Shown: in pieces, positions 1 through 64,000 of the stretch
Position numbering within the stretch: position 1 is the first letter of the stretch
How the letters are laid out: every line of letters begins with the position of its first letter
NCBI GenBank assembly: GCA_963759215.1
Contig: CAVWYG010000006.1
Location: 1,243,146 to 1,307,145, forward strand
Reading direction: 5' to 3'
DNA: 64,000 bases
Source of the DNA: an uncultured Acidobacteriota bacterium
GTDB lineage: Bacteria > Acidobacteriota > Terriglobia > Terriglobales > Acidobacteriaceae
Notes under the pieces: model-generated
Seen by the model: the letters and a program-made list of their open reading frames with translations, nothing else
The model's database searches: none
Told to the model about the DNA's origin: nothing
Translations under genes and position numbers: made by a program

Positions 1-331
1 ATCTCGTCGCGGTAGCGCTCGACGAGACAGCCGGTAACAATGAGTTTGCGCGCGCGGCCATGAGTCTTGTGCTCGGCCATCTCGAGGATGGTATCGACGG
101 ACTCCTGCTTGGCGGTGTCGATGAACGAGCAGGTGTTGACGACGATGATGTCGGCGTCTTCGGCGCGGGCGGTGATCTCGGCCCCGTTGGCGGAGAGCAT
201 GCCCATCATGACCTCGGAGTCCACGAGGTTTTTGGGACAGCCGAGGCTGACGAAGCCGATGCGCAGACGCGGCGCGGGCTGGGCGGATTGAGTGATCTGA
301 TTAAGGGGCGCGGTACTGCTGTTGATGGACA
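1..331 (-). CDS. rimO: ribosomal protein S12 methylthiotransferase RimO, N-terminal part (gene continues beyond window start)
   Basis: Reverse translation from 331 gives MSINSS...[19 protein letters not shown]...[15 protein letters not shown], the MTTase N-terminal domain signature of RimO/MiaB. Confidence 0.8.
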
Positions 332-391
332 TTCCTGAAGCTATTTTAACAGCAGTCGGGCGGGTGGACAAATTGCAGGTGCGCAGGGGGA

Positions 392-1201
392 TCAGGAGTG
401 GGTGAGGAGAAGAACTCCGCAGCAGACGAAGATGGTGGCGATCCAGCGGCGGCGGTCCACGTTCTCATGCAGGAAGAACTTGGCGGCGAGGGCATTGGTG
501 ACAAAGGTGAGCGCGGCCGAGGCCGGGCCCATCAGGCTGAGGTCCGCCCAGGAGAGGCCGACGAGGTTGCTGAAAAAGGCCATGGCCATGAAGAAGATGC
601 CGGCAAAGAGCGCTCCGCTGGAGAGCACGCGGGCGATTACCGCAAACGAAGCCATGATTGCGGCGGAATTGGCCGAGGTCGCCGATGCGGCGCATGGCCA
701 GCGCGATGAGAACGTCTCCAGCGGCGGCGGCGCAGACCGTGGAGAAGATGCAGATCCAGGTGTAAAGGTTCCTCATACGCTGTTCCTGCATCGAGCTGGT
801 ATTGGAGACCTCGGTGGGTGGATGCTCGGTGCGGGACGGGCCGCCGGCGACGAGGCCGACGCCGAGCGGTGATGAGCACAATGCCGGCCCAGCGTTGCGG
901 GCTGACGTGCTCATGCAGCCAGAAGTGGCCGAGCAGGGCCATGAACACATAGCCGATGGAGGTGGCGGGAAGGACGTAGGTGAGATCGGCGAAGGAGAGC
1001 GCGGTCATGTAGCTGGACATGAAAGCCGAGCAGGCAGAAGATTCCGAAGATGACCCAGGGATTGGCAAGGGCGCGAAAGACGTGAGCGAGATGGTGAACG
1101 TCGATGGCGCCGACATCTTTCATGCCGCGCGCCAGAAAGGAGTCTCCGGCGGAGCCGAAGACGACGATGGAGAGTAGCACGAGGTATTTGCGAAGCGTCA
1201 A
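392..1201 (-). pseudogene. EamA/DMT family transporter, split over three reading frames (two frameshifts)
   Basis: The N-terminal piece MTLRKYLVLLSIVVFGSAGD (ORF 911-1201), the middle piece (637-1116) and the C-terminal piece (392-655) are all hydrophobic EamA-like segments lying in different frames. Confidence 0.55.
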
Positions 1202-1259
1202 AATGCGTTTCCTGACTGGTGGTATAGAGCAAGCTTAACAGCAAGCAAAGCTGATTCTA

Positions 1260-2564
1260 TTGGCTGATTTCTATTTATTGCCGAGGGCCCAGGCGTGCAA
1301 CTCGCCGGTCTGGCGGAGAAGCTGGAGTTGGGCGCGGAAGTACTCGAACTGGCTCTGGAGCAAGGCGACCTGCAGGTTGGCGACATCGGCGCGGGCCAGT
1401 TCCTCGTCGCGGGCATTGGCATGGCCGTTCTGCTACCTGGAGTTGCACGGCATCGATGTTGGCCTGCGCGACCTCATACTCAAGGCGGGTGACCTTGGCT
1501 GGAGGCCTCCAACTGGCGGATGGTGTGCTGGGCGCTGACGGCTTCGGCTGCCACCTGATCGCGGGCTAGTCTGGGCATCGGCTTCGGCGCGGAGGGCGTC
1601 GGCGTCGGCGGCGGCGGCGTTGGCGTTCTGGGCGAGGTTGAGGATGGGAATCCGGAGGTTGATGCCGAAGCTGTAGCTTCGTGCGAAAATTGTTGGTAGT
1701 ACTGCGAATAATTGTTGAAGGTGGCGTACTGGTCGTACTGTCCGGCAAAGTCGATGGAAGGATAGTTCATCTTGTGCTCGGCGCGGGCGCGATCGTGGGC
1801 GGCGCGGACGTGCTCATCGGCGACGCGAACGCTGGCGGAGTTGGCGAGCGCAACCGAGGCAAGATCGTCCGCCGGCAGACAGGGCGGGCGCAGCAGGGAA
1901 TGGAGGCGCTTACGGTTTCCAGGGTTGCGGGCGAGCGGCCGATGGTGCGTCCGAGGCGCTCGCGGAGCACGTCGAGATTGGTTTCCAACTCGGCGATGCG
2001 AAGATCGACGCGGGCGGAATCGAGTTCGGCGCGCTTGCTGTCCAGCACGCTGCCGACGCCCTCCTGCTGGCGCTGCTGCGCGATGTAGAGGGCGCGGTCC
2101 ACGGCCTGCCTTTTGCTGCTGAGCGGCGGTGAGGCGCTGCTGGGTGTTATCGAGCTCGATGTAGAGCAGGGAAGTATCGAGGATGACCTGTTCGGTGCGG
2201 TCCAGCGTAGTCGATGTTTGCGGCGAGGGAGTCACTGTGGGCGGCCTTGATGGACTCGCGAGTGGCGAAGTTCAGCACGGTCTGGTCGTGGGTGACGTTG
2301 AAGAGCGAGGGAGCTTGTCCGGCGATGGCGACAGGCGCTCCAAAGTTGTAACCGAGGCCGGAGCCGAAGACCACGGTCGGGATGTAGGCGTAGCGTTCGG
2401 CGCGGTAGCGCGCGGCGGCGCGTGCGCGGTCGGCGGAGGCCGCAACGCATGACGCCACTGTGCTTGAGGGCCAGTTCGATGGCCGGACGGAACTCGACGG
2501 ACTGGGCATGGAGGGGCAGCGCGGCCATGATCAGCAGCAGCGGTATCAGTAACCCCATCAGCAA
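1260..2564 (-). pseudogene. TolC-family outer membrane efflux protein, at least three frameshifts
   Basis: Signal peptide MLMGLLIPLLLIMAALPLHAQ at 2564. TolC-like segments (YIPTVVFGSGLGYNF, LDSARVDLRIAELETNLDVLRERL) are scattered over ORFs 2147-2509, 1767-2102 and 1480-2235 in different frames. Confidence 0.6.
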
Positions 2565-2639
2565 CTGATGGCGATAGGGGAGTCCGGAGTTTTGGAGAGC
2601 TTGTTCTCGTCATGGTTCGGTCGTAGTCCTCCGCAAGCG

Positions 2640-3665
2640 GCGCGGCTCTAGCGTTGCCCAGGCGGCGGAGAGACTCCGCCGCGGGGCGATAAGAACTGGC
2701 CAAGGCAAGCGCGGCCCTGAATTCGGCGGCGGCCTGGCCGGCGTCTCCACTCTTAAGCAGAATCTCGCCGAGCAGAAAGTGAGCGCGAAAGAGCGGGGCT
2801 GCCTCCTCGGTGTGGCCGCCCTGAATATAGGCGCGCATCTGTTGCGCGGCCAAGGGAAGATTGCGTTTGGTGATCAGAAGCAGCTCGGCGGCGTCGTAAT
2901 GGTCGGTGGGCTGGATGCTGGTGGAGTGGACTGCCTGCTCGACGGCCTGCTGGAAGCGCTCCCAATTCTTGCGCCCACGCAAGATAACGGGCCAGATCGA
3001 GATAGGCGCCGGCAGATTCATGATTGAGGCGGATGGTCTCGTTGTACTCGTATTCGGCCTGCTCGTGATGGCCCTGATTGGCGGCAACCATAGCGCGAAC
3101 CCAGGCGGCATCGGCGGGATGCTCGGGAGCCAATTCGGCGGCCAGGGCGAGAGCTTTGTCGCTGCCGCCGCCAACAATGGGAGGCGCGCTGGCATAGTAC
3201 TCGGCGAGGTCGCGCGCGATGGCGAGGCTGTGGCGATCGAGTGAGCGCGCAGTGATAAAGGAAGCCACGGTTTTGCGTGCCAGCGGGTAGGCGATAAGCA
3301 GGTTCGACAGCGTTCGCCTTTTCGCCGTAACTGCGGCCGAGCCAGAGCTGGAAGGCCGCGTTACCGGGATCAAGCTGGGTGGCGCGCTCGCAGTGTTGCA
3401 CCGCATTGTCCCAGTCACCCAGGGAGAAGTAGACACGGCAAAGATAGTTGAACGCCGCGGCATTGTTTCCCGCTGCCTGCGGAGTGAGCATGCGGAGTGC
3501 GTCGTCAGCGCGTCCGGCATCGAGCAGCTCGTGGGGACTGGGGGCGGCACGGGCGGCAAGCGGCAGGAGCAGCGTACATCCCAGCAGAAGACCCAGCAGC
3601 GAGCGGCCGACCGGAGGAAGCCGGCACAAGGGACCGCGGCTCTTTCGGATCATTATTCGGATCAT
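2640..3665 (-). pseudogene. TPR-repeat protein with N-terminal signal peptide, frameshifted; the 3' end is uncertain
   Basis: The N-terminus (ORF 3018-3665) is MIRKSRGP..LLLPLAARAAP followed by TPR-like repeats. Continuation in ORFs 2753-3559 and 2272-3195 lies in other frames. Confidence 0.45.
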
Positions 3666-4926
3666 TACGAAGGATTCTCGACGTTGATCTTTACCTCGAC
3701 GCCATCCGACATGGGCGTGGGACTGTATGACTGGAGGGCGACGACATCGCCGTCGGAGATGCCGCTGAGGATTTCGACCCTGGTCAAATTGGAGATGCCG
3801 AGCGTCAAATCGCGGCGGTGCAGGTGATCGCCCTGGAGGACGTAGACGTAGCTGTGGCCGTTGTCCTCACGCACCGCTTCGCGGGGTACGGTAAGAGCAT
3901 TTTCCTTACTGTTGGCAATGATTGTGGTGTTCACGTTTATGTTCGGCAGCAGCAGGTGCTCGGAGTTATCGACCTTGCAAAGGACCTCGGCGACGACTCG
4001 GGAGCCGCGGTTGACGACGGTGGAGGGCAGACTGGCGACGGTACCCTGCCAGGAGTGTCCGGGCATCGCGTCCCAAGTAATCTTAACGATTTGTCCGATG
4101 GCCAGGCGGCCGATTTCGGGCTCGTCCACGAAGGCGCGAACTTGCAGCTGCGAAAGGTCGGCCTCCTGCAACAGCAGGTCTCCAATGTTGACCCAGGCGC
4201 CGACGCGGGCCGGCAGGAAGTAGACGGTACCATCAAAGGGAGCGCGGATATTGCACTTGCGGATGGTCTCCTCGGCGAGGTTGACGCTGGCCTTGGCATC
4301 GGCGATTTCCGATTGCGCGCGCGCCTGCTCGTCGGGCGAGTAGCGGACCTGCGATTGAAGCTGGGTGAGGTCGGCCTTGGCGCGGTCGAGACGATCGCGG
4401 GCGGCAGCTACTTCGTCCGGGGTGGCGGCACCGCGCTGCTGCAGCCGTTCGAGGGCCGAGAGCTGGCGTTGCGCCGCGTCGCGCTCGGTGGTTGCCTTCT
4501 GCAGGTCGGCGCTGCGCAGCAGTAACTGCTGGTGACTGCCGCCGGCCATCAGGTCGTTATATCTCTCCTGCGCTCCTTTGAGGCGGGTGAGCGCGGTGGC
4601 AAGGTCGCCGCGGGCGCGGGTGTCGTCCAGCACGAGCAGCAACTGCCCGGACTTTACTTGTGCGCCTTCTTTGACCAGGATTTGTTGCACCGTGCCGGAG
4701 AGCGGGGCATGGGCTTCAAAGCCGTGAATGGGTTCGACCTTTCCATTGGTGGTAATGGAGCTGGAGACTTCCTGACGCACGGGCTTGACGACCGAGATGC
4801 GGATGCGATGAGGGCGAAGCTCAATGTAGGTCCCGAGTCCGACTATAAAAATCAGAAGGATGACCAGCATTGTGATCCAAGTTCGGCGAGCTCCGCCGAG
4901 CGAGCTGTTTAACGTTCCGTTAGCCA
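3665..4926 (-). CDS. efflux transporter periplasmic adaptor subunit (HlyD/MacA family)
   Basis: Intact 420-aa ORF starting MANGTLNSS, with a TM anchor, a long coiled-coil (RLKGAQERYNDL...RDRLDRAKADL) and beta-barrel/lipoyl motifs typical of membrane-fusion proteins. The upstream ORF extension is probably not translated. Confidence 0.8.
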
Positions 4927-5156
4927 TGAGTAAGGTTTCAGTATATCTGACCGAAGGGCTCTGATTGTTTCCAGAGTAGGAGCCTGGTTGCAGATTTTGC
5001 AAGTTAGTGGATTGGATTCGCAAGTCGAAACGCCCTGCGGGAGGTATTCGCGCGGAATGATGGTGCGGCTGGTGACGCGGAAACAAAAAGAATCATCGAA
5101 GAACGGAGACGCGAAATTCAAGGAAGCAGGATATCTGGAGCCAAAAGAAGGCGCAG

Positions 5157-6119
5157 GTGGTGGTGATTCTGATGAGCGCAAAACAATGGGTTGGCGTTTT
5201 TAAGGGCGCAATTGTAGATGCGGACCGGAATCATACGCTGGCGTTTGCAGCGGGACTTTCCTACTACTTCGTGCTGAGCCTGTTTCCGGCACTGATTGCC
5301 TTTTCAGCCGTGATAGGGTTTCTGCCGATACCCGACCCATTCAATCAGATACTAACGCTGATGGGCCGTTTTGTGCCCGCCGACAGCATGGGAGTGGTGC
5401 GCCATGTTGTGCGCGACGTGATTAGCCCTCATCGCGGAGCACTGCTGTCGTTTGGACTGATCGGGGCACTGTGGACGGCTTCGAGCGGCTTTGCCGGGGT
5501 CATTGAAGCACTCGACGTGGCGTACAACGTGCCGGAGACGCGTCCGTATTGGAAGACGCGCGGGCTGGCCCTGCTTTTGACCTTCCTGGTAGGCGGGCTG
5601 CTGCTGGTGGCGCTGGGAATGATGCTGGTGGGCCCGAGGTTTGGCGAATGGGTGGCAGGAGTGCTGCACCTGAGCTTCCTGTGGGCGCGGGTTTGGCCAG
5701 TAGTGCGCTGGGCGGTTTCCGGGGCCTTCATCGTGCTTGCAGTGGAGATCCTGTATTTTCTGGCGCCGAATGTGAAGCAGCGCTTTCGTCATACCCTGGT
5801 CGGCGCGGTCTTCGCGGTTGCGGCGTGGCTCGTACTCTCCTATGCGCTGGGAATCTACTTTCAACATTTTGCGAACTTAAATCGCACGTACGGGGCGCTG
5901 GGTGGGGGCATCGCGCTGATGACATGGTTGTACTGGAGTTCGTTCGTGATCCTGCTGGGGGCGGAGATCAATGGTGAAGTGCTGCAGGCAAGCGGAGACG
6001 GAACGCTGCCGCTCAAGCAGGCTCCGCCGGAGAAGGTAAAGCCGAAGACACTGCCGGAGAGCGACGTCGCGGTACGTAGGTCGCCCCATTCGCCAAATGC
6101 GGGCGGTCGGCTAGAATAG
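5157..6119 (+). CDS. YihY/BrkB family inner-membrane protein
   Basis: Family-typical motifs LAFAAGLSYYFVLSLFPALIAF...LMTWLYWSSFVILLGAEIN; GTG start at 5157 or ATG at 5172. Confidence 0.8.
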   Translation: MVVILMSAKQWVGVFKGAIVDADRNHTLAFAAGLSYYFVLSLFPALIAFSAVIGFLPIPDPFNQILTLMGRFVPADSMGVVRHVVRDVISPHRGALLSFGLIGALWTASSGFAGVIEALDVAYNVPETRPYWKTRGLALLLTFLVGGLLLVALGMMLVGPRFGEWVAGVLHLSFLWARVWPVVRWAVSGAFIVLAVEILYFLAPNVKQRFRHTLVGAVFAVAAWLVLSYALGIYFQHFANLNRTYGALGGGIALMTWLYWSSFVILLGAEINGEVLQASGDGTLPLKQAPPEKVKPKTLPESDVAVRRSPHSPNAGGRLE

Positions 6120-6123
6120 CCGG

Positions 6124-6561
6124 ATGGCTACGAAGAAGAAATCCGCATCGGAATCCGCACACCAGGGCGCGACGCGGCTGGGCTACACGCCGGACCACGC
6201 CGCCAGTGGACTGGATCACAACTTTCCAGCGATTGAGTGCTGGCCCAACCAGTTTCCCAGCTACGTCATCGAAATCGACATCCCTGAATTTACCTCGGTG
6301 TGTCCGAAGACGGGACTGCCGGACTTTGGCACCGTGTGGATTCGCTACGTGCCCGGCAAGTTCTGCCTGGAGCTGAAGTCACTGAAGGAATACATCAACG
6401 AATACCGCAACCTTGGAATCTTCCAGGAAAACATTGTGAACCAGATTCTTGAGGATGTGGTGAAGGCCGCCAAGCCGGTGTGGTGCGAGGTTCGCGGACA
6501 GTTCCGGCCGCGCGGCGGGCTGGGGACGCTGGTGGAGGCGCGCTGGCCGAGAACGAAGTGA
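6124..6561 (+). CDS. queF: NADPH-dependent 7-cyano-7-deazaguanine reductase (unimodular QueF)
   Basis: Catalytic Cys in SVCPKTGLPDFGTV and the ELKSLKEYINEYR motif; 145 aa. Confidence 0.85.
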   Translation: MATKKKSASESAHQGATRLGYTPDHAASGLDHNFPAIECWPNQFPSYVIEIDIPEFTSVCPKTGLPDFGTVWIRYVPGKFCLELKSLKEYINEYRNLGIFQENIVNQILEDVVKAAKPVWCEVRGQFRPRGGLGTLVEARWPRTK

Positions 6562-6584
6562 AACAGCGTGGGCCTACGCATCCG

Positions 6585-6619
6585 CACATCTGCTAGAGGC
6601 AAAGGCGACAGATGTGGGG
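6585..6619. repeat. palindromic hairpin element CACATCTGC...CAGATGTGGGG (short member of the repeat family)
   Basis: Inverted repeat read directly; related copies at 9224-9254, 17970-18000 and 18720-18733. Confidence 0.6.
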
Positions 6620-6628
6620 CAGCGGCCG

Positions 6629-7870
6629 ATGAGACGCTGGGCGACGACGGCGCTGGTGATCCTGACGGCGCTGAACTTTGTGAATTACATCGACCGCTCG
6701 GTGCTGTTTGCCGTGCAGCCGCTGGTGCAGCACGAATTTCCGGGCTCGGATGCAAAGTTCGGGCTGCTGACCACGGCGTTCTTCTTCTGCTACATGCTGA
6801 CGGCTCCTCTGACCGGGTGGCTGGCGGACCGCCATTCGCGCCGCTTGATCATGTGCGTAGGGGCACTGATCTGGTCTGCGGCAACGCTGCTGACGGCGGT
6901 GACGCACAACTTCACCGAGCTGATGATTCGGCACACGCTGGTGGGAGTAGGCGAGGCGACGTTTGTTGCCATCGCACCATCGTTTCTCTCCGACCTGCAT
7001 CCGGAATACCGGCGGGGCAGAGTGCTGGCGGTTTTCTACCTGGCGATACCGGTGGGAACGGCCTTGGGATACTTGCTGGGTGGAGCGCTGGCGGAACGCT
7101 GGGGCTGGCGCGCACCGTTCCTGGTGGGCGCGGTGCCGGGGGCGCTACTGGGAGTGTTGTTGCTGCTGGTTCCTGAGCCTGAGCGCGGAGCGCAAGACCG
7201 GCTGGCGGTCACCTTAGAGCGAGGAACCTTCCTGGGACTGTGGCGCAATCCGGCGTTCTGGAGCGCGACGCTGGGGATGGCGATGATGACCTTTGCGGTG
7301 GGCGGGATGCAGGTGTGGATGCCGACATTTCTTACACGCATCCGGGGAGTTCCGCTGGCTACGGCGAATCTGCGCTTCGGATTGATGACGCTGGCGGCGG
7401 GGATTCTGGCGACCATGTTGGGAGGATGGCTGGGCGACCGGATGGAAGCAAGGAAACGTGGCGGACATTGCCTGATCTCCGCGATTGGAATGACGCTGGC
7501 ATTGCCCGCGGTGCTGCTGGCGGTGTTTCACGCGGGCTCGTGGATGTATCCGGCGATTTTTCTGGGCGAGTTTTTCCTGCTGCTGAATACGGCTCCGCTG
7601 AATGCGGCGATTCTGAATTCGGTTTCGGCGCCGATTCGCTCAACGGCCTTTGCGGTAAATATCTTCACTATTCATCTGCTGGGCGATGCGTTCTCGCCGA
7701 GCCTGATGGGCTATATCTCCGACCGGAGCAATATGCAGATGGCGTTTGTGGCGGCGTCGGCGGCGATTGCGCTTTCGGCGGGAGTGCTGTTTTTCGGAGT
7801 GCGATACGCCCCGCAGCTTCCACAGGGAGATTCAGCACAAGAAAATTCAGTGCAGGGAGATGAGGCGTGA
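6629..7870 (+). CDS. MFS transporter (Spinster-like)
   Basis: 12-TM MFS protein with an LADRHSRR-type motif. The ORF track starts at a GTG at 6614 inside the hairpin repeat; ATG at 6629 is more likely. Confidence 0.75.
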   Translation: MRRWATTALVILTALNFVNYIDRSVLFAVQPLVQHEFPGSDAKFGLLTTAFFFCYMLTAPLTGWLADRHSRRLIMCVGALIWSAATLLTAVTHNFTELMIRHTLVGVGEATFVAIAPSFLSDLHPEYRRGRVLAVFYLAIPVGTALGYLLGGALAERWGWRAPFLVGAVPGALLGVLLLLVPEPERGAQDRLAVTLERGTFLGLWRNPAFWSATLGMAMMTFAVGGMQVWMPTFLTRIRGVPLATANLRFGLMTLAAGILATMLGGWLGDRMEARKRGGHCLISAIGMTLALPAVLLAVFHAGSWMYPAIFLGEFFLLLNTAPLNAAILNSVSAPIRSTAFAVNIFTIHLLGDAFSPSLMGYISDRSNMQMAFVAASAAIALSAGVLFFGVRYAPQLPQGDSAQENSVQGDEA

Positions 7871-9036
7871 GCGCGTGGCATGCGCTGAACCTGCTGGCTG
7901 GAGCGTCGTTGGGTGCGACCTGGCTGTTTTACGCAGGAGCGGCGCGGCGAGGAATGAGGGGGATCGCCGACCTGACGCGGCCTGAATACGCGGTTGCGCC
8001 GGAGACGAAGTTGCCGCGAGTGAGCATCGTGGTTCCGGCACGCAATGAGGCCGGGATGATCGAAATCGCGGTGCGCTCGTTGCTCGCCATTGACTACCCG
8101 GACTACGAACTGGTGGTGGTGGACGATCGCTCGGAGGATGCGACGGGCGAGATTCTGGATCGGCTGAAGGCCGAGCATGGGGCGCGGCTGGGAGTGGTAC
8201 ACGTGCGCGAACTGCCGGCGGGCTGGCTGGGCAAGACTCATGCGATGTGGAGCGCGGCGGAAGCGGCGACCGGCGAGTGGATTCTGTTCAGCGACGGCGA
8301 CGTGCTACACGCGCCCACGGCTCTGCGGCGGGTGGTGCATTACGCCGAGCAGGAGCAGGCCGCGCATATGGCGCTGCTGCCGACGATGGTGATGGAGAGC
8401 GTGGGCGAACGTATGATGATTTCGTTCTTCCAGGCCATGTTCATCTTTGCGAACCGTCCGTGGAAGGTGCGCGACCCGAAGGCGCGGGATGCGATGGGCG
8501 TGGGCGCATTCAACATGGTGCGGCGTACGGCCTATGAAAAGATCGGCACATATCAATCTATGCGGCTGAGCGTGGTGGACGATATGCGCCTGGGAGAAAA
8601 AGTGAAGCAAGCGGGGCTGGCCTCACGGGTGGCCTTTGGCGATGGCATGGTCAATGTGCGCTGGGCGGTGGGGGCGCACGGCGTCGTCCGTAACCTCACG
8701 AAGAACTTCTTTGCCCATCTACGCTACAACCTTACGTTCGCGGTACTGGCGGTATTTGGGCTGCTTTGGCTGCATCTTGGACCGTGGATTGGAACGGTGT
8801 TTGCGACCGGGTGGGCGCGCGTTGGATATGCGGTTGCACTCGGCTGCCTGCTGACGGTGTACGCGGGAATGGGGAAGCGAACGAAGATCGGAGTGGGGTA
8901 CGTGTTGCTGCATCCAGCGGCGAGCGTGGTGATGGTGTTTACGCTGGTGCGCTCCACGGTGCTGACGCTGGCGCGCGGCGGCGTGGAGTGGCGCGGAACG
9001 TTCTATCCGTTGGCGGAGCTGAAGAGAAATCGGTAG
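7867..9036 (+). CDS. family 2 glycosyltransferase (membrane-anchored)
   Basis: PRVSIVVPARNEAGMI...YELVVVDDRSEDAT, a DxD-type GT2 catalytic domain followed by C-terminal TM helices. The start overlaps the MFS stop. Confidence 0.75.
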   Translation: MSAWHALNLLAGASLGATWLFYAGAARRGMRGIADLTRPEYAVAPETKLPRVSIVVPARNEAGMIEIAVRSLLAIDYPDYELVVVDDRSEDATGEILDRLKAEHGARLGVVHVRELPAGWLGKTHAMWSAAEAATGEWILFSDGDVLHAPTALRRVVHYAEQEQAAHMALLPTMVMESVGERMMISFFQAMFIFANRPWKVRDPKARDAMGVGAFNMVRRTAYEKIGTYQSMRLSVVDDMRLGEKVKQAGLASRVAFGDGMVNVRWAVGAHGVVRNLTKNFFAHLRYNLTFAVLAVFGLLWLHLGPWIGTVFATGWARVGYAVALGCLLTVYAGMGKRTKIGVGYVLLHPAASVVMVFTLVRSTVLTLARGGVEWRGTFYPLAELKRNR

Positions 9037-9150
9037 GAACCGGTGTAGCCCGACGCAGTACATCACCTCGAGTACTGATTAGAAAAATGATGGCGGGTTG
9101 AAAAGCTTGGGACCGCGCGGAGGATTTGAGCAGGGCTGGGATCTTTCGCT

Positions 9151-9307
9151 GCGCTCAAGATGACCAGCGTGGAGAAAATGCAAATTCAAGGGCAAAACCA
9201 GGAGCAAAGGCAAAGTCAACTACCCCACATCTGCTAACTACGGCAGATATGGGGCACCAGTTCTGCACCTGCGGTCATTTCGGTTTAACTAGTGCTCAAG
9301 ATGACTC
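9151..9307. mobile_element. MITE-like repeat element flanked by a 12-bp direct repeat GCTCAAGATGAC (9153-9164 and 9294-9305); contains the hairpin CCCCACATCTGC/GCAGATATGGGG at 9224-9254
   Basis: The internal sequence CAAGGGCAAAA...GGAGCAAAGG...TCAACTACCCCAC is shared with the copies at 12853-12965, 14346-14436 and 15078-15168. Confidence 0.5.
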
Positions 9308-9325
9308 TCTAAAAACACCAGCAAG

Positions 9326-9850
9326 CTACCAGGCGCGGGCGCGCTTGCTGGAGGACGAGGCCTTGCCTGTGGCGAAGGGCTTGGACTGAACAGCGTCAAA
9401 CTCCGGTGGCGGATCGCCGGCGGCGACGCGAATCTGCTCTCGGTCCTTTACGAGGATTACGGGATGGCCGCCGCGAGACTCGGTGACATCTCCCATGACG
9501 GCGATGACCTTGCCGCGCAGATAGGAGAGGTCGCCAACATTGCCGCGACTACGTTTGGAGATTACCGCCTGAAATGAGCATTTATTGTTGGGGCAGAGCG
9601 AGAGATGGGTGTTGCCGCTTTTGCGGACGGTGACACGAAAGACCTTTCCCGCAACGCATCCGTGATTGCCGATCAACACCGAGGCGTGCGAAGCGGGAGT
9701 GCACTCCACTTGGAGCCCGCGCAACTGGGAGTCGGCTTTTTGCGCCGATTGTGCCGGGGGTTGCGCGGTGGTAGTGGGAGTGGCGCTCTGCTGGGCGAGG
9801 GCTGGTGTGATGAGCAGCAGAGCGACGCACATAAGCCAGCGTAAGTTCAC
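9326..9850 (-). CDS. secreted hypothetical protein (signal peptide, several Cys)
   Basis: MNLRWLMCVALLLITPALAQ signal peptide. GTG start overlaps the stop of the upstream CMD gene (GTGA overlap). Confidence 0.55.
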   Translation of the reverse strand: MNLRWLMCVALLLITPALAQQSATPTTTAQPPAQSAQKADSQLRGLQVECTPASHASVLIGNHGCVAGKVFRVTVRKSGNTHLSLCPNNKCSFQAVISKRSRGNVGDLSYLRGKVIAVMGDVTESRGGHPVILVKDREQIRVAAGDPPPEFDAVQSKPFATGKASSSSKRARAW

Positions 9851-10374
9851 TTGGTGGGTTCCATTTTGAGCGAATTGTTGAAACGGTTGAAGTAGTTGAA
9901 CAGGCCGATGGCGGCGGCAAGCTCAATGATTTCGCCTTCATCAAAATGCTGGCGCAGTTTGGCCCAGAATTCGTCGTCGATGCCGGTGGAGTCGAGGGTT
10001 TCGCGCTCGGCGAGTTCGAGGGCGGCTTTTTCACGCGGGTTGAAGTCAGAGCGGGTGCGGAAGTTCGCGAGATCGGCAAGCTGTTCCTCGCTCCATCCGT
10101 AGCGGTGCGCGAGCTGGGTGTGGGAGTTGAGGCAGTAGTCGCATTGATTGATTTGCGAGGTGCGAACGATGACGAGTTCCTTGAGTTTGACGCCGATGGT
10201 ACCGGTCTCCATGACGGCGCGGAAGTGCGCGATCATAGTGCGGAGAATCTCCGGGCGGTAGGCGACGGTGCGAAACATATTGGGCACGTTGCCGCGCTCT
10301 TTTTTGTAGTGGTCGAAAATTTCCTTGGCGGACGAGTCGGCCGCTTCGTAGGCGATGGCAGGGATGCGTGGCAT
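9847..10374 (-). CDS. carboxymuconolactone decarboxylase / AhpD-like family protein
   Basis: Conserved CDYCLNSH (AhpD-type CxxC...H) motif; likely start MPRIPAIAYEAAD. Confidence 0.75.
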   Translation of the reverse strand: MPRIPAIAYEAADSSAKEIFDHYKKERGNVPNMFRTVAYRPEILRTMIAHFRAVMETGTIGVKLKELVIVRTSQINQCDYCLNSHTQLAHRYGWSEEQLADLANFRTRSDFNPREKAALELAERETLDSTGIDDEFWAKLRQHFDEGEIIELAAAIGLFNYFNRFNNSLKMEPTK

Positions 10375-10485
10375 GGGAGTATTGTGCGTCCGGTTGGGCG
10401 GCGTGTCCAGTGGGTTGCGCAAGTAAACGGGCGGCCTTGGGAGCCGCCCGTGGTTGGATTGAATGGCCCAGGTTATTAGCTCAGG

Positions 10486-10834
10486 TTACGACTCGAAGGC
10501 GCCGATGGCCGAAGTTTCGTCATCCTGAATGTCAAACACTTTGTACAGCTTTGTAATCTGCAGCAGATCGTGGACCTTCTTGGTAACGTTGATCAGCTTG
10601 AGCTCGCCACCTGCGCCACGAATACTGGTGAAGGCCTTGACCAGTTCGCCGACCCCGGAAGCTATCAACGTAGCTGATGTTGCCGAGATTGAGGACAATT
10701 TTGTTTTGGCCTTGAGCGGAAAGATCCTTCACGGTATCGCGCAGCACGACGCTGCCCTCGCCGAGTGTAATACGCCCGCTGAGATCGACGATAGTGACAC
10801 CCTCTACCTGACGCGAGCTAGCTTTCATCGTCAC
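10486..10834 (-). CDS. STAS-domain anti-sigma-factor antagonist (SpoIIAA-like), one frameshift near 10670
   Basis: N-terminal part MTMKASSRQVEGVTIVDLSGRITLGEG...NLGNISYVDS and C-terminal part GVGELVKAFTSIRGAGGELKLINVTKKVHDLLQITKL lie in adjacent frames. Confidence 0.6.
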
Positions 10835-11300
10835 TGGTTGTCCTCCTTACTGCTGCCGCGGCCCGGACCGCGAACGGATTTAATCATAATGATTTCTGTG
10901 CCCGGAGACATGGTTCGAAAATGAATTTCGTCCATAAATGCCCTGATCAGAAAAATTCCGCGTCCTGATTCCTTGAGCAGGTTTTCCGGGGCAAGAGGGT
11001 CTGGGAGCGTAAATGGGTTCAGCCCTGGTCCTTGGTCGCGCACGGCCACCGTCAGGGCGTCGGGAGTGATATCGAAGGAGACAGTCACGCGCTTGGCTGG
11101 ATCGTAGCGGTTCCCATGCAGGACCGCGTTGAGGGTGGCTTCACGGACGGCCATGGCGATACGGCCACATTCGTCCGGCGTCAAAACCGGCTCTGGCGGC
11201 GACCTCGGCGGCGGACTGCTCGGCCTTGTTCACACTCGCCAGAGTGGACTCGAGGGTGTAGGAAACCCTGGTTGCATTCATCGCGTACGCTTCATCCATC
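10831..11300 (-). CDS. anti-sigma regulatory factor (RsbW/SpoIIAB-like Ser kinase, HATPase_c), one frameshift near 11180
   Basis: N-terminus MDEAYAMNATRVSYTLESTLASVNKAEQ (frame A) continues as ECGRIAMAVREATLNAVLHGN...VRDQGPG (frame B). Confidence 0.6.
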
Positions 11301-11309
11301 GTGGTAAAT

Positions 11310-11954
11310 TTACCAGTTCAAGCGGATCGAGTCGCCCACAATTATTACCTCTAAGGCGTCCAGGTTCGGCAGCAACGCGGTTGCGTGAACCAGTTCGTCT
11401 ACGGGATAGGTGGTGGGAACGGCGAGAACAGGCATTGCCGCATCCGATGCGGAACGGATGCCACTGGGTGCATCTTCGACGGCCACGCAGTCGGCAGGAG
11501 CAAGGCCAAGCAGAGCGGCTCCACGCTGGTAAGGCTCGGGATGCGGCTTGCCGTGCTCGATGTCGGTGCCGGTAATCATGAGCTCCGGAATGGGAAGGCC
11601 GGCGACGCGGAGGCGGTGGGAGGCCAGATCGCGGGTTCCGCTGGTGACGATGGCCCAGCGGCGTGGAGGCAGGGAGGCGAGCAGGCGGGCGGCTCCGGGG
11701 AAGACGATGACGTCGTGGGATTCAGCGATTTCGCGGCGCTCTAGGTCGCGCAGCTCGGCTTCGGCATCGAGTTCGGGCGCGAGCAGGCGAACTGTGTCGA
11801 TGGCGCGGCGTCCGTGGGCGGTGTGGGCGGTCTGGGCGGGATCGAGTCCGTTGCGCAGGCCCCAGTCGCGCCAGACACGAGTGACTCCGGCGGTGCTGTC
11901 GATGAGCACGCCGTCAAGATCGAAGAGAATGCCTTGCACGAGCAGAGATGGCAT
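11310..11954 (-). CDS. HAD-superfamily hydrolase, subfamily IA
   Basis: DxDGVLIDS motif I (ILFDLDGVLIDS), motif III K, motif IV VEDAPSG. Confidence 0.8.
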   Translation of the reverse strand: MPSLLVQGILFDLDGVLIDSTAGVTRVWRDWGLRNGLDPAQTAHTAHGRRAIDTVRLLAPELDAEAELRDLERREIAESHDVIVFPGAARLLASLPPRRWAIVTSGTRDLASHRLRVAGLPIPELMITGTDIEHGKPHPEPYQRGAALLGLAPADCVAVEDAPSGIRSASDAAMPVLAVPTTYPVDELVHATALLPNLDALEVIIVGDSIRLNW

Positions 11955-12039
11955 GGATCGAGTGTAAAAGAATTCGGGTGAGTTCATGCGAATTGCTTAG
12001 GGCGCATGGGATCGAAACATCCTATGATGGGCACGAGAG

Positions 12040-12867
12040 ATGATGAATATGGGTATGCGAGTTGCGCTGCGGGTTGTGCTGATGGTCGTACTGGTGATGT
12101 CGCTTGCGGCGGTTTGCGTGCCGTGCTTTGCGGCGGAGAAGCTGATTGCGTTGACCTTTGACGATGGGCCGCGGCCTTACGTGCTTTATGGAGTGAAACA
12201 GCCGGGCGCGGCGGCCAGCGCGAACCCAGGAATGCTCGACGTGCTGGACCGTAATGGGGTGAAGGCGACATTTTTCTACATGGGCTGGAGGTTGACGCCG
12301 AAGACCTGGGGCGAGACTCCGCATGAGACCAACATTGGGGTGAGCTGCCTGGATGCGGCGCACGACGTTCTGCGGCGCGGGCACGAGATTGAGAACCACA
12401 CCTACAGCCATGCCGACCTGCGCATCGCCGAGCGCAAGAAGGGCGAAGGTTGGGTGCTGGGGGACGTGGAGCGCGGAGCCGAGGCGGTGAAGGCTGTGAC
12501 AGGGACGAAGCCGCTATGGCTGCGTCCGCCGGACTGGGACCTGACGGACGATGCGCGTCACGATCTGGAGGCTCACGGCTTCCGCATCCTGACCATCTCA
12601 AGCCAGAACCCGGTGGCGCTGCGCGATGTGAATTCGCAGGACTACCTGTGCGTGGGCAAGGGCGTGGGCTGCCCGAAGCCGTCGCTCTCGCAGAGCGTCG
12701 TGAAAGCCATTGAGCAGCGCGAGAAGAAAGGGGTGTACACGCACGTGCTGGCCTTCCACGAACTGACGACCACAACTGCGCAACTGCCGGAGCTGATTGC
12801 GACGCTCAAGGCGAAAGGGTATCGCTTTGTGACCGTGACGGAGTATATGAAGATTGTCAGGAATTGA
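12040..12867 (+). CDS. polysaccharide deacetylase (CE4/NodB homology), secreted
   Basis: LTFDDGP motif, signal peptide, HTYSH; the last five codons (KIVRN*) overlap the repeat element. Confidence 0.8.
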   Translation: MMNMGMRVALRVVLMVVLVMSLAAVCVPCFAAEKLIALTFDDGPRPYVLYGVKQPGAAASANPGMLDVLDRNGVKATFFYMGWRLTPKTWGETPHETNIGVSCLDAAHDVLRRGHEIENHTYSHADLRIAERKKGEGWVLGDVERGAEAVKAVTGTKPLWLRPPDWDLTDDARHDLEAHGFRILTISSQNPVALRDVNSQDYLCVGKGVGCPKPSLSQSVVKAIEQREKKGVYTHVLAFHELTTTTAQLPELIATLKAKGYRFVTVTEYMKIVRN

Positions 12868-12965
12868 CAGGGTAGGAGCAACAACAAAGAAACAACAAGG
12901 GCAAAATCAACTACCAGTCAACTACCCCACGTTAGCCAAAGACAGGCTAACATGGGCCACCCGCC
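12853..12965. mobile_element. composite repeat copy 1: TGTCAGGAATTGACA palindrome (12856-12870) + spacer + hairpin CCCCACGTTAGCC/GGCTAACATGGGC (12925-12957)
   Basis: Direct comparison with the copies at 14346-14436 and 15078-15168 and with the relative at 9151-9307. Confidence 0.65.
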
Positions 12966-12985
12966 GAGTTCTCGGAGTGTACCTC

Positions 12986-13744
12986 ATGACGTTAGATGCC
13001 GAGCATATCAGTCAGAATAATGTTCCAAACGGCGAGAGGAAACCCGATATACAGGCCAATGACTCCGCACCAAATGTCTCGCTGACATCTGGCGCGTCTA
13101 GCTGTCCACCACCCCAAACACATTGCGAGATTACCTGCAGGACAGAGAATGATTGGTGGAATAAGATTAAGCCGTTTGTGGAGATTGCTGGCGTAGTGCT
13201 GTTGTTTGTTTACACCGTTTACACAATTAAAATGTATTGCGCCAACAAAGAGGCCGCAGATGCTGCCACTAGCGCCGCCATCTCTGCCGGAGAAAGCGTG
13301 ACGCAAGCAAGAGATAACGCCCGTCTGGATCAAAGAGCGTGGGTTTCCGTTAGTGATATTTCCGCACAATCTAAGCAGGATAACAATTGGACTGTAAGCA
13401 TTGTCATTAAAAACACTGGCAAGTCTCCTGCTAAGAATTTTGTCATTCGCGGGATTGGGGAACCTGTCGCAAAAGGCAAAAAACCTAACGAGGAAGAGGT
13501 TGTTCTCCCCGGACGAGGCATGATCGCCCCGGACGGAGTTTTCCATTCCAATTTGAACTCTTTTGGTCGGTTTGACTGGCAATCTGTAGACTTCGTTATT
13601 CACGGACGAATTGAGTATGCCAGCGTTTTCGGGGCTGGTCACTGGACTACGTTTTGTTATCATTTTATTCCCGATAGTAAAACCGGAAAAGGCGGGTTTG
13701 CTCCTTGCGAGTTCGGAAATGACATAGATAATAACCTGCCTTAG
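12986..13744 (+). CDS. hypothetical single-pass membrane protein (low-GC island)
   Basis: ORF with an RBS; TM helix VEIAGVVLLFVYTVYTI; protein-like composition; local GC ~45% against a ~60% background. The ORF-track start at 12854 lies in the repeat; ATG at 12986 is preferred. Confidence 0.5.
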   Translation: MTLDAEHISQNNVPNGERKPDIQANDSAPNVSLTSGASSCPPPQTHCEITCRTENDWWNKIKPFVEIAGVVLLFVYTVYTIKMYCANKEAADAATSAAISAGESVTQARDNARLDQRAWVSVSDISAQSKQDNNWTVSIVIKNTGKSPAKNFVIRGIGEPVAKGKKPNEEEVVLPGRGMIAPDGVFHSNLNSFGRFDWQSVDFVIHGRIEYASVFGAGHWTTFCYHFIPDSKTGKGGFAPCEFGNDIDNNLP

Positions 13745-13763
13745 CTTAGATACTGGGGAAGAT

Positions 13764-14312
13764 ATGTCAAAACTGTCTGTGGCGATATTCGGTTTCATAC
13801 TAGGGGTGTCCTGCACACTCCTGTTCAGCCCGCGCATGCAGATCGTTGCAGCATCTACCGCCGCCCCGCAATTACTCAATCGTGGATCAAACCGCAGTGT
13901 ATTTGTAGGAGGAGGGATATCCGGAGCCACGACTGGCGTCTTCATCGAAGGTGCCGTTCCTCGTTTTATACCTCTTGATAACACTCCAATTTTTAAAGAT
14001 TTCACTATTTCCGGCGCAAAGGAACAATCCCTAGATGGTCTTGACTGTCGCAACTGTACATTTAACGATGCACTCCTGACATACAGCGGCGGGGCATACA
14101 ACTTGGACAATGCACAATTTTCAGGGACAACAAAAATCGTACTTGGCGGCGCTGCCGCAAATACAGTGGCATTTCTCAAGTTTTTGGATGGGATCGGGAG
14201 GGGCATCCCAACCAAGTCTCTTGCTCCGAATAAGCCCGTACAGAGAAAAGCTATAGCTAAACAACCTCTACCCAAAATGAACTTTACGGCACCGTATATC
14301 GGCTCAAAGTGA
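13764..14312 (+). CDS. hypothetical membrane-anchored/secreted protein (low-GC island)
   Basis: RBS GGGGAAG; N-terminal TM/signal MSKLSVAIFGFILGVSCTLLFS, then a hydrophilic Gly/Thr-rich domain. Confidence 0.5.
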   Translation: MSKLSVAIFGFILGVSCTLLFSPRMQIVAASTAAPQLLNRGSNRSVFVGGGISGATTGVFIEGAVPRFIPLDNTPIFKDFTISGAKEQSLDGLDCRNCTFNDALLTYSGGAYNLDNAQFSGTTKIVLGGAAANTVAFLKFLDGIGRGIPTKSLAPNKPVQRKAIAKQPLPKMNFTAPYIGSK

Positions 14313-14345
14313 AATTGCCGCAACATGTGCGTCAACCTTTTGTCG

Positions 14346-14436
14346 CCGTTGTAAGGAATTGACAGCGCTAGGAATGGCAGGAGCAAGGTCAACTACCCCA
14401 CGTTCGCAAAGACAGGCTACACTACAGCCGCCCGCC
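14346..14436. mobile_element. composite repeat copy 2 (TGTAAGGAATTGACA at 14350-14364 + degenerate hairpin)
   Basis: Sequence identity to copies 1 and 3. Confidence 0.6.
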
Positions 14437-14439
14437 TAG

Positions 14440-15030
14440 CTATGTGATTCCTTTCCTTGTTGCGCTGGCAGCTTCCGTGATCCGGAACGAAACCGCTGTC
14501 GCACAGAAGTCGCATTCTGCTGTGTGCACGCCGTCAGGGAGCGGGGCCGGGACTGGGAAGGTTCTCAAACAGGAAGAACATGTCACTGCAATGTAGTCCG
14601 CATCGCCTTTGACCGGAATCCAGACGGCTGCTTTGGGCTGACGGGCGACGCTCGGGCGTTGAGGGATCTCTTCAAGCAGGGCAGTGATCTTCTGGAAGAG
14701 GTTTTCTGGGGAATACTGGCCTTTTTCAAAGAATGCGTCCGCTAAAACGCTCTCGGGCACATCTATCCCGGAAAACTCGCCGCTGATCGCGATGACGGCT
14801 ATCCGGGGAAAGCGCTTGCGCACTACAGACAGGAATTCAAATCCGCTCATGTTGGGCATGCGTAAATCTGAGATAACAACATCGGGCAGGGATTGCTTCA
14901 ACTTTGTGAGGCCATCAAATCCGTCAATGGCACACAGCACTTCATAGCCTTGTGATTCGAGAATTGTTCTGGCCACGGTGCGGATGTTCTTCTCGTCGTC
15001 AACCACAAGAATCCTATAGCGAAAACTCAT
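14440..15030 (-). CDS. response regulator: REC domain with a C-terminal Cys4 zinc-ribbon-like domain
   Basis: ILVVDDE...D55 (VISDLRMPNMSGFEFL)...K; C-terminal CSSC...CDFC; ATG at 15030 with a GAGGAA RBS. Confidence 0.75.
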   Translation of the reverse strand: MSFRYRILVVDDEKNIRTVARTILESQGYEVLCAIDGFDGLTKLKQSLPDVVISDLRMPNMSGFEFLSVVRKRFPRIAVIAISGEFSGIDVPESVLADAFFEKGQYSPENLFQKITALLEEIPQRPSVARQPKAAVWIPVKGDADYIAVTCSSCLRTFPVPAPLPDGVHTAECDFCATAVSFRITEAASATRKGIT

Positions 15031-15077
15031 GTTCCTCAATTCCGCAATTGGGAATTTGATGCCACAGTTGTACGGAA

Positions 15078-15168
15078 ACGTTGTCAGGAATTGACATGAG
15101 TCAACTACCCCACCAAAGACGGGCTAACATGGGCCACCCGCCGGGCTAACATAGCCACCTGCGGGCTT
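15078..15168. mobile_element. composite repeat copy 3 (TGTCAGGAATTGACA at 15083-15097 + partial hairpin + extra GGGCTAACAT duplication)
   Basis: Sequence identity to copies 1 and 2. Confidence 0.6.
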
Positions 15169-15293
15169 TTCCTTCGTCTGCTTTCGCAATCCGCTTTTGC
15201 CGGCGACATCACTGACTTGACGAAGCTTTTCGAGTATTTTGATTTTCTCGGAAAACGGGAGCGAGGCTAGTTTCTTCCGTCTTTGCTTCTCCA
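15123..15293 (-). CDS. small basic protein (57 aa, MEKQRRKKLASLPFSEKIKILEKL...), translationally coupled to the upstream nucleotidyltransferase
   Basis: ATG lies 2 nt after the NTase stop and is preceded by GAGGAG; the C-terminal 15 codons are encoded by repeat copy 3. Not in the ORF track (<60 aa). Confidence 0.35.
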
Positions 15294-15296
15294 TCA

Positions 15297-15812
15297 CTAC
15301 TCCTCAAGGTACTTGCTTTCGAACTTCTTCCATTTGGGGACCAGCCCGTGCCGTAACAGGATGGAGTCGAGCTTCTTCCTGTTGACTGCATCTTGTTCGA
15401 GGAACATTGCAATCCGAGCATAATCCTTGGCTCGTCCAGTCTGCAAAGCGATGGCGACCAGATGCTCGGCACTCAACACGGATGTCGGAATGCCATCAAA
15501 TTCGGTCTTCACCGCTTCGGCCAATGCCTCCTGCTCCAGTGCTCCTCGAAGCGGCAGAAATTGTACAGGCCAGCCACCGATTACGATGCGTTCGCCGTCG
15601 ACTTGGCACCCCTGCGCTGTCAGATATTCGTAGATGGGCGAAAGGCTCAAGAGTGAGCTTCCAGGGGCAGTGGGCAGCGTAATAAAGATATCAAGGTCCG
15701 CAGTGTAGAACGTCTCCAGATAGAAAATCGCCCCTATGGCTCCGCCGATGGCGTAGTTGCCGATTACGCCATCGACCTGCATTCGGTTAATCATCTCCAA
15801 CGTCGCTTTCAT
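15297..15812 (-). CDS. nucleotidyltransferase-fold protein (Pol-beta superfamily), uncharacterised
   Basis: GGAIGAIFY...DLDIFI matches the hG[GS]...[DE]h[DE]h NTase motif; 171 aa. Confidence 0.5.
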   Translation of the reverse strand: MKATLEMINRMQVDGVIGNYAIGGAIGAIFYLETFYTADLDIFITLPTAPGSSLLSLSPIYEYLTAQGCQVDGERIVIGGWPVQFLPLRGALEQEALAEAVKTEFDGIPTSVLSAEHLVAIALQTGRAKDYARIAMFLEQDAVNRKKLDSILLRHGLVPKWKKFESKYLEE

Positions 15813-15828
15813 TGGATGCCTTCCTGAA

Positions 15829-18592
15829 CTACTCCACCTGCTTTTTCAACTCATACAACAAATTCATCGCCTCGCGGGGGCTGAGGGAGTCGAGGTCGGC
15901 TTCGCGGAGGCGGTCGAGGACGGTGTTGGAGACCGGGGTGAAGATCGTCAACTGCACCGGGCCGGATTTTTCTGGCTTGGGAGCAAGCTGGGTGGTGGCG
16001 GCGTGTTCGGCGTTCTCGTGCTGGTGCAAGACCTCGCGGGCGCGGGAGATGACTTCGGCGGGGAGGCCGGCGAGTTTGGCGACTTCGATGCCGTAGCTTT
16101 TGTCGGCGGCGCCGGGTGAGACCTTGCGTAGGAAGACGATGCTGCCGGCGGTTTCCTTGACGCTGACGTGATAGTTCTTGACCGAATCGAGCAGCGTTTC
16201 GAGCTCGGTGAGTTCGTGGTAGTGGGTGGCGAAGAGCGTCTTGGCGCGGCTGTGCTGGTGGATGAATTCGACCACGGCCCAGGCGATGGCGAGGCCGTCG
16301 TAGGTGGCGGTGCCGCGGCCGATTTCGTCGAGCAGGATGAGCGAGCGCGAGGTTGCGGTGTTGAGGATGGCGGCGGTTTCCGTCATTTCAACCATGAAGG
16401 TAGAGCGGCCGCGCGCGAGGTTGTCCGAGGCTCCGATGCGGGTGAAGATGCGATCGACTGTGGAGAGGCGGGCGCGGGTGGCGGGGACGAACGAGCCCAT
16501 CTGCGCCATCAGTACGATGAGCGCGGTCTGGCGCAGGTAGGTGGACTTGCCGCCCATGTTGGGGCCGGTGATGAGCAGGATCGACTGGCTGGAGGCGTCG
16601 AGATAAAGATCGTTGGGGACGAAGCGGTCGTTGGAGCCGGTGAGCTCGGGCTGCTCAATGACGGGGTGGCGGCCTTCGAGGATTTCGAGAAGTTGGGCGT
16701 TGTTGTTAGATTGCGGGTCGTTCATCTGCGGGCCGTGAAGCTGGTCTTCAAAGTTCGGGCGGCAGTAGTTGCGCAGCGCGGCAAGATGCGCGAAGGAGAG
16801 CAGAACATCGATCTCGGCCAAGGCCAGCGCGCTCTGGCGAATGCGGCGCGATTCGGCGGCGATACTCATGCGCAGCTCGGCGAAGAGGCGGCGCTCGATT
16901 TCGACGATCTTCTCTTCGGCATCGAGAACCTTGGTTTCGTATTCCTTTAGCTCCGGCGTGGTGTAGCGCTCGGCGCCGACCAGGGTCTGCTTGCGCTCGT
17001 AGTCGGCGGGGGCATGTTGCAGGTTGGCCTTGCTGATCTCAATGTAAAAGCCGAAGACGTTGTTGAACTTGACCTTGAGCGAGTTGATGCCGGTGCGCTC
17101 GCGCTCGCGTTGCTCGATTTGGGCGATGTAGTGTTTGCCGTTGCGGCTGATGTCGCGGAGTTCGTCGAGCTGCGGATCGAGTCCGTTCTGGATGACTCCG
17201 CCATCGTTGAGAGTGATGGGCGGCTCGGGGAGGATGCTGCGCTCGATGCGCTCGCGTACGTCGGCGAGTTCGTCGAGCAGATCCACGAGTGCGGTGAAGC
17301 GCGCGGCAGGGAAGTTGGCCAGCGCGCGCCGCACGGCGGGGAGCCGGGCGAGCGACGCGGCGAGGGCGAGAATGTCGCGTGGGTTCGCGGTTTCAAGGGT
17401 GATGCGGCTGAGCAGGCGCTCGATGTCAAGAATGCCGTCGAGTCGAGCGGCGCAGCTCTTCGCGATGAATGATGCTGGCGAGGGCGGCGGAGACGGCATC
17501 GAGGCGTTGGTTGATTTCGGCGACATCGATGGAGGGGCGCAGCATCCAGGCACGCAGGAGGCGCTTGCCCATCGGGGTGAGGGTGTGGTCAAGGGCGCGG
17601 AAGAGAGTTACGGCGTCTCCGGAGCCGGCAAAGAGGGGCTCGATCAACTCGAGGTTGCGGACGGTGACGGCGTCAAGGATAAGGCAGTTCTGGCGCTCGT
17701 AGTAACCGATGCGGTCCACATGGCCGAGTGAACCACGCTGAGTCTGGCGGACGTAGTGGAGGATGGCTCCCGCGGCGCAGGCAGCGGCGTTGTGGTTGGC
17801 GAGGCCGAAGCCCTCCAGCGATAAGACGCCGAAATGATTTTCAACCAGAGGGACGGCGTAGTCGGTGGCGAAGATCCAGTCGTCGAGCGGAGTCTCGCTC
17901 CAACGCGCGAAGGGCGCAAGGTCGGTGGAGGCCAGGCGCGGCGTGGGCGTGTTTGGCGCACCCGCTTTACCCACATCTGCTAAATGCGGCAGATGTGGGG
18001 CACCCGGGGCGGATTGGAAGAGGGGCAGCGATGCGGCGTAGAGGAGCTCGCGTGGGCGCAGGGTTTGGAGCTCGTCGGCGACGCGGCGGTCGGCGTCGGG
18101 GCCGATGAATTCGGTGGCACGGAATTCGCCGGTGGAGAGATCGAGGGCGGCGAAGCCGAGGGTGCAGCCACCGTTGAGACCCGAACCGCTGCCGTGGCGA
18201 GCGACGGCGCAGAGGAAATTGTTCTCCTCGGAGCCGAGCTGCGAGTCGGCGGCGGTGCCGGGAGTGACGACTCGGGTGACTTCGCGGCGCACCAGTTTCT
18301 TGGTGAGCTTGGGGTCCTCGACCTGGTCGCAGATGGCGACCTTGTAGCCTTTGCGAATGAGCTTGGCGATGTAGCCTTCGGCGGCGTGGTAGGGAACTCC
18401 GCACATGGGGAGGGCTACGCCATCGACCTTCTGACGCGAGGTGAGGGTGATCTGAAGCTCGCGCGAGGCGGTGACGGCGTCGTCGAGGAAGAGCTCGTAA
18501 AAGTCGCCCACGCGGAAGAACAGCAGCGCGGTGGGATGCTCTTTTTTGATTGCGGCGTGCTGCCGCATCAGCGGGGTTGAGGCTTCACTCAT
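15829..18592 (-). CDS. mutS: DNA mismatch repair protein MutS, interrupted by a +1 frameshift near 17445 (tcgActcgac)
   Basis: N-terminal 388-aa ORF (mismatch-binding, connector and lever domains) and C-terminal 587-aa ORF (Walker [13 protein letters not shown]). The junction ...LREELRR | [11 protein letters not shown] reconstructs if one nucleotide is removed. Confidence 0.85.
17970..18000. repeat. hairpin repeat CCCACATCTGC-N8-GCAGATGTGGGG inserted in-frame within mutS (encodes [11 protein letters not shown])
   Basis: Same palindrome as at 6585 and 9224; the mutS alignment shows ~20 extra residues here relative to E. coli MutS. Confidence 0.6.
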
Positions 18593-18783
18593 GGGGAAAA
18601 TTTGGGGGTCTCAAAGGGCCGAGTATAGCAGAGCCGGGCTGGTTTGAGAGGATTCGAGCGACGGCGCACGGGCGTGAAAGGGACGGACCTTGGCCCGTTT
18701 CCGCACAACTCTTAGCGCTGCATCTGCTAGAGCATAAATCCCGGAGTTGCGCAGCGGCATCTTGGGATTCTGAGAGGGACCAC

Positions 18784-20007
18784 GTGCGCATCCCGATTTT
18801 GAAGAAACTGAGTCTGCTTCTGCTCGGTGGGTCTGTAGCGTCATTGGCACTGTTACCCGCCTGCGGCAGTGGTCGGCCCACTACTGCGAGCACACAATCC
18901 AACACGTTTGTTTATGTCACCAGCCTTGTTGAAAGTGTCGGCCCGAGTGGCACCTTTTACTCTGGTTCGGGTGGCATCTCCGAATTCCAAATGGCTTCGA
19001 CCGGCACGCTGACAAAAGTGGCTGGCTCGCCCGTATCGTTCAACTCAAATATGCCGACGACGCTTGCGGCAGACCCGCTGGGCCGGTTCCTGTTCGCCGC
19101 GAGCGCGAACAGCATATTCACCTTCAGCATTGCGCCGAGCACCGGCGCACTCACGCAGGTGGCAAGCTCCAGTCTTCCTCCTGCCGGGAGCACACAATTT
19201 GCGGGCGGCCCGATGGCCGTGGATCACGCGGGTAACTTTCTGTATGCGCTGACCCTGAATGGACTGAACGTTTATTCCATTGGGGCCAGCGGTGCTCTCA
19301 CCATTGTGCAGACGATCGTGACGGCGGTGGATCTGATCAGTGGCGGGATCGCACTGGATAGCGCTGGGAAGTTTCTCTACGTGGTTACCACCGGGAACAC
19401 CGCTGGCATCGGCGTAGCCAGTCCGACGGTGTTCGCGGTCGATTCCAAATCGGGGATGGTGACAAAGGTCAGCTCGTTTCCGGTCTATCAGTTTGGCACG
19501 GGAGGGCTAGCAGTGAATCCGAATGGGAGCTTTGTTTACGTCCTGACCGCGCATCCCGTGACCAACCTGGTTTTCGCGAACAACAATGGAACCGTGACGC
19601 AGGTGCAAGACACGGGGTGCGGCTGCGATCTGGACCTTGAAGGCGGATTTGTCCTGGTGCACCCCTCAGGTAAGTTCCTCTATGAAACGGTCAGCAATGA
19701 AGTCATCGGAATGAGCATTGGCGCCGATGGCACGCTGGGTGCGGCGATATCGCCATTCTCGGGCTTTCTTTTGACGCCAACCCCTGGAGTGAAAGTCGCC
19801 ATTGGGCTCGATCCGGGCGGCAACTTTCTATTCGCATCGCAGAGCTTGCTCACCGGCCCGAACTCCACACTTAGGACTCCGGTGGTTACGGAGTTTGCGG
19901 TGGATTCAACCACGGGTAACCTGAAGCAGTCACCCGGCTCGCCGTTTACGCTCGATGTGGCATCCAGTGATCCGTTCGCGACGGTTGCAGTGAGTGTTCC
20001 CCGGTAG
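18784..20007 (+). CDS. beta-propeller lactonase-family lipoprotein
   Basis: GTG start giving VRIPILKKLSLLLLGGSVASLALLPAC (lipobox LPAC), then repeated GxFLY/SxxGxxL blades (NFLYALT, KFLYVVT, SFVYVLT, KFLYETV). Confidence 0.75.
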   Translation: MRIPILKKLSLLLLGGSVASLALLPACGSGRPTTASTQSNTFVYVTSLVESVGPSGTFYSGSGGISEFQMASTGTLTKVAGSPVSFNSNMPTTLAADPLGRFLFAASANSIFTFSIAPSTGALTQVASSSLPPAGSTQFAGGPMAVDHAGNFLYALTLNGLNVYSIGASGALTIVQTIVTAVDLISGGIALDSAGKFLYVVTTGNTAGIGVASPTVFAVDSKSGMVTKVSSFPVYQFGTGGLAVNPNGSFVYVLTAHPVTNLVFANNNGTVTQVQDTGCGCDLDLEGGFVLVHPSGKFLYETVSNEVIGMSIGADGTLGAAISPFSGFLLTPTPGVKVAIGLDPGGNFLFASQSLLTGPNSTLRTPVVTEFAVDSTTGNLKQSPGSPFTLDVASSDPFATVAVSVPR

Positions 20008-20071
20008 CAGCGGCTGGCTCGGCAAACAATTCGTATTTGACTCAGAAGCCCGGGAGTGGTTTGCTATCGCA

Positions 20072-21079
20072 ATGGAACTTCGGAAGGATCCAATTACGCG
20101 CTCCTGGGTTGTTACCGGGGATCACCCGTCGCAGGGCCGGAATTTACTGCAGGTTTGTCCGTTCTGCCCGGAGTCGCCGCAACAGCCGCAGGTGATTTCC
20201 TCGATGGCGTCGGTGAACTATGGACCGTGGTCGGCGCGAGCAGTGGTGCATCCGCTGCCGCTGTACCACGTGGAAGGCGATCCGGGAAGGCGCGGGGTTG
20301 GGCTTTACGACGTGATGCGCTCGGTGGGTGCACATGAAGTGATTGTGGAAAACGCGCGCCACGACCGGCAGCTCTGGACGGCTTCGGATATGGAGATCGA
20401 GCAGTTTCTGCTGCTCTGCGCCCAGCGGTCGGAGGATCTGAAGCACGATCACCGCTTTAAGTATGTGAGCATCTTCAAGGATTTCGGATCGCTGAGCGGG
20501 CAGGAGTTCGACCATCCGACGTCGCAGCTTGTGGCAACGACCTATGTGCCGCGGCGGGTGCTGTACGAACTGAGGTCGGCGCGCGAACACTACGCGCAAA
20601 AAGAGCGCTGCGTCTTCTGCGACATTCTGACCCAGGAACTGCATGCGCGGGAGCGCATTGTGGAGATTCGCGGCGACTACGTTGCGTGCTGCCCGTATGC
20701 CTCGCGTGCGCCGTTTGAGACCTGGATCATTCCGGTGAGTCACGATGCGCATTTTGAGCACACCGCCGTTTCGCGGCTAGGTGCGCTGCGCGATTGCGCC
20801 TCACTGCTGCGCCGCATGTTGAACCGGATTCGCTCGATTACCGACAGCTTTCACCTGGTTGTGCACACGGCGCCCAATACGCAGCACCAGTCCAAGGTGC
20901 TGAATTACTGGCGCACGATCAACGAGGACTACCACTGGCATATCGAGATTCTGCCGATCCTGCAAGAGCGGCAGAAATCGTACTCCTTTAAGGAAGCGTA
21001 TCGCTCGCCGATGATGCCGGAAGATGCAGCCGCACGGTTGCGCGAAGCGCCGACGGAACACACCCTGACCACAACCTAA
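20072..21079 (+). CDS. galactose-1-phosphate uridylyltransferase-family (GalT/HIT-like) nucleotidyltransferase
   Basis: CPFCPE zinc motif and HWHIEILP (HxHxQ-like) motif; ~335 aa. Confidence 0.65.
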   Translation: MELRKDPITRSWVVTGDHPSQGRNLLQVCPFCPESPQQPQVISSMASVNYGPWSARAVVHPLPLYHVEGDPGRRGVGLYDVMRSVGAHEVIVENARHDRQLWTASDMEIEQFLLLCAQRSEDLKHDHRFKYVSIFKDFGSLSGQEFDHPTSQLVATTYVPRRVLYELRSAREHYAQKERCVFCDILTQELHARERIVEIRGDYVACCPYASRAPFETWIIPVSHDAHFEHTAVSRLGALRDCASLLRRMLNRIRSITDSFHLVVHTAPNTQHQSKVLNYWRTINEDYHWHIEILPILQERQKSYSFKEAYRSPMMPEDAAARLREAPTEHTLTTT

Positions 21080-21165
21080 GTGTGGCGTGTCACAGCTAAA
21101 AATCGTTTGTAGCCGCTCAACTGTTGGTCGATCAGTTGTTTTGATTGCGGTTGGTTTCCTCTTCA

Positions 21166-21960
21166 CTAAGGCCGTTTTTGCGACGCAGCTTCTTCGATCA
21201 GCGCCGCAACCTCCTTCGGCCTGGAGACATAGACTGCGTGACTGGCGCCTGAGACTTCGACCTTGTGACTCTTGGCCCTTGTGGCATACCACCGTTCGAG
21301 GTCGGGGTTGATGGCTCTGTCTTTTCCCGCCACCAGCATCCAACTCGGTTTGCTTTTCCACGCAGGTGTGACCGCTTTGAAATTGTCAGCCAAGTTCAGC
21401 ACCTGTGACCGCGCCATGAACGCGGCCTGTGCAGCAGGCAGGTCGGCTGCGAAGTACTCATGAAACTGCGCAGGGTCGAGGTAGGTGAAGCCGTCTGCTG
21501 TCTTCTTTATCGCGGTAGACTTGCTGAGGTCACTTGGGAAGCGCTTTCCGTCGTCAGCCTCATTCTCTCCAGCATCTGGCATGTGGGCCGCAATGTACAC
21601 TAAACCGACTACCGATGAATCCGTACCCGCTTCTGTAATTACAGATCCCCCGTAGCTGTGAGCGACAAGAATGCACGGTCCGTCCTGCAGAGCGAGGATG
21701 CGCTTCGTGGCGGCCACATCCTCTTTGAAGGACGTCTCCGGTTCTTGCACAATGCTGACGTTGTAGCCGTCCTTTACGAGAATGTCGTACACGCCTTTCC
21801 AGCCGGAACCATCTGCCCAGGCACCGTGAACCAGAATAATATTCCGAACGCGATGCACTTTCTGTGCTGAGAGAGCGCAGCAGGTCAGCAGCAATAATAC
21901 GATGCAGAGGGATTGAGACATTCCTCGTACTACTGACATAGGCTTCACTGGATTGCTCAT
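21166..21960 (-). CDS. alpha/beta hydrolase, secreted
   Basis: Signal peptide; nucleophile elbow AHSYGG; ILVHGAW start of the fold. Confidence 0.75.
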   Translation of the reverse strand: MSNPVKPMSVVRGMSQSLCIVLLLLTCCALSAQKVHRVRNIILVHGAWADGSGWKGVYDILVKDGYNVSIVQEPETSFKEDVAATKRILALQDGPCILVAHSYGGSVITEAGTDSSVVGLVYIAAHMPDAGENEADDGKRFPSDLSKSTAIKKTADGFTYLDPAQFHEYFAADLPAAQAAFMARSQVLNLADNFKAVTPAWKSKPSWMLVAGKDRAINPDLERWYATRAKSHKVEVSGASHAVYVSRPKEVAALIEEAASQKRP

Positions 21961-22257
21961 TTGTTGCTCCTTTTTGCCAGTTCGCGATCAGGAGCCTGTA
22001 TTCGCGACCGCCGCAATCGCGCCCTATAGGATGCAGGTAAGAATCGGCGTGCCCGAGGCGGTTCCTTGCTGTTGTGCCGAGCACGCGAGCAGGCTAAGTC
22101 GCACGCGGCAGGTTGAATCAGACCAGGTCCGGGGAGTTGCATGGCATGTTATAATCAGCCGTTACCGAGCATTGTGCGGTAGTGGTATGCCCGGTCGGCT
22201 GGATGGGCAAGACCGAGAAGCTGTTTTTCCAGAAATCACACAATCTACGAGGTTGGC

Positions 22258-23004
22258 ATGTCTGGCCACTCAAAATGGGCCACAATTAAACACAAAAAGG
22301 GCGCGCTGGACGCGAAGCGCGGCAAGATCTTCACCCGCCTGATCAAGGAAATCACGATGGCTGCCAAGGCTGGCGGCGATTCGGATAAGAATCCTCGGTT
22401 GCGCACTGCAGTGGCTGCGGCAAAGGCCGAAAACATGCCGCAGGATAACATCAAGCGCGCGATTCAGCGCGGCACCGGCGAGTTGCCGGGCGTGACCTAC
22501 GAAGAGATCACCTTCGAGGGCTACGGGCCGGGCGGCGCGGCGGTTTTGGTTGAGACTTCGACGGACAATCGCAACCGCACGGTGAGCGATATTCGCCACA
22601 TCTTCGGCAAAAATGGCGGCAACATGGGCAATGCGGGCTCGGTGGCGCACTTGTTCAGCAAGAAGGGCGATATTCTGATTCCGAAGGCGCAGGCCAAGGA
22701 GGACGATCTGATGAACATCGTTCTTGAACAGGGTGCTGATGACCTGCGGGACGATGGCGATAGCTGGGAGATTCTGACCGATCCGGCTGCCTACGAGGCA
22801 GTTTTGGAAGCCGTGAAGGCCGCAGGATACACGCCCGAGCATAGCGAACTGGGCATGATTCCTCAGAACTACGTCAAGCTCGAGGGTCAGCAGGCGCGCA
22901 CCATGGTTCGCCTGATGGAAGCGATGGAAGACTACGACGACGTGCAGAACGTTTACTCGAACGCCGACATCGACCAGAAGGATTTCGAGGAAGTCGCCGG
23001 CTAA
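22258..23004 (+). CDS. yebC: YebC/PmpR family DNA-binding transcriptional regulator
   Basis: [32 protein letters not shown]... is the near-invariant family N-terminus. Confidence 0.9.
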
Positions 23005-23367
23005 CAGCGCAGCAGAGAGTGTTTCAGGATGGGCCGCTCCAAAGAGGGCGGCCTTTTCCTTCAAGGTGTTTCTTGGGAATGATGTTTCGCTATTCCAGCG
23101 TTTTCTCCTTCACATTGCTGCGTGGTTTACTTGCCCTCGCTCAATTTCATCATTATTTTCCGGAGGGCATCCGTGCGTTTTTCGTTTAGGTCATCACTGA
23201 ACCGGCTTCGCGGCGAGAAGATTTTCGACGTGGAGCTGGCAGAGCAGGTCTTTTTAGTACCGCCGTTCACTCCGGAAGTTGCCGCTGCGGTGAGCCTCAT
23301 TTCCACTCGCGTTCCCTTCCGCGCGGACGAACGCTCTCGTTCACTTTGCCAGAAGGAAACCAATGGA

Positions 23368-23985
23368 ATGTCAGAGCGCGAATACGAGGCACTGGCACCA
23401 TTTTTCGAGAAGATTCCTAAGCCGCAGCGAGTGCTGGAGATCGGGCCAGGGTTTGGCCGGTCGGCCGCTTATTTCAGCAAAAAAGGCGTTTGGAATGAAG
23501 GTGCCGAAGTTCACCTTTACGATAGCAACGGCAAGGATACCAAGTACAAGCAGGTGCATTATGACCGCCCGCCGCAGTGGCCGGATGTTTCGTCCTTTTG
23601 CGGCCATCTGCCGCTGTTGCGCTCTTTCTTGGATTACAACCACATTGCCGGTTATCGAATTTTCGATGCAGCAGAGTTGCCGCTTCGCCAGTTGCCAGGA
23701 ACTTACGATTTGATTTATGGCTTTTTCAGTGTCGGCTTCCATTGGTCGTTGGAGTTCTATTTGGACGATCTAAACCCGCTCCTTGGGAAAGATAGTGTCC
23801 TGATCTGTACGCTGAACAAGCACTTCAAACCGTTTGCAAGACTGCGGGACTACTCGACGCGAATCCTTTACTGCCGGGATACGAAAAAGGGCGCTGCGCC
23901 ACTGCGGTTGATGGCGTTGAGCAAGGGCGAGCTGCCCGATGTCGGGATCATGCTTGCGGAGGCATTTCCCGGTTCCCAGGTGTGA
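23368..23985 (+). CDS. class I SAM-dependent methyltransferase
   Basis: Motif I VLEIGPGFGRS; RBS AAGGAAACC before ATG 23368. An in-frame upstream extension to GTG ~23175 is possible. Confidence 0.6.
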   Translation: MSEREYEALAPFFEKIPKPQRVLEIGPGFGRSAAYFSKKGVWNEGAEVHLYDSNGKDTKYKQVHYDRPPQWPDVSSFCGHLPLLRSFLDYNHIAGYRIFDAAELPLRQLPGTYDLIYGFFSVGFHWSLEFYLDDLNPLLGKDSVLICTLNKHFKPFARLRDYSTRILYCRDTKKGAAPLRLMALSKGELPDVGIMLAEAFPGSQV

Positions 23986-24127
23986 GCGCGAGCGGTACGC
24001 CTTGAAGTGAGACAGACCGAACTCGAATTAAGTTTTAGGTGGGGCCGCTCCAATGAGGTGCGGCCTTTTCCTTTGGGCTTGGAAGCAGGGCTGCAGGACT
24101 GTTACCGTATTCAGGGTTATGTTGACG

Positions 24128-24733
24128 ATGATGAGATTGTTTCGACTGGCAACATTTGCTGTGCTAATTTGTGGCGCCACGGCAGGGATAGCGCAGGACG
24201 AAGATGACGCGGCGGCGATTCGGCGCGAGCACTGGACTGCGGGCGTGCTGGCCAGCGCCGGCAATGGCCTGTACGACCGCACAAACGTCCATTTTGTGCG
24301 GGCCGGCGTGCGGGTTGGCCGGGTGATGACCGGAGAACTCGGCTCTGGCTGGGCGCGCGGGACGTTTGAAGTGGATTCGGAGATCATGCCGCTGGAGATG
24401 ATTCTGTGGGGAGGCTACAAGGATGTGTATGCCCTGGGCGTGAACCCGCTGGTGATGAAGTGGAATTTTACTCGCGGAAAGAAAGCGATTCCGTATTTTC
24501 TGGCGCAGGGCGGAATGCTGTGGAGCACCGACAACATTCCTCCGGGCAACACGTCGAAGATAAATTTCACCTCTGGTGCGGGAATCGGCATGAATTATTT
24601 CGTAAAGCCGGGGCGCTCGGTGAACTTCGATCTCCGGGCCACGCATTTGTCGAACGCTTCCCTGGGCTCTCACAATCCCGGAGTCAACTCGAGCTTGCAG
24701 GTTTCAGTTGGATATAACTGGTGGAAGCAGTAG
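24128..24733 (+). CDS. lipid A 3-O-deacylase (PagL)-like outer-membrane beta-barrel / acyloxyacyl hydrolase
   Basis: Signal peptide MMRLFRLATFAVLICGATAGIAQ; catalytic H/S in RATHLSNASLGSH; ends in aromatic residue. Confidence 0.65.
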   Translation: MMRLFRLATFAVLICGATAGIAQDEDDAAAIRREHWTAGVLASAGNGLYDRTNVHFVRAGVRVGRVMTGELGSGWARGTFEVDSEIMPLEMILWGGYKDVYALGVNPLVMKWNFTRGKKAIPYFLAQGGMLWSTDNIPPGNTSKINFTSGAGIGMNYFVKPGRSVNFDLRATHLSNASLGSHNPGVNSSLQVSVGYNWWKQ

Positions 24734-24747
24734 CGGAGAGCGGGAAG

Positions 24748-26250
24748 ATGGCAGCGCTGATTGAGTGTGTACCGAATTTCTCCGAAGGACGCGAGAAGGC
24801 GCGGGTTGACGCCATCGTTGAGGCGATGAAGCGCGACGGCGTGTATCTGCTGGATTGCGAGATGGACGCCGACCACAACCGCTCGGTGGTTACGCTGGCG
24901 GGCGAGCGCGGACCGCTGTTGGCGGCGGTGCTGGCAGGCATCGGCAAGGCAACGGAGTTGATTGACCTGAACGTGCAGCGCGGGGCTCATCCGCGACTAG
25001 GCGCGACCGACGTTGTGCCGTTCATCCCCATTGAGTCTGCGACCCTGGAAGACTGTGTGCAGATGGCGCATGAGCTGGGAGAGCAGGTCTGGCGGCATTA
25101 TCAGGTACCGGTGTATTTCTACGAAGCCGCCGCGGTCCGGCCGGAGCGGGTGAACCTGGAGAATATCCGGCGCGGGCAGTTTGAGGTGATACGCGAGGAG
25201 ATCACGAAGCTGGAGTCGCGCCGTCCCGATATTGGCGACCCGCACTGCCATCCGACGGCGGGCGCGGTGGTGATTGGCGCGCGTAAGTTTCTGGTGGCCT
25301 ACAACGTCTATCTGCAGACGAAGAACGTGGAGATTGCAAAGAAGATTGCCAAGGCGGTTCGCTTCTCCGGCGGGGGATTGCGCGCGGTGAAGGCGATGGG
25401 CGTGGAGGTGCGCGGTCAGGCGCAGGTTTCCATGAATTTGACCGACACGGAGCTGACGCCGATTGCCAGAGTTTTTGAATTTGTGAAGCGGGAAGCGGCG
25501 CGCTATGGCGTGCTGGTGGAGTCCAGCGAAATCGTGGGACTTGTACCGAAGCGGGCGATAGAAGAGGCCGCAGAATGGTTTCTGCAAGTGGAGAACTTTG
25601 ACTCCTCGCTGATCCTGGAAAACCGGCTGGCGATGATCGGTGACAAGGCTGTCACAGGCGGCCCGCGCGCAGGCGTGGAGAGGTTCGTTGAGCAACTGGC
25701 GTCGGCGACCGCCGTGCCGGGCGGGGGCAGCGCCTCGGCCGCAGCGGGAGCGATGGCGGCAGGCTTGGCGTCGATGGTCGCCGGAATATCACGCGGAAAG
25801 AAATCCTATGCCAAGTTTGACGCGGAACTCACCGCGGCTCTGACAAAGCTGGAAACTCTACGCGAGGAGTTGAAGTCGGCAGTCGATGCCGATGCGTGCG
25901 CGTATCAGGCGGTGGTAGCTGCCTGCAAGGCGCAGAAGAATGCTGCGCCGGAGCAGGCCACCGCGGCAGGCGAAGCGGTGGCCGCAGCGTTGCGCGGAGC
26001 CTCCGGTTTGCCGCTACACGTGGCAGAGTGTGCGGTTGAGGTGAGCGCGGTGATCAAGGATTTGCGCGCAAAGACGAATCCGAAGATGGCTAGCGACCTG
26101 ACCGTGGCTGCGGCCCTGGCGCGGGCGGCCATGGAAGGCGCGCTCGCGAATGTGGAGATCAACCTGGAATCTCTTGAAACCGGGACGGAGACCGCTTTTA
26201 TAGCTGAGACTCGCGCGAGAGTAGCGGCGCTGCGAAAAAAGCAGGGCTGA
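24748..26250 (+). CDS. ftcD: bifunctional glutamate formimidoyltransferase / formimidoyltetrahydrofolate cyclodeaminase
   Basis: IECVPNFSEGR N-terminus (FTCD_N); C-terminal VPGGGSASAAAGAMAAGLASMVAG (FTCD_C). Confidence 0.85.
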   Translation: MAALIECVPNFSEGREKARVDAIVEAMKRDGVYLLDCEMDADHNRSVVTLAGERGPLLAAVLAGIGKATELIDLNVQRGAHPRLGATDVVPFIPIESATLEDCVQMAHELGEQVWRHYQVPVYFYEAAAVRPERVNLENIRRGQFEVIREEITKLESRRPDIGDPHCHPTAGAVVIGARKFLVAYNVYLQTKNVEIAKKIAKAVRFSGGGLRAVKAMGVEVRGQAQVSMNLTDTELTPIARVFEFVKREAARYGVLVESSEIVGLVPKRAIEEAAEWFLQVENFDSSLILENRLAMIGDKAVTGGPRAGVERFVEQLASATAVPGGGSASAAAGAMAAGLASMVAGISRGKKSYAKFDAELTAALTKLETLREELKSAVDADACAYQAVVAACKAQKNAAPEQATAAGEAVAAALRGASGLPLHVAECAVEVSAVIKDLRAKTNPKMASDLTVAAALARAAMEGALANVEINLESLETGTETAFIAETRARVAALRKKQG

Positions 26251-26322
26251 CATACCTAAACGAAAACTGCGATCTTTAACTAAGTGATCGTTCTATGCAG
26301 CCGGGGGTACAATTGTAGATCT

Positions 26323-27252
26323 ATGAAGACTTTTTCAATTGCACTCGTTCTCGCCTGCGCACTGTGCACGAGCGTACTGGCGTCTCCGCTGGGAACCAAC
26401 GCGCGAACCGTGCTGCCGGTACAGATTCAGCAGATTATCTCGGTGGATTACCGCGCCCTGCGCAACTCACCAAGCGGCATCGCGCTGAAGAATCGCGTAC
26501 TGCCGGACAATCTGAAAGCGTTCGAAACTTCACTGCGCGGTATGGGCGTGAATCCGGATATGGATGTGGAGCAGCTTACGTTCGTCTCCTATCGCACGGC
26601 CAAGGGAACGTTGCGCAATTTCGGCGTTGCCAACGGGCAATTTGAGCCCAAGAAGGTAGTGCTTCGCTTGAAGAAGAAAGAGAAGAGCGAGAAATATCAC
26701 GACTCCGATCTGTGGTCCACCGGCAGCTTTGTTATGACGTTTCTGGACGACAACACCATGTTGTTTGGTGAGACAAGCGCGGTGAAGGATGGTTTGGATG
26801 TCCGCAACGGGGATGCGCAGGGCGTTGCCTCAAATCCGGACATGCTGCAGATGATCGTAGACGCAGAGTCCGGGCCGGTGTGGAGTGTGCTCGATCAACT
26901 GGGCACACAGAACATGCTGCGCTCGGTGTTGGGTGAGGCTTCGGCACTGGCGGATTACGACACGATCAAGAAGCGCCTGCTGGGATCGCATTACACCCTC
27001 GACCTGCAGCACGGTGTGGATTTCGGGCTGAACGTGCAGACCTCGGATGCGTTCACGGCGGGAACCCTTTCAGCCCTGATGAAGGCGGGCATCATGTACA
27101 AGAAGGCTGCCGGTACCGCGGAGGAAAAGAGCGCGATGGACAGTATGGAAGTTGACTCCGACGCGGGCCACTTGGTGATAAAGTTCAAGGCCGACGACAG
27201 CAAGTTCCAGGCGCTGGTGAAGAGCGACCTGTTCCAGGCGGTTTCACACTAG
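26323..27252 (+). CDS. secreted hypothetical protein
   Basis: Signal peptide MKTFSIALVLACALCTSVLASP; no recognised domain. Confidence 0.6.
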   Translation: MKTFSIALVLACALCTSVLASPLGTNARTVLPVQIQQIISVDYRALRNSPSGIALKNRVLPDNLKAFETSLRGMGVNPDMDVEQLTFVSYRTAKGTLRNFGVANGQFEPKKVVLRLKKKEKSEKYHDSDLWSTGSFVMTFLDDNTMLFGETSAVKDGLDVRNGDAQGVASNPDMLQMIVDAESGPVWSVLDQLGTQNMLRSVLGEASALADYDTIKKRLLGSHYTLDLQHGVDFGLNVQTSDAFTAGTLSALMKAGIMYKKAAGTAEEKSAMDSMEVDSDAGHLVIKFKADDSKFQALVKSDLFQAVSH

Positions 27253-27271
27253 AGCGGATCGAAGTTTGAAA

Positions 27272-27305
27272 CAAAGGCGGCCCGATGCGGTCGCCTTTGT
27301 TTTGG
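27272..27305. terminator. bidirectional rho-independent terminator between convergent genes
   Basis: Stem CAAAGGCG/CGCCTTTG with an ~11-nt loop followed by TTTTGGG; T-rich on both strands. Confidence 0.6.
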
Positions 27306-27316
27306 GCCAAGCACGG

Positions 27317-27628
27317 TTAGAGTTCCTCGAACAAATCTTTGCGGAGGGCGCGAACCGCAATTTCGATGCGGCGGTAGCGCACCCAGGTCCCTTGCTTTTG
27401 GGCCTCGACTAAACCTGCGTTCTTCAAAATCTTCATATGATGCGAAATTGTGGGCTGGGCGAGTTTGATTCGCTGCTCAACGTCGGAGGCGGTCCAGCCT
27501 TCGTTCGCGCCGATTTTGCGAGGTGTGGCGGGATGGAGCAGACGCAGGATTTTGCGCCGGGTTGGATCGGCAACAGCGCGAAGCGCCAAACTTAGCTTAT
27601 CGGTTGCAGCCTTCATGACTTTCACCAA
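27317..27628 (-). CDS. ArsR/SmtB family transcriptional regulator
   Basis: ADPTRRKILRLL ... LAQPTISHHMKILKNAGLV, a winged HTH. Confidence 0.85.
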   Translation of the reverse strand: MVKVMKAATDKLSLALRAVADPTRRKILRLLHPATPRKIGANEGWTASDVEQRIKLAQPTISHHMKILKNAGLVEAQKQGTWVRYRRIEIAVRALRKDLFEEL

Positions 27629-27718
27629 TCATAAAAAAATATTCGGGAGCGTGGGCCAGCAGCAAACGTCAGTCCGGCGGCTGCTGTAACAAGCAGAAAT
27701 AGATCGAAATATGTCGAT

Positions 27719-28339
27719 CTAATGTTTGAGGAAAGCGTTGTAGCCCGCGCCGACAAGCCGGGCGCGGATGGCCTCGGCTTCCTTGAAATCGGCGTATGGA
27801 CCCACCTGTACGTGGAACAGTTTGTCTCCGGGTTGGCTGATAATGACCGGATACCGTTGCTTCTGGAGCGTGTCGCTGAGCAGTTTGGCGTCGTCCTGAT
27901 ATCGCACGGCGGCAATCTGTACGAGATACCCGGTGCCGAGCGTGTTGCGAGTCTCGGCGGGCTGGGTTGAAGGTGTCGGCGCGGGCTCGGGCGGCGTAAG
28001 TTGCGGGTGCTCGTCCTTCTGCTGCACCGTCTGGTAGAAGGTCAGGTCAGTGGCGTTGGGCGCAGAGGCAGTCTGCGGCGGGCAGTTGTCGCCGGAGGTG
28101 CAATCCGGCGTTCTGGGCGGGGCAAGTTGCGAGGCCCCAGGCTTGCTGGCCGATGACGGAGACGGAGTTGCGGGAGCGGTGGCGAGCGCTGCGGCGGCGG
28201 ACTGCCGAGCAGAATTGCGTCCGAGCGAGTAACCAACCCCGAGCGAAATGCCGCAAAGAATCACCAGGCAGAAGAACAGCCCCAGCAACTTGCCAATGCC
28301 GAGCGTGATCTCGGTGTCATTACCCTCGGTGTCAGCCAT
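27719..28339 (-). CDS. SPOR domain-containing membrane protein (cell-division associated)
   Basis: TM helix, Pro/Ala-rich linker, C-terminal SPOR domain GYLVQIAAVRYQDDAKLLSDTLQ...FHVQVGPYADFKEAEAIRARL. Confidence 0.75.
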   Translation of the reverse strand: MADTEGNDTEITLGIGKLLGLFFCLVILCGISLGVGYSLGRNSARQSAAAALATAPATPSPSSASKPGASQLAPPRTPDCTSGDNCPPQTASAPNATDLTFYQTVQQKDEHPQLTPPEPAPTPSTQPAETRNTLGTGYLVQIAAVRYQDDAKLLSDTLQKQRYPVIISQPGDKLFHVQVGPYADFKEAEAIRARLVGAGYNAFLKH

Positions 28340-28372
28340 CGTTTCCCGCTCCCGCATACCAGTGTCTCTCAA

Positions 28373-29176
28373 TTATGCCTCGGTTTTAGGCGTGGGGTCA
28401 GTGACGGGCGTCGTGGATTTTGGTGCATTCCCAGTTAGCTTCTGGATACCCGCAAGCAGGTCGATGGGAACCGGGAAGATCACCGTGGTGTTCTTCTCGA
28501 CGCCGATCTCGGCCAAGGTCTGCAAATAACGGAGCTGGATCGAAGCGGGTTCGGTCTGCAAAAGATGCGCGGCGTCCACCAGGCGCTGTGCGGCGGAGTA
28601 TTCGCCTTCGGCGTGGATGATCTTGGCGCGCTTCTCGCGCTCGGCTTCGGCCTGCTTGGCCATGGCTCGCATCATCGTTTCGGCGAGATCCACCTGTTTG
28701 ACTTCGACGTTTGCCACCTTCACGCCCCAGGGGGCGGTGTGCTGGTCGAGAATGGATTGCAGCCGAAGGTTGATCTTGTCGCGATGGGCGAGAAGTTCGT
28801 CAAGTTCTACCTCGCCGAGCACGCTGCGCAAGGTGGTGAGCGCGAACTGCTGCGTCTGGTACTGGTAATTTGTGACCTCGACGACGGCGCGGCGCGGGTC
28901 GATGACGCGGAGGAAGACCACGGCGTTGACCTTCAGGGTGACGTTGTCGCGGGTGATGACGTCCTGCGGCGGCACGTCAAAGGCCACTTGGCGAAGATCG
29001 ACGCGCACCATGCGATCCAAGGGGGCGAAGACCAGAATCAGACCAGGGCCCTTGGGATTGTCGAGGAGGCGGCCAAGGCGGAAGATGACACCGCGTTCAT
29101 ACTCGCTGAGAATCTTGATGGAACTGAAGAGGTAGAAGGCGATGATCAGGAACACTATGCCGCTAAGAGGGAACAT
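28373..29176 (-). CDS. SPFH/band-7 (stomatin-like) family protein
   Basis: N-terminal TM, SPFH core ([22 protein letters not shown]), Ala/Glu-rich coiled coil. Confidence 0.8.
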
Positions 29177-29356
29177 GATGCCTCCGGGCCTGCTTGCAGG
29201 TCAGGGAGGATTCTATCGCAACGGAGAGCGGTTTCAAGGTTTCAAAGTTGTGAAGGTTTCAGGGTGCGCGCTGGAGGCTTGGCAGAACACCATGGGAGAC
29301 CATGGTGATTGCCGGAAAGTTGACGGTGGGTGTAAGCTAATTTTGCTCACCTGTGA

Positions 29357-29431
29357 GCGGGAGTAGTTCAGCGGTAGAACGCCAGCTTCCCAAGCTGGAT
29401 GTCGCCGGTTCGATCCCGGTCTCCCGCTCCA
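29357..29431 (+). tRNA. tRNA-Gly (anticodon CCC)
   Basis: Acceptor stem GCGGGAG/CTCCCGC; D-arm AGTTCAGCGGTAGAAC; anticodon loop TTCCCAA; T-arm GGTTCGATCCC; 3' CCA encoded. Confidence 0.95.
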
Positions 29432-29928
29432 AGAAACCCAACAAAACAAAGAAAAAGGCAAAGCAGCTCAATCCGCGATGTCTTTCTGTTTTTCTGTACT
29501 GTGCCCGAACTGTGCCCATTCGATTAAATTCGCGGCGTATCACCGCGTGTGCCCGGCTCCGCAGGCACTGCAAAGCCGTCTCAAATCCCGCCCGCTCGAT
29601 TGGGCTCTGACCAAGCCAATCCGCGGCCCGGTAGGTAATATTTCGGCTACGTTTACAGAGCAAATCCGCAGTGGCTGGTTACCTCCCCTGAAGGGTAATT
29701 GTGAACGGTCTTCGCTCCGCCTCGCCGCCTCCATGCCACATGGCGACATTCGCGAACGTGGTTGCCCGACTTCTTTCAGCGGGACGGCGGCGCCGATGGC
29801 GGATTCCAATCAACGTCCAAAACAAAGGGGGCGAGTGGGTCCCTGCATATATCGAACAAGACATCGTTTTCCCGCAGCCGTTATGATCGTAGATGGAACT
29901 TGAGATTGACTGTAAGTGAGGCCCGCTC

Positions 29929-30417
29929 GTGCCACTTTCTGCCAGCCGTATTTGGCGACAATTGCCTAATGAGATTAGAGTCTCCGCCAGCAAAGTATTT
30001 TGGGCGGAGACAACGAAAGAACAGAAACAGTTCCTCTTTGCCGCCCTCGCGAAAGCGAAGAACGTTCGTGAGATTAGTGTCCGCCGAGCTCCGATTGAGC
30101 GCCTGGTCAATTGGACGGCAGCAACTCTGACTCTTCCTGATCAGATCTCAACTAATCTGTTGCAGGACTATCTGCTCCACGACCATCTTGCAACGATCGT
30201 GCGCTATCTTGAGTTGCTGGGGATTCCTCATTCCGATGGAATCATCGAGGAGAGCTTTGACCTGGCCTCACTGCCTAAAGAACGCATCCAGGATGCAGCT
30301 CGAACCCTCCTCACATCACCAGATCGCCAAGCAGCCGAACTTTACCTGAAGTATCTCGTGGTTCAAGGTGGTCCCTGGTCGGTGATTGAAGAGGTCCTTC
30401 CTATCGGGGACGCCTAA
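29929..30417 (+). CDS. hypothetical protein (lower GC, downstream of the tRNA)
   Basis: 162-aa ORF with a GTG start and no recognised motif. Confidence 0.4.
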   Translation: MPLSASRIWRQLPNEIRVSASKVFWAETTKEQKQFLFAALAKAKNVREISVRRAPIERLVNWTAATLTLPDQISTNLLQDYLLHDHLATIVRYLELLGIPHSDGIIEESFDLASLPKERIQDAARTLLTSPDRQAAELYLKYLVVQGGPWSVIEEVLPIGDA

Positions 30418-30503
30418 ATACCTTACGGCATCGGGGCGGCGATGGAACTCGTGGGTATCGGAGATGCAAACGATGCGAACTGACTTGGCCGGTCTCTGCA
30501 CTT

Positions 30504-31067
30504 TCAGGCAATCACCCCCTGGTTTCTCAAACCGCGCTCCATCTCGATGATCCCAGACACAACATCCTCATGGTTGAGAGCGGCTGCGACGATGTGCGCC
30601 AAAGCTTCCTTGTGCTTGTCCGTGTCGTGCGTCAGCCAAGGTAGGTCATACGCCTGCGCCAGCGGCGGCCACTTGTCGGTTCGTCCTTTGATGACCGAGT
30701 CCAGCGATGAATAGAGGGCAAGCCGGCGAATCATCCTTTGCGACAATGCAACACCGTCAGCCCAGGTCGGCGAACTGATACAGATTACGTGCAGATCGCC
30801 ACGCCCGCTCTCCTGACGTTTGGCAGCCACCAGTCCCCCAAGACTGATGCCGATTACCGCGGATCCGTTGGGAATTTCGAGATCCCGGAGACGTTCGAGG
30901 GAGGCCTCTGCTGTGACCTCTGGATCACCATGGAGGAGCGCAGGCCGAACAAACCGAGTCCGCGGAAACCTGCCGCGCAACAATTCCTCGAGTTGGAGGA
31001 CGGAGCCGCCGGGGCTGCCTCCTTTGCCATGAAATAGAAAGATGTTTTCCGGCTCCGCGCAGTGCAT
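30504..31067 (-). CDS. alpha/beta-fold hydrolase (YqiA-like esterase family)
   Basis: IFLFHGKGGSPGG...GISLGG nucleophile elbow; ~188 aa. Confidence 0.55.
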   Translation of the reverse strand: MHCAEPENIFLFHGKGGSPGGSVLQLEELLRGRFPRTRFVRPALLHGDPEVTAEASLERLRDLEIPNGSAVIGISLGGLVAAKRQESGRGDLHVICISSPTWADGVALSQRMIRRLALYSSLDSVIKGRTDKWPPLAQAYDLPWLTHDTDKHKEALAHIVAAALNHEDVVSGIIEMERGLRNQGVIA

Positions 31068-31080
31068 GGTTAGTCTCCCA

Positions 31081-31509
31081 TCAGAGTAGCTTAATAGTGA
31101 GTTGATCCGGTTCGCCGGCAAAGTACTTTTGTAGCGCATCCTTGAATATCTGGTTTTCAGACCCCGTGGACGCAAACAGTGTCATCGACGATCGAAACTT
31201 CAGATTGTCTGGGTAGCCAAGGATCTGGTCGATGGAACGGCCCTCAACCATGGTCACGAGCCGGGTGCACTCCCTTATTCGCGGCCCCAGAACCGGGTGT
31301 GCCAGGTAGGCCTCGGCCTCCTGCCGCGAAGAGATTCCATAGTAGTTTGCCAGTTCACTATGACCTAAGCCCTTCATTTGGGGAAAAATGAACCACATCC
31401 AATGGCTCCGTTTCTGGCCCGCGCGTAACTCCGCGCACACCGCCTCAAATGCCGGTTCCTGCGCGTCCACAAATCTTTGTAGATTATGGGGATCCTTTGA
31501 ACTCGTCAT
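31081..31509 (-). CDS. DUF1810 family protein
   Basis: LQRFVDAQEPAFEAVCAELRAGQKRSHWMWFIFPQMKGLGHS matches the DUF1810 N-terminal signature. Confidence 0.7.
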   Translation of the reverse strand: MTSSKDPHNLQRFVDAQEPAFEAVCAELRAGQKRSHWMWFIFPQMKGLGHSELANYYGISSRQEAEAYLAHPVLGPRIRECTRLVTMVEGRSIDQILGYPDNLKFRSSMTLFASTGSENQIFKDALQKYFAGEPDQLTIKLL

Positions 31510-32050
31510 CCGCGCTCCCTATTGCTGCCCGACAGGACTCTTCCACCGATCCGTGACCTACCCCCGATCTTTTAGAGTCGTGAACGCTAGCTTCGGATGA
31601 TTTGGATTGCAGGCAGATAGCCGGCTTCCGGTAGGGCAAGGGCGCCGATACTGCGCGAAGCCGTTCGCGAACCCTGCAGGGGGGGTTGTGACCAGCATTG
31701 CGTGACGGGCTGGGTAGTGGATGGCGGCAACGATCGTGGTGCGTTGGGTTCGCAATGCAACAGAAGCTGCAACTTCCCCAGATTCGGACTAATGGGACTT
31801 CGCGACAACAACATCTCTGTTGAGATGGGCGCGTCGGCATCCAACCTGAAGTGGCCTGCTTGCCGCGGCAGAGCTGACGTATTCCTGAGTGACGAACTTC
31901 AGTTCATGATTCTGCGCAGATTCCTCACATAGCGCATACTGGCTGCCCGGAAATCCGCCAACTACTCTGCACGTGCCCCCCCGGGATCGGTCGGAAGCTC
32001 GGAGGGAACAGAGATCGAGAAGCATGTCCGGGGAACAATGGTGTTGTGTC

Positions 32051-32791
32051 ATGAGTCTTAAGTTTCGCGCTGATATAATTCGTCGCGTGAGCTTCGAGCC
32101 TACTGACCTGGCGATTGTCCTTAAAAACACACGTTTGTTATCCGGCCTTTCTCAACCTGAAGTGCGATTGCTAGCACAACGCACTGTGCGAAAGTTGTTC
32201 AGCACGGGAGAACTATTGTTTTCCGAGGGCGAACCCTGCCATGAGCTAAACATTGTCTCCCGAGGAAAGGTACGCATCTTTAAAACTTCTGTCAGTGGAC
32301 GGGAACAGGTCCTCGCTGTCGAACATCCGGGCGATACGGTCACCGAGATTCCCGTCTTTGACGGTGGCCCGTATCCCGTTTCTGCTGTCGCCATCGCAAA
32401 CACGGAAATTGCCTTCATCTCGCGGCACGATTTTCAGGCATATTGCATGGAGCATCCGGAGGTGGCGCTCAAAGTGCTTGCTGTTGTGGGTAAGAGACTC
32501 CGGCGCCTCGTTGAAATTATCGAGGAATTGTCGTTCACCACAATTCGCCAACGGCTCGTCTCAACGCTTGTGCGTGTAGCACAGTCTGAGGGAAAACAAA
32601 CGGCTCGGGGATTGGAATTTCTATTACCGGCCAGTCACCCAGAGCTGGCAAACCAACTCGGGACGGTTCGCGAGTTAATTTCTCGCAATCTCAAGCGGCT
32701 TCAGGCTGAAGGATTGCTGGAAGTGGATTCGCGGCGGATCGTGGTGAAAGATATGAAAGGTCTAGCGGAAATTCTCGACATCGCAGCGTAG
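32051..32791 (+). CDS. Crp/Fnr family transcriptional regulator, HcpR-like candidate (paralog 1)
   Basis: cNMP-binding beta-roll; C-terminal HTH with recognition helix TVRELISRNL (R-E-x3-R, as in CRP). Confidence 0.8.
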   Translation: MSLKFRADIIRRVSFEPTDLAIVLKNTRLLSGLSQPEVRLLAQRTVRKLFSTGELLFSEGEPCHELNIVSRGKVRIFKTSVSGREQVLAVEHPGDTVTEIPVFDGGPYPVSAVAIANTEIAFISRHDFQAYCMEHPEVALKVLAVVGKRLRRLVEIIEELSFTTIRQRLVSTLVRVAQSEGKQTARGLEFLLPASHPELANQLGTVRELISRNLKRLQAEGLLEVDSRRIVVKDMKGLAEILDIAA

Positions 32792-32821
32792 GATTCCCGC
32801 AAGAAGCATAAGGCCGACCAA

Positions 32822-32835
32822 GTGACATAAGTTAC
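32822..32835. promoter_or_regulatory. degenerate CRP/HcpR-type box aGTGAcataagTTACt, 48 bp upstream of ric1
   Basis: Matches the xxTGA-N6-TCACx pattern seen at 39360, 41058, 43929, 45736 and 54732. Confidence 0.4.
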
Positions 32836-32882
32836 TGCCTTACCTCCTATTGTTCGCTAAGTTAAGCGATGGAGAGTGCTTC

Positions 32883-33614
32883 ATGTTCAGCTCATCACAA
32901 TCGATTCGCGACATCGCTGCCGATCAACCGTCTGCCATTGCCCTATTCGAGCGATTCGAGATAGACGTCTGCTCTCTGGCAGACAAATCTCTGAAAGAGG
33001 CATGTTCTGAACTTCAGCTCTCACTCGACCAGGTATTGGAAAAATTGCAAGAGTGCCGCGATCGTGAAAGCGGCGCGGGTCTCAGCGATCCATCCACTCT
33101 ATCCTGTGCACATCTGATTCAGCATATCGTTCGCGTTCATCACCAACGTGTACGCCACGATCTGCCGAGCTTGGTCAGGGAGGCACGCAAACTCACGGAC
33201 ACGCTTGGCGATCAATCCCACGAGTTTAAGGCAGTAGAAAAACTCGTTGAACAACTCCGGCAGGATATGTGGGCGCATATTCGAAAAGAAGAGGAAGTGC
33301 TTTTTCCTTTCATCGTTCAGATGGAGGAGGAATCCGCACTTGTCTATCCACCGGCGCATGCCTGCTTCCGGTCAGTCAGCCATCCAATCTTCATGATGGT
33401 GCAGGAACACGAAGCCGCAAATTTGATCATGGAAGAGATCCGTTGGACCACAGGAAACTTCACACCTCCTGAATGGGCGTGTCCTGCGCACCGCGCACTC
33501 TTTGAGAGACTTCGGGGATTTGATGCGGATCTACGGGAGCACATTCATCTAGAGAACGATGTCCTGTTCCCTCGGAGTATTCAAATGGAAGCTGAACTTA
33601 GAGGCACGAGGTAA
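32883..33614 (+). CDS. ytfE: iron-sulfur cluster repair di-iron protein (RIC/YtfE/ScdA), paralog 1
   Basis: ScdA_N domain followed by two hemerythrin-like H/E motifs (HHQRVRHDL, HIRKEEEVLFP, HEAANLIMEE, HIHLENDVLFP). Confidence 0.85.
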   Translation: MFSSSQSIRDIAADQPSAIALFERFEIDVCSLADKSLKEACSELQLSLDQVLEKLQECRDRESGAGLSDPSTLSCAHLIQHIVRVHHQRVRHDLPSLVREARKLTDTLGDQSHEFKAVEKLVEQLRQDMWAHIRKEEEVLFPFIVQMEEESALVYPPAHACFRSVSHPIFMMVQEHEAANLIMEEIRWTTGNFTPPEWACPAHRALFERLRGFDADLREHIHLENDVLFPRSIQMEAELRGTR

Positions 33615-33656
33615 CGCACGGACTAGGATCGCGGCAGAGAGGACTAACTGATCTCG

Positions 33657-33842
33657 ATGGCGAAAGTTCCCCTTCATCCAAAGCATCCCGAGCGAGTATG
33701 TTGGGGTTGCGCCAAATATTGCCCGGCTGACTCGCTCTCTTGCGGCAATGGAACTGTGCGTACTCAGCACCCCGTTGAGCTATTTGGCGCGGATTGGCTC
33801 AAGTGGGCAATTGACAGCCCCACTCCGATCCCGAGCTCCTAG
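33657..33842 (+). CDS. small cysteine-rich protein (61 aa; CWGC...C...C)
   Basis: Good ORF with a conserved-looking LHPKHPERVCWGCAKYCPADSLSCGNG; family assignment uncertain (DUF3079-like). Confidence 0.45.
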   Translation: MAKVPLHPKHPERVCWGCAKYCPADSLSCGNGTVRTQHPVELFGADWLKWAIDSPTPIPSS

Positions 33843-33956
33843 AAACGACCGCGACGGCAGACGACCCGGCTGATTCCAACTGGGGTGGATACTGAGACAG
33901 ATTTCGCCTATGTGATGGGAACCAGAACAGCAGATAGACCACGAAACCTTTCCGGA

Positions 33957-34700
33957 TTAGAGACGCCCGGTGATTGCCTGGAACAATAAGAGTGCACCGA
34001 TGCTTCCCAGACCCAGGTAAACGTAGTTCATAAAAGCGTTTCCATGCAGACGATGGTTAATGGCTCTGCCGAGGAACACCGTTGGCAGCGCGACCGGCAA
34101 TGAGAGCAGATAATAGTGCGTTACTGCGGGAACCCAGAGCCCGGCCAGCCAATACCCCACCATGACAACGATGCTCGCAGGCAAGAAATATGCCTGGAGT
34201 GTGGCGCGAAAGTGCTGCGCCGACCAGCGGCGCATGGATCCATAAATGACGAGCGGTGGACCGTTCATTCCGTAGGCTCCGCCCAGGACGCCAGCAAAGA
34301 ATCCGCAGGCTACAAGCCATCCCCGGTGGTCGCGCCGCAGTTCCAGCGGTGCGCGGCCGATTAACGAATAGCCGCAAAATAGCATGATGATCAGAGCTAA
34401 CGCGGCCTTCACTATCCTTTGATGGCTGCTTGTCAGAAGCAAAAGACCCAGCGGGATACCAGGAAATGTGGAGAACACCAGCCAGCCCGTGCTGCGCAGA
34501 TGAATCTTATTCCAGTCCTGTACGACGACGATGCCAGAGATGGTGATCGACACTAGCACGGCGAGTGGAGCGGCTACCTGCAGCGGAATGCGGAAAGCGA
34601 GCAGTGGAACGGCGATCAGCGCCTCTCCAAAACCGAATGCCGAGCGAATCAGTGTGGCAACGAAGACGACGGTCAGAACATAGATAGTGATGGAGGAGAT
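33957..34700 (-). CDS. TauE/SafE family sulfite-exporter-like membrane protein; start codon unclear
   Basis: 8 TM segments with the GxxxG-rich TauE pattern. The frame is open to ~34720 but has no in-frame ATG upstream of the first TM, so a non-canonical start or another frameshift is likely. Confidence 0.6.
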   Translation of the reverse strand: MSSITIYVLTVVFVATLIRSAFGFGEALIAVPLLAFRIPLQVAAPLAVLVSITISGIVVVQDWNKIHLRSTGWLVFSTFPGIPLGLLLLTSSHQRIVKAALALIIMLFCGYSLIGRAPLELRRDHRGWLVACGFFAGVLGGAYGMNGPPLVIYGSMRRWSAQHFRATLQAYFLPASIVVMVGYWLAGLWVPAVTHYYLLSLPVALPTVFLGRAINHRLHGNAFMNYVYLGLGSIGALLLFQAITGRL

Positions 34701-34972
34701 TGAGTTTCTCGCAGACTGATGAATTGATATTGGCGAGCAGGAATTACGTCATTCCGACCAGCCGAAGCACCCTCTATATGCTACCGCATTGCGAGCCAAT
34801 CGTACGTGCCGAGACCTTCCGCTTCGCATGAGGGTTCATTGGTAACTGTACCGGGCCGAGAGGCTGTGCCGTATCAACTTCGAGCGGAAAACAGGAACAA
34901 TGTCCGTAGTCTGGTGATTCGCAACAAATCTGGTCGTTCCACCATCTTCTAGGTAGGACGCGTTCTCCGAAA

Positions 34973-35527
34973 CTAAGCCGATTGTTCAGTAGGATAGGTG
35001 ACCTGACTTCCTATAACACGTGCAAAGGGCGTAAGGGAATGGAGTCGCGTGCTGGTTGCGCTTATGATTTCCCGCACCTCGATTCCGCGCGCCAACAGCG
35101 CATCGGATATCAGTGAGCGGTGACACCGCCAAGGAACGGCCTCCGCGCACATGACCGCAATCTGCTCCTGCCGAGCGAGTTTTATTAAGGCGTCAATGTT
35201 TTCATGGAACTCAGGCGTCTGCATGTAATCGGCATAGCCGCGGAAACTCGCGTTGCGCCAAGCGTTGTTTATAGAGTCATGCCGTGCATGGCGGAAGCCG
35301 CCGAGACCGGGCATGCAGCTGTAGTGGATGCGAGCTGAATGCAGAGTCGGGGACAGTTGGTCACGATTGAATTGCGGATTGTGGCGTGAACGCGGCACCG
35401 TGCGCACGTCAACCAACTTGTGAACGCAGTGTGCTTTGAGGAGATGAACGAACTCATCGATCTGGCGTGTGGAGTGCCCTATTGTCATTACCACTAAGGG
35501 TATTGGAGTTGCGCGCTGTATCATTCC
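34973..35527 (-). CDS. DUF488 family protein
   Basis: MTIGHSTRQIDEFVHLLKAH...MCAEAVPWRCHRSLISDALLARGIEV matches the DUF488 signature. Confidence 0.7.
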   Translation of the reverse strand, partial: GMIQRATPIPLVVMTIGHSTRQIDEFVHLLKAHCVHKLVDVRTVPRSRHNPQFNRDQLSPTLHSARIHYSCMPGLGGFRHARHDSINNAWRNASFRGYADYMQTPEFHENIDALIKLARQEQIAVMCAEAVPWRCHRSLISDALLARGIEVREIISATSTRLHSLTPFARVIGSQVTYPTEQSA

Positions 35528-35577
35528 ACCCACTGCCTGAGTGCGTCCCGGTGCATACGGCAAATGCCCAGCTTCCT

Positions 35578-36159
35578 TCAAGCTATTTTGCGTCCTGCGT
35601 CCTCGACCGTCTGCGTTGGATCTGCACCTTTCCAAGTAACGTCCGCGGTTGGTCCATAGGTCGAGGGGACCTCCTTGTTCAGCAGTCGCAGATACACGGT
35701 GAGCTGAGTGCGGTGATGGCAGGTGTGGAGCAGCCGTCGCCAGAATATCCAAATCCGCTGGCGAACAACATCGAAAAACGGAACCTCTTCCAGCCACCAC
35801 GCCTCGGTCTGCACCGCGAGGAATGCCAGGCGCGGATATGCCAATTCCCGCATTCGCATCCAATAATCCTGTGGGGTTTCGCCGAGTGGCAAAACCTCTG
35901 ACGCCGGCGGTTCTGGCACCGCCATGAATTCGCCGAAAAAGCGACGTTCTGACAGCAGTTGGTGCTTCAAGATGTCGATTACTGCTTTGGATCGCGGATG
36001 GGGACGAAATGACATGGCAGGCAAATCGAAGCAGCGCCACACCGAGATCACCTTGTTGGTTTCGCTGGCGTAGATGTTCAACATGTGCTGAAACACCGGC
36101 TGGGGAGCGCGCGGAATCTCCGACTCTGGAATCGCAACGTGCTCGTAATCCATTGGCAT
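35578..36159 (-). CDS. DinB/YfiT-like (DinB_2) metal-dependent hydrolase-fold protein
   Basis: Four-helix-bundle family with conserved His (HMLNIY...HHRTQLTVYLRLL). Confidence 0.6.
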   Translation of the reverse strand: MPMDYEHVAIPESEIPRAPQPVFQHMLNIYASETNKVISVWRCFDLPAMSFRPHPRSKAVIDILKHQLLSERRFFGEFMAVPEPPASEVLPLGETPQDYWMRMRELAYPRLAFLAVQTEAWWLEEVPFFDVVRQRIWIFWRRLLHTCHHRTQLTVYLRLLNKEVPSTYGPTADVTWKGADPTQTVEDAGRKIA

Positions 36160-36306
36160 AACACATCTCCACTCTCAATTCCTTGCTATGCGCGTGTCCG
36201 AGCAGGAGTTTTATATCTCCTGCTGATTTAACAACAAAGCTGGTAAAAAAGTATGCCGGCGCTCCGGCTCTGCCTGCATTGTGCTCTTCCGCACATCGCT
36301 CGTGAA

Positions 36307-36867
36307 TTATTCGTGGAATGCACGGCGCTGAAGGTTGTCCGCAAGCTCTTCAAAGCGTCGCTGGATATCGGGACCGATGCTGGATTCGATGTCGTTGAAC
36401 TGCTTGGTTAGCTGGTCTTGCTCTTCGGCGGATAGAATCTTGTTCGTCATCGGAAACAGAAGGTAGTCTTCTTTCCAGATGTGACCGCCGTAGAGTTCGG
36501 CTAGGCTGAGCAGTGTAGTTCGCAACAGCTCCTTCTCGCTGCCGTTCTTTGTGTACCTACCAGAGACGGTTGCAAACTGCGCGACCAGGATCCGACCAGC
36601 GTCATGTTCCTTCTTTAAGACACCAAGCGGGCAGCCCTGAGGCGGCACACCTTTCAGTTCGAGGAGAGGAAACAGACCGGCTTCTTCCTTTCCATGATGG
36701 CACCGATCAGCGAAGGTGCGGAGGAACTCAAGGGTGTCGGCCAAAGTCTCTGCCGCCACAGCTTCGCCCTTTTCCAATTCTTCAGCGAGAAGCACCAAAG
36801 ACGCGACGACCTGCTGGATATAATGGTGCTCGCGCTCGAGCACTTCGGTTGCTTTCGGATGGCTCAT
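36307..36867 (-). CDS. hemerythrin HHE cation-binding domain protein
   Basis: HxxxE/HxxxxE motifs (EREHHYIQ, HHGKEEAGLFP, HIWKEDYLLFP); RBS AAGGAAG; immediately downstream of norZ. Confidence 0.75.
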   Translation of the reverse strand: MSHPKATEVLEREHHYIQQVVASLVLLAEELEKGEAVAAETLADTLEFLRTFADRCHHGKEEAGLFPLLELKGVPPQGCPLGVLKKEHDAGRILVAQFATVSGRYTKNGSEKELLRTTLLSLAELYGGHIWKEDYLLFPMTNKILSAEEQDQLTKQFNDIESSIGPDIQRRFEELADNLQRRAFHE

Positions 36868-36908
36868 TTTTGTCTTCCTTGTTCGAAGCTTCTCGTGTTC
36901 ATCGCTGG

Positions 36909-39206
36909 TCAGCGCTTTCCCACTGGCTCCTCCTCTATTTTCCATTGGCCTTCACGGACGAATCCATGTTCGGCATAGGAGTGCCCGGTAATGAGGCCGA
37001 GTACAAACCATCCCAGCACGAGGGTGCCAAAGGCGAAGATGCTGTCGCCAATGACACGAAGCCAGCGCAGGGTGTTCATCGTCGGCGTCTGCAAGAACTC
37101 GGAGGAGCGGGCGTACCAAGTACCGTACTCAACCGATGCCCAGGCCTGCATCAGTCCCACGGGTAGCAAACTGATCAGAACCATCGTCAACAGACCGATG
37201 TTGATGCACCAGAACGCGAGTGCAATCGGCTTCTCCTTCCAGGCGCGCCCAGGCCGCAGAGCGCGCAGGCAGAAGAGCATCAGGCCAAGGCCAAGCATGC
37301 CGTACACGCCGAACAGCGCCGTATGTGCGTGCACCGCTGTCGTGTTCAGGCCCTGCATGTAGTAAAGCGCCACCGGCGGGTTGATGAAGAAACCGAAAAG
37401 CCCGGCGCCCACGAAATTCCAGAAGGCCACGGCGACGAAGAAATAAATGGGCCACTTATAGGCGGTCACCCAGCGCGAGCTCTCGTTGCCGCGAGCCAGA
37501 CGGATGTTCTCCCATGCCTCAAAACCGACCAGCACCAGCGGCACCACCTCCATAGCGCTGAATGCCGCGCCCAGTGCCAGCACAGAGGTAGGCATCCCGG
37601 TGAAATACAGGTGATGGAAAGTTCCCAGGATGCCTCCTGAGAGGAAAATTACCGTCGAGAACAGCACCGAGGAAGTCGCCGTTCTCATAGACAGAAGTTT
37701 CAGGCGGGTGAAGAGGAACGCGATGACCACGGTCGCGAACACTTCAAAGAAGCCTTCTACCCAGAGGTGAACCACCCACCAGCGCCAGTATTCGGCGGTG
37801 ACCAGATTACTGCGATGCCCGAACATCAATCCGGACGCATAGAACAACGGGATCGCGATGGACGAAACCAGAAACAGCATCAGCAATTGGCGGCTCTCGT
37901 CACGCTTTCGTAATGCTGGCGCCAGCCCGCGATACATCAGCCACAACCAGAAGCAGAGACCGCCGAAGAGCAGGATCGCCCAGAAACGTCCCAGGTCCAC
38001 GTATTCGTAGCCCTGAGTTCCAAACCACCAGGAGAGATTAAGGTTGCCGATCTTGTGTTCGATGCTCGCCCACTCACCTGCCAGGGACCCGACGACAACG
38101 GCTATCAGAGCAACAAAAAGAACGTTGACTCCGAGCCTTTGGCCCTTCGGTTCGCGCTCGCTTACCGCCGGAGCGATGTAGAGGCCAGTTGCCAGCCACG
38201 AGGTTGCGATCCAGAAGATACCGATCTGCAAGTGCCAGGTGCGCGTGACTGCATAGGGAAGCCACTTCGATAAGGGAAAGCCATAGAATCCGTTGCCTTC
38301 GACTCCGTAATGGGCAGTGATGGCACCGAGCACAACCTGCACAACCCAGAGTGCAGCCACCACGAAGAAATACTTCACCGTAGCCCGTTGCGAGGGCGTG
38401 GGCTTCAACCCCAAGAGCGGATCGGTCTCGGGCGTCGCCAAGGCGTGTTCCGAAGAACTAACGTTTTGTGAGGCATACCACCACACCATCCCGCCGACAC
38501 CGGCCAACAGCAGAACGAAACTAATTACGCTCCAGACAATGGTTGCGGCGGTTGGACGATTGCCGATGAGTTCTTCATGCGGCCAATTCTGCGTGTATGT
38601 TATATCCGTGTCAGGGCGATTGGTACTCGCGGCCCAAGACGTCCACCAGAAGAATGCAGTCATCTGCCTGCTTCGGCCAAGATCATCCACTGCGTTCGGA
38701 GGAATCGCGTAAGCATTACGGCCGGTGTGGAATACGTCGTAGTAATAGGTCGAAAGTTCGCGGAAGGCGTCGGCACGCACTGGATCGACGGTCACATTCC
38801 CTGTGGCAGGGTCGTAGGTGTTGCGGCGCATCATCGCTTGCAATCGGCCCTGCAGTGCGGCCCGGCGTTCCACGTTCAGCGCAGCGTAGCTGCTGCTGCC
38901 TTCCCGCTGTGCCCAGCGGTCTAGAATGATGACGCACTCACGATGTAGGTAGTCGGCACTCCAATCCGGAGCCACGTAGGCGCCGTGCCCCCAAACCGTG
39001 CCGACTTCCTGACCTCCGATCGACTGCCACACGTTCTGCCCCGTCTGAATCGCGTTAGCGTCAAAAAGCACGCTCCCATCGCTGGAGACTACTTGGGCTG
39101 GTATCGGAGGAGCATTACTAATGGCCTTATAGCCGACGCCACCGAGCACAGCGAAGGACACGACCATCACTAGTCCAAGGGCGATCCAAAGCTTTCTGAA
39201 TTCCAT
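36909..39206 (-). CDS. norZ: quinol-dependent nitric oxide reductase (qNor/NorZ), heme-copper oxidase superfamily
   Basis: ~765 aa; N-terminal periplasmic extension + 12-TM HCO core with conserved His ligands (HHLYFTG, HAHTALFG). Confidence 0.85.
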   Translation of the reverse strand: MEFRKLWIALGLVMVVSFAVLGGVGYKAISNAPPIPAQVVSSDGSVLFDANAIQTGQNVWQSIGGQEVGTVWGHGAYVAPDWSADYLHRECVIILDRWAQREGSSSYAALNVERRAALQGRLQAMMRRNTYDPATGNVTVDPVRADAFRELSTYYYDVFHTGRNAYAIPPNAVDDLGRSRQMTAFFWWTSWAASTNRPDTDITYTQNWPHEELIGNRPTAATIVWSVISFVLLLAGVGGMVWWYASQNVSSSEHALATPETDPLLGLKPTPSQRATVKYFFVVAALWVVQVVLGAITAHYGVEGNGFYGFPLSKWLPYAVTRTWHLQIGIFWIATSWLATGLYIAPAVSEREPKGQRLGVNVLFVALIAVVVGSLAGEWASIEHKIGNLNLSWWFGTQGYEYVDLGRFWAILLFGGLCFWLWLMYRGLAPALRKRDESRQLLMLFLVSSIAIPLFYASGLMFGHRSNLVTAEYWRWWVVHLWVEGFFEVFATVVIAFLFTRLKLLSMRTATSSVLFSTVIFLSGGILGTFHHLYFTGMPTSVLALGAAFSAMEVVPLVLVGFEAWENIRLARGNESSRWVTAYKWPIYFFVAVAFWNFVGAGLFGFFINPPVALYYMQGLNTTAVHAHTALFGVYGMLGLGLMLFCLRALRPGRAWKEKPIALAFWCINIGLLTMVLISLLPVGLMQAWASVEYGTWYARSSEFLQTPTMNTLRWLRVIGDSIFAFGTLVLGWFVLGLITGHSYAEHGFVREGQWKIEEEPVGKR

Positions 39207-39359
39207 TATCTTGTCCTCCCGAACATCGTTCTTAATGCCCGCCAGTTCCATCAGCGCTGGGACAAGGAGGGTGCTCAACTACAGAGCTGGGTTTTTCCGG
39301 AGCATGGGTTGCCGTAGCCGAATCTATACGAACAATCGCAAAGCGTATCACCGCCGCCT

Positions 39360-39373
39360 ATGACTTTAGTCAC
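39360..39373. promoter_or_regulatory. CRP/HcpR-type box tATGACtttagTCACA, ~155 bp upstream of norZ
   Basis: Palindrome read directly; same consensus as the boxes at 41058, 43929, 45736 and 54732. Confidence 0.55.
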
Positions 39374-39442
39374 ACCCACATTTTCGGCAGCGCCCGCTCT
39401 CAGCGGCACTCGGTCCTGAGAGTCTCCTTGTCGAAAGCTTGG

Positions 39443-41005
39443 TTATTGTCCTATCCTGACCAGATCGTCGGAGTGAATCCGCGGTGCCCCAAGCACGCCG
39501 GGACGATGCGTGTGGGCAAGGTTCATCGTGCGCCACATCTCAACGCCCCACCAAGTCAGTGCGATCAACTCGACGAATCCCGTGATGCCGACCAGCGGAT
39601 AGGCTCGTCTCGTGAAGTCGGTTGCAATCTGCAACATCACGCGGCCGGCGCACCCGATATTTAAAAGAATGAATGGGCCCAGCAGAGAACTGAAGCGATC
39701 GCCAGCCACACCCGCGAGGATTGGTACCACGCGACCGGCAACACCTATGATCATGAAGCTAATGAAGCCAACCGTGAAGGCATGACGATGCGCTCCCATG
39801 TACGCGTGAGCGAATACCTGCCCGCTGAACTTGCCGTAAAGCAGGTAGAACGGCAGCATGAAGCAGGAGGCTAACAGCCATACATATGCGGCACGAATGA
39901 ACTTGAACGTGCGATCCGTCTGCGCCGGATGCGAGAATATTCCCAACTGCCGGACCAGCAGCGTTGCCCACAGCGCCAGCAGTAGGTAGGCCGCTTCCAG
40001 GCCGAGAAAGAATACTGCGTTCCTTGTGATCAACGCTCCCACGTAGCTCACGATCCCCAACACAAGGCTCGCGGTCATGATGATAAAGATCAGGTTTTGC
40101 CGGTCATGCCCCGGCCGCGTTAGGCCATAAACCACGGGGACGAATCGCTGACTGATCCCGGCAATAATCAATGCCGCAAAGCCAAAAAGTTGAATGTCGC
40201 GCAGCGGATTGTCGAGCAGGGCAATGCGCGCGGCCAGCACATGCTGGCTGGCAGCTGTGGCCTTTGCGAAGAAGAATACGTGGCTGAGCACGTTTCCCAC
40301 GAAGAGCCAGAGCACCGAACCGAATATGAACTTCTCATACTTGTTCCGCGGCTCAAGGGACTGGCTCGCCGTTCGGTACAAGATGAACGCGAACAGCGCG
40401 ATTCCAACTGGTTCGACGCCCGCCGCCAACGCACCGAAGGCCAGACCAACGAGTGCGGGCTGCATCAACTCGGCCACGACCCGCGAGCCTATGCCAGTCA
40501 GCATAAGATAGAACGTGAGGTTCGCCAGCTCCGGCCGCCAGAGATTAGTGTTCTTGAAGCGCGGGAAGGATTGGTAGGCGAAGCCCATGACGAATAAACA
40601 CACCCACCCGTACACCATGGCGTGAGCGTGTGCGTGAATCGCTGGCAATAATCCCGACTGCAAGAACGAACCGCGAAGCCCGATCTGGAACAGGTTGATC
40701 GCGCCCCACAGCACCCCTAACGTAATTGCAATTGCGATGCCCGCCTTGAAGAACCGACGGTAGATGAAGTCCGCAAGCGACTCCTTATAGCGATAGTCAT
40801 GGGCTGGGCACCTCAATTCGGCATTCAGTTCTCGCAACAGCAGGGCAAGATCGACCTGATGGACATCGGCAAAGAACGCCAGCGACTCGGCAGGGCCTTG
40901 TTGGCCGCCGCAGCCGTGCAATCCATGCTGGTCGAAGACGCGCCGTGCGCTCGGACACTCTCGTACAACTTGGGCAATCGTGCTATCAGCAGTGATGGTT
41001 TTCAT
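39443..41005 (-). CDS. nnrS: NnrS family heme-copper membrane protein with an N-terminal ScdA_N/DUF1858 domain
   Basis: N-terminal ~70 aa (TIAQVVRECPSARRVFDQHGLHGCGG) resembles the RIC N-domain, followed by the 12-TM NnrS core with conserved His. Confidence 0.8.
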   Translation of the reverse strand: MKTITADSTIAQVVRECPSARRVFDQHGLHGCGGQQGPAESLAFFADVHQVDLALLLRELNAELRCPAHDYRYKESLADFIYRRFFKAGIAIAITLGVLWGAINLFQIGLRGSFLQSGLLPAIHAHAHAMVYGWVCLFVMGFAYQSFPRFKNTNLWRPELANLTFYLMLTGIGSRVVAELMQPALVGLAFGALAAGVEPVGIALFAFILYRTASQSLEPRNKYEKFIFGSVLWLFVGNVLSHVFFFAKATAASQHVLAARIALLDNPLRDIQLFGFAALIIAGISQRFVPVVYGLTRPGHDRQNLIFIIMTASLVLGIVSYVGALITRNAVFFLGLEAAYLLLALWATLLVRQLGIFSHPAQTDRTFKFIRAAYVWLLASCFMLPFYLLYGKFSGQVFAHAYMGAHRHAFTVGFISFMIIGVAGRVVPILAGVAGDRFSSLLGPFILLNIGCAGRVMLQIATDFTRRAYPLVGITGFVELIALTWWGVEMWRTMNLAHTHRPGVLGAPRIHSDDLVRIGQ

Positions 41006-41057
41006 CGGCGTAACCCCCTCGCGAACTTAACGGTACGCAAAAGAAAACCTCGAGGCG

Positions 41058-41071
41058 ATGACCAAAGTCAC
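41058..41071. promoter_or_regulatory. CRP/HcpR-type box gATGACcaaagTCACg, 53 bp upstream of nnrS (39443-41005)
   Basis: Palindrome read directly. Confidence 0.55.
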
Positions 41072-41189
41072 GGTCGAGCTCAATTTCACCTCAACACCGC
41101 AACGTTCTGAGCCTTATCGTCCTTTCGCTCATTTCGTGTTCTCCTTGGGGCTTTGAAGGCGAGTTATCGAGTGTATATGTGCTGCTGCG

Positions 41190-42386
41190 TTAGGTTGCCG
41201 GCATCGGGTGAAGAGTGTCCGCCTTCGAACCCTGGTCTGCTTCCTGCTCCGCCGCTCCCGTCGTGCGCGGCTGATAACTGCAACACGGCTCTTCGGCGAA
41301 TATATCCTCCGTCAGTGCATAGGCCCTGGCGCGCGAGCCTCCGCAGATCTGCTTATATTCACAGCGCCCACACTTGCCGAGCAGATTGCGCTCGTCGCGT
41401 AGTGACTGAAACAGTGGACTATCGCGATAAAGCTTTGTGAGTGATTCGCTCCGGACATTGCCAGCTGTGATCGGCAGGAATCCGCTGGGAAATACTTCGC
41501 CAGTGTGGGAGATGAAGACGAATCCCTTTCCGTCGTTAATTCCCTTGGGGGCGCGCCCAATACCGTCGGCGGAAGCGGTGCCGAGAACTGGAGGCAATTC
41601 ACTTGGCTTCGTTACTCCAGCGCGCCGCAATTCGGTGCGGCGTTGCAGAAGATAGCGCCGGTAGTGTTGAGCCTCCGTGCTCTTGATGTCGAACTTCACC
41701 CGCCGGGAGGTCTCGTACAACTTTGCAAAGACCTGCTCGAACTCTTCTGCCGAAATTAGATCGATGTCCGCGCCACGTCCGGTTGGAACCAGGAAGAAAA
41801 CACTCCACAGCGCGATATCAAGGTCCTCCAGCAGCGTGACGATAGCGTCGATGTACTTTAGATTGTGGCGTGTGATCGTGGTGTTGATTTGCACCGGAAG
41901 GTCAATCTCCCCAGCCCAGTGCGCGCCCTGGATTGTGAGGTCAAAAGAGCCCGCGACGCGCCGAAAGCCATCGTGAATCTCGGCAGTCGGACCATCAAGA
42001 CTGATGGCAAGACGGGCAAGGCCGCTTTCCTTCAGCTTCACGATGGCTTCGCGGGTGAGTAGTGGAGTGGCACTCGGAGTCATTGAAGGCCGCAGCGTGC
42101 GATCTGCAGCGTAGCGGACAAGTTCATGGATATCGGGGCGCTTCAGAGGGTCGCCGCCGGTCATCACAAACAGCGGAGCCTTGAGCGCTGCAATTTCGTC
42201 GATCAGACTTTTCGCCTCTTCCGTCGATAGCTCCAGGGGATTGCGCGATGGCTGCGCGCTAGCCCGGCAGTGAAGGCAAGCCAGGTCGCAGGCCTGCGTA
42301 GTTTCCCAGATCACGAGGAACGGACGTTCGTCGAAATCAATTTCCAAGTACGCTACAGGACTCGCTGAAGCATGATTCAGCTGCAT
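41190..42386 (-). CDS. radical SAM / SPASM domain protein (NirJ/AhbD-like)
   Basis: CDLACLHC (Cx3Cx2C), GGDP motif, C-terminal SPASM Cys cluster CGRCEYKQICGGSRARAY...CC. Confidence 0.8.
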   Translation of the reverse strand: MQLNHASASPVAYLEIDFDERPFLVIWETTQACDLACLHCRASAQPSRNPLELSTEEAKSLIDEIAALKAPLFVMTGGDPLKRPDIHELVRYAADRTLRPSMTPSATPLLTREAIVKLKESGLARLAISLDGPTAEIHDGFRRVAGSFDLTIQGAHWAGEIDLPVQINTTITRHNLKYIDAIVTLLEDLDIALWSVFFLVPTGRGADIDLISAEEFEQVFAKLYETSRRVKFDIKSTEAQHYRRYLLQRRTELRRAGVTKPSELPPVLGTASADGIGRAPKGINDGKGFVFISHTGEVFPSGFLPITAGNVRSESLTKLYRDSPLFQSLRDERNLLGKCGRCEYKQICGGSRARAYALTEDIFAEEPCCSYQPRTTGAAEQEADQGSKADTLHPMPAT

Positions 42387-42446
42387 GATACTACCTCACT
42401 CTAGCTATAGATTTGCAGTTGCCGGCCTCTCTGCAAACGACTGAAG

Positions 42447-43826
42447 TCACAGGTTTACGACATTCCTGACCGAATCGTGAGGAGCAGAATGCCGGTCAAT
42501 CTGTACCAGGCGCTCGGAGAGCCGCTGAGAGCGGAAGGTCAGGGTCATGTTCACCGCGAAAAGAGTGACGGCCGTCAGTTCGGTGAGCGCCGAGATGGGC
42601 AGGATTTTCCATGCGCTCTGCAAGATGTCCTGGTAGGCGAGCACCTCGGAGGAGACGCGCAGCAGGCATCCCACTGTCAGCAGGCAGAGGACTATTCCCA
42701 TCAGTCGCGGGCTGTACAGCAATCGCATTCCGCTGAATGCAGGCAGAACTCGCTGTCCAATCGCAAACACCATCGTGGCAACGAAGCCAACGGTCAGAGC
42801 GTGGCGCGATGCGCCCCAGATGCCGTCATGGTTGGTTGCGAAGGCCGCCCACACGCCCAGCATGGCTGCCACAACAAGCCAGCCGTAAGCCAGGCGGATG
42901 AAATACGGGAAGGCGGGGTGAACGCCCTTTGTCTTGGCCGGCTGAAACGACCGAGTCTGAATTCGCAGTGCGATATTCGATAGTACGGCGCCGCCCAGCA
43001 AAAGAAGCACTGCGACCCGGAAGGCACCTGCCAAGGCGGCAACCACCCCCGTAGCGTTGAGCGCTAGCACAATCAGGAGCCCGCGATTGCAAGGGCTGCG
43101 AGTTCCCAGAAAAATGGGCAGCCAGCGCGCACTGAATCCCCAGACGAATGGCACCATAAAGCCCCACGCCATCAGCACTAGGTAGCGCTCATCAAAGTTC
43201 TGCGGAAAAGCGGGAGAGCTTCCGTGTATGGCTGCCCAGATGCATCCGCCAAGATTGGCGGCAAGAGTTTCGAGCAAGCCCAGGGTTCCGGCTACTACCA
43301 CAAGAATCCACGTTTCAAGCTTAGGGCGTCCTTGCGATGGGCTCGTAGGTTTATGGGTAGACACTGCTCGGAAAAAGATAAGGAATGCCAGGAACTCAAG
43401 CGATGCAGAGATGGGAAGGATGGTGCGCCAGTGCCATTCGTAGATGCCGGCCGCCCACCTTCCGGTTACTCCCACGGTCCACAGCACCCAGCAAACCCAG
43501 GCCTCCCACAGTGCGAACGGCTGTGCGTTGCGAACTCGCGGAATTGAGTAGAAGCCGATGCCGAGAATGAACGTGCCGATCCATCCAAAGACCTGAGCGT
43601 GGCCGTGTGCTTGGATCCACGCGGCTGAGATCGAATCGCCCGCGTGCTTGCTACTGATGGAGAACAGATTCCAGACGCCGAGAAATGTCCCAGGCAGCAG
43701 CATGAAGGCCAGACCGGTGCAGATAAAGAGCATCACGATGAAGGAGAGAGCAGTTTCGCGCTGGCGGGTGGCCATGACGCGAGTCTCTTCTTCACTTGAA
43801 AGCGCTATATTGTTGATCAGTTGCAT
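42447..43826 (-). CDS. nnrS: NnrS family protein (second paralog)
   Basis: 12 TM segments with the NnrS His pattern (WIQAHGHAQVFGW); the start may be at 43775 (MATRQRE). Confidence 0.8.
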   Translation of the reverse strand: MQLINNIALSSEEETRVMATRQRETALSFIVMLFICTGLAFMLLPGTFLGVWNLFSISSKHAGDSISAAWIQAHGHAQVFGWIGTFILGIGFYSIPRVRNAQPFALWEAWVCWVLWTVGVTGRWAAGIYEWHWRTILPISASLEFLAFLIFFRAVSTHKPTSPSQGRPKLETWILVVVAGTLGLLETLAANLGGCIWAAIHGSSPAFPQNFDERYLVLMAWGFMVPFVWGFSARWLPIFLGTRSPCNRGLLIVLALNATGVVAALAGAFRVAVLLLLGGAVLSNIALRIQTRSFQPAKTKGVHPAFPYFIRLAYGWLVVAAMLGVWAAFATNHDGIWGASRHALTVGFVATMVFAIGQRVLPAFSGMRLLYSPRLMGIVLCLLTVGCLLRVSSEVLAYQDILQSAWKILPISALTELTAVTLFAVNMTLTFRSQRLSERLVQIDRHSAPHDSVRNVVNL

Positions 43827-43928
43827 AAGACATCCTCTCGCCGCTCAGTCGGAGCGCAGATGAAGGGGCGGTGCGTCACGCATCGCGCGCACTTGCACTC
43901 AAACTACCCGCAAGCACGCCTCGCTGCG

Positions 43929-43942
43929 ATGACCAAGGTCAC
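43929..43942. promoter_or_regulatory. CRP/HcpR-type box gATGACcaaggTCACA, ~100 bp upstream of the second nnrS
   Basis: Palindrome read directly. Confidence 0.55.
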
Positions 43943-44330
43943 ACTTTCTCAGAATCGCCCGGGTGACTCGATACAGAGCGCAAGGTTGGCGGGGCCGACC
44001 CCAAGGGGCAGCGTCTTGGGGTGAACATTCTGTTCGCCTGGTGCTCGCCGTCTCGGCGTGTCCTCGTTTGGCCAATGCCGGGTGGAGCGCGCCTCGCGCC
44101 GTGTGCCGGTTGGCGGAACATCACTTTGCTTCAGACGTGTCTCAGGGTTCTGCCGCAATATCAAAGAATCTTTCGATCATGGATCGCCCTACGGCCTCGA
44201 CTCTCTCGCGCTGCTCTACTGCAGAAGCCCGAACAGTCGAAGGCAGATGAGGCTCCCAAGCAGACCAAGTCTCAAGATCAGCTTCAATGTGAAATTGGAG
44301 AGCATATACGCACCGTGCGAATCGAAATGC

Positions 44331-44843
44331 CTAGTGTGCGTACATTGGACTGCTAGCCAGGAGTGTGGCCCCGATTGGTAGTTCGAAAGTGTCGCCATGC
44401 CAGTGGAACACCGGAATGTCGGCATCGGATGGTGCGAACACGGGGTCTGTGCTCGCAGCAGGCGCCAGCCGCACAGAGCCAAATCCAATTTCACTCGCTG
44501 GTCCGGGAAAGACACTCGCTCCCAACGACTTCGCAAGCAGCTGAGCACCGAGGCAAACTCCGAGCACGGGACGGTCGCGCCTAACCATTTCTGAGATTAG
44601 AGCGCACTCTTGTGCGAGGTATGGGTACTTCTCGGTTTCATAGGCCCCCATGGGGCCGCCCATTACGATTAACCCGCTGATGTCTTCTAGATTCGGGACG
44701 GTGGGGATCAGGTCCAGGCGGTGAGTTTCCACCGAGAGTCCGCGTGCGCGAGCTAGGGATGCGATAAGTCCGGGCCCTTCCCACGCGACATGCTGGAGTA
44801 TGGCCCAATGGCAGTCTGTTGAGAAAGAGGGAAAGACGTTCAA
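44331..44843 (-). CDS. class I glutamine amidotransferase-like protein, possibly C-terminally truncated or frameshifted
   Basis: GATase1 motifs LGVCLGAQLL (Cys nucleophile) and VFHWHGDTFELP. The ORF ends after 170 aa, while the expected HPE motif region continues in another frame (44216-44548). Confidence 0.55.
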   Translation of the reverse strand: MNVFPSFSTDCHWAILQHVAWEGPGLIASLARARGLSVETHRLDLIPTVPNLEDISGLIVMGGPMGAYETEKYPYLAQECALISEMVRRDRPVLGVCLGAQLLAKSLGASVFPGPASEIGFGSVRLAPAASTDPVFAPSDADIPVFHWHGDTFELPIGATLLASSPMYAH

Positions 44844-44963
44844 TATGGTCTGCTCCTTCTGTCTAGGCAGTGAGGCGACCTTCAGGGTTCCTCTCGTACC
44901 TTGCAGCCAGAACTATTGCGGCTCCTTCTGCCGCGAAGGGGCCGAAGCGAGGGGGGCGCGCAA

Positions 44964-45686
44964 TCAGCGAGACGGTAATGCTTCCATCGCAATCGCGCGC
45001 GGGAACAGAATGTTGTTCTCGAGATGAATGTGCTGGTGCAGGTCCTGCTCAAATTCCTTGAGCCCAGCATAAAATGCGTGATAGGTGGGACACGCATCCT
45101 GGGGTGGAGTGAATTTAGCACTGAGATGCTTGATCTCTGCCAGCAACTCTCCTGCGCCGTCGTGCTCCTGCATCATCATGCCAATGGGGTTTGCAACCGT
45201 TTCGAAGCAGCCGTGCGGTCTCGCGCTGCCGGTGGCCAGGGCACGTTCCAGATTGGCGATATAGGGAAACAGGACCTGTTCTTCTTTCATCAGATGCTGA
45301 CTCAGGTCCTGATCAAGCGCCTGCAGCGCGAATTGAATTTCAGGGAGTTCCACGTGAAGGGAGCCATGCTTCGCAACTACCTTTTGTGCGAGCGTGTCGA
45401 GGCGAGGGAGTTCCTTCTTTACATACTCGTGGTGCTGCGAGACGATGTGCATGATCAGGCTTTCAAGCGAGGCCTCGCTCCAGTCCGTCAGCTCCCGATT
45501 GGACTCTGAGGCGGCTGATGCCAACGCGACGAGCACGGCGCCGATTTCGACATCCTGTTCCGTGCAGGCGATGGCGAGAGGCTTTCCCCCACCACAACAG
45601 TAATCGATTCCGAATTGTTCAAATACTCGTATCGACGATGGCTGGTTCAATACGATCTCACGGACGGTTTCAGTGACGGCGGGCAT
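44964..45686 (-). CDS. ytfE: iron-sulfur cluster repair di-iron protein (RIC/YtfE), paralog 2
   Basis: Same architecture as the paralog at 32883; IRVFEQFGIDYCCGG N-domain; four H/E hemerythrin motifs. Confidence 0.85.
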   Translation of the reverse strand: MPAVTETVREIVLNQPSSIRVFEQFGIDYCCGGGKPLAIACTEQDVEIGAVLVALASAASESNRELTDWSEASLESLIMHIVSQHHEYVKKELPRLDTLAQKVVAKHGSLHVELPEIQFALQALDQDLSQHLMKEEQVLFPYIANLERALATGSARPHGCFETVANPIGMMMQEHDGAGELLAEIKHLSAKFTPPQDACPTYHAFYAGLKEFEQDLHQHIHLENNILFPRAIAMEALPSR

Positions 45687-45735
45687 ATCAATCTCCTTGA
45701 GTCTTGAAGATAGAAGAGTGCGGTGGTTGCTGCAG

Positions 45736-45749
45736 CGACCAAAGTCACT
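45736..45749. promoter_or_regulatory. CRP/HcpR-type box aGCGACcaaagTCACt in the divergent ric2/crp2 intergenic region
   Basis: Palindrome read directly (one mismatch in the left half-site). Confidence 0.5.
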
Positions 45750-45839
45750 TCCACGAGAAAGCAATAGAATAGGGCGTACTTACCTGCCGCCGATGGCGTC
45801 GTTCCAGTTTTCAACGGCGCTGGAGGCGTGATTCGAGGG

Positions 45840-46548
45840 ATGCGATTGAACACGAAGCGTGTTGATCTGGCGGAAGTTCTTCAGAAGACAGCCCTGTTTT
45901 CCAGTCTTTCTCAACCCGAGTTGCAGTTGCTGGCCACCAAAACGGTCAGGAAGCTGTTCGGTGCGGGGGAAGCTCTGTTCCACGAAGGCGATCCCTGCAA
46001 GGGATTGCACATCATCTCGCGAGGACAGGTGAGGATTTTCAAGCCATCGGCCAGCGGACGCGAGCAGGTTCTGGCCGTGAACGTTGCCGGCGAATCGGTT
46101 GCCGAACTTCCGGTCTTTGATGACGGCCCGTATCCGGCCTCCGGAATGGCGATCGAGGAAACCGAGATTGCGTTTATCTCGCGTAAGGACTCCGTGATTA
46201 TTGTCTGGCTCGCCCGGAAGTCGCACTCAAGGTTCTGGCTTTTGTCGGCGCCAGGCTGCGCAGGCTGGTCGGCATAATTGAGGAGCTGTCCTTTACGACC
46301 ACGCGTCAGCGCCTTGTCTCCCTCTGGTTCGTCTGGCGCAAAGCGACGGACGGAAAACCGAGAAGGGTATTGAGGTCCTGCTGCCCGGTACCAACCAGGA
46401 GCTCGCAAATCAACTGGGAACGGTGCGCGAAGTGATTTCGCGTAACCTCATGCGGCTGCAGGCTGAGGGATTGCTGGAAGTGGATGCCCGGCAGATCGTG
46501 ATCAAAGACGTGAAGGGACTGGCCGCGCTGCTGGAGGCGGTGCAATAA
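45840..46548 (+). CDS. Crp/Fnr family transcriptional regulator, paralog 2; two frameshifts (~46200 and ~46340)
   Basis: N-terminal 120 aa closely parallels crp1. Continuation ...RPEVALKVLAFVGARLRRLVGIIEELSFTT and ...KTEKGIEVLLPGTNQELANQLGTVREVISRNLMRLQAEGLLEVD is found in the other two frames. Confidence 0.65.
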
Positions 46549-46834
46549 GCCGCAAAAACAGGGTTAGAAATTCTTCGCTGGGAATGGCCGTAGACGGCCG
46601 ACCATTGGCGAAATGGACAATCGTTGTCGGAAGGCAGTTTCGCTTGGAGGCAACGGTTGGCAGGTTGCTGAAGGGTTGCATAACGTGTAAACCTGTGCGC
46701 CGCGTATTTTGTCAGTCAGTATTATCTCTTACGTAAATTCCGTCTGCTGGATTTGCTTCATACGCTCGGTAGGAGGCCCGGCAGATTTTGCAAACGGGTG
46801 GGCGAACGTAACGCGTCGAAAGGAATGTTGGCCT

Positions 46835-48052
46835 ATGCCCGCATCATTTGAGGAAGCACGCCGCATCATTCTGGAACATGTCACGCCGCTCGGCGCAGAG
46901 CGTGTTGGACTGATCGAGTCGCTCGGACGAGTGCTGGCGGGGGATATTACGGCACCGTGGGACCTCCCCTTGTTCAGCAACTCCGCGATGGACGGGTACG
47001 CGGTGCGTGCCGCAGATTGCCGGGATGCGCGGGCGCTACCGATCATCGACTATGTTTCCGCCGGAGGGCGCGCTACGAAATCAGTCATGCCGGGAACGGC
47101 AATCAAGATCATGACCGGGGCGCCGCTTCCAGAAGCCAGTGACAGCATTGTGCCCATAGAGGACGCAGTGGAATCTGACGGCACAGTGCGCGTGATGCAA
47201 CCGGTAGCACTGCATCAGTATGTTCGTTTTGCGGGAGAAGACGTGCGTAAAGGCGAAACCATTCTCACCTCTGGAACGCTAGTCCGTCCCTATGAAATTA
47301 ACTTGCTCGCTAGCTTTGGAATGGAGCAGGTGACAGTTGTGCGGAGGCCGAGAGTTGCGATAGTCGCAACCGGGGACGAATTAGTTGCGTTAGGCGAGAC
47401 CCCGTCGATCGGGCAGATCGTGAACAGCAATTCTTATTCTTTGGCAGCGGCAATCACCAGCGTGGGCGCGCTGCCGGTGCTGGTGGGCATTGCGCGCGAC
47501 GACGTCGACAGCCATCGCGAGAAACTGGCGGAAGGATTGAAGGCAGATGTGCTGGTTACCTCCGCCGGGGTTTCAATGGGCGACCGCGATCTGGTGCGCG
47601 AGGTGCTGGATGAGCTTGGAGTGGAGATCGTCTTCTGGCGGGTGAAAGTAAAGCCGGGAAAAGGGCTGGCATTCGGCAAGAACGGAGGGACGCTGGTGTT
47701 CGCGCTTCCGGGAAACCCAGTCTCGACGATGCTGACTTTCGAGGAGTTTGTAGCTCCGGCTTTGTTGAAGATGATGGGACACAGACAACCGGTGAAGCCG
47801 CTGTTCCCGGCTGTGCTGCAAAGCGACCTGAAGAAGAAGGCGGGACAGACACATCTGGTGCGAGTGAGGCTGGAATACTACGGCGGAAAGTACCTGGCGT
47901 GGAGCGCGGGCAAGCAAGATACGGGCCTACTGAAAACCCTGTTGCAGGCGAACGCCGTCGCCGTGCTTCCCGCAGATCGCGATGTATTTGCCGCAGGCGA
48001 AGAAATTCAAGTCCATCTGCTCGACGGATCTGTTGGAATGACGGCGCTGTAG
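46835..48052 (+). CDS. moeA: molybdopterin molybdotransferase MoeA
   Basis: MoeA N-terminal domain, MoCF_biosynth domain (GDEL, GGVSMGD motifs) and MoeA C-terminal domain; 405 aa. Confidence 0.85.
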   Translation: MPASFEEARRIILEHVTPLGAERVGLIESLGRVLAGDITAPWDLPLFSNSAMDGYAVRAADCRDARALPIIDYVSAGGRATKSVMPGTAIKIMTGAPLPEASDSIVPIEDAVESDGTVRVMQPVALHQYVRFAGEDVRKGETILTSGTLVRPYEINLLASFGMEQVTVVRRPRVAIVATGDELVALGETPSIGQIVNSNSYSLAAAITSVGALPVLVGIARDDVDSHREKLAEGLKADVLVTSAGVSMGDRDLVREVLDELGVEIVFWRVKVKPGKGLAFGKNGGTLVFALPGNPVSTMLTFEEFVAPALLKMMGHRQPVKPLFPAVLQSDLKKKAGQTHLVRVRLEYYGGKYLAWSAGKQDTGLLKTLLQANAVAVLPADRDVFAAGEEIQVHLLDGSVGMTAL

Positions 48053-48297
48053 CCTGCCCACGATTCACTCCTGAATCGTGGGCAGAATTAAGGGGTAACA
48101 CAAGGACGCTAATGCCGAAGGCGCTATCACTGGTGGGTTCAATCTTCGGATCGCGCAATTGAGACGACAAATCCGCCTGCTCGAAGGCATGTACTCGCGC
48201 GAGGGTGTAGATCAATCTTCTGACTTCAGCAGGAACGCGGCCGTTGAGAGTGACTAAGGTCATAGCAAGACGCCTGATGGAAGAGCAGGATTGCATC

Positions 48298-48690
48298 ATG
48301 ACCATTGAGACCTCGTCTGAAACCGTATTCAATAGCAGCATCTTCGAAATCGCATCCTCATTGCAAACTGCGGATCACGGCACCGGCGGACGGATCAACC
48401 GCGTGCTGATCGATTTGCCGGGCCTGCGTGTTCTACTCATTTCACTTACGGCAGGAGCTCATGTGCCTGAACATAAAGTTGCAGGCGCAATTACCGTCCA
48501 GCCTGTGCTCGGGCGTGTTCAGATGATTGCTTTCGGCTTGGGCAGCGAAGCCTCGGAAACCCAACGCGCCCAGCAGCAATATGAGCTTGGAGTCGGCAGC
48601 CTGCTTTCGCTGAAAGGCGGTGTTCCACACGATGTGCGAGCTTTGGAGGAGAGTTGTATCTTGGTTTCGATTGTCAGGGCGATCCGATGA
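48298..48690 (+). CDS. cupin domain protein
   Basis: Double-stranded beta-helix motif with H...H...E (AHVPEHKVAGAITVQPVLGRVQM, GVPHDV). Confidence 0.55.
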   Translation: MTIETSSETVFNSSIFEIASSLQTADHGTGGRINRVLIDLPGLRVLLISLTAGAHVPEHKVAGAITVQPVLGRVQMIAFGLGSEASETQRAQQQYELGVGSLLSLKGGVPHDVRALEESCILVSIVRAIR

Positions 48691-48805
48691 CGATACGTCG
48701 CTGCTGAGACTTAAGTCATTGGTTGCGGGAAGTCGCTATGGCTTCCTGATGTAGACTAGCCGCTGCGGTGAATCCGGTAAGATCCGGCGGCAAAGAGGAA
48801 CTCAT

Positions 48806-49990
48806 ATGCAACCGTCTCCTAAACTTCAGCTCGCTCTCGGCACGGGATCTTTTGCTTTCTGCTTTGCAGTCTTCGGCTCACTCTCTGCGATGATGCCAAT
48901 ACTGAGCAGGCAAATGCATCTCTCTCCAGTGCAGAAGAGCATCGCCGTAGCGGTCCCCGTTTTACTGGGCAGCCTGGGCCGGATCCCCCTGGGCATGTTG
49001 ACGGATCGCTTTGGTGGGCGCTCGGTATTCAGTGTCGTGATGTTGATCTCCGCTATTCCCGCTTTTCTTATGGGAACCGCGCACAACTATGAGCACCTGT
49101 TGTTTTACGGATTCTTCATAGGAATTGGGCTGGCGAGTTTTTCGGTTGGCGTAGGTTTTGTCAGCGGATGGTACAGCGCCGAGCGGCAAGGCTTTGCGCT
49201 TGGCGTGTATGGAGCGGGAAATATCGGCCAGTCGTTGGCTGCGTTTGGCGCGCCTTTCATCGCCGCCGTAGCGGGAGTTCGATGGGGTTTTTGGACCTTC
49301 GGTGTCCTGCTCTCGATTTGGTTGCTGCTGTTCGCGCTTCTGGCGCGTGACGCTCCGCGCCGCGTTCCGATCAAATCGTTCAGGGATACGGTGCGCCCTC
49401 TGAACGATTCCCGGAGCTGGGTTCTGAGTCTCTACTACTTCCTCACCTTCGGCGGTTTCGTTGCGATGGCAGTGTACCTGCCGATCTTCCTGACAGAGAT
49501 GTTCAAGCTAACGCCGCAGGATGCTGGAATGCGAACGGCTGGATTTGTTGTACTGGCTACGATCATGCGGCCAATTGGCGGAACGCTCGCCGACAAAGTT
49601 GGCGGCCGAACAATTTTGAAGTGGGTATTTCCCGCGACGGCTCTGATGGCCATGTTCCTGGCTTGCCCGCGGATGATCACCTTCACGATCGGGGCTCTTG
49701 GAATGGCTGTTGCCATTGGTCTTGGCAACGGAGCGGTCTTCAAACTCGTGCCGGAGTACTTCCCTAATTCCGTGGGCAGTGTGACTGGGTTGGTTGGTGC
49801 CGCCGGAGGGCTGGGCGGTTTTTTCCCTCCGTTATTGCTGGGCGTCGTCAAGCAGCAGACAGGTAGTTTCTCGCTCGGGTTCGTGCTGCTTGGTGTGTTT
49901 GCGCTGATATGTCTTTTCATCCTTCTGCGGCGATCATCGGCGCCGAACATAGCAATTAGTTTCCCAGAGGCAGGAGATGCGACAGCCTGA
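48806..49990 (+). CDS. MFS transporter, NarK/NasA-like (putative nitrate/nitrite transporter)
   Basis: 12-TM MFS protein with [10 protein letters not shown]-type motifs in TM2-3 and TM8-9, placed in a molybdoenzyme cluster. Confidence 0.65.
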
Positions 49991-51065
49991 ATTTCCAGTT
50001 CGAGGTTCCGACACTGCACACGCCTTCGGATGGGGCGTGCTCGTGGCTTCGTCTCTGATTGCAGCCATCTTCATCGGCAGCCGCGGCCTGAAGGATTTCG
50101 ATCCCGCGCTGGTTTCCTATGCAGGCGCATCGGTCTTTGCCGCTTTCGGGCTGGGCTACCGTTATTCCATGTGGCTGCGAAGGCCGCCCACTCGCCTGTA
50201 TTGGTACCGGGGATGGCAACTGTTTCTGCAACCCAGGCGATTGCCCGGAAATATCCTGCATCTGGGCAGAATATTCTTGAACAACATCGTTCTGCAGAAG
50301 TTTATCCAGAGGCGTTCCCGCATTCGCTGGACCGCGCACTGGTTCCTGGCCTGGGGATGCTTGCTCGCTGCGGCAGTTACCTTTCCCTTGTCGTTCGGCT
50401 GGGTAAGATTTGAGACAGCGCGCGACAGTCAGGAGATATACAACGCCTTCATGTTCGGCATCCCGGTTGGCAGCTTCCACCTTGGAAGCGTGGTGGCGGA
50501 GCTGACCTTCAACATCCTTGATATTGCGGCGGTGATGGTTCTAATCGGCGTTTTCTTCGCCATGTGGAGGCGCGCCCGCGACCGAGATGCAAGGTCTGTC
50601 CAGCAGTTCTCGAACGATCTGTTGCCGCTGATTCTGCTGTTTGCAATTTCGATCACGGGACTCTTTCTCACCGCATCGACGCACCTGATGCATGGACTGC
50701 ACTATGTGTTCCTCTCGCAACTCCATGCCATCACGGTGATCTTCACGCTGCTTTACCTGCCCTTCGGCAAGTTCTTTCATATTTTTCAGCGTCCAGCGCA
50801 GCTTGGAGTGGACTTCTACAAGATGGCGGGAGCAGAGGGCCAGCAGGCGAGCTGCGTGCGCTGCGGTCAGCTCTACGGATCGCGAATGCAAATGGAAGAT
50901 CTGAAAGCCGTGCAGGCTGCAATCGGCATCCGGTACCAGATGGCCGACGGAACTCATTATCAGGATGTGTGTCCCGCCTGCCGCCGCAAGAATCTCGCGC
51001 TAGCACAGGACGGTCTCTGGAAGTCCCTTGGCAGGGACGTGCGTGGAATGGGAAAGGAGTTGTAA
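49977..51065 (+). CDS. NarI/DsrM-like diheme cytochrome b membrane subunit with a C-terminal Cys4 zinc-ribbon extension
   Basis: 5 TM segments. The last helix, [24 protein letters not shown], parallels NarI PFTRLVHIWSAP with the H-x17-H spacing; the C-terminus has CVRCGQ...CPACRRK. Confidence 0.6.
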
Positions 51066-51066
51066 G

Positions 51067-53286
51067 GTGGCGAAGCTTCCTACAGATATTCCTGAGTTGG
51101 TGAATCAATTTGGTCCCACACTACACACGGTTCCTCCCGGCGGCTGGGCTCACGCCGGCAAGGACGAGAAGTTGGTGAAGACGCATTGCTGTTTCTGCGG
51201 CCAGCAGTGCGGAATCCAACTGCGCGTGATCGAGAACAAGGTCGTGGGTTTTGAGCCGTGGGAGGACTTTCCCTTCAATCGCGGCAAGCTCTGCCCTAAG
51301 GGTGTAAAGCGCTACATGCAGGACGAGCACCCGGACCGCCTGAAGAGCCCGTTGCAACGCGTGCAAGGACAAGGTTTCTCGCCGATCGCCTGGGATGCGG
51401 CGATGGAGCGCGTCGTCGCCGAGATTCGCCGCATTCAGCTCCAGTATGGCAATGATGCATTCGCGCTGCTGACAGGGGCTTCGCTCACCAATGAGAAGGC
51501 TTACCTGATGGGCAAGTTCGCGCGCGTCGCCTTGAAGACGGCGAACATCGACTACAACGGGCGCCTCTGCATGGTCTCGGCAGGTGCGGCTTCCAAGAAA
51601 GTTTTCGGCATCGACCGCAGTGCTAACCCGTGGAGCGACATTGCGAAATCCAAGGTCATCCTGGTTGCCGGTGCAAACATCGCAGAGTGTGCGCCTATTA
51701 CCACCGACTATTTGTGGCAGGCGCGCGAAAACGGCGGCAAACTTATTATCCTCGACCCGCGCATGACGCCCATCGCGCGCAATGCCGATCTGTTCATCCC
51801 CGTGCGCTCGGGCGGCGACATTGGGGTCTTCAACGGAATGTTGCACATCATGATCGAACGCGGCTGGATCGACCGCGAGTTCATTGCGCAGCACACCACC
51901 GGCTTTGACTCCGTGATGGAGACAGTGAAGAAGTACACGCCGGAGTATGCCGCCAAGATCGCGGGAGTTCCACCGGAAATGATTGTCAAGGCAGCTGAGC
52001 TATGGGGGCCGGCGCCGACCAGCTTCCTGCTGCACGCCCGCGGCATTGAGCACCACTCCAAAGGCGTGGACAACTGCATCGCGGCCATCAACCTGGTTGT
52101 GGCCAGCGGACGCATTGGCCGCGAGGGTTGCGGCTACGCCATGATCACCGGGCAAGGCAACGGACAGGGCGCGCGCGAGCAGGGACAAAAGTGCGACCAA
52201 CTTCCCGGCAGCCGCGACATCAGCAATCCGGAGCATCGCAAATATATCGCGGGTGTATGGGGCGTTCCCGAAGAATCGATTCCGCAGAAGGGTTTGTCGG
52301 CGGTTCCGCTGGTGGAAGCCATTCACGATGGCAAGATCAAGGGGTTGCTGTCGATCTGCTTTAATCCTGCGGTGTCGCTGCCGGATGGCAACTACGTTCG
52401 CGAGGCACTTGAGAAGCTGGAGTTCTACGTCAACATCGATTTCTTCCTCTCAGAGACCGCTCGATACGCCGACATCGTTTTACCGGGCTCGCTGATGGAG
52501 GAAGACGAAGGCACGACAACCAACGTCGAAGGCCGTGTGATCCGCCACCGCCAGGCTGTAACGCCGCCCGAAGGCGCGCGCGAGGACTGGGCGATCATCA
52601 ACGAAATCGCAGCCCGGCTCGGTTACGCAGACAAGTTCAGCGCCGCGCCGCGCGAGATCTTCGAAGAGTTGCGCATCGCCTCCAAGGGCGGCGTCTCGGA
52701 TTATTCCGGCATGACGTGGGACCGCATTGACGAGAGCTACGGCCTGTTCTGGCCTTGTCCCGAGCCAGGACATCCGGGCACTCCGCGTTTGTATGAGGGC
52801 GGAAAATTCGGCCATCCCGACGGCAAAGCGCACTTCATTCCGATTGAGTGGCGTCCTTCGGCGGAGATGCCGGATGAAGAGTATCCGATCATTCTCACTA
52901 CTGGCCGTGTGGTCTCGCACTTTCTTTCCGGCACACAGACGCGCCGCATCGGAGGACTGATGGAGCAGTATCCGCAGCCACGCTGCGAGATACATCCCCG
53001 TCTCGCGGACAAGCTAGGCATCGCCGACGGCGATTTCGTCAAGGTCGAGAGCCGCCGCGGGGAGATCGTGGTGCGGGCGCAGGTAGTGAAGACGATTCGG
53101 CCAGACACTGTCTTCGTCCCTTATCACTGGCCGCTGGATCGCTCAGCGAACAACTGCACCATCCGTGCCATCGACCCGGTCTCGAATATTCCTGAATTCA
53201 AGATCTGCGCGGTTCGCGTGAGCAAGACGGAGGCCCCTACCGATGCGATCGCGCAACTTGAGATGGAGGCGGGAGGCATTCGATGA
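51067..53286 (+). CDS. molybdopterin (Mo-bisPGD) oxidoreductase catalytic subunit, Nas/Nap/Fdh clade; no signal peptide
   Basis: N-terminal [4Fe-4S] motif [10 protein letters not shown]...C, MopB domain, C-terminal molydop_binding domain; GTG start with an AAGGAG RBS; 739 aa. Confidence 0.8.
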
Positions 53287-53909
53287 GCGAAATGGCTTTC
53301 TTCATCGATCACTCGCGCTGCATCGGATGCCAGTCGTGCGTGCAGGCGTGCGCCGAATGCGACACCCATCGCGGCGTCAGCATGATTCATCTGGAGACAA
53401 TCGATCGTTCGGACAGTGTCCAGACGGCCCCGCAGGTCTGCATGCATTGTGAAGACCCGATCTGTGCGCGTGTCTGCCCGGCCGACGCTATCAAGAAGAC
53501 CCCTGATGGCGTAGTGCAGAGTTCCCTGAAGCCGCGTTGCATTGGGTGCTCGAACTGCGTCATGTCGTGTCCGTTCGGTGTGCCAAAGTACCGCGCAGAG
53601 ATCGACCAGATGATGAAGTGTGACATGTGCTACGACCGCAGCAGCGTTGGCAAGAAGCCGATGTGTGCCACCGTTTGCCCATCCGGCGCATTGGCCTTTA
53701 CGACGATGGAAGAGATTCAGCGCACCCGCGGCGGAATTCCGATCAACTCGTGGCGCTTTGGCGATGAAATTGTAAAGACCAAGGTTTACGTAATGGTTCC
53801 GCGCGAGGTCGAACGTGTCGACGTGGAGCTTGTGCAGATCACATCCACTCCCGCTGCGCTGCCGGATGATCCCTATGATGTTGCGCTGATGCTGGAGGAC
53901 GCGCGATGA
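53283..53909 (+). CDS. 4x[4Fe-4S] ferredoxin-type iron-sulfur subunit (NrfC/PsrB/DmsB-like)
   Basis: Four Cys clusters: [42 protein letters not shown]...CATVCP. Confidence 0.8.
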
Positions 53910-54418
53910 CCGTGGATAAGAAAGACGCCACCTGTGGTAAGGCTCCGAAATGGAGGCAGGATTTCCCCATCGAGTGGGAAGGCGACCATTACGTTACTCG
54001 ACGCGAGATGGTGAAGTTCATGACCCTCGGCTCCGCGCTGCTGGCAGCGGCAAACTGGATCGTTGCAATTGCCGGAAGCTTAGTTCATCGCGGATCTCAT
54101 GCAGAGCGCTACATCGGCGAGGCTCGCGCTCTGGAACAGACGGGCTCACTTCTCTTCCGCTACCCGACAGATGCGGACCCGTGCATCGCAGTCCATACGC
54201 CGGAAGGCAAGCTGGTTGCCTATTCGCAGGTCTGTACGCATCTCTCCTGTGCCGTTGTGTATGACAAAAGCGAGAACGCTCTGATCTGTCCGTGCCACAA
54301 CGGCGTCTTCAACATCGATCATGGGAGCCCGACTGCCGGACCACCCACTCGGTCACTTTCTCGGGTAAAGATCGAGCAGCGTGGTGACCAACTCTTTGCA
54401 ACGGAACTGGAGTCCTGA
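53906..54418 (+). CDS. Rieske [2Fe-2S] protein with a Tat-like RR motif and hydrophobic anchor
   Basis: TRREMVKF then [20 protein letters not shown]; Rieske boxes CTHLSC and CPCHNG. Confidence 0.8.
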
Positions 54419-54655
54419 ATGAGCGTGCGCAGCCAGGGAACGACTCTATTTTCGGCGATCCTGATTCTAGTAGGAATAACGGTAGTAGTGCAGCTCTGGT
54501 TGCTTACTGTCTCTACCGAGGCACTGCTCAGCGGGCAGACGAAGACACTGATCCCTGCCGCGGCAGGATCGTCGTTGTTGCTGTTGATCAGCGCGTGCCT
54601 GCTTCGCTATGTGTATCGTTTTGACCACGACGTTGAGCGGGAGTCCCAGGAGTAG
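54419..54655 (+). CDS. small two-TM membrane protein (78 aa), possible accessory subunit
   Basis: The ORF follows directly after the Rieske stop; it has two hydrophobic helices. Confidence 0.4.
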   Translation: MSVRSQGTTLFSAILILVGITVVVQLWLLTVSTEALLSGQTKTLIPAAAGSSLLLLISACLLRYVYRFDHDVERESQE

Positions 54656-54731
54656 CCACTTTGCCGGTGCAATTTATCCGCGCATTCTTCACATCAAGCG
54701 GTCATCAGGTGAGCTGAAAGAAACACTTCCT

Positions 54732-54749
54732 GGTGTGACTTTAGTCACA
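54732..54749. promoter_or_regulatory. perfect CRP/HcpR-type box gTGTGActttagTCACAg, 77 bp upstream of hcp
   Basis: TGTGA-N6-TCACA read directly. Confidence 0.65.
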
Positions 54750-54823
54750 GTGCGCTGCTCCTACAGTCCCTATGCTTGTGTTCGCTAAAGGAACTCAATC
54801 TTCATCAGGCTGGAATCAAACAC

Positions 54824-56449
54824 ATGTTCTGCTATCAATGTGAGCAAACCTATCGCGGTACGGGCTGCACCGACCTTGGGGTCTGCGGCAAAGACGATAC
54901 CACCGCAACTTTGCAAGATCTGCTCGTGTTTGCGGCCAAGGGCATCGCAATGTATGCCCATCGTGCGCGTCAAGCCGGCGCGGCCGATCCGGCAATCGAT
55001 TCGTTTGTGATCGATTGCCTGTTTGCAACCGGAACGAACGTAAATTTCGATCCCGAGCGTCTCGCCAGCCTGATTGCCAGCGCTGCTACGGTTCGCGATC
55101 AGGCTCAGAAGTTGTATGAGCGCGCCAGCGCCGCGGCTCCTCTGGCTGGTCCGGCCGCGTTCAAGCCGGCAGCTTCCATCGATGGCTTGGTTGCACAAGG
55201 TAAGCAACATCTGATTCCGGATCAACTTCTTGCGGCGGGAACGGAGACGGGGAACCTGCAGGAGCTAATCCTATACGGGCTGAAGGGCCTGGGCGCCTAT
55301 GCGGCGCACGCGAAACGTCTCGGCGCGACCGATGCCGCTGCGAACGCCACCATGCTGGAGATCCTGGATTTTCTTACCCTGCCCGCACCTACCCTTGATG
55401 AGCTGCTTGCGATGGTGCTTCGCACCGGCGAACTGAATTACCGCATCATGCAGCTCCTGGACAAGGCAAACACCGATGCCTTCGGACACCCGCAGCCAAC
55501 TGCCGTGCGCCTGCATCCGCGTAAAGGAAAGGCAATTTGCGTTTCAGGACACGACTTAGCCGACCTTTATGAGTTGCTGAAACAAACCGAGGGCACTGGA
55601 ATTCAGATCTATACACATGGCGAGATGCTGCCCGCGCATGGTTACCCCAAGCTCAAGGCCTTCAAACATCTGGCCGGCAACTTTGGCGGTGGATGGCAGG
55701 ACCAGCAGAAAGAATTCCCCAACTTCCCCGGGCCCGTTGTCATGACCTCCAACTGCATCCAGGATCCGAAGGATTACAAGGACAAGGTCTTTACCACGGG
55801 GCCGACCGCATGGCCGGGCGTCCGCCACATCGCCGACCACGACTTCTCGGCTGTGATCGAGGCCGCTTTGCGCGCTCCAGGTTACGAGCAGGATGGCGCT
55901 GGCGATGAGATCACGGTTGGCTTTGGCCACAATGCCGTGCTGAGCGTGGCCGGCACAGTGGTGGATGCCGTGAAGGCAGGCGCCATCCGGCACTTCTTCC
56001 TGATTGGTGGCTGCGATGGCGCGCGTCCGGGACGAAACTACTACACCGAGTTCGCGGAAGCCGTGCCAAATGATTGCCTCATTATGACTCTTGCCTGCGG
56101 AAAGTACCGCTTCAACAAGTTGGACTTCGGCCAGATTGGCGGCTTGCCGCGCCTGCTCGACCTCGGACAGTGCAACGACGCCTACTCGGCTTTGCAGATT
56201 GCAGGCGCGCTGGCCAATGCCTTCCAATGCGGCATCAATGACCTGCCGCTTTCGCTCGTGTTGTCGTGGTACGAGCAAAAGGCAGTTGCAATTCTGCTGA
56301 CGCTGCTCCACCTTGGAGTGCGCAACATTCGCATCGGCCCAACTCTGCCGGCCTTCATTACGCCTACAGTCCTGGGTGTGTTGCACGACAAGTTCAACCT
56401 CATGGCGATCACTGAACCAAAACAGGATCTTGCCGCGATATTGAACTAA
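54824..56449 (+). CDS. hcp: hybrid-cluster protein / hydroxylamine reductase
   Basis: N-terminal MFCYQCEQT...C...C cubane cluster motif; the hybrid-cluster ligands (CVSGHD, CIQDP, H/E/C) are conserved; 541 aa. Confidence 0.9.
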   Translation: MFCYQCEQTYRGTGCTDLGVCGKDDTTATLQDLLVFAAKGIAMYAHRARQAGAADPAIDSFVIDCLFATGTNVNFDPERLASLIASAATVRDQAQKLYERASAAAPLAGPAAFKPAASIDGLVAQGKQHLIPDQLLAAGTETGNLQELILYGLKGLGAYAAHAKRLGATDAAANATMLEILDFLTLPAPTLDELLAMVLRTGELNYRIMQLLDKANTDAFGHPQPTAVRLHPRKGKAICVSGHDLADLYELLKQTEGTGIQIYTHGEMLPAHGYPKLKAFKHLAGNFGGGWQDQQKEFPNFPGPVVMTSNCIQDPKDYKDKVFTTGPTAWPGVRHIADHDFSAVIEAALRAPGYEQDGAGDEITVGFGHNAVLSVAGTVVDAVKAGAIRHFFLIGGCDGARPGRNYYTEFAEAVPNDCLIMTLACGKYRFNKLDFGQIGGLPRLLDLGQCNDAYSALQIAGALANAFQCGINDLPLSLVLSWYEQKAVAILLTLLHLGVRNIRIGPTLPAFITPTVLGVLHDKFNLMAITEPKQDLAAILN

Positions 56450-56544
56450 GCCCCTATTTATCTTCATCCGGCCCCGGCGTACGCTATTATGCGCCGGGGT
56501 TTCGTGCTTCGAACTGTTCCGGTCAAGATGCGAAAGGAGAGTCC

Positions 56545-57894
56545 ATGCGCAGGATATTCCTTCAAGCTGTTGGTCCAATGGTTTGTGTGCTCACGTTGGC
56601 TCCAACGGGATGGCCACAGGTTGCAGCGGCAATGCCCGCATCGGTCGCCAAACTGGCGGCTTCGGCTTCAAAAGAGAGCCAGGCCTGCATAGCCTGCCAC
56701 CAGGAGAAAGCGACTCCGCTGGCAGTGCAGCAGTGGGCGGAGAGCAAGCACGCCATAAGCGGTATTGGCTGCTATGAGTGCCACCAGGCGGGCAAGGACA
56801 GGCCCGACTCCTTTGAGCACTTCAATTACCGGATCTCGGTCGTGGTGTCGCCCAAAGTGTGCGGGACGTGTCATGCGCAGCAGACGGCAGAATTCGAAGC
56901 CAGTCATCATGCAATGGCGGGCGAGATTCTCGGCTCCCTGGACAATGTGCTTGGCGACACCATCGAAGGGCCGCAGGCCGCGATTAACGGTTGCAGGAAG
57001 TGTCATGGCAGCGTGGTGAAGGTGATCGGAAACGGGAAACTCGATTCCTCAACCTGGCCCAACGAAGGCATTGGCCGCATCAACCCAGATGGCAGCAAGG
57101 GATCATGCTCGGTGTGCCATAGCCGCCACACCTTCTCGCTGGCGATTGCACGGCAACCGGAAAGCTGTGGCTATTGCCATCTCGGCCCCGACCATCCGCA
57201 GACAGAAATCTATGCCGAAAGTAAACATGGCGTGACCTACCGCTCGCTGATCGGCCAGATGAATCTGAACTCCGATAGCTGGGTTCTGGGCAAGGACTAC
57301 AACGTTGCGCCCACCTGCGATACCTGTCACATGGGAGCTACTTCCAAGCTGCCTGCCACGCATGACGTTGGCGCGCGGCTCTCCTGGAACCTGCGTCCGG
57401 AAATTGCCATCAAGCAGCAGAACTGGCAGGACAAGCGCGGTGTGATGAAGTCGGTTTGTCTGAACTGCCACGCATCCGACTGGGTGGACAACTTCTACAC
57501 CCAATTTGACGGTGTGGTGGATATGGGAAACGACAAGTTCTTCGCTCCCTCCAAGGAGATCATGGCGAAGTTGCAGAAGGCCGGTAAGATCACGCCTACG
57601 CCGTTTGACACCAAGATCAAGTGGACTTACTTCGAGCTATGGCATCACCAGGGTCGCCGAGCGCGTATGGGCGCTTCCATGAATGGCCCGGATTACGTGC
57701 AATGGCTCGGCTTCTACGAAGTGGCCAAGATCTTCTACAGCGAGTTCATCCCCGAGGCCGAGGCGTTGATGCCCGGGGTGACTGCCGAGACGATGAACAG
57801 CGATGCGCACAAGTGGATCAAGGGCCTCTCTGCCGAAGAAAGGCAGCGTATCCGCGAATTTTATCAAAAGAGATACGAACAGAGTCCGCGCTAA
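56545..57894 (+). CDS. octaheme c-type cytochrome, hydroxylamine-oxidoreductase (HAO)-family-like, secreted
   Basis: Signal peptide; eight CxxCH motifs (CIACH, CYECH, CGTCH, CRKCH, CSVCH, CGYCH, CDTCH, CLNCH); ~420-aa mature protein. Confidence 0.75.
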   Translation: MRRIFLQAVGPMVCVLTLAPTGWPQVAAAMPASVAKLAASASKESQACIACHQEKATPLAVQQWAESKHAISGIGCYECHQAGKDRPDSFEHFNYRISVVVSPKVCGTCHAQQTAEFEASHHAMAGEILGSLDNVLGDTIEGPQAAINGCRKCHGSVVKVIGNGKLDSSTWPNEGIGRINPDGSKGSCSVCHSRHTFSLAIARQPESCGYCHLGPDHPQTEIYAESKHGVTYRSLIGQMNLNSDSWVLGKDYNVAPTCDTCHMGATSKLPATHDVGARLSWNLRPEIAIKQQNWQDKRGVMKSVCLNCHASDWVDNFYTQFDGVVDMGNDKFFAPSKEIMAKLQKAGKITPTPFDTKIKWTYFELWHHQGRRARMGASMNGPDYVQWLGFYEVAKIFYSEFIPEAEALMPGVTAETMNSDAHKWIKGLSAEERQRIREFYQKRYEQSPR

Positions 57895-57989
57895 CGCCCG
57901 CGGTGTACTCTGAAATTCTTTTCCTGCGGCTGAAAGTCGCTGCAATAATCGACGACCAACTTCGGCTAGGAAATGTAAGGAGTTAGCAG

Positions 57990-58505
57990 ATGCGGAACGA
58001 GCAAAAAGTCCTAGGTCGGTTACCTGTGCACCCGAGTAACAGGGAAGAGGCCGGAGCTTATCTGCTCCAAGTCAACGGATTGGTCGAGCAAACGCTGGAA
58101 CTGACTTTGTCCGACTTCGAAAGATTGCCACAGCGAGATGTCACAGAGGATTTTACCTGCGAAGAGGGCTGGACCGTACCGGCGGTTAAGTGGTGGGGTG
58201 TAACCATGGAATCCGTACTCGCTCTTGCGGGGGCACATCCCGAAGCCCAATGGGTTCAGGCAGGCGCTGGAGAGTTTACTGTCCCCATCCCGCTACAAGA
58301 CGCCCGACGGGCACTACTTGCCACTCGCCTGGGAGATGGCGCTCTGCCGTCCGAGCACGGTGGCCCGGTTCGGTTGGTAGTGCCCGGCGGCGACTGCTGG
58401 ACGAGCATAAAATGGCTAGATCACCTGGAGTTGCGTGCCGAGCCAGGGCCCAACACTGGAAAAGCGATGGCGCTAGATCGATTGCGTTGCAAGTCATTGA
58501 AGTAA
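57990..58505 (+). CDS. sulfite-oxidase-family molybdopterin-binding domain protein (short, no signal peptide)
   Basis: DFTCEEGWTVPAVKWWGV (Mo-ligand Cys motif) ... GGPVRLVVPGGDCWTSIKWL. Confidence 0.7.
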   Translation: MRNEQKVLGRLPVHPSNREEAGAYLLQVNGLVEQTLELTLSDFERLPQRDVTEDFTCEEGWTVPAVKWWGVTMESVLALAGAHPEAQWVQAGAGEFTVPIPLQDARRALLATRLGDGALPSEHGGPVRLVVPGGDCWTSIKWLDHLELRAEPGPNTGKAMALDRLRCKSLK

Positions 58506-58595
58506 CATTCCCAGAACGGGCCAGTACTCGGTGAGCACCGGAATATTCTGCGGCGGACAGCAAAGAAGCGCGTCCAGTCCGGCGAACGCCATCGC

Positions 58596-59588
58596 GTGAC
58601 GTACGCAGTTAGTTCAGTCGGGGTCTATGTAGCTCACGCGCGATACCTCCAGGCCGATTCCCGGAACGGTTGGCGGATCTCGGTACAATATGGCGTCGCC
58701 TTTATCGGCACCCCCGACAATCTTGACCTGATCACGCCATCGGACAGGCTTATGCTGAAACCACCGACTGCCTCCGCGATCGCAATAGACAACATCAGTA
58801 TCGGGTACTTTTTCTTTTCACTGAATGGAGGTTGGAGTTTCGCGGCAGTCAATTATCCTCTAGCCGTTGCCCCACTTTTCAATCGGAGAAGGGGGACACT
58901 CTTCTCCGCGGCTTCCTGTACCAGACGCAGCCAGCCGGTCAACTCAGAAGAGGGTGCGCCGATGGGTATTGGTATTTGGTACGAGATGTTCATCTCTGAT
59001 CCAGTGGCATTCCTATTCAAGAACGCGGACCCGCGTGGATCACTGGCCGCCAACGTCAGCAATTCTACGGTACGCTGCCTTAGCAACATGAAGCTGGCAG
59101 ATATGTTACAGAACCGCCATGCCATGAGTCAGACGGTGCGCGACGAGGTTTCGCCAAAATCTCATGAATGGGGTTACAAACTGGGCTCGATCTACATTCG
59201 GAAGGTTCATTTCCGCGACCTCGAGATGATCAAGCAGATCGAAGAGAAGGTGGTGAACCGGCTTCGCCAGGTGACCGCGGCTATCAAGCAGAGCGGTTCC
59301 AATCAGGTGAGCATCATCACCAGCACTGCCGAGCGACAGGCTGCGGTGGAGTTTGCCAAAGCCGCCGCGATGCGTCCGCGCATTGTGGGCGAGGCGCTTA
59401 ACAAGGTAGCGGCTGATCCGGACGTAGAATCCGCAATGTTTGAAATTCTCGAAACCCAAAGGCTGGTCGAAAGCAAGGCAAAGATCACGCTGGTACCGGA
59501 GCGGTATGGGATCCTACCGGAACTGCTGGCCTCTTCTGGACGGGGACCGCAGGGCGCAGATGTTCGCCAAAAGGCAGTGGGTTCGTAA
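58596..59588 (+). CDS. SPFH/band-7 domain protein (N-terminal region poorly resolved)
   Basis: The C-terminal two-thirds (VRDEVSPKSHEWGYKLGSIYIRKVHFRDLEMIKQIEEKVVNRLRQV...IITSTAERQAAVEFAKAAA) matches the SPFH domain + coiled coil; the N-terminal 100 aa is atypical. Confidence 0.5.
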   Translation: MTYAVSSVGVYVAHARYLQADSRNGWRISVQYGVAFIGTPDNLDLITPSDRLMLKPPTASAIAIDNISIGYFFFSLNGGWSFAAVNYPLAVAPLFNRRRGTLFSAASCTRRSQPVNSEEGAPMGIGIWYEMFISDPVAFLFKNADPRGSLAANVSNSTVRCLSNMKLADMLQNRHAMSQTVRDEVSPKSHEWGYKLGSIYIRKVHFRDLEMIKQIEEKVVNRLRQVTAAIKQSGSNQVSIITSTAERQAAVEFAKAAAMRPRIVGEALNKVAADPDVESAMFEILETQRLVESKAKITLVPERYGILPELLASSGRGPQGADVRQKAVGS

Positions 59589-59600
59589 GTGGAGACAGAA

Positions 59601-60038
59601 ATGGCACACGTTGAGATGTACACTGACGGTTCTTGCAAAGGAAATGGCCGTGCTGATGGAGGCCGCGGCGGCTGGGCCGCAATTCTGAGTTGCAATGGCA
59701 AGACAAAGGAGTTGAGCGGAGCCGAGCCGAACACGACCAACAATCGCCTGGCTGTAATCTCCGGTCTGGAAGCTCTTACAAAGGAATGCACTGTAACAAT
59801 TCACTATGACTCGGAATACATGCGGAATGGCATTACGAAGTGGATAGCGGGCTGGAAGCAGAACGGATGGAAAACGAAAGACAAGAAGCCGGTTAAGAAC
59901 CAGGACCTGTGGCAGCGACTCGACGCTTTGGTTCAGAAATATCAGCAGATCGAGTGGGATTGGGTTCGCGGTCACAACGGCAATCCCGGGAACGAACGCG
60001 CCGACACGCTCGCGCAGGCTGCAGCCGATATGCTGTGA
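59601..60038 (+). CDS. rnhA: ribonuclease HI
   Basis: [13 protein letters not shown]...[18 protein letters not shown] (catalytic DEDD residues). Confidence 0.9.
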
Positions 60039-60394
60039 CACTGCAGACGTCGAAGGGCATGACGAATCAAGAAACGCTGATGATCTGAGAGCCGATGCCC
60101 AGCGACGGACGCAGCGATCTGTGGAATCTTCGCTCGCGTCTTCTTCTTCGCTAGCTCTGCGATTTGCTCTGACGGTCAAGCAAGGCTTGGAGCATCTCTA
60201 CGGGCTCAGATCGGCACCAGTCAGGTGCGCGTAAGCCGTCGGCGGGTCAGATTATTATTCGGGGTCGAACCACCAGTATGCTCGCGACCCTTTTGCCTGT
60301 GCGCTCCAAAAGTTTCTTCGGACGGACGGTTCGCGTCAAGCCAACATTCTCATCCTCAGGTGCGGCCCGCGGCCATGCAGGATTATCATGGATT

Positions 60395-62340
60395 ATGGCG
60401 GATCTGGAATCCGGTACCATCGCCGTGCTGGCGGAGAAACCTTCGGTGGCGCGTGATATCGCCCGGGAGCTGAGTGCGACCAGCCGCGGCGATGGATATC
60501 TGCACGGCAACCGCTACGTTGTGACGTGGGCGGTGGGGCATCTCGTAAGCCTTGCCCAGCCGCACGAAATTAACCCTGAATGGCGCCGCTGGCAGCGCGA
60601 CCTACTCCCCATGCTGCCGAGCCAATGGCCGCTTGTCGTCTACGAAAAAACTAAGGACCAATTCGAGATCGTAAAGCGAATTCTGAACTCGCCGAAGGTT
60701 TCGCGCGTCGTTTGTGCGACTGATGCCGGCCGCGAAGGGGAATTGATCTTCCGCTATATCTACGAGTCAGCGCAGTGCCAAAAGCCGGTCAGTCGGCTTT
60801 GGATCTCTTCCCTCACGCCGGAGGCCATCCACAAAGGGTTCTCATCCCTGCGACCGGGCGCCGACTACGACTCGCTGGCGGATGCTGCGCGTGGCCGCAG
60901 CCAGGCAGATTGGCTGGTAGGCATGAACCTATCGCGTGCCTATTCTCTTGCTGACAATGAAAAGCTTTCCGTGGGGCGCGTCCAGACGCCCACGCTGGCT
61001 ATGGTGGTTGAGCGTGAACTTGCCATACGCCAATTCGTGCCTGAAGAGTACCTCGAAATCGTGGCCGATTTTCGCCCAAGTGACGGGTGTCCCCCGGGCG
61101 ACGCTCAGCAGAATCTCTATCGGGGTACGTGGTTCCGCGCGTGGGCGGGAGAGGGGGCAGACAAGGAATCGCGGCAGAAGGCGATGCGGCTGCCCACCGA
61201 TGGAAAAGAAGCGAAGAGTATTATCGAGCGTGCGCACGCCGGTCGGGCCTCTATTGACACGATCCAATCGGAAACGCAGCGCATGGCTCCGCCGTTCTTT
61301 TACGATCTTACAGAACTCCAGCGGCACGCCAACCGCCTGTATGGCTTTAGCGCACAGAAGACGCTGGATGTCGCGCAGGCGCTGTATGAAACTTACAAAC
61401 TCATCAGCTATCCGCGTACTGACAGCCGACATCTCTCGCGGGATGTAGTGTCGACGCTACAGCCGATCGTTAAGAACATCGAAGGTCCCTATCGTGAGCG
61501 TCTGGCACCGGGCACGGGCGAGCGCGCCTTGGGGCGACGGTTCATTGACGACTCCAAGGTGACCGATCACCATGCCATCATTCCCACCGCAATATCTCTC
61601 GGGAAGGCCCGGCTGTCGGATGACGAGCGCAAGATCTACGATCTGATCTGCCGGCGCCTGCTCAGCGCCTGGCAGGATGACTACATCTGGTCGGTTACAA
61701 CCGTGATCACCGCGATTACAAATGGCGATATCATCGACCGCTATCATGCGTCGGGAACCGCTGTGCAACAGGCGGGTTGGAAGGTGTTGGATATCGTCGT
61801 CGAGAAGAAGGCGAAGCGGGGGCAGGGAAGCGGAGAGGAAGAGCGGGGGAACAGGTCCTGCCGCCAGGTTTGGCGGAGGGCCAGCCACAAGAGGTCATCG
61901 ACGTTAAAGCCTTGACGAAGAAGACCCGGGCACCCAAGCGGTACACGGATGGCACCCTGCTCACGGCCATGGAGACGGCGGGCAAGACCCTCGATGAAGA
62001 GGAACTGGCGAATGCCATGAAAGAAACCGGTCTGGGAACACCAGCGACTCGTGCATCCATGATCGAGGTTCTCCTCAAGCGGGATTACATCGTGCGGCAA
62101 GGAAAGGCTCTCGAAGCCACTGACAAAGGCATTCGGCTGATCGAGGTGGTCCACCCTGAGGTGAAGAGCCCCGCCATGACGGGTCAGTGGGAAGCGTATC
62201 TCAAGCGGATTCAGCGTGGGGAGGCTCAACTCGGACTGTTTCTGAAAGGCATTGAAGATTACGTAACGGGAGTGGTGGGCAAGGTTGGGCAGGCGCCGTC
62301 CGCGGCTAAGGCATCGGTGGAAGTTGCGCCCCCAAATCTA
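60395..62340 (+). CDS. topB: DNA topoisomerase III, one frameshift near 61850; C-terminus/stop unclear (reads through into recQ as sequenced)
   Basis: TOPRIM IAVLAEKPSVARDIA...GHL; topo IA domains incl. QTPTLAMVVERE and the active-site Tyr region KLISYPRTDSRHL; continues in frame +1 (ORF 61777-62796). Confidence 0.8.
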
Positions 62341-62388
62341 GAAAACATTCACGTCTCTCTGAAGACATCCATTAGCGAGTCGCTGCCC

Positions 62389-64000
62389 ATGGGCGACCTG
62401 AATGGTCTCCTGCACAAAGCATTTGGTTTCTCCTCATTCCGTCCAAACCAGGAAGCCGTCTGCCGGGCGGCTATCGAAGGTCATGACGTGTTGCTGGTCA
62501 TGCCGACCGGCTCTGGCAAGTCGCTGTGCTATCAATTGCCGGGCATCGTCCGCGGCGGCACGACGCTGGTGATCAGCCCGCTGATTGCCTTAATGGAGGA
62601 TCAGGTTGCCAAGCTAAAGGAGCGAGGTTACGCCGTTGACCGCATCCACTCTGGCCGTCCGCGTGCCGAGTCGCGGCAGGCCTGTGTGGATTACTCAGCG
62701 GGAGACGCAGTTCCTTTTCATCGCGCCCGAGCGGTTGCGGGTGGCCGGCTTCCCGGACATACTTGCCAAACGACCGCTGTCCCTCATTGCCATTGACGAG
62801 GCACACTGCATCTCGCAGTGGGGGCACGATTTCCGGCCGGATTACCGCATGCTAGGCCAGTACCTGCCGCGCTTTCGTCCGGCGCCGGTGATAGCGCTGA
62901 CGCTACGGCAACACCTGTCGTTCAAAATGACATTGTCGAGCAGTTGGGGCTGGCGCAGGCGAACCGCTTCGTTCACGGCTTTCGCCGCGATAACCTCGCA
63001 ATTGAGGTTGTCAGACCGCGCCTTCGCAGCGGGCCGAGCTCGCCGGTGAACTGTTGCGGGCGGCGGAGCGCAGGCCGGCAATCGTCTACGGGGCCGCGCA
63101 AGCAGGCCGAAAGCCTAGCGGCCAAAGTTGCGGCCCACTTTCCCGCCGCTGCATATCGCGCTGGGATCGATGCTGAACGCCGCCAGCAAGTTCAAGAGGA
63201 ATTCCAAAAAGGCCGGATCCAGGTGATGGTCGCGACGATCGCCTTTGGCATGGGGATCGACAAGGCTGACGTCCGCACCGTGATCCACACCGCCCTGCCG
63301 GGCAGCCTGGAAGCGTACTACCAGGAAATCGGGCGCGCCGGGCGTGACGGTGCGTCCAGCCGCGCGATCTTGATGCACTCCTACGCTGATCGCTACACCC
63401 ACAAATTCTTTTTCGAGCGCGATTATCCGGATGTGACTGTGCTGGAGGCGATCTTTACTCGGCTCCGGGCCGAGCCACATGAAAAGGCATCCTTAATGAC
63501 GAAGCTCCGGATGGATGAAGAGGTTTTCGACGAAGCCCTAGAAGCTCTGGATCCATGGCGGCGCCGTGGTGGACTCCGCCGAGAACGTGAGCCGGGGCCA
63601 CGACCAGTGGCGCGAATCCTATGTCGCCCAGGGTGAGCAGAAACAGGCACAGATCGAGCCGATGATCCGGTACGCGGAGAGCAATCAGTGCCGCATGGCC
63701 GGCCTCGTGCAGCATTTCGGCGATCTTACTGACGGCGGAAGCCGTGCGGGATATGCGATTTCTGCGTTCCGGGACAGTGCGCCGCACAACGGTTCCGTAC
63801 CGCGACGGAGGCGGAGCACAAGACGCTCTTGCGCGTGGTAGCCGCGTTGCGCTCTGGTGGCGCGAAATCGACCGGCAAGCTGTACGGCGAACTGTGTCCC
63901 AACAAGGAGATGAGCCGCGGAGCGCATTTGAAGAAGTGCTCGGCGCCACCGCGCGTGCGGGACTCCTGCAACTCTCGGACGAGGCCTTCCAGAAAGATGG
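62389..64000 (+). CDS. recQ: ATP-dependent DNA helicase RecQ (runs to window end), at least three frameshifts
   Basis: FGFSSFRPNQEAV...MPTGSGKSLCYQLP (motif I), LIAIDEAHCISQWGHDFRPDY (DEAH), MVATIAFGMGIDKADVRTVIH, YYQEIGRAGRDG, RQC region YAESNQCRMAGLV; pieces in ORFs 61777-62796, 62636-63049, 62818-63636, 63566-63841. Confidence 0.8.

Follow-up and report, generated by a model that had tools for sequence, protein, structure and literature searches.

Among the known systems closest to the repeats reported here are the REPs (repetitive extragenic palindromes) and BIMEs (bacterial interspersed mosaic elements) with their RAYT, or REP-associated tyrosine transposase, genes (the REPtron of E. coli, Pseudomonas and Stenotrophomonas; TnpA-REP, PDB 4ER8). 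A canonical REP has a head, 5'-GT[AG]G, ahead of its palindrome. To our knowledge REP/RAYT systems have been studied nearly always in Proteobacteria, and the route by which a RAYT spreads REPs is still unknown. Two other systems are relevant: IS608 of the IS200/IS605 kind, whose right-end cleavage site is TCAA, and the Rickettsia palindromic elements (RPEs), for which we know of no dedicated transposase. REPINs, which are inverted REP doublets, are non-autonomous, and their mobilisation is ascribed to a RAYT present as one copy (Bertels and Rainey 2011, PMC3116915). Nearer to the present host, Y1 genes of T. saanensis, K. versatilis, A. capsulatum and G. mallensis lie within inverted repeats (TIRYT/TIRtron, Di Nocera et al. 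2013, PMC3733652; class 3 TnpA-Y1, Quentin et al. 2018, PMC6006769), and one K. versatilis set belongs to a repeated family (PMC3733652; PMC6006769).

The repeats of the window, by which we mean the whole 64-kb stretch of DNA analysed, are probably non-autonomous mosaic elements of Terriglobia of the REP/BIME kind, most likely mobilised in trans by a RAYT, and not classical MITEs. They are ordinary in kind but have unusual habits, namely same-orientation arrays, tag-phased (NNNCAA)n runs, host flanks duplicated along with the element, and copies that lie in frame within MutS and QueA.

The repeat copies of the window

Five copies, all on the + strand (Table 1), were found with a covariance model trained on 120 relatives and run with its filters off, which showed no further copy between 19 and 64 kb. 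The 13-mer TCAACTACCCCAC has exactly four exact matches, all +, at 9216, 12918, 14389 and 15101, a number equalled in 0 of 100 shuffles. These five copies bear out the repeat family that a sequence-only reading of this DNA had proposed, although the anatomy it gave was only partly right. The left palindrome TTGTCAGGAATTGACA, assigned to all four long copies, was found in three, at 12854, 14349 (one mismatch) and 15081, and not at 9151; it is absent from 231 fetched loci (111 family loci and 120 chance-hit viral loci). The 5-5-5 palindrome with its -35 module, taken for a family feature, is instead a locally co-duplicated junction that is partly native coding sequence, its first 8 nt being the deacetylase's own final codons (I-V-R). 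That an insert provides the deacetylase stop codon was correctly seen: the protein ends EYMKIVRN* in the window and EYMKLVR* in the ortholog of a syntenic locus with ~80% nucleotide identity (L232), where the gene ends aag ctc gtc cgg tag, and the inserted AATTGACA adds N and the stop. A copy had also been placed at the start of an MFS transporter, but the MFS gene is 6614-7870(+), and the ORF perhaps meant, 12992-14392(-), gave no match in Pfam and NCBIfam searches.

Table 1. Positions of the repeat copies and their parts in the window
Feature	Position	Strand	Description
Copy F, probable decayed REP relative	6582-6621	+	CCGCAC-ATCTG...CAGAT-GTGGGGCAGC; between queF-like and MFS genes
Copy A, module 1	9081-9164	+	GGTTGAAAAGC...GGAGGATTTGAGC...GGGATCTTTCGCTGCGCTCAAGATGAC, ~85 nt, small hairpin ATCTT/AAGAT; aligned to at least 39 module-1 copies
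Copy A, hexamer run	9165-9215	+	T-poor (NNNCAA), in register with tag
Copy A, model match	9204-9265	+	strong; covariance model 68 bits
Copy A, tagged REP	9216-9258	+	tag TCAACTAC, hairpin, 3' flank CACC; covariance model, folds, covariation
Copy A, second, partial unit	9294-9325	+	module-1 end GCTCAAGATGAC, then degenerate A-rich run
Copy B, "left palindrome"	12854-12869	+	TTGTCAGG native deacetylase codons; AATTGACA start of insert
Copy B, hexamer run	12870-12917	+	includes stuttered partial tag ATCAACTACCAG (12906-12917)
Copy B, model match	12906-12968	+	strong; covariance model 65 bits
Copy B, tagged REP	12918-12961	+	GTTAGCC/GGCTAAC subfamily, intact; covariance model 65 bits, fold
Copy C	14349-14439	+	co-duplicated 16-mer TTGTAAGGAATTGACA, short run, tag at 14389, decayed 3' arm
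Copy C, model match	14377-14439	+	decayed hairpin; covariance model 20 bits
Copy D	15081-15168	+	co-duplicated 16-mer, tag at 15101, REP without 5' arm, partial 3'-arm duplicate (15146-15168)
Copy D, model match	15089-15145	+	decayed, 5' arm deleted; covariance model 39 bits
Copy E	17968-18011	+	decayed, untagged REP, CCCAC-ATCTGC..GCAGAT-GTGGGGCACC; inside mutS (- strand); covariance model 27 bits

Among the hairpin-only relatives listed before, that at 17970 is real (17970-18004) and lies in frame within the mutS ORF, where copy E encodes 17 residues in the hypervariable linker of MutS domain II, as judged from a MutS alignment. The relative at 6585-6619 is a marginal match (7 bits, E 3.6) in which an 8-bp stem can be seen by eye along with a 3' flank like that of the family, and is probably a decayed copy; that at 18720-18733 is unsupported. 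Copies B, C and D have in common a private 16-nt flank and a single hairpin subfamily, and copy D is 97% identical to copy B across 31 nt.

Copy A is a full mosaic sited between convergent genes. Its hexamers read ATGCAA ATTCAA GGGCAA AACCAG GAGCAA AGGCAA AG-TCAA, its hairpin (9223-9254) is CCCCAC-ATCTGC-loop-GCAGAT-ATGGGG with one C.A mismatch, and its second, partial unit adjoins the stop of the (-) ORF 9326-9850. For the family a classical MITE had been proposed, meaning a DDE transposon shortened by deletion, with inverted repeats at its termini and a duplicated target site around it. Short, non-coding and dispersed elements in a window without a transposase would agree with such an origin, and the 12-bp direct repeat GCTCAAGATGAC around part of copy A does occur at both 9153 and 9294. 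It is, however, no target-site duplication but an internal motif, the conserved GCTCA[G/A]GATGAC end of the ~85-nt module 1, which recurs in at least 39 unrelated copies in other genomes and whose copy A example holds the first of the two supposed duplicates. Conserved terminal inverted repeats are also lacking: the sole end-to-end inverted pair of copy A is 14 nt long at 79%, and the 3' flanks of the listed copies share no matching inverted-repeat motif. The enzyme associated with the family is a HUH Y1 transposase, a type that makes no target-site duplication, and a MITE origin is hardly credible.

Anatomy and strand polarity of the family

The elements are a dispersed, non-autonomous family, as had been supposed, and one that is very abundant in soil Acidobacteria, with more copies in many genomes. 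The pattern TCAACTACCCCAC-N12-30-TGGGSCAC was found in at least 111 stretches, nearly all of them Acidobacteriota/Terriglobia MAGs and with many per genome, and a biased sample of 0.95 Mb of sequence contains ~210 hairpins. Present across many Terriglobia genomes is the core TCAACTAC-CCCAC-stem-loop-stem-(A/G)TGGG(G/C)CACC, in which an imperfect palindrome of ~30 nt has a fixed foot, CCCAC...(A/G)TGGG, a 3' flank (G/C)CACC and, on one strand, a C.A position beside the foot that is usually mismatched; the 5' tag TCAACTAC is carried by the commonest class. The mosaic order of module 1 (~85 nt), phased (NNNCAA)n run and tagged REP recurs, and mosaic arrays with a period of ~165 nt are seen in three loci (L195, L131 and L165). 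Upstream of the tag CAA is phased every 6 nt, at -5 in 60, -11 in 60, -17 in 33 and -23 in 30 of 119 copies, and the small stem of module 1 occurs in compensatory variants (TCCT/AGGA, ATTCC/GGAAT, TCGT/ACGA, TTCT/AGAA). An integron attC site was considered and rejected: AGTCAAC misfits RYYYAAC, the 3' flank (A/G)TGGG(G/C)CACC is without GTTRRRY, and the copies are for the most part solitary and lie between genes.

The structure of the hairpin is conserved. Over 120 copies the 12-pair helix is 95.8% paired at its unconstrained stem pairs; double changes number 240, and one pair shows all four Watson-Crick types; the observed covariation score and count of double-change cells were reached by 0 of 500 shuffles, and the pair-count and type-count measures were equalled by 13 and 24 of 500. 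Such covariation might suggest that the element is primarily a structured RNA (3'-UTR stabiliser, terminator or small RNA), whose copies are kept for a transcript hairpin acting on neighbouring genes. Minus-strand RNA has clearly better folds than its shuffles do (z -3.7 and -3.2), since on that strand the C.A mismatch turns into G.U, and the copies prefer gene 3' ends, with the hairpin side toward one in 69 of 99 cases. Against this, G.U pairs are nearly missing among 1,416 pair cells, no U-tract follows the hairpin, and Rfam returned no family match, permissive thresholds included. Copies occur in both orientations relative to the flanking genes, some lie in frame within the coding sequence of MutS and QueA, and orientation goes with GC skew and not with gene strand. 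It is therefore quite unlikely that an RNA function is primary, and a secondary effect of the hairpins on transcripts is possible.

The strand polarity is pronounced. With the elements masked, the tag-bearing strand is the G-rich strand in 193 of 206 REPs (~94%, p ~3e-42), and GC skew is uncorrelated with gene strand (r -0.10), so that REP orientation tracks GC skew rather than gene strand. Y1 transposases work on the lagging-strand template (PMC6006769), and the polarity fits single-strand transposition on that template.

Comparison with known systems is most favourable for REP/BIME sequences. The Terriglobia repeats are likewise high-copy short imperfect palindromes, mostly intergenic (109 of 124 copies) and enriched at convergent gene ends (contexts in the 124 copies: convergent 32, tandem 31+18, divergent 9), in mosaic association with further conserved motifs. 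They differ in host, in the phased (NNNCAA)n upstream of the tag, in their ~94% polarisation with GC skew and in their head: an invariant CTAC (complement GTAG) abuts the foot on the side opposite to canonical REP polarity, standing before the hairpin, hence with GTAG after it on the other strand, and not 5'-GTAG. The 5' flank of the complementary strand reads GGTG[C/G], with GTGG only in the minority GGGCCACC class. The architecture resembles that of E. coli BIMEs, whereas the alternating orientation of successive REPs is replaced by head-to-tail clusters, 36 of 37 pairs of neighbouring REPs no more than 400 nt apart having the same orientation. REPINs are similarly non-autonomous sequence populations with subfamilies, but are inverted, unlike these direct pairs (PMC3116915). 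The published GGGGWSAS motif or CnGA foot of TIRYT/class 3 TnpA-Y1 misfits GGGGCACC or CCCAC, and those papers, compared here by the motifs they state, mention neither a tag nor hexamer runs nor a strand polarity (PMC3733652, PMC6006769). With IS200/IS605 and the gene-less PATEs the repeats would share hairpin-dependent single-strand DNA chemistry and the lagging-strand-template orientation bias; IS200/IS605 elements, however, have end hairpins on the same strand and an internal transposase gene, whereas the Terriglobia gene has inverted flanking hairpins and the copies are mostly solitary or tandem. RPEs resemble them in persisting as palindromic repeats in frame in protein genes (here the MutS linker and QueA), but are longer and unrelated in sequence, a resemblance of outcome only.

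Association with RAYT genes and proposed mobility

The window had been read as having no transposase, and tblastn across its 64 kb found no RAYT. In other genomes RAYT genes adjoin tagged REPs (L161, L196, L226 and L139) and there, as in metagenomic loci, are bracketed by family hairpins in inverted orientation, which recalls the Y1/HUH gene between inverted repeats of the REPtron. Their proteins match Pfam Y1_Tnp, the NCBIfam equivalog NF047646 "REP-associated tyrosine transposase" (102 bits, cut-off 80) and, as top PDB match, 4ER8 TnpA-REP (E 9e-11). Among 80 metagenomic RAYT loci, a - REP lies within 170 nt upstream in 50 of 73 and a + REP in 8; within 130 nt downstream a + REP is present in 46 of 72 and a - REP in 2. 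We assume that the source organism has a cognate RAYT, the window itself having none. The elements encode nothing, and cutting and copying would most likely be performed in trans by this HUH/Y1 enzyme, which would recognise its hairpin target in single-stranded form on the template of the lagging strand.

Presence and absence of copies differ between relatives, as had been anticipated. The syntenic locus L232 is without copies A, B, C, D and F; the spacer of copy A, ~290 nt as a whole, is replaced there by ~45 nt, and the MutS linker contains, in the same place as copy E, a different REP in opposite orientation. Further presence/absence differences and subfamily swaps were seen when other relatives were compared, and filled and empty sites showed no clean duplication and gave no insertion boundary exact to the base.

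It could be argued that the repeats are purely local, with copies B, C and D as direct repeats that a low-GC island left behind on recombining or integrating (att-like or Campbell-type), and with no family-wide mobility. Their private flank and single hairpin subfamily would suit this, as would the low-GC ORFs that they bracket, which are missing from L232, and a Rhs-type toxin cassette in another locus (L142) with a 115-nt copy on either side. Such a history accounts for the arising of three copies and not for the nature of the element, however, and the same element is found at more than 100 unrelated sites in dozens of genomes, while the island has no part in copies A, E and F. As an explanation of the whole it is very improbable. 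Within the RAYT reading preferred here, copies B, C and D probably derive from one local ancestor that was duplicated along with 16 nt of flank; today they bracket low-GC accessory ORFs, and they could have spread by recombination instead of by a transposase.

A more specific version of the RAYT reading, which we offer tentatively and consider rather doubtful, is that the repeats are not simply another REP family but make up a class of RAYT substrate of their own, polarised by strand. The active strand would be the lagging-strand template with TCAACTAC-CCCAC and the C.A mismatch, and the (NNNCAA)n runs and stuttered tags, such as TCAACTACC-AG-TCAACTACCCCAC at 12906-12930, might be scars left at TCAA when it was repeatedly cut and rejoined, or when slippage occurred there. 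Copying could take along 16-24 nt of upstream host sequence, as in copies B, C and D of the window and a triple insert in queA (L201). The element could thereby grow into tandem arrays, come to enclose cassettes of accessory genes and give rise to in-frame inserts, Q-rich or hairpin-encoded, in proteins such as MutS and QueA.

With their fixed single-strand tag, near-absolute GC-skew polarity and head-to-tail arrays, the repeats may offer a cleaner system in which to locate the active strand and cleavage site. They also change where genes end, flag hot spots at which genes are gained and can lead gene callers and assemblers astray; annotators would be able to mask them with a covariance model of the unit. 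In Terriglobia MAG annotations they are translated as spurious or extended ORFs, with PHLP..VG.. and LEWATR-type peptides and Q-rich runs.

Repeat copies and the anatomy of the family

The elements of this window are REP-type repeats, non-autonomous and assembled in a BIME-like mosaic. A 13-mer, TCAACTACCCCAC, occurs in the window at four exact sites, all on the + strand (9216, 12918, 14389 and 15101); with up to two mismatches there are six matches against 0.63 expected, a number reached in none of 100 shuffles. A hairpin or hairpin remnant lies directly 3' of each exact site, and to that extent the four long copies described in the sequence-only reading stand. The left palindrome which was assigned there to all four does not: TTGTCAGGAATTGACA is present in copies B, D and, with one mismatch, C, is absent from the copy at 9151, and was found in none of the loci from other genomes that were checked. 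The 12-mer GCTCAAGATGAC, previously likened to a target-site duplication, corresponds to the conserved terminus of module 1, the left module of the family, and its second occurrence, at 9294, opens a partial second unit. Copy A is an example of the complete series of module 1, hexamer and tagged REP (the tag TCAACTAC followed by a hairpin).

A covariance model built from 120 relatives, searched against the window with filters off, recovered copies A to D and added a fifth, copy E, at the hairpin noticed earlier near 17970. The relative F is marginal (E 3.6), the one proposed at 18720 was not matched by the model, and between 19 and 64 kb of the window the model found no copies. A perfect palindrome further along has the foot of the family with a different loop and flanks; it is picked up on both strands by the hairpin finder and not by the covariance model, and is probably unrelated. 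A 200-nt direct repeat (70% identity, 13.8 kb apart) is probably a reflection of paralogous genes.

Coordinates of repeat copies and associated features
Feature	Locus	Coordinates (strand)	Detail
Copy A	window	9204-9265 (+); with module 1, 9081-9258	CCCCAC-ATCTGC-loop-GCAGAT-ATGGGGCACC; 68 bits
Copy B	window	12906-12968 (+)	CCCAC-GTTAGCC-loop-GGCTAAC-ATGGGCCACC; 65 bits
Copy C	window	14377-14439 (+)	3' arm decayed; 20 bits
Copy D	window	15089-15145 (+)	5' arm deleted; 39 bits
Copy E	window	17968-18011 (+)	inside mutS; 27 bits
Relative F	window	6582-6621	7 bits
Palindrome	window	48057-48082	CCCAC-GATTCA-loop-TGAATC-GTGGG
Direct repeat	window	32567-32766, 46324-46523	
Low-GC interval	window	12970-15800	46-55% GC; surroundings 60-68%
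Low-GC ORFs	window	12986-13744 (+), 13764-14312 (+), 15297-15812 (-)	unannotated; bracketed by B, C, D
mutS	window	15829-18592 (-)	ORFs 17426-18592 (domains I-III), 15829-17592 (domains III-V)
Beta-propeller ORF	window	18550-20007 (region 18635-20054)	485 aa, lactonase-type
mutS 3'-end copy	L232	13542-13619	78 nt; 83% identical to window 15833-15910
queA units	L201	2599-2927	none at L192 2375-2391
Paired elements	L142	3512-5506	two direct 115-nt copies, 94% identical, 1,880 nt apart, flanking three ORFs

Beyond the window, scanning one genome per species for the pattern TCAACTACCCCAC-N12-30-TGGGSCAC bore out the expectation of further copies, with at least 111 matching stretches, nearly all in MAGs of Acidobacteriota, Terriglobia, Acidobacteriaceae or Korobacteraceae and, among the matches listed, often ten or more to a MAG. 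The few matches in unrelated taxa correspond to the approximately 10 chance matches estimated for the pattern. A 14-mer scan of viral contigs gave single chance matches only among those listed, and Rfam, at gathering and permissive thresholds, gave no family match, either for the window or for seven loci that carry arrays. Copies listed with their flanks have a common anatomy of optional module 1, T-poor hexamer run, TCAACTAC, hairpin and (A/G)TGGG(G/C)CACC(C)G. Module 1 (~85 nt) contains AATCGATTGCTGGTTGAAAAGCCTTGGGACGGCGCTGGAGATTTGAGCGGCGCTGGGGTCCTTCGC, has a 4-5 bp stem of its own with compensatory variants, and ends 3' in GGGGTCCTTCGCT(T/G)CGCTCAGGATGACAC. Along the hexamer run CAA recurs with a six-base period that is in register with the tag's own CAA (at -5 and at -11 in 60 of 119 copies each, at -17 in 33 and at -23 in 30), and in some genomes the unit REP-linker-module 1-hexamers-REP forms arrays with a period of ~165 nt. 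Because the tag is stuttered at 12906-12930, one might guess that slippage, or rounds of cleavage and religation at TCAA, gave rise to the hexamer runs or module 1. A tag-independent finder returned ~210 orientable hairpins in 0.95 Mb, and since 97 of these carry other 5' flanks, the family's basic unit is the hairpin, of which the tagged form is the commonest class.

Stem structure and strand polarity

In alignment A2 of 120 copies the columns belonging to the search pattern are uninformative, and the seven inner stem pairs, which were unconstrained, are paired in almost every sequence, one of them as C-G 39, A-U 29, U-A 29 and G-C 16 times. Over the whole helix there is 95.8% pairing with 240 double changes; the covariation score and the count of double-change cells were reached by none of 500 shuffles, the pair-count and type-count measures by 13 and 24 of them, and in slid controls pairing falls to 27-51%. 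G.U pairs are nearly lacking from the stems, and discrete stem subfamilies (CCTAGCC, TCAAGCC, ATCTGCC, GTTAGCC, TTCTGCC, ACAAGCC and others) are common to different genomes. Such a pattern is what would be given by a palindrome copied at the DNA level and not by an RNA helix evolving in place. A C.A mismatch beside the foot, on the tag-bearing strand in about three quarters of hairpins, makes the two strands distinguishable and is the reason why RNA of the minus strand is predicted to fold better (z -3.7 and -3.2, vs -2.5 and -2.3 for the plus strand). Termination or stabilisation of transcripts is a possible secondary role. The promoter reading of the TTGACA hexamer was dropped, since the local junction palindrome that holds it is not a family feature and its distance to a -10-like sequence varies; an attC/integron reading was likewise rejected, as the core-site sequences do not fit.

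Polarity of the elements is pronounced. Neighbouring REPs no more than 400 nt apart have the same orientation in 36 of 37 cases. By locus, the strand that carries the tag is also the one richer in G in 88 of 92; by element, once 400 nt around each had been masked, 193 of 206 REPs agree (binomial p ~3e-42; median flank GC skew +0.14), and skew shows no correlation with gene strand (r -0.10). The window conforms, with a skew of +0.077 and its five copies all on the + strand. At 8000-12500 and 15800-18500 a very strong, persistent positive skew (+0.2 to +0.3) is seen on either gene strand, and it allowed the polarity test to be made. In sequence the G-rich strand corresponds to the lagging-strand template, from which IS200/IS605 Y1 transposases excise and into which they insert (PMC6006769); from the two together we infer that 5'-TCAACTAC-CCCAC..-3' would be the active strand.

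RAYT genes and relation to known systems

Among the fetched loci, three ORFs with HUH and Y motifs came from a motif search and a fourth, frameshifted, from tblastn. These RAYT (REP-associated tyrosine transposase) ORFs match Pfam Y1_Tnp; in NCBIfam, searched with the L226 protein, the match is to the equivalog NF047646 'REP-associated tyrosine transposase' (102 bits, cut-off 80), and the best match among solved structures is to E. coli TnpA-REP (4ER8, E 9e-11, whole length). At L226, L196 and L161 a '-' REP lies 45-95 nt upstream of the RAYT ATG and a '+' REP, with the tag or a close variant, (T)CAACT(A/G)CCCC, in front of it, touches or overlaps the stop codon. When metagenomes were scanned with the three proteins in alignment, 560 relatives came up, and 80 loci from among them were retained. 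REPs there were counted as matches to the covariance model R1, a strict regex having under-counted them (15/39, 21/38), and the counts are too low for the more distant RAYTs, where the hairpin foot is CCCCG. Within 170 nt upstream, 50 of 73 testable loci have the expected '-' REP and 8 the opposite; within 130 nt downstream, 46 of 72 have the expected '+' and 2 the opposite; and on both sides together 34 of 65 have the expected orientation. Inverted REPs around a RAYT gene constitute the REPtron arrangement. As first read, the window has no transposase, and tblastn found no RAYT in it; the spread of the elements is most likely due to a trans-acting RAYT with single-stranded DNA as its substrate.

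The earlier MITE interpretation is not sustained, because the elements have neither terminal inverted repeats, for which a search was negative, nor a target-site duplication. They are not REPINs, and they differ from textbook REPs in their GTAG/CTAC tetranucleotide polarity, head-to-tail clustering, strong GC-skew polarity and phased hexamer runs. Di Nocera et al. 2013 (PMC3733652) describe Y1 transposases ('TIRYTs') flanked by inverted repeats in four Acidobacteria, with one inverted-repeat set repeated in K. versatilis, and Quentin et al. 2018 (PMC6006769) a class 3 whose hairpins, in Solibacter, are different. Going by their descriptions, neither paper has this tag, mosaic or polarity, so we take the family to be known in kind and, together with its peculiarities, apparently undescribed; it may nonetheless coincide with the acidobacterial 'TIR' repeats. 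The hairpin sequence was not found in a search of the Di Nocera supplements, and the core sequence gave only chance primer matches in the papers searched.

Turnover at syntenic loci and in mutS

By crude gene calls based on codon usage, 109 of 124 copies are intergenic, in convergent (32), tandem (31 and 18) and divergent (9) contexts, with a weak preference in orientation relative to genes; the small number of divergent contexts indicates that promoter regions are avoided. L232, a syntenic locus in a related MAG that was reached through a MutS fragment, has ~80% nucleotide identity in genes and the same gene order (queF-like, MFS, GT2, hypothetical, CMD, STAS, HATPase, HAD, deacetylase, response regulator, mutS). 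Copies A, B, C, D and F are all missing from it, so that empty sites do exist in relatives; the GT2/hypothetical spacer is ~290 nt in the window vs ~45 nt there, and the response regulator/mutS spacer 793 nt vs 104 nt. The deacetylase ends in EYMKLVR* in L232 and EYMKIVRN* in the window, and therefore TTGTCAGG of the copy B palindrome represents native I-V-R codons; the insert gives Asn and the stop, in agreement with the proposal that a repeat supplies the stop codon. As 16 nt of this junction are also carried by C and D, these are copies of the B junction made with host flank. Co-copying of this kind is seen again in L201, where each of three tandem in-frame queA units comprises 24 nt of queA sequence, hexamers ((xQ)n) and a REP with its hairpin-encoded peptide, and together they insert ~110 extra residues and no stop codon. 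Further filled and empty sites are present between other syntenic pairs; closely related pairs (92% identity) have different stem subfamilies at one site and no clean indels.

Neither Pfam nor NCBIfam has a match for the low-GC ORFs, and L232 lacks them. The response-regulator gene, once considered part of this island, is native by synteny. Exact-protein look-ups for the deacetylase, response regulator and protein P0001 gave no record. The mutS 3'-end copy in L232, between the hypothetical gene and the response regulator, is a further sign of a rearrangement-prone interval, and the position of the beta-propeller ORF is just ~100 nt there. In L142 three ORFs lie between the paired elements: one whose C-terminus looks, by eye, like that of an Rhs/YD-type toxin (YDPTIGRFISEDP), one of 105 aa and one small membrane ORF. 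They resemble an orphan toxin-immunity cassette enclosed by repeat copies.

Copy E falls within a hypervariable linker in domain II of MutS. The nearest homolog (85% identity) is without it, other homologs have different hairpin-encoded peptides, and L232 mutS has a REP at the same linker in opposite orientation. Other repeat-like linker peptides (e.g. APSFRHLSPKGWEEGS, LGKGWEQSH) in homologs P0010, P0014 and P0017 (alignment A3, columns 230-290) suggest that a second repeat family may also insert here. The two overlapping ORFs of the window mutS imply a frameshift near 17426-17592, for which a long-read assembly error seems likelier than a pseudogene; an identical 388-aa MutS call is present in a public protein collection, and many homolog calls from MAGs are truncated likewise.

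Follow-up and report, generated by a model that had tools for sequence, protein, structure and literature searches.

The palindrome read in-frame within the mutS gene of an uncultured Acidobacteriota bacterium is probably a copy of a REP-type element of a Terriglobia family, which was inserted in a loop of MutS and is carried there as a passenger, the same loop also having received other superfamily variants. The in-frame REP in mutS is real and probably harmless; what is new here is the recurrent use of the MutS loop by REPs. The gene lies in a stretch of 64,000 nucleotides, referred to below as the window, and the features discussed are collected in Table 1.

Table 1. Coordinates of mutS, its REP element and related features (positions are those of the window, except for the last two lines, which refer to stretches of related genomes)
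Feature	Position	Strand	Details
mutS	15829..18592	minus	Two ORFs (17426-18592, 15829-17592); 920 aa once repaired
Hypervariable loop of MutS connector domain	17879..18025	minus	Residues 190-238; hosts REP
REP element inside mutS	17970..18004	minus (mRNA sense)	Encodes MutS residues G197-G208
mutS hairpin, left arm	17970-17980	+	CCCACATCTGC
mutS hairpin, loop	17981-17988	+	TAAATGCG
mutS hairpin, right arm	17989-17999	+	GCAGATGTGGG
mutS hairpin, conserved tail	18000-18004	+	GCACC
Intergenic REP copy, queF / MFS transporter gene	6583..6623	+	1 mismatch per arm, 14-nt loop, tail GCAGC
Intergenic REP copy, convergent spacer	9224..9258	+	Loop TAACTACG, one arm mismatch, tail GCACC
141-nt segment with the 9224 REP	9165..9305	+	12-nt direct repeat GCTCAAGATGAC at both bounds (9153-9164, 9294-9305)
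Inverted REP copies around RAYT gene of L113	4741-4775 and 5322-5357		Tags outward
Inverted REP copies around RAYT gene of L008	5384-5420 and 6003-6037		Tags outward

The host gene encodes MutS. Domains I to V occur in order, including the ATPase domain (the N-terminal ORF matches Pfam MutS_I, II and III, and the C-terminal ORF MutS_III, IV and V), and the match to E. coli MutS structures has E = 1.8e-68. One extra base at 17443 splits the gene by a 1-nt frameshift, which had passed unnoticed in the first-pass annotation. This frameshift lies 530 nt from the hairpin, fits the pattern of assembly indels and probably arose in assembly; once repaired, the protein shares 94% identity with intact orthologues of 920 aa. 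The idea that mutS is broken in all relatives was dismissed, as many intact orthologues were found with the repaired 920-aa query.

The hairpin consists of an 11-bp stem without mismatch, an 8-nt loop and a 5-nt tail, together a 35-nt unit, and its order in mRNA sense is tag GGTGC, arm CCCACATCTGC, loop CGCATTTA and arm GCAGATGTGGG. As the first-pass annotation had proposed, it lies in-frame within the N-terminal ORF of mutS and the frame used is the only one free of stops, the other two sense frames meeting TAG and TAA. Folded as RNA, the hairpin has an energy of -33.1 kcal/mol (z = -4.0), and folded as DNA one of -19.1 (z = -4.3). Matches to the arm within the window exceed chance, with six observed against 1.7 expected and no shuffle giving six. 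The tag GTGGGGCACC alone was rejected as an over-represented motif, having seven matches in the window against 4.8 expected, and the four matches outside the REPs are without a hairpin. No T-run of the kind that marks an intrinsic terminator follows the hairpin on either strand. In addition, an Rfam scan of the whole window returned a single tRNA and no other match, so the hairpin does not correspond to any curated RNA family.

Compared with the consensus of its repeat family, the mutS copy is identical at 22 of 22 arm bases and throughout the 5-nt tag, and its loop departs from the consensus CGCAGTTA at one position. This agreement argues against the view that the segment is an ancestral loop which is alike by chance, or an artefact of assembly. 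Such a view is scarcely credible, although the loop is GC-rich and rich in Pro, Ala and Gly, so that short similarities arise easily, and the assembly does contain indel errors. Orthologous copies are found in the independent assemblies L127 and L124, and the closest relative shares only a random 27% in-register identity over the segment. The consensus match and the orthologous copies have in effect refuted it.

The assignment of the hairpin to a repeat family is borne out by three copies in the window and by a search of other, species-representative genomes, where at least 119 stretches contain at least 134 perfect copies, nearly all of them from Terriglobia, which marks the family as lineage-specific; Acidobacteriota are the source of 78 of the 80 listed. 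Members follow the formula CCCACATCTGC-N8/9-GCAGATGTGGG-GCACC and form a unit of 35-36 nt in which a stem of 11-12 bp closes a loop of 8-9 nt and one side bears a tag. The tag reads GGTGC, or GCACC on the opposite strand, and is neither GTAG nor CGTC, the two described superfamily tags. In the consensus derived from 133 copies the GCACC tail is kept on one side only, and the flanks beyond the 35-nt unit are otherwise unconserved. Conservation of the tail is 100% at G, C and A, a value that follows from how the copies were oriented, 96% at the next C and 89% at the last. The family, which belongs to soil Acidobacteria of the order Terriglobales, is dispersed, abundant and located mostly between genes, and its units are asymmetric with sharp boundaries.

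Two of the three window copies are intergenic, and the presence of these related palindromes at 6583-6618 and 9224-9253 was confirmed. The copy at 6583 has orthologues in L124 and L125 and none in L120, and the copy at 9224 lies in a 141-nt segment that is present in the window and missing from the closest relative (L123) and from L124. MITEs are elements of 70-300 bp with terminal inverted repeats and target-site duplication; the mutS copy shows no conserved sequence past 35 nt, and the present/absent segment around the 9224 copy has a 12-nt direct repeat at its bounds. The peptide TPHLLTTADMG, earlier ascribed to a short ORF through the 9224 copy, is indeed encoded there, by an 87-aa ORF with a TTG start (9126-9389); this ORF is probably spurious and the locus a convergent intergenic spacer. 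All three window copies proved to be singlets when examined for REPIN doublets, in which two REPs lie inverted at a short, fixed spacing, and tandem direct pairs of family copies occur at some other loci (e.g. L074 and L079). Among the matches listed, a family copy lies within 34 stop-to-stop frames of 200 aa or more, six of which were verified as real genes. In-frame copies with Pfam domains on both sides are found in genes for a Pol III alpha-type polymerase, HypF, an S9 peptidase, MutS2, a DEAD-box helicase and a Mur ligase, with the MutS2 gene holding two.

The family is a REP family with a non-canonical tag, because inverted copies flank a RAYT gene in two related genomes. One ORF (in L113) scores 94.5 bits against NCBIfam NF047646, the REP-associated tyrosine transposase model (cutoff 80), and the second (in L008) is 57% identical to it. 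The 64-kb window contains no RAYT gene, and the transposase link therefore depends on these other genomes. A spacing of ~1.2 kb between paired copies at several loci was considered as a RAYT cassette; it holds in L008 but is not a fixed unit, because L059 carries a different gene between the copies. RAYT-like genes of L003 and L207 were also rejected as the cognate transposase, being flanked by another hairpin family, GGCACGNCTGAAGNCGTGCC. To our knowledge, RAYT-driven transposition of REPs has never been directly demonstrated in vivo for any family.

The part of MutS that hosts the REP is a hypervariable loop of the connector domain that is predicted to be disordered: AF2 pLDDT falls below 50 at residues 194-228, between confident strands, and among 232 relatives the loop varies in length between 13 and 71 aa. 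The unaligned segment has 49 residues where E. coli MutS has 17, an excess of ~32 residues and not the ~20 given in the first-pass annotation. Nor can this excess be attributed to the REP, as had been supposed, because the closest relative, which has no hairpin, also has a MutS of 920 aa; the extra length is a clade-wide feature.

Alignment with orthologues, which had been suggested as a means of establishing lineage specificity, places the hairpin in the window, L127 and L124 only, and hairpin-free relatives do not share the insertion. The two orthologous copies have the same site, register and orientation as that of the window and are decayed, reading GGTGCCCCACATCTGT-CGCAGTTA-GCGGATGCGGG in L127 (three stem mismatches) and GGTGCGTCACATCTGC-CGCAGCTT-GCTGGTGTAGA in L124 (at least four). 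The hairpin is therefore restricted to a decaying series in one sub-lineage; neither the relative that is closest overall nor most of the others have it. In L123, L126 and most relatives (85-94% identity) an apparently unrelated 'APQPSLAA..' segment occupies the REP site. No clean empty site was seen among the relatives, where the unrelated sequence is of approximately equal length and gives no precise excision or insertion junction. The majority 'APQPSLAA' allele was considered as a decayed REP, but a hand count gave 14/51 in-register identities to the window segment (~27%), a random level. Aligned to L124 with a one-codon gap, this allele matches at ~62% over 21 nt in Pro/Ala-rich sequence, which hints at kinship without being convincing.

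Across the full gene, L123 is 94% identical to the window at the nucleotide level and is without the REP, whereas the more distant L124, at 91%, has it, and a single insertion consequently needs an added recombination or loss. The window lineage may have acquired a REP-bearing loop allele by homologous recombination with a related strain, leaving mutS a mosaic and involving no de novo insertion, and this account has a modest chance of being correct. Sliding-window identity near the loop (400-600 nt) is 0.93 to L127 and 0.88 to L123, which is closest elsewhere in the gene, and REP-bearing and 'QPSLAA' alleles coexist among genomes that are ~91-94% identical. However, the comparison covers a handful of sequences by sliding-window identity, and insertion into some ancestral mutS would still be required, with only the route into the window genome being changed.

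The same loop has been occupied elsewhere in Terriglobales. A 9-nt-loop variant is found at the mutS site in L125 and L137, opposite-orientation variants in the loop of L120, L171, L138 and L145, and a further variant, oriented as in the window, in L207. Across the order, the MutS loop hosts no fewer than five stem variants of the superfamily, which occur in both orientations, and since stems differ and either orientation and frame is used, the peptides are unrelated between lineages.

A function of the hairpin in mutS looks very improbable. It could be envisaged as pausing or stabilising the mRNA, as a DNA hairpin or RAYT target for reversible inactivation of mismatch repair, or as the source of a peptide that modulates the MutL-binding surface. 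The stem is perfect and stable, and the window copy has kept all 22 arm bases while its orthologues decayed. Moreover, the loop ends ~10 residues N-terminal to the position that aligns with E. coli MutS Q211/Q212, which we take to be the MutL-interaction site. Nevertheless, the hairpin is not structurally conserved, because the L127 and L124 copies have lost pairing and most relatives carry none, and the peptides encoded by the differing stems, orientations and frames of other lineages are unrelated. The frameshift 530 nt away matches the assembly-indel pattern. Recurrence of REPs in repair genes, both here and in a survey of other phyla (PMC3733652), has also been weighed in favour of function. 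An extension of this idea, rated very improbable, is that the MutS connector loop is a preferred, and not merely tolerant, landing site, and that a REP in mutS offers a lever on mismatch repair to the cell or to the RAYT. If so, breakage and deletion mediated by the hairpin or RAYT could switch lineages to a mutator state, REP-encoded peptides beside the MutL-binding surface could tune repair, and the element itself would gain an adaptive advantage from the repeated presence of REPs in repair genes (here those for a Pol III alpha-type polymerase, MutS2 and a DEAD-box helicase; in published cases uvrA, uvrB and recBCD).

According to the favoured reading of the REP as an inserted passenger, the element would have entered the connector-domain loop in an ancestor shared by the lineages of the window, L127 and L124. 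RAYT-mediated single-strand cut-and-paste or copying is the likely agent, and recombination bringing a loop allele that already held the REP is the alternative route. The element would have survived because a disordered surface loop tolerates almost any sequence and because its orientation and frame are stop-free. It would now be translated as a passenger peptide of ~12 residues with no required function, decaying by point mutation, while other stem variants of the superfamily have struck the same loop repeatedly across Terriglobales in both orientations. We infer the neutrality of the peptide from the predicted disorder and the sequence variability of the segment, which was mapped on the predicted structure as the first-pass annotation had recommended.

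In-frame REP colonisation of repair genes now reaches Acidobacteriota, mutS and a REP family with another tag. The filled, decayed and alternative alleles of the MutS loop form a natural series in which the entry of REPs into coding sequence and their rate of erosion can be studied. REP-derived motifs (GAPHLP..ADVG, PHLP..GRCGAP, PTSA..QMWGT, KGWD/E and others) inflate and confuse alignments and annotations of Terriglobia proteins, and the loop should be masked where mutS serves as a phylogenetic marker.

RPE-1 elements are 100-150 bp in length and confined to Rickettsia, and we know of no RAYT association described for them. The parallel with Rickettsia RPEs drawn in the first-pass annotation holds for in-frame residence, since these palindromic repeats also occur in-frame at surface-exposed positions of functional proteins (refs 13 and 14 in PMC3733652). 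It does not extend to kinship: the Terriglobia unit is a 35-nt, RAYT-linked element of REP type with no sequence relationship to RPEs, in-frame residence is the only shared property and the comparison is one of analogy only.

A closer likeness is seen with the REP/REPIN-RAYT systems of Pseudomonas, E. coli and Stenotrophomonas, in which a single HUH/Y1 transposase gene lies between inverted copies of a dispersed repeat, stems show compensatory changes and relatives differ in which copies they carry (Nunvar et al. 2010, PMC2817692; Bertels and Rainey 2011, PMC3116915). The Terriglobia family differs in its tag, in the singlet state of the window copies and in that its RAYT was seen in related genomes only. 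A literature search for palindromic in-frame elements in mutS found nothing specific. In-frame REPs have nevertheless been described since 2013 in several phyla, many in replication and repair genes (uvrA, uvrB, dnaE2, recBCD and polA) and none in mutS (Di Nocera, De Gregorio and Rocco 2013, BMC Genomics 14:522, PMC3733652), and the earlier suggestion that such elements are known mainly from Rickettsia was therefore overstated; the mutS case is an added instance of a known phenomenon. The GTAG/CGTC REPs of that survey resemble the Terriglobia family in being palindromes of 20-40 nt with a one-sided tag, mostly intergenic, with a minority lying wholly within ORFs and translated, and in having some families flanked by RAYT genes; its authors likewise regard intragenic inserts as tolerated and not functional. 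In contrast, the present family bears the tag GGTGC (GCACC), Acidobacteriota (Terriglobia) and mutS lay outside the survey, and in Terriglobia several stem variants, in either orientation, have struck a single protein loop again and again.

Within the mutS reading frame lies a repetitive extragenic palindrome (REP) with a perfect 11-bp stem and an 8-nt loop. In its 61-nt context, folding energies of -33.1 kcal/mol for RNA (z = -4.0) and -19.1 kcal/mol for DNA (z = -4.3) were unmatched by any shuffle. The sense-frame translation supplies MutS residues G197-G208, and the remaining two sense frames contain the stops TAG and TAA. The first-pass annotation had described a repeat-family hairpin in-frame in mutS, whose single stop-free sense frame is the one used, and the perfect stem, the Pfam MutS domains of the host ORF and the stops bear this out. 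Relative to the related loci L120, L121 and L122, mutS carries one extra A (sense strand) at 17443. A genuine frameshift here would denote a natural mutator. However, of the 22 syntenic genes compared between L124 and the window, three have a broken frame in the window, and in related long-read MAGs mutS is also split, at other positions. This pattern indicates assembly indels, and the mutS frameshift is probably one of these rather than a natural pseudogene. Adjoining mutS, before a DUF4931-like gene, there is a 485-aa ORF that appears to correspond to a Lactonase-like gene at the same position in L126; L123, L124 and L120 have only a 100-160-nt spacer there, a gene-content polymorphism.

Positions of repeats, genes and ORFs (window coordinates unless a related locus is named)
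Feature	Locus	Position	Details
mutS REP	window	17970-18004	plus strand reads CCCACATCTGC-TAAATGCG-GCAGATGTGGG-GCACC
mutS 5' ORF hosting REP	window	17426-18592	minus strand; Pfam MutS_I, II, III
Next mutS ORF	window	15829-17592	Pfam MutS_III, IV, V
REP copy 2	window	6583-6623	intergenic, between queF and MFS transporter gene
REP copy 3	window	9224-9258	intergenic, convergent spacer
Frame-broken mutS	window	17443
Frame-broken HATPase_c_2 anti-sigma-type gene	window	near 11170
Frame-broken STAS gene	window	near 10660
485-aa ORF	window	18550-20007
tRNA gene	window	29357-29428	sole Rfam match in window
REP copies flanking RAYT gene	L113	4741-4775, 5322-5357
REP copies flanking RAYT gene	L008	5384-5420, 6003-6037
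Second-family hairpins	L003	2146-2165, 2287-2306
Second-family hairpins	L207	about 1880-1900, about 2470-2490
Second-family hairpins	L153	2688-2859
In-frame REP, Pol III alpha-type polymerase	L016
In-frame REP, HypF	L029
In-frame REP, S9 peptidase	L054
In-frame REP, MutS2, two tandem copies	L074
In-frame REP, DEAD-box helicase	L111
In-frame REP, Mur ligase	L067

The arms match six times in the window, as three copies, against 1.7 matches expected; one copy is the related element previously noted at 9224, now confirmed and placed between genes. When one genome for each prokaryotic species was scanned for the exact pattern, at least 134 perfect copies turned up in at least 119 stretches; of the 80 loci listed, 78 were Terriglobia, Acidobacteriaceae or Korobacteraceae MAGs. 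The family is asymmetric, with GCACC always on one side and flanks otherwise unconserved, so that the unit is 35-36 nt long. Two kinds of loop occur, one resembling TAACTGCG (8 nt) and one resembling CAAAACCGG (9 nt). The tag and stem base, CCCA...TGGG[G/C]CACC, recur in further hairpins of these genomes, whose upper stems differ in a compensating manner (variants include ATTTGCC, TCAA(GC), CCTTTCGGC and ATTAATGCCC). The queF/MFS copy has a 14-nt expanded loop, TAGAGGCAAAGGCG, where its L124 orthologue has the consensus 8 nt, TAACTGCG; this looks like an insertion within the hairpin loop, and a similar event is seen in the mutS-loop hairpin of a MutS relative, P0152, where PHLPTA and GKYGPP are separated by 17 additional residues. 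An inverted repeat at 48054-48085, CTGCCCACGATTCA-ctcc-TGAATCGTGGGCAG, pairs perfectly over 14 bp around a 4-nt loop; it has the CCCAC...GTGGG base in common with the REP superfamily and differs in its tail, GCAG.

Intact MutS orthologues up to 94% identical to the frameshift-repaired 920-aa query were found, and their loop DNA was compared with the window as reference. L127 (about 94% aa identity, N-terminal part) reads GGTGCCCCACATCTGT-CGCAGTTA-GCGGATGCGGG at the site and L124 (91% nt identity) reads GGTGCGTCACATCTGC-CGCAGCTT-GCTGGTGTAGA, both in the window's register and orientation. Three stem pairs are lost in L127, which retains the family consensus loop, and at least four in L124; these hairpins are decayed orthologous copies. 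In L123, L126 and most relatives (85-94% identity), an unrelated 'APQPSLAA...PAPN' segment replaces the hairpin, matching the window in register at 14/51 nt (counted by hand). The alignment of orthologues therefore shows a lineage-specific REP, yet one without net gain of length: the earlier view of the element as added residues does not hold, since L123, the closest relative overall (94% nt), lacks the hairpin and has a MutS of identical length. In sliding windows, L127 is closest around the loop and L123 elsewhere, and recombination between mutS alleles is therefore a likely part of this history.

The loop is also a variable segment, ranging from 13 to 71 residues between LPLF and ETPLDDW among 232 Terriglobales MutS sequences. 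L125 and L137 carry a 9-nt-loop variant at the window's site and orientation (GAPYLPVVGRCG), and in L120, L171 and six related proteins the hairpin is CCCCACATTTGCC-AACTGCA-GGCAAATATGGGCCACC, oppositely oriented and located further along (PHLPTAGKYGPP). Further hairpins occur in the loops of L138 (CCCACTCAA-N11-TTGAGTGGGGCACCC), L207 (GTGCCCCATCCTTTCGGC-N6-GCCGAAAGGGTGGG) and L145 (CCCACATTAATGCCC-N7-GGGCATGAATGTGGGCCACCC). By peptide signature, 27/232 loops contain a superfamily member and a further 16 contain motifs from different repeat families. Inspection of the DNA for two of these 16 showed a different double hairpin in L208 and the second REP family in L153. These sequences mark the loop as a recurrent target of the superfamily. 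Alignment pairs window MutS residues 1-189 with residues 8-184 of E. coli MutS, and 239-369 with 202-330; between these blocks, 49 residues of the window protein and 17 of the E. coli protein stay unaligned. In an AlphaFold2 model, residues 194-228 have pLDDT <50 and lack secondary structure, and the strands that flank them (182-186 and 232-236) are confident; the proposed structural mapping of the insert thus places the REP peptide in a predicted disordered excursion of the connector domain. E. coli Q211/Q212, which form the MutL-interaction site, align about 10 residues past the loop end, a proximity offered as a lead, not a finding. A second variable segment (16320-16440; residues about 720-750) immediately precedes the domain V motif GRHPVIE. 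It spans 24 to 40 residues among relatives and includes short D/N/Q-rich tandem-like units, and no hairpin was seen in it.

Host genes are not restricted to mutS. A search of other ORFs verified six that contain an in-frame family member flanked on each side by Pfam domains. In the L074 MutS2, from another Terriglobia MAG, the tandem pair (2423-2557, about 105 nt apart; GAPHLPESADVG ... GAPHLPQLADVG) is just upstream of the MutS_V domain. Near the REPs of the L016 polymerase (about 6200-6420) and the L111 helicase there are further translated repeat-like segments, e.g. SSRAEREHGERAAEGPAF and AAGSERPAFGREQAASESRDLHF; such permissive linkers seem to gather repeats of more than one family. Among intergenic copies, comparison of close relatives gives orthologues of the 6583 copy in L124 and L125 and none in L120. 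The 9224 copy lies within a 141-nt segment (9165-9305) bounded by a 12-nt direct repeat, GCTCAAGATGAC (9153-9164 and 9294-9305); this segment is missing in L123 and L124, and L124 has a spacer of just 22 nt there. The spacer around 9153-9305 also has another common acidobacterial repeat, gatctttcgctgcgctcaagatgac.

Y1-transposase-like ORFs were recovered by tblastn over the fetched loci; the 64-kb window contained no REP-associated tyrosine transposase (RAYT) in this screen. The L113 ORF scored 94.5 bits against NCBIfam NF047646 (REP-associated tyrosine transposase; curated cutoff 80), also matches Pfam Y1_Tnp and is 57% identical to the L008 ORF. Each gene lies between two inverted copies of the mutS-type REP with tags outward, the arrangement that defines REP-RAYT systems (PMC2817692, PMC3116915). 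Another hairpin, GGCACGNCTGAAGNCGTGCC, flanks the RAYT genes of a second clade (L003, L207), and together they constitute a second REP-RAYT system in Terriglobia. This hairpin is followed by CTTCAAA-like sequence where it borders these genes, the L207 gene is located within the nuo operon, and a GGCACGNCTGAAGNCGTGCC-type hairpin is also translated in the L153 MutS loop.

Taken together, the most likely mechanism is a single insertion of a RAYT-associated REP into a disordered loop of MutS in an ancestor of this sub-lineage, with retention because its frame was open and the site permissive; the element would be translated as a passenger peptide, and it is decaying in sister lineages. Confidence is considerable as to what the element is and its role as a passenger, and lower for RAYT mobilisation, a somewhat favoured route of entry. 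The original observation is confirmed and its interpretation supported in its core; of the RPE-like reading, the in-frame palindrome stands, and the likeness to Rickettsia palindromic elements is one of analogy only. Intragenic REPs have been reported in uvrA, uvrB, dnaE2, recBCD and polA by Di Nocera et al., who argued that such inserts are tolerated rather than functional (PMC3733652). Their survey includes neither a mutS case nor an acidobacterial family, and their REPs bear GTAG and CGTC tags, in contrast to GGTGC here. The novelty lies in a single MutS loop having been used repeatedly.

Follow-up and report, generated by a model that had tools for sequence, protein, structure and literature searches.

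A conserved CRP-type operator ahead of nitrosative-stress genes in a soil acidobacterium and its putative CRP/FNR-family regulator

Here, we describe nine 14-bp operator boxes of the form GTGAC-N4-GTCnC, each lying ahead of an NO-defence operon within a 64-kb stretch of DNA from a soil acidobacterium (hereafter the window), and conclude that they are probably the operators of a nitrosative-stress regulon run by the regulator Crp1, joined by its paralogue Crp2 if that gene is intact. Since the box stands before nine NO-defence operons and has been kept in many relatives, we regard it as very probably the site of the neighbouring CRP/FNR-type regulator. On our best reading, this regulator would be an HcpR/DNR-like, NO-responsive class II activator, a statement of likeness and not of orthology to the HcpR1 or HcpR2 clades.

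The register of the box is that of TGTGA-N6-TCACA, with G at position 3 (G3) and A at position 6 (A6), and the box is asymmetric, its promoter-distal half being a perfect GTGAC at eight of the nine window sites (Table 1). The first-pass annotation had listed six operators, all of which are present to within 1-2 nt, and had missed those at 42437, 48250 and 48706. Its assignment of the box to the CRP/HcpR class holds; neither an FNR/DNR (TTGAT-N4-ATCAA) nor an NsrR identity fits. The occurrence of the boxes is non-random: TGACNNNNGTCA is found eight times in the window against 0.96 expected, a count reached by none of 100 shuffles, and for RTGACNNNRGTCAC, with one mismatch at most, 18 strand-hits compare with an expectation of 2.97. 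We also derived a position weight matrix from relatives only, leaving out the window sequence; it returned 14 strand-hits above 10 bits, or eight distinct sites (null mean 0.5). This matrix is only partly independent of the window, since the selection pattern dictated its core positions and loci L001 and L002 come from close relatives. All eight sites are intergenic and lie at 32.8-54.8 kb, and no site elsewhere in the 64-kb window exceeded 10 bits. The ninth site, at 43929, scores low on account of its spacer only.

Table 1. Operators, -10 elements and genes of the island. Coordinates are positions in the 64-kb window; 14-mers are read in the direction of the gene downstream; bits are matrix scores.
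Feature	Position	Strand	Details
crp1	32087..32791	+	CRP/FNR family, 234 aa; Pfam cNMP_binding + HTH_Crp_2; GTG start 32087
ric1 operator	32822-32835	+	GTGACATAAGTTAC; 25.1 bits, top score
ric1 -10 element	32858-32863	+	TAAGTT
ric1	32883..33614	+	RIC/ScdA-type di-iron protein, Fe-S cluster repair; Pfam ScdA_N + Hemerythrin
hemerythrin-domain protein	36307-36945	-	Pfam Hemerythrin; qNor operon
qNor	36909-39278	-	Pfam NorB_cytochrome_c-like + COX1; operon 36307..39278
qNor operator	39360-39373	-	GTGACTAAAGTCAT; 16.8 bits
nnrS1	39443..41005	-	N-terminal DUF1858/ScdA_N-like domain fused to NnrS; Pfam
nnrS1 -10 element	41030-41035	-	TACCGT
nnrS1 (DUF1858-NnrS) operator	41058-41071	-	GTGACTTTGGTCAT
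radical SAM/SPASM protein	41190..42386	-	TIGR04053, AhbD/NirJ-like; NCBIfam 487.7 bits (cutoff 395)
radical-SAM operator	42437-42450	-	GTGACTTCAGTCGT; 10.1 bits, weaker than other boxes
nnrS2	42447..43826	-	Pfam NnrS
nnrS2 -10 element	43901-43906	-	TAGTTT
nnrS2 operator	43929-43942	-	GTGACCTTGGTCAT; <8 bits
class I glutamine amidotransferase	44331-44843	-	Pfam; 3' of ric2; possibly truncated
ric2	44964-45686	-	Pfam; ATG at 45686; operon 44331..45686
ric2 -10 element	45707-45712	-	TATCTT
ric2/crp2 divergent operator	45735-45748	-	GTGACTTTGGTCGC toward ric2; ~18 bits on either strand
crp2	45840..46548	+	crp1 paralogue (67% identical); two 1-nt deletions, near 46190 and near 46318
small cupin ORF operator	48250-48263	+	GTGACTAAGGTCAT
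small cupin-like protein	48298..48690	+	~130 aa; no Pfam family
narK / nitrate-reductase-like operon operator	48706-48719	+	GAGACTTAAGTCAT; 19.1 bits
nitrate-reductase-like operon	48806..54418	+	5 genes, overlapping or abutting; Pfam, NCBIfam
hcp operator	54735-54748	+	GTGACTTTAGTCAC, perfect palindrome; 21.4 bits
hcp -10 element	54771-54776	+	TATGCT
hcp	54824-56449	+	hybrid cluster protein; Pfam Prismane, 531 bits; unit 54824..57894
octaheme c-type cytochrome	56545-57894	+	8 CxxCH motifs; downstream of hcp

The same boxes stand ahead of ric, hcp, qNor, radical-SAM and octaheme cytochrome genes in 60 related Acidobacteriaceae loci. The ric1 site, initially described as degenerate, proved to be the best conserved in the clade: its AGTGACATAAGTTAC is invariant in 35 of 35 sequences, with 15 consecutive invariant columns upstream of ric1 against a mean column identity of 58% (35 sequences). 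GTGAC and GTCGCTG are likewise invariant upstream of ric2 (n = 23). In relatives, the qNor box reads TGTGACTAAAGTCCCTGCA, the hcp box reads GTGACTT(A/T)AGTCGCTG, the radical-SAM gene is preceded by a conserved GGGACTTTGGTCACTGC, and the octaheme cytochrome gene has a separate operator. The MFS gene of L002 has the same box upstream as the window narK, and in L001 and L002 the MFS gene is preceded, at 188 and 242 bp, by TGACTTAAGTCA boxes. Sites were counted in the window and in crp-centred loci totalling about 1 Mb; related loci of 1.04 Mb contain 188 sites that exceed 12 bits, compared to about 4 in a shuffle, and 144 of the 188 adjoin recognised island genes. The linkage to the regulator gene recurs in metagenome contigs carrying the exact ric1 17-mer, 75 of 120 being ordered crp, site, ric, and about 30 further contigs either fit this order or have the 17-mer ahead of nnrS2. 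Synteny is conserved as well: the radical-SAM gene and crp are divergent neighbours, ric1 and nnrS2 come next, and in most relatives the radical-SAM gene and crp have one operator in common. Across some 60 genomes and about 120 metagenome contigs, the box is thus a conserved cis-element that goes together with a CRP/FNR-family gene and with NO-stress genes. A reading of the boxes as chance palindromes, or as a repeat devoid of a regulatory role, is favoured by the shortness of the motif and nothing else, and is effectively refuted by the enrichment in the window, the abundance of sites in relatives, the ric1 and ric2 footprints and the metagenome contigs; nor does Rfam report an RNA family in the operator region.

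Crp1 is the candidate to bind these sites. Its orthologues are likewise 234 aa long, and a perfect TATAAT at 32074-32079, 7 nt 5' of its GTG, suggests that its mRNA is probably leaderless. The recognition helix TVRELISRNL, of the CRP-type R-E-x3-R form, had been attributed to both paralogues; this is correct for Crp1, whereas Crp2 reads TVREVISRNL in a broken frame, and either crp2 is a pseudogene or its sequence was assembled wrongly. The original proposal that such a helix fits TGTGA recognition is borne out by the correspondence set out in Rodionov et al. 2005, where G3 and A6 of the box go with Arg180/Glu181 (PMC1274295), and by Desulfovibrio HcpR1, which has an R-E-x3-R helix and was footprinted on TGTGA-N6-TCACA (PMC5701242). 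Crp1 carries counterparts of both residues, in RELISR, and we predict that a Crp1 dimer would bind GTGAC-N4-GTCnC via this helix. The solved structures nearest to Crp1 are cAMP-CRPs of Actinobacteria and Thermus, at about 29% identity, and its named relatives, to 36% identity, are exclusively Acidobacteriota with generic names. GlxR, M. tuberculosis CRP and TTHA1437 resemble Crp1 in their recognition residues and TGTGA-type box; however, the cAMP phosphate-binding loop of Crp1 is TEIPVFDGGPYPVSA, without Arg, Tyr and Pro replacing the cAMP-phosphate Arg and Thr/Ser, and its regulon concerns NO stress while that of cAMP-CRPs concerns carbon metabolism. It is very unlikely that Crp1 is a mere neighbour and that the boxes are bound by a protein encoded elsewhere, such as Rex or another CRP/FNR paralogue. 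The Rex operator TTGTGAA-N4-TTCACAA is also a 5-N-5 palindrome, Rex sites have been called identical to HcpR1 sites in Desulfovibrio (PMC5701242), and lactate dehydrogenase, a classic Rex target, has a box in relatives, yet the base flanking the spacer here is an invariant C (GTGAC) in place of the A of Rex sites. The helix of Crp1 fits the motif, the regulator gene and its divergent neighbour have a common box in most genomes, and neither Rex, which forms a separate protein family, nor any further candidate regulator is found among the island genes annotated by Pfam/NCBIfam.

The spacing between box and -10 element is fixed. TAnnnT falls 30-35 nt past the box centre at five of the nine window sites (binomial P ~3e-10), and at the same offset in relatives for ric1 (34/34), the cytochrome (11/13), hcp (6/9) and qNor (7/10); a clean TAnnnT at this offset is absent from the window qNor, radical-SAM, narK and cupin promoters. 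The box therefore lies at -41.5, the geometry of a class II activator, and strict spacing of this kind is a signature of class II activation in the CRP/FNR family. We propose that the box stands in for the -35 element at target promoters, where Crp1, when switched on, would recruit RNA polymerase. That Crp1 is instead a repressor acting on a box that overlaps -35, and released once NO damages a metal or Fe-S centre, seems to us improbable. Such a model does exist for D. desulfuricans HcpR2, a modelled Fe-S repressor (PMC5701242), which means that not every HcpR-type regulator is an activator, and two Cys and two or three His are conserved in Crp1. In addition, the regulator's own TATAAT promoter has the same box at about -26 in most relatives, suggesting negative autoregulation, by which Crp1-type regulators would repress their own gene. 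At the targets, however, the -10 hexamers are weak (TACCGT, TAAGTT, TATCTT), only cTG is found at -35, and a scan of the operators in 32-46 kb, a stretch that ends short of the cupin, narK and hcp operators, turned up no promoter with both sigma-70 hexamers, all of which, along with the strict -41.5 spacing, argues for activation.

The gene identities first assigned to the island are confirmed by Pfam and NCBIfam, and the compact regulon then put at about 15 genes is supported at a larger size, now about 20 genes under nine operators. Crp1 would induce qNor, Hcp, two RIC, two NnrS and an AhbD-like radical-SAM enzyme, together with the hemerythrin, the small cupin, the nitrate-reductase-like operon and the octaheme cytochrome. 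The qNor and hemerythrin genes overlap by 37 nt, and a terminator-like hairpin lies 3' of their operon (36255-36268). The small cupin ORF weakly matches PDB 3fjs (RmlC-like cupin; E 9e-5), and weak homologues of it lie directly downstream of qNor in relatives. The five products of the nitrate-reductase-like operon are a NarK-family transporter, a QmoC/TmcC-like membrane protein, a molybdopterin subunit of NasC-like type, and one 4Fe-4S and one Rieske protein.

Known NO regulons comprise hcp, ferredoxin, hemerythrin, nitrate reductase, nor, nnrS and dnrN/ric (PMC1274295), and the agreement with the content described here counts in favour of a nitrosative-stress regulon. The signal would most likely be NO or a related nitrosative signal, and not cAMP, sensed by a cofactor in the cNMP-like domain; the conserved Cys63, His67, Cys132 and His135 could serve to coordinate heme or some other metal centre. 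It is possible, if unlikely, that the same operator and regulator respond instead to hypoxia, redox state, nitrite or nitrate. The narK nitrate-reductase-like operon and, in relatives, the L-lactate/malate dehydrogenase would fit a hypoxia or redox signal too, and a PAS-GGDEF-EAL protein is also among the box carriers in relatives. Nevertheless, the core present in nearly all genomes is ric, nnrS, qNor and hcp, hallmark targets of NsrR, NorR, DNR and NnrR (PMC1274295), and Crp1, with two Cys in the whole protein, has no FNR-type cysteine cluster for O2 sensing.

Among the closest known systems, HcpR/HcpR1 of Desulfovibrio responds to NO or nitrite and, as here, has a CRP-like box with G3, an R-E-x3-R helix, no FNR cysteine cluster, and a regulon of hcp, ferredoxin-like, hemerythrin and nitrate-reductase genes (PMC1274295, PMC5701242). 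Unlike that of HcpR1, the acidobacterial box is asymmetric with an invariant C beside the spacer, a feature of the TTGAC-type HcpR motif. In place of hcp-frdX, the regulon has a core of ric, nnrS, qNor and the radical-SAM gene, and it is found in Acidobacteriaceae of soil instead of in strict anaerobes. DNR and NnrR, the NO-responsive FNR-type activators of denitrifiers, resemble the proposed Crp1 in that they act from -41.5 as class II activators, have nor, nnrS and dnrN (ric) as targets, and have neither bound cAMP nor an FNR-type cluster. They differ in using FNR-type boxes, where the box here has G3; nir genes are absent here, and DNR is a more distant match to Crp1 than GlxR (62 vs 98 bits). 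NsrR is a functional analogue that controls the same set (hcp, ytfE/ric, nnrS and NO-detoxifying enzymes), but as an NO-sensitive repressor of the unrelated Rrf2 family with another operator.

Our literature search found no published account of such a regulon in Acidobacteria, in keeping with the first-pass annotation's view that an HcpR-type regulon was not known to have been described in this kind of high-GC soil lineage. Altogether, the island appears to hold an NO-stress regulon of an already known type, whose example in a soil acidobacterium is new.

The NO-stress genes of the island (32-58.5 kb of the window) share an operator that is best given as the 14-mer GTGAC-N4-GTCnC, in a register identical to TGTGA-N6-TCACA. 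All six sites from which the first-pass annotation had proposed a CRP/HcpR-class operator were found, with coordinates off by at most 1-2 nt, and three sites absent from it were added (see table). A position weight matrix built solely from related genomes and then run over the window returned 14 strand-hits above 10 bits, representing eight distinct sites (null mean 0.5), every one intergenic and every one between 32.8 and 54.8 kb; the ninth site was missed solely through its spacer. The core TGACNNNNGTCA occurs eight times in the window against 0.96 expected, a count reached in none of 100 shuffles. Read toward the downstream gene, eight of the nine sites start with a perfect GTGAC, and the promoter-proximal half-site takes the forms GTCAT, GTCGC, GTTAC, GTCGT and GTCAC. 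The pattern TGAC-N5-GTCA had no hit in the window, N4 being the correct register. Three other positions, of which 15092 reads TGACATGAGTCA, have only a loose symmetric core and a low matrix score, and were treated as chance occurrences. Genes on either side of the island are unrelated, and a search with Rfam at gathering thresholds over 31-58 kb found no known RNA elements.

Coordinates of features in the window and, where a locus or accession is named, in related genomes
Feature	Position	Detail
TATAAT of crp1 promoter	32074-32079	
crp1	32087-32791 (+)	
ric1 operator	32821-32835	promoter hexamer TAAGTT
TauE gene	33957-34559	
nnrS1 (DUF1858-NnrS fusion)	39443-41005	promoter hexamer TACCGT
Radical SAM/SPASM gene	41190-42386	
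Added site, radical-SAM gene	42437	upstream of gene
nnrS2 operator, missed by matrix	43929	
nnrS2 promoter		hexamer TAGTTT
Glutamine amidotransferase gene	44331-44843	
ric2 promoter		hexamer TATCTT
crp2	45840-46548 (+)	
crp2, first deletion	near 46190	GAC-T[T]C-CGT
crp2, second deletion	near 46318	CT[C]-CTG
Added site, small cupin ORF	48250	upstream of ORF
Added site, narK/nitrate-reductase-like operon	48706	upstream of operon
Nitrate-reductase-like operon	48806-54418	
hcp operator	54735-54748	promoter hexamer TATGCT
Octaheme c-type cytochrome gene	56545-57894	
Chance site	15092	before response-regulator gene
Chance site	19460	
Chance site	42566	
crp promoter region with box, L001 and L002	near 9960-10000	
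Membrane polyferredoxin (Fer4_5), L010	5878-6972	
L-lactate/malate dehydrogenase, L012	16496-17446	
PAS-GGDEF-EAL protein, L012	10994-14143	
Cytochrome b561/molybdopterin-oxidoreductase fusion, L024	13642-15345	
DDE transposase, L023	10731-11995	
DDE transposase, L060	10731-11995	
T. bradus locus copies, NZ_CP184532.1	3.71 Mb; 0.22 Mb	L003; L004

The operators are conserved in sixty crp-centred loci of related Acidobacteriaceae (L001-L060), where the radical-SAM gene is typically divergent from crp, followed by ric1 and nnrS2, the octaheme cytochrome gene is often divergent from qNor, and ric2 is divergent from hcp. Upstream of ric1, AGTGACATAAGTTAC is invariant across 35 sequences that average 58% column identity; upstream of ric2, all of 23 sequences have GTGAC and GTCGCTG around a variable spacer. 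The 4-nt spacer of the ric1 operator, ATAA, is as invariant across the clade as its half-sites, whereas that of the ric2 operator is free to vary. Boxes are likewise conserved upstream of hcp (GTGACTT(A/T)AGTCGCTG, in six relatives), qNor (TGTGACTAAAGTCCCTGCA), the radical-SAM gene (GGGACTTTGGTCACTGC) and the octaheme cytochrome gene, and the close relative L002 has a narK box resembling that of the window. Since natural sites are asymmetric (GTGAC-N4-GTCGC, GTCCC or GTTAC), an oriented matrix was used instead of the symmetric core TGACN4GTCA, which is not enriched in the sixty loci (19 found vs 8-22 expected). Above 12 bits this matrix gave 188 sites in the 1.04 Mb of related loci against about 4 in a shuffle, most of them adjoining ric, the radical-SAM gene, crp, qNor, the cytochrome gene or hcp. 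As the reverse test, metagenome contigs were queried with the exact 17-mer AGTGACATAAGTTACTG; among the 120 recovered, 75 have the order crp, site, ric, about 17 are consistent with it and cut by contig ends, about 15 carry the site between the radical-SAM gene and nnrS2, and about 12 have no recognisable neighbour. Two of the related loci, L023 and L060, have an insertion sequence encoding a DDE transposase between the ric1 operator and ric1, parting the gene from its promoter. In Telmatobacter bradus one cultured genome has the complete locus twice, as paralogous copies that both comprise the radical-SAM gene, crp, ric1, nnrS2, the cytochrome gene and qNor.

The position of the box within the promoter bears on the direction of control. 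Five of the nine window promoters have a TAnnnT hexamer at exactly 30-35 nt past the box centre; because TAnnnT has a background of 0.5% of window positions, five in nine has a binomial probability of about 3e-10. Among the relatives the same offset, or one base more, is kept in 34/34 ric1, 11/13 cytochrome, 6/9 hcp and 7/10 qNor promoters. This spacing implies a predicted box centre at -41.5 or -42.5, and a box at about -41.5 is the class II activator architecture in CRP and FNR. Only cTG occupies the -35 position, and in the scanned stretch of 32-46 kb none of the operators has a promoter with both sigma-70 hexamers. From these data we infer an activator: upon a nitrosative signal, Crp1, the CRP/FNR-family regulator encoded by crp1, would bind the boxes at -41.5 and activate genes of NO detoxification (qNor, Hcp), Fe-S repair (RIC) and accessory functions. 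A rival, by analogy with the mechanism proposed for HcpR2, is that the protein could act at these boxes as a repressor. The regulator's own promoter is built differently: in most relatives, about 14 nt separate the shared box from a downstream TATAAT, and a further 7 nt separate this hexamer from the GTG start. A box at about -26 suggests that the regulator may repress its own gene in these relatives, and the short distance from TATAAT to GTG suggests that crp mRNA may be leaderless. In the window, a perfect TATAAT ends 7 nt upstream of the crp1 GTG and the box before crp1 has decayed to ATGAGTCTTAAGTTTC; the orthologous box is present in L001 and L002.

Several properties of Crp1 make it the candidate for the binding protein. 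The crp1 start is most likely the GTG at the head of the gene, giving 234 aa as in the orthologues, and the product belongs to the CRP/FNR superfamily, with matches to PF00027 (1.6e-21), PF13545 (5.5e-16) and PF00325. Its recognition helix, RELISR, has the equivalents of Arg180, Glu181 and Arg185 of CRP, and the boxes, which read (T/A)GTGAC-N4-GTCAC(A/T), have both G3 and A6, the positions with which Arg180 and Glu181 correlate (Rodionov et al. 2005, PMC1274295). The Desulfovibrio HcpR box is wTGTGAnnnnnnTCACAw (PMC1274295), and footprinting of HcpR1 of D. desulfuricans, whose helix has R/E/R at positions 1, 2 and 6, showed it on TGTGA-N6-TCACA (PMC5701242). The earlier proposal that CRP-type recognition residues accompany a box of this type holds for Crp1. 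The helix TVRELISRNL had been claimed for both paralogues; it was borne out for crp1 (RELISR) but not for crp2, which encodes TVREVISRNL. The crp2 gene is 67% identical to crp1 and its frame is broken by two single-base deletions, reflecting either real gene decay or assembly error; the TauE and amidotransferase genes, near crp2, also look truncated. Rex, as an example of a different binding protein for these boxes, is disfavoured by its sites, which carry A where the boxes here have an invariant C.

Among solved structures, Crp1 is closest to GlxR, M. tuberculosis CRP and Thermus CRP, at 94-98 bits (GlxR 98) and about 29% identity, and no NCBIfam equivalog was reached, the best being FtrB, whose 74 bits fall short of the cutoff of 211. 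Assignment to DNR/NnrR was rejected on the CRP-type box, the DNR score of 62 bits and this lack of an equivalog; E. coli CRP scored 58-60 bits and CooA 57. FNR ligates its cluster through C20, C23, C29 and C122 and recognizes TTGAT-N4-ATCAA. Crp1 has no FNR-type cysteine cluster and no N-terminal CX2CX5C, its two cysteines (Cys63 and Cys132) lying at other positions, its box has G rather than T at position 3, and its FNR match is only about 39-40 bits, so that FNR was likewise rejected. Receptors of cAMP share a cassette comprising Gly71-Glu72 and Arg82-Ser/Thr83 (E. coli numbering), in which the role of Arg82 is established. In this phosphate-binding region Crp1 reads TEIPVFDGGPYPVSA where GlxR reads GELSIFDPGPRTSSA, and the Arg-Thr/Ser pair is replaced by Tyr-Pro, a substitution conserved across the wider Crp1 clade. 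Crp1 thus lacks the phosphate cassette of CRP, GlxR and Vfr and, given the role of Arg82, is unlikely to bind cAMP in the canonical manner. Cys63, His67, Cys132, His135 and His196 are kept in 89-98% of 61 orthologues; that they are cofactor ligands is speculation.

HcpR, as a functional group, has a palindromic CRP/FNR-type box before hcp and no FNR-type cysteine cluster (Rodionov et al. 2005), and the same is true of the hcp operator here and in relatives, and of Crp1. Directly upstream of crp lies hcp in L009, L036, L044 and L050; in the window the two are 22 kb apart in the same island, and in most relatives the partners of crp are the radical-SAM gene and ric instead of hcp. The HcpR1 branch comprises delta-proteobacteria and cyanobacteria, and the HcpR2 branch Clostridia, Bacteroides and Thermotoga. 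Matches to Crp1 at E <= 1e-30 number only 174 among 1.84 billion cluster representatives; the best are Acidobacteriaceae (MAGs at 87% identity, the two T. bradus copies at 78%), and every named relative down to 36% identity comes from Acidobacteriota (Terriglobia, Pyrinomonadaceae) and has a generic annotation. The helix SETISR of a Geobacter/Desulfuromonadales cluster at 38% identity fits the description of a TTGAC-type HcpR1; the cluster's member lies between transketolase and DAHP synthase genes, a context in which no hcp was found and a scan found no TTGAC-N4-GTCAA box. An HcpR/DNR-like regulon is the most likely explanation of the boxes.

The gene identities proposed on first reading (the CRP/FNR regulator, two RIC, qNor, two NnrS, radical SAM/SPASM, glutamine amidotransferase and Hcp) agree with Pfam and NCBIfam. 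The hemerythrin gene overlaps qNor. One NnrS carries a DUF1858/ScdA_N-like N-terminal domain, of a family that also forms the N-terminus of RIC proteins, which hints at a shared partner or function. The radical SAM/SPASM protein belongs to TIGR04053 and resembles the heme b synthase AhbD and NirJ; its gene is the tightest partner of the regulator gene, being divergent from it with an operator in common in most of L002-L060. The island also encodes MoeA, a sulfite-oxidase-like domain protein and an operon for a NarK-family transporter, a QmoC/TmcC-like membrane protein, a NasC-like molybdopterin subunit (805 bits, under the equivalog cutoff of 1100), a 4Fe-4S multi-cluster ferredoxin and a Rieske protein. 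This operon is present also in L001, L002 and L053, and to our knowledge its subunit combination matches no described nitrate reductase type. The octaheme cytochrome has eight CxxCH motifs and weakly matches hydrazine-dehydrogenase/HAO-like and multi-heme families. It counts as a regulon member, with an operator of its own in relatives (L003-L027), and may be a nitrite or hydroxylamine reductase. Other recurrent targets in relatives are, behind strong operators, a polyferredoxin, a dehydrogenase, a cytochrome b561 fusion and a PAS-GGDEF-EAL protein (examples in table), as well as a small cupin after qNor; they widen the regulon to fermentation and c-di-GMP signalling. The signal, which we infer to be nitrosative, could instead be hypoxia, redox or nitrite.

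In the literature searched we found no earlier description of such a regulon in Acidobacteria, as the first-pass annotation had supposed, and no NO-responsive regulator described for the phylum Acidobacteriota; a genome survey goes no further than to note that norZ probably serves NO detoxification (PMC5900883). Systems of this kind are already well known, and the general picture of bacterial NO sensing is unchanged. It is possible, if on balance unlikely, that Crp1 represents an Acidobacteriota-specific CRP/FNR clade that turned nitrosative-stress sensor independently of HcpR and DNR, with its own cofactor chemistry (Cys63-x3-His67, Cys132-x2-His135, Tyr-Pro for the cAMP arginine), and that in the bacteria dominating acidic soils and peat it is the main switch for tolerating NO and for making N2O through qNor; the AhbD-like TIGR04053 enzyme, which invariably accompanies it, would then have a part in the response, for instance in heme or cofactor repair.

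Altogether, the analysis delimits an operator sharply, points to a candidate regulator and outlines a conserved regulon of some 20 genes that includes members of obscure role: NnrS, the DUF1858-NnrS fusion, the TIGR04053 radical-SAM enzyme, the small cupin and the unusual nitrate-reductase-like complex. The system is open to direct testing in cultured Telmatobacter bradus DSM 23630. Acidic soils and peat count Acidobacteriaceae among their most abundant bacteria; the qNor of this family converts NO to the greenhouse gas N2O, and the operator could be a marker of NO-responsive genes in soil metatranscriptomes.

Follow-up and report, generated by a model that had tools for sequence, protein, structure and literature searches.

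A conserved acidobacterial operon combining a Nas-like molybdoenzyme, a NarI-fold membrane anchor and a Rieske protein suggests an uncharacterised type of quinol-dependent nitrate reductase

The window analysed here is a stretch of 64 000 nucleotides from an uncultured Acidobacteriota bacterium (contig CAVWYG010000006.1), and all positions refer to it. An ORF check of the window recovered six plus-strand open reading frames where the initial annotation had placed a molybdoenzyme with an unusual set of subunits. These genes, the flanking genes and two palindromic elements are as follows.

46709-48052: moeA, at the flank of the cluster
48705-48720, no strand: palindromic box TGAGACTTAAGTCATT, ~90 nt upstream of narK
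48806-49990, + strand: narK-like MFS gene, NarK-family nitrate/nitrite transporter, 394 aa
49977-51065, + strand: NarI-like membrane anchor, 362 aa, NarI fold, Cys4 domain
51067-53286, + strand: Mo-bisPGD catalytic subunit, Nas/NarB-like, 739 aa
53283-53909, + strand: 4x[4Fe-4S] electron-transfer subunit, DmsB/FdnH/HycB-like, 208 aa
53906-54418, + strand: Rieske [2Fe-2S] protein, twin-arginine motif, one TM helix, 170 aa
54419-54655, + strand: DUF6755 small membrane protein, 2 TM helices, 78 aa
54734-54749, no strand: perfect palindrome TGTGACTTTAGTCACA, ~75 nt upstream of the hcp start codon
54776-56449, + strand: hcp, hybrid-cluster protein Hcp, probable start ATG 54824
56545-57894, + strand: secreted octahaem HAO-family cytochrome c, 8 CxxCH

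Because neighbouring genes either share nucleotides (14, 4 and 4) or lie almost end to end (gaps of 1 and 0 nt), we regard the six as one operon; the spacing indicates that they are translationally coupled, which fits their co-transcription. The gene set proposed in the initial annotation was borne out in its ORFs, domains and coordinates, and the moeA and hcp/octahaem-cytochrome flanks were found at the cluster as described.

The ORF of the Mo-bisPGD subunit opens at a TTG codon at 51028, and its orthologues begin at the GTG at 51067 (MAKLP...), a start that gives the length of 739 residues assigned to it initially. The protein comprises Molybdop_Fe4S4, Molybdopterin and Molydop_binding domains and carries the FS0 motif for a [4Fe-4S] cluster of its own. 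The best-scoring HMM was NasC, at 805 bits against a cut-off of 1100, and Fdh-alpha gave 635.5 bits (cut-off 666); the narG and Aio large-subunit models gave 60 bits (cut-off 1084) and 157 bits (359), respectively, and no family-specific HMM cut-off was reached. NasC was likewise the top model for all Mo subunits of the module (787-924 bits, under the 1100 cut-off), and in every variant it scored 170-245 bits above the FDH model. The active-site sequence GRLCMVSAG aligns with RHCMASA of NapA and RLCMSSA of NasA, not with RVUHGPS of FdhF; the Cys ligand of the Mo is followed by Met, as in Nap and Nas, and the Sec/Cys-His pair of FDH is absent. The best PDB matches are formate dehydrogenases, including FdhF of HDCR. 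The module sequences are 45-74% identical to one another and 28-36% identical to NasA, NapA and FdhF, and are marked by a specific N-terminal extension of 35 residues. On these sequence comparisons the subunit belongs to a distinct Nas-like clade with a Nap/Nas-type R-x-C-M active site: its likeness to Nas stands, with NasC as the best HMM, but a firm place within NasC does not (805 bits against 1100, and a clade of its own). The subunit is always encoded together with its own electron-transfer partners, rather than with separately encoded donors. No signal peptide was found in it, in agreement with the earlier description of a Mo subunit lacking a Tat signal, and any RR pair within the first 45 residues occurs in only five of 77 orthologues.

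The FeS subunit matched Fer4_11 at 73 bits and has 16 cysteines in four cluster motifs. Its highest HMM scores, 105 bits for DmsB and 96 bits for FDH-beta, are both under the equivalog cut-offs, and narH gave 35 bits against 524; PDB matches were to FdnH, PsrB and HycB3. It is 70-98% identical across loci, and neither a signal peptide nor a TM helix was found in it.

In addition to six TM helices, the anchor has a basic loop and a C-terminal Cys4 domain (CxxC...CxxC) in the cytoplasm and a three-stranded beta-sheet in the periplasm. It is predicted to be N-in/C-in, with loop 68-114 (charge +8.4) in the cytoplasm; this loop and the Cys4 domain, which lies on the cytoplasmic side and is at least 90% conserved family-wide, are the largest and most conserved soluble parts of the protein. 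Its AlphaFold model strongly matched only EtfD and NarI, and HMM searches gave weak QmoC, TmcC and TcuB matches. The motif H-x17-H...PF(G/S)(K/R)(F/L)(F/I)HI(F/W) matches the NarI helix bearing His187 and His205. Three of NarI's four haem histidines are kept in the anchor family, in which H121, H250 and H268 are conserved throughout, and the position of His66 is occupied by Ala131. The anchor is a probable b-type cytochrome; the dihaem state ascribed to it in the initial annotation, however, is unproven, because only three of the NarI haem histidines are conserved. EtfD, the best structural match, has a single haem with a quinone site beside it (PMC13083937), and this, together with Ala131 at the His66 position, means that a transmembrane two-haem wire is not assured. 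If there is no such wire, a Rieske centre in the periplasm would be cut off electronically.

The Rieske protein matched PF00355 at 39.8 bits and the Aio small-subunit model at 45 bits (cut-off 95.65), with the Thermus bc Rieske protein and AioB as its best PDB matches. A conserved cytoplasmic N-peptide precedes the twin-arginine motif, and both W(R/K)xDFP(I/V)EWEGDHYV(T/S)RRE(M/L)VKF and CTHLSC...CPCH, a CxHxxC...CxCH motif of the disulfide type, are invariant in 70 orthologues. The Tat-like TRREMVKF motif and membrane anchor noted at the outset thus held up well, since the motif, with a TM helix following it, is invariant in the same 70 sequences. Canonical Tat motifs recur in more distant relatives (SRREFTRFL in Deinococcus, NRRAFLK in Mesobacillus foraminis and one in the metagenome locus L087), and the Rieske domain is predicted to lie outside the membrane. 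The small protein encoded next belongs to PF20540 (DUF6755; 63 bits, gathering score 27) and is predicted from its charge bias to be N-in/C-in. In 73 of 80 genome loci, in Deinococcus and in L092, its gene comes next after that of the Rieske protein, and a 67-residue analogue with two TM helices takes its position in M. foraminis.

Of the 72 genome loci that were long enough to be assessed, each from a different Acidobacteriota species, 71 have the five core genes in colinear order. The same core is found on a plasmid of Deinococcus sp. NW-56 and in the chromosome of M. foraminis (L101), and distant variants occur in unbinned metagenome contigs (L087, L089 and L092). Across phyla the flanking genes change completely, and four to five core genes stay colinear and coupled. 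On contigs of other NarI-like relatives that continue past the gene (L093, L094, L095 and L090/L091), the next gene downstream encodes a Mo subunit, or an uncharacterised ORF begins there, only the gene opening being present in L090/L091. The operon is real and tightly conserved, common in soil Acidobacteria and present also in Deinococcus and in a relative of Bacillus. A literature search found no paper describing the complex. In Bacillus bataviensis, a linkage of nasC (729 aa) with genes for an FeS protein and a Rieske protein was noted as an 'alternative assimilatory system', without an anchor, Tat signal, topology, complex or measurements (Heylen & Keltjens 2012, PMC3475470); this is probably the Bacillus form of the module, as in M. 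foraminis.

The transporter matched PF07690 (180 bits) and the NarK family, TIGR00886 (217 bits, under the cut-off of 311.7). In 71 of 78 loci its gene immediately precedes the module, in Deinococcus and L087 it lies downstream, and genuine NarK-anchor fusion proteins (P0122, P0173 and P0197) represent three independent 50%-identity clusters. In L089, an NrtABC-like importer, NirA (675 bits, cut-off 523) and a CysJ-like flavoprotein are encoded beside the module. Among the genes that flank the module across loci, RIC, NnrS, Crp/Fnr, hemerythrins, hao and qNor recur most often; the annotated, recurrent flanking-gene clusters of the acidobacterial loci contained neither NirA nor NirBD, and no NasB, ferredoxin or flavodoxin-type donor.

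In the window, a GAC-N4-GTC(A) box stands upstream of eight transcription units of the island, namely narK, hcp, qNor, both NnrS genes, a radical-SAM gene, RIC and orf148. Of 73 related loci, 50 carry the box in the 300 nt preceding narK, where 0.087 would be expected per 310 nt. It is a putative operator of the Crp/Fnr (HcpR-like) family; the Crp/Fnr gene adjoining the operon is frameshifted in the window. Hcp (Prismane, 531 bits; hydroxylamine reductase NF003658, 771 bits, cut-off 367) is probably encoded in the same regulon as the module. The octahaem cytochrome (PF13447, 88 bits), whose gene adjoins the module in eight of 85 related loci compared, is a candidate periplasmic nitrite/hydroxylamine reductase.

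We consider the operon rather likely to specify a membrane-bound nitrate reductase that depends on quinol and represents a type uncharacterised so far. NarK would bring nitrate into the cytoplasm and would probably export nitrite, and nitrate would be reduced to nitrite at the Mo-bisPGD centre of the Nas/NarB-like subunit on the cytoplasmic membrane face. The anchor would draw electrons from the (mena)quinol pool, and the FeS subunit, docked on the basic cytoplasmic surface and Cys4 domain of this six-helix NarI-fold cytochrome b, would carry them through its four clusters and the [4Fe-4S] cluster of the catalytic subunit to the Mo centre. The Tat-inserted, membrane-anchored Rieske protein and, in this clade, the DUF6755 protein would sit on the outer face of the anchor, at the electron-entry (quinol-oxidising) side. 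With quinol oxidised on the outer side and nitrate reduced in the cytoplasm, electrons would pass through the membrane towards the cytoplasm, as they do in NarGHI, and energy could be conserved in the reaction. We infer from synteny and translational coupling that the five proteins form one complex, and in this scheme quinol is the presumed donor, the haem content of the anchor is predicted, and the Rieske centre may act in electron entry; quinol oxidation by NarI needs no Rieske protein. The NarK/Nrt linkage, the NarK-anchor fusions, the topology predicted from charge and the lack of signal peptides point to a cytoplasmic location of the Mo/FeS half. Nitrate is the most likely substrate, judging from the NasC HMM, the R-x-C-M motif, the NarK/Nrt linkage and NirA in L089. 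The initial annotation had offered two readings, a new nitrate reductase and a trans-membrane electron conduit; both are compatible with these results and are probably two descriptions of one complex.

The role in this genome, with its N-oxide regulon of hcp, qNor, NnrS, RIC and the HAO-like cytochrome, is most likely dissimilatory nitrate reduction. In other lineages the module is tied to NrtABC and NirA for assimilation (L089), and because it is also read as assimilatory in B. bataviensis (PMC3475470), 'respiratory' does not describe the whole family. Granulicella mallensis is reported to reduce nitrate, although only a 'nasA' was found in its genome (Eichorst et al. 2018, PMC5900883).

No signal peptide other than the invariant twin-arginine signal of the Rieske protein is present in the module, AioB is among the top Rieske matches, and the families nearest to the FeS subunit (DmsB, FdnH, HybA and PsrB) are mostly periplasmic. 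In AioAB and DmsAB, signal-less Mo subunits are known to hitch-hike on a partner's signal, and the folded Mo and FeS subunits might similarly bind the Rieske protein in the cytoplasm and be exported on its Tat signal, the Rieske protein then anchoring a nitrate reductase in the periplasm; the NarI-like protein would serve as a quinol dehydrogenase only, and NarK would handle nitrite. We regard this arrangement as unlikely: a nitrate importer (NarK, or NrtABC-like in L089) is a near-universal companion, thrice fused to the anchor, so that a periplasmic active site makes little sense; loop 68-114 and the Cys4 domain would be left without a partner; the Mo subunit is nearest to cytoplasmic enzymes (NasC by HMM, FdhF of HDCR by PDB); and in L089 the nitrite formed is used by cytoplasmic NirA.

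That the catalytic protein is instead a soluble assimilatory NasC/NarB, encoded beside unrelated membrane and Rieske genes that provide none of its subunits, seems highly improbable. NasC is its top HMM, acidobacterial copies are annotated 'nasA' (PMC5900883), L089 is an assimilatory cluster, and soluble Rieske-type partners of Nas (NasG/NirD) are known (PMC3475470). However, four to five genes remain colinear and coupled across phyla despite wholly changed flanks, all NarI-like relatives with an identifiable downstream gene precede a Mo subunit, and the Rieske protein is membrane-anchored, Tat-dependent and of the disulfide type, not NirD-like; the score also falls under the NasC equivalog cut-off, and annotated flanking clusters place no NasB, ferredoxin or flavodoxin-type donor beside the acidobacterial copies. 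Least probable of all is another substrate, such as formate, chlorate/perchlorate, selenate or an N- or S-oxide. The near miss of the FDH-alpha HMM (635.5 bits, just under 666), the formate dehydrogenases among the closest solved structures and the lack of any family-specific cut-off reached would allow it, but the Met after the Mo-ligand Cys is that of Nap/Nas, the Sec/Cys-His pair of FDH is missing, the NasC HMM scores exceed those of the FDH HMM by 170-245 bits throughout the variants, and the NarK, NrtABC-like, NirA, Hcp, HAO, qNor and NnrS contexts indicate N-oxyanions.

The proposed membrane-bound nitrate reductase resembles NarGHI with NarK in its cytoplasm-facing Mo-bisPGD subunit, four-cluster FeS subunit and NarI-fold membrane subunit with the shared histidine helix motif, in having narK in the operon and in the expected inward electron transfer. 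It differs in its 739-residue Nas-type catalytic subunit with a Cys ligand motif (NarG has ~1200 residues), in its DmsB-like rather than NarH-like FeS subunit of 208 residues, in an anchor of six TM helices plus Cys4 without a His66 equivalent, in the absence of NarJ and in the additional Tat-Rieske and DUF6755 subunits. As in mycobacterial EtfD and the DsrMK/HdrDE/TmcBC/QmoC group, a NarI-fold haem protein would link an FeS chain in the cytoplasm with the quinone pool; the module, however, has no CCG or HdrD-like domains, its partner is a molybdoenzyme, and its periplasmic partner is a Rieske protein, not cytochrome c. EtfD, for its part, carries a single haem and reduces menaquinone. The likeness to NasC/NarB/NasA lies in the NasC-like full-length alignment, the R-x-C-M site, the cytoplasmic location, the NarK/Nrt linkage and NirA in L089, whereas the clade scores under the NasC cut-off with 28-36% identity to the NasA compared, its donors would be the FeS subunit, anchor and Rieske protein rather than NasB/NADH, ferredoxin or flavodoxin, and the acidobacterial module lies within a regulon of N-oxide stress and respiration.

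The pairing of a signal-less Mo-bisPGD subunit with a Rieske protein that bears the sole Tat signal, and that has AioB among its top matches, recalls AioAB. The module subunits do not reach the Aio HMM cut-offs, however; AioA has a [3Fe-4S] cluster, Aio lacks a four-cluster subunit, membrane cytochrome b and transporter, and it passes its electrons outwards to cytochrome c or azurin. Nor is Aio the sole precedent for a Mo enzyme with a Rieske partner, as the initial annotation had held, because Rieske proteins are also encoded in haloarchaeal nar clusters. These clusters, with Rieske/cytochrome b complexes, are among the systems nearest to the module. Haloarchaeal pNar (NarB Rieske, NarC cytochrome b and NarGH), like the module, groups the gene of a Tat-dependent, membrane-anchored, disulfide-type Rieske protein with those of a nitrate reductase and a membrane cytochrome b. 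The cytochrome b of pNar is of the bc1 type and its NarG is Tat-exported and of the Nar type, whereas the module has a NarI-fold cytochrome b, with no bc-type cytochrome b or Qo (PEWY) protein, and a Mo subunit that carries no signal.

The six ORFs listed in the initial annotation were all found at their positions on the + strand of the window, as set out here.

Genes of the narK–DUF6755 operon, in window coordinates
48806–49990, + strand, narK-like MFS gene
49977–51065, + strand, NarI-like membrane protein (the anchor, 362 aa)
ORF opening at TTG 51028, orthologue-supported start at GTG 51067 (MAKLP...), + strand, Mo-bisPGD subunit, 739 aa
53283–53909, + strand, four-cluster ferredoxin-like (FeS) protein
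53906–54418, + strand, Rieske protein
54419–54655, + strand, 78-aa protein, DUF6755

The length of 739 aa proposed for the Mo subunit fits the GTG at 51067, where its orthologues also start. The gene junctions are overlaps of 14, 4 and 4 nt and gaps of 1 and 0 nt, which is the signature of a single translationally coupled operon. A promoter/terminator scan was uninformative, with no sigma-70-like promoters and no excess of terminators. The domain identities suggested for the subunit set were borne out by Pfam and NCBIfam, and the flanks were as described, with moeA upstream and hcp and an octahaem cytochrome of the HAO family downstream. The 78-aa protein matches DUF6755 (PF20540) at 63.1 bits, against a Pfam gathering score of 27. 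Catalytic, four-cluster and membrane-anchor subunits are encoded together, which is the gene set of a complex iron–sulfur molybdoenzyme (CISM). The wider neighbourhood is an N-oxide island containing qNor, two NnrS, radical-SAM/SPASM, RIC/ScdA and Crp/Fnr-family genes.

Relatives of the anchor number more than 6049 among 90%-identity clusters; among 50%-identity clusters there are 1123 at E ≤ 1e-3, 202 of them at E ≤ 1e-30. When one genome per species was scanned, 226 carried such a relative. The best 80 loci are all assigned either to an unclassified bacterium or to Acidobacteriota, and include Acidobacteriaceae, Terracidiphilus, Granulicella, Korobacteraceae, Vicinamibacterales and Angelobacter, as well as the isolate Edaphobacter aggregans DSM 19364. 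The proposed check for conserved synteny in related genomes was borne out: of 72 loci of sufficient length, 71 have anchor–Mo–FeS–Rieske–DUF6755 in colinear order. Directly upstream of the module lies narK (71 of 78 loci), while the flanking genes vary from locus to locus.

The module also occurs outside this phylum. A plasmid of Deinococcus sp. NW-56 carries it with an anchor 48% identical (annotated ‘MFS transporter’), a Mo subunit 60% identical and NarK downstream, and it is found in metagenome-assembled genomes labelled Binatia and Elusimicrobiota. On the chromosome of Mesobacillus foraminis the module is interrupted by a ParA/Mrp-like ATPase gene, and its Rieske gene is followed by one for a 67-aa protein with two transmembrane (TM) helices. 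Two distant metagenome variants, L087 and L089, retain the anchor, Mo, FeS and Rieske genes; the first is accompanied by a NarL-type two-component system and NarK, and the second has an NrtABC-like importer on one side and, on the other, a CysJ-like flavoprotein with a NirA-family nitrite reductase, an assimilatory setting. DUF6755 is an accessory of one subclade. The Rieske protein is kept in every variant whose contig is complete through that position, the contigs of four anchor relatives (P0151, P0122, P0202 and P0138) being too short for full context. The ATPase gene of M. foraminis (13131–13862 of that locus) is of the CbiA family, lies between the FeS and Rieske genes and may encode an Fe–S cluster maturation factor.

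The best family for the Mo subunit is NasC (NF047855, an equivalog), which it matches at 805 bits, below the cut-off of 1100; NasC is likewise the best model for all variants of the module, at 787–924 bits, all below 1100. The best-matching solved structures are cytoplasmic formate dehydrogenases, but the score against the formate dehydrogenase alpha model (TIGR01591) falls short, at 635.5 bits against 666.25, and the catalytic pair of those enzymes is absent, the residues being Cys-Met rather than U/C-His. The active site is instead of the Nap/Nas type, R-x-C-M-x-S-A with the N-terminal [4Fe-4S] Cys motif. GRLCMVSAG of the window protein aligns with NapA RHCMASA and with the corresponding Nas sequence, and the Mo-ligand region of all module variants reads GR(L/F/Y)CM(V/A/T/S)SA, compared with RHCMASA in NapA, RLCMSSA in NasA and RVUHGPS in FdhF, the comparison set being annotated NapA, FdhF and NasA proteins from plasmid records. 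Mo subunits of the module are 45–74% identical to each other and 28–36% identical to those NasA, NapA and FdhF proteins. Together with the active-site motif and the preference for NasC, these values place the subunit, on sequence, in a distinct branch of Nas-like nitrate reductases. A small neighbour-joining tree, built without Bacillus NasC and cyanobacterial NarB, shows a distinct module clade rather than its exact sister group.

Other nitrate reductase types fit poorly. Matches to NapA models reach 290–298 bits against cut-offs of 904–930, the NarG-type catalytic model (TIGR01580) gives 59.9 bits against 1084, and the NarH-type FeS model (TIGR01660) gives 35.2 bits against 524. The FeS protein has four complete Cys motifs, in keeping with its earlier description as a four-cluster ferredoxin subunit. 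The same description held that the Mo subunit lacks a Tat signal, and its N-terminus has neither RR nor an h-region; signal peptides and TM helices are absent from both the Mo and the FeS subunit.

The anchor scores 20.3 bits against the NarI gamma subunit family of Pfam (PF02665), whose gathering score is 22.9, and gives only faint HMM matches to QmoC, TmcC and TcuB. A sequence search of the PDB returned only a chance antibody match and was thus uninformative, so that a fold comparison was needed; by this comparison the anchor has the NarI fold. Its model contains six TM helices, a long helical loop (68–114), a three-stranded sheet (143–168) and a C-terminal CxxC...CxxC ribbon. By charge statistics across the family, the net charge is +8.4 for the loop and −1 for the sheet region, which predicts an N-in/C-in protein whose loop and Cys4 domain face the cytoplasm. 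Three independent 50%-identity clusters are genuine fusions of NarK (MFS) to the anchor and, because MFS transporters end on the cytoplasmic side, they also support an N-in anchor. Two apparent fusions of the anchor to the Mo subunit (P0218 and P0219) are probably frameshift artefacts and were not counted as evidence, the first sequence being garbled and the second departing right after CRR and running into the normal Mo start codon. RefSeq/GenBank names the anchor ‘MFS transporter’ in one compared locus (L086, 7786–8898) and in the relatives P0031, P0092, P0108 and P0271–P0276, a mis-annotation that probably spread from the natural NarK–anchor fusions.

Among relatives down to 28% identity, His250 and Cys293 are invariant, and His121, His268, Cys296, Cys332 and Cys335 are at least 90% conserved. 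His250 and His268 have the same 18-residue spacing as His187 and His205 of NarI, and His121 matches His56. The equivalent of NarI His66, a residue that helps form the NarI quinol site, lies 10 residues after His121 and is Ala. Three of the four His ligands that hold the two b haems of NarI are therefore kept. His236, considered as the missing distal-haem ligand, is invariant in Acidobacteria but absent from Deinococcus and other relatives, and was discarded as a ligand for the family as a whole. EtfD has one haem b only, with a menaquinone site beside the haem (PMC13083937). The initial annotation had called the anchor a dihaem NarI-like cytochrome b: the ligand pattern and the single-haem precedent support a cytochrome b with the NarI fold, but not ‘dihaem’.

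The Rieske protein matches PF00355 (39.8 bits against 20.3) and has the CxH...CxxH ligands; CTHLSC...CPCH is invariant in its orthologues and is of the disulfide-bearing bc/Aio type. It reaches none of the family cut-offs for QcrA, PetC and AioB. The N-terminus of 70 orthologues follows the pattern W(R/K)xDFP(I/V)EWEGDHYV(T/S)RRE(M/L)VKF, with a TM helix after it, so that the TRREMVKF Tat-like motif and membrane anchor noted earlier are invariant, and the twin arginines with a hydrophobic stretch are those of a predicted Tat substrate. More distant Rieske proteins have textbook Tat motifs, namely SRREFTRFL in Deinococcus, NRRAFLK in M. foraminis and NRRGFVG in L087, the last followed by an AxA site. 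Taken together, these features indicate that the Rieske domain very probably lies on the outer side of the membrane.

Three elements of the Acidobacteria/Deinococcus subclade are missing from the Bacillus-type subclade: the acidic, invariant and cytoplasmic N-peptide of the Rieske protein (window 53906–54020, and orthologues), a 35-aa N-terminal extension of the Mo subunit (window 51067–51170, and orthologues; MAKLP..FGP.L..PPGGW) and DUF6755. These may form a cytoplasmic tether between subunits. The Rieske gene of L087 (11736–12245), like that of L088, has an in-frame TGA at the disulfide Cys of CPCH (C-P-TGA-H-K-G-L-F), and the reading frame is intact beyond that codon; either selenocysteine or a sequencing error may account for it. 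Hairpins are present downstream of the L087 TGA, where folding is marginally better than that of shuffled sequences (z = −2.2).

On balance, we regard the complex as a membrane-bound nitrate reductase variant of the CISM type, in which the catalytic subunit is Nas-like. The Mo/FeS half would reside in the cytoplasm, docked on the anchor, as argued by the importer in most examined loci, the importer–anchor fusions of some lineages, the large conserved cytoplasmic parts of the anchor and the lack of export signals on the Mo and FeS subunits. The architecture would parallel that of NarGHI, assembled from Nas-type and DmsB-type parts, and the anchor should link the Mo/FeS chain to the quinol pool. 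Since the Rieske protein is kept in every complete variant, it is probably on the electron-entry side, and would sit at the outer face of the anchor where the family has lost NarI His66; its centre may be a relay in a linear chain, the primary quinol oxidant or a branch that serves acceptors in the periplasm. A rival reading, the strongest of the alternatives, is that the Mo/FeS half hitch-hikes to the periplasm in the manner of Aio; the transporter evidence makes it less likely. Matches to the AioA and AioB models stay below their cut-offs (157 bits against 359, and 45 against 95.65).

In a bolder and rather unlikely elaboration, the Rieske protein and the cytochrome b of NarI fold would together make up a bifurcating site of quinol oxidation, Qo-like but with an evolutionary origin separate from that of bc1/b6f. 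Of the two electrons of each quinol, one would enter the high-potential Rieske centre and continue to acceptors in the periplasm, for instance cytochromes c or, in this genome, the candidate nitrite/hydroxylamine reductase with eight haems that is encoded nearby. The other, at low potential, would cross the membrane by way of haem b and reach the low-potential Nas-type Mo centre through the FeS chain. No match to a bc-type cytochrome b family was found in the operon or in the scanned ORFs of 36.9–61.9 kb, where the NarI-fold anchor is the only membrane cytochrome candidate. If bifurcation were true, one complex would feed both cytoplasmic nitrate reduction and a second acceptor outside, and this would explain how quinol drives an ‘assimilatory-type’ catalytic subunit.

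The nitrate reductase proposed here would be a new way to assemble such an enzyme, and the added Tat-Rieske subunit gives it bioenergetic interest; we found no earlier case in which a Rieske protein exported by Tat is paired with a cytochrome b of the NarI fold. This is a real and strongly conserved enzyme system, widespread ecologically and not yet characterised biochemically, and no published description of the complex, DUF6755 included, was found in the literature. Possible parts of it have been encountered before. Heylen & Keltjens (2012; PMC3475470) noted that nasC of B. bataviensis is linked to FeS and Rieske genes and proposed an ‘alternative’ assimilatory system, Eichorst et al. (2018; PMC5900883) described acidobacterial nitrate reducers with only ‘nasA’ genes, and Justice et al. 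(2014; PMC4378227) described NasC-like enzymes of Sulfobacillus with an ‘unclear’ electron donor. The module could explain both the reduction of nitrate to nitrite in Acidobacteria without Nar and Nap and the unclear donor of NasC-like enzymes in some Firmicutes. Granulicella mallensis MP5ACTX8 and strain KBS 96 are nitrate reducers with neither Nar nor Nap. Acidobacteriota are one of the dominant soil phyla, and current annotations of these genes read ‘MFS transporter’, ‘molybdopterin oxidoreductase’, ‘4Fe-4S protein’, ‘Rieske protein’ and ‘DUF6755’. Surveys of the nitrogen cycle that use narG and napA as dissimilatory markers and nasA as the marker of assimilation would miss or misfile the enzyme. 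Cultured carriers are E. aggregans DSM 19364, Deinococcus sp. NW-56 and M. foraminis.

A GAC-N4-GTC palindrome, spotted by eye, precedes eight transcription units of the island, with an A/T-rich spacer and a consensus of about TGTGAC-N4-GTCACA; the copy before hcp is perfect.

Palindromic boxes in the window, by downstream unit
39359–39374, qNor
41057–41072, NnrS
42436–42451, radical-SAM
43928–43943, NnrS
45734–45749, RIC
48249–48264, orf148
48705–48720, narK operon
54734–54749, hcp

GAC-N4-GTC occurs 25 times in the window; 11 of these copies are intergenic, though intergenic sequence makes up only 14% of the total, and 8 of the 11 fall within the island. Of 73 related loci, 50 carry the motif in the 300 nt before narK, against an expectation of 0.087 per 310 nt. 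The canonical FNR/Dnr box, TTGAT-N4-ATCAA, was tried and shows no enrichment, with 18 matches where 19.5 would be expected. The eight units look like one regulon of a Crp/Fnr-family (HcpR-like) protein, an assignment that we infer from the TGTGA-N6-TCACA form of the box and the adjacent regulator gene. That gene (45828–46540, + strand) matches a 238-aa orthologue in three reading frames and thus contains two frameshifts, which make it a pseudogene or else reflect indel errors of the assembly. The boxed orf148 (48244–48690, + strand), between moeA and narK, encodes 148 aa, has its box at the 5′ end and matches no Pfam family; L051 and L072 have weak relatives (30–32% identity) close to the module.

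Recurrent neighbours across the loci are RIC, NnrS, Crp/Fnr and hemerythrin proteins, a ClC channel, hao and qNor, and none of the recurrent flanking clusters annotated is an assimilatory nitrite reductase. In the window, the secreted octahaem cytochrome (56545–57894), near which no quinol dehydrogenase partner of the NrfH/NapC type was seen, is followed by a 171-aa protein with a sulfite-oxidase-type Mo domain (Oxidored_molyb, 57990–58505), and the same pair adjoins the module in L012. The ClC-type channel, which has CBS domains, adjoins the module upstream of narK in 14 loci (L081, L012 and others; flank cluster 8) and could provide a second anion pathway, for nitrate or nitrite.
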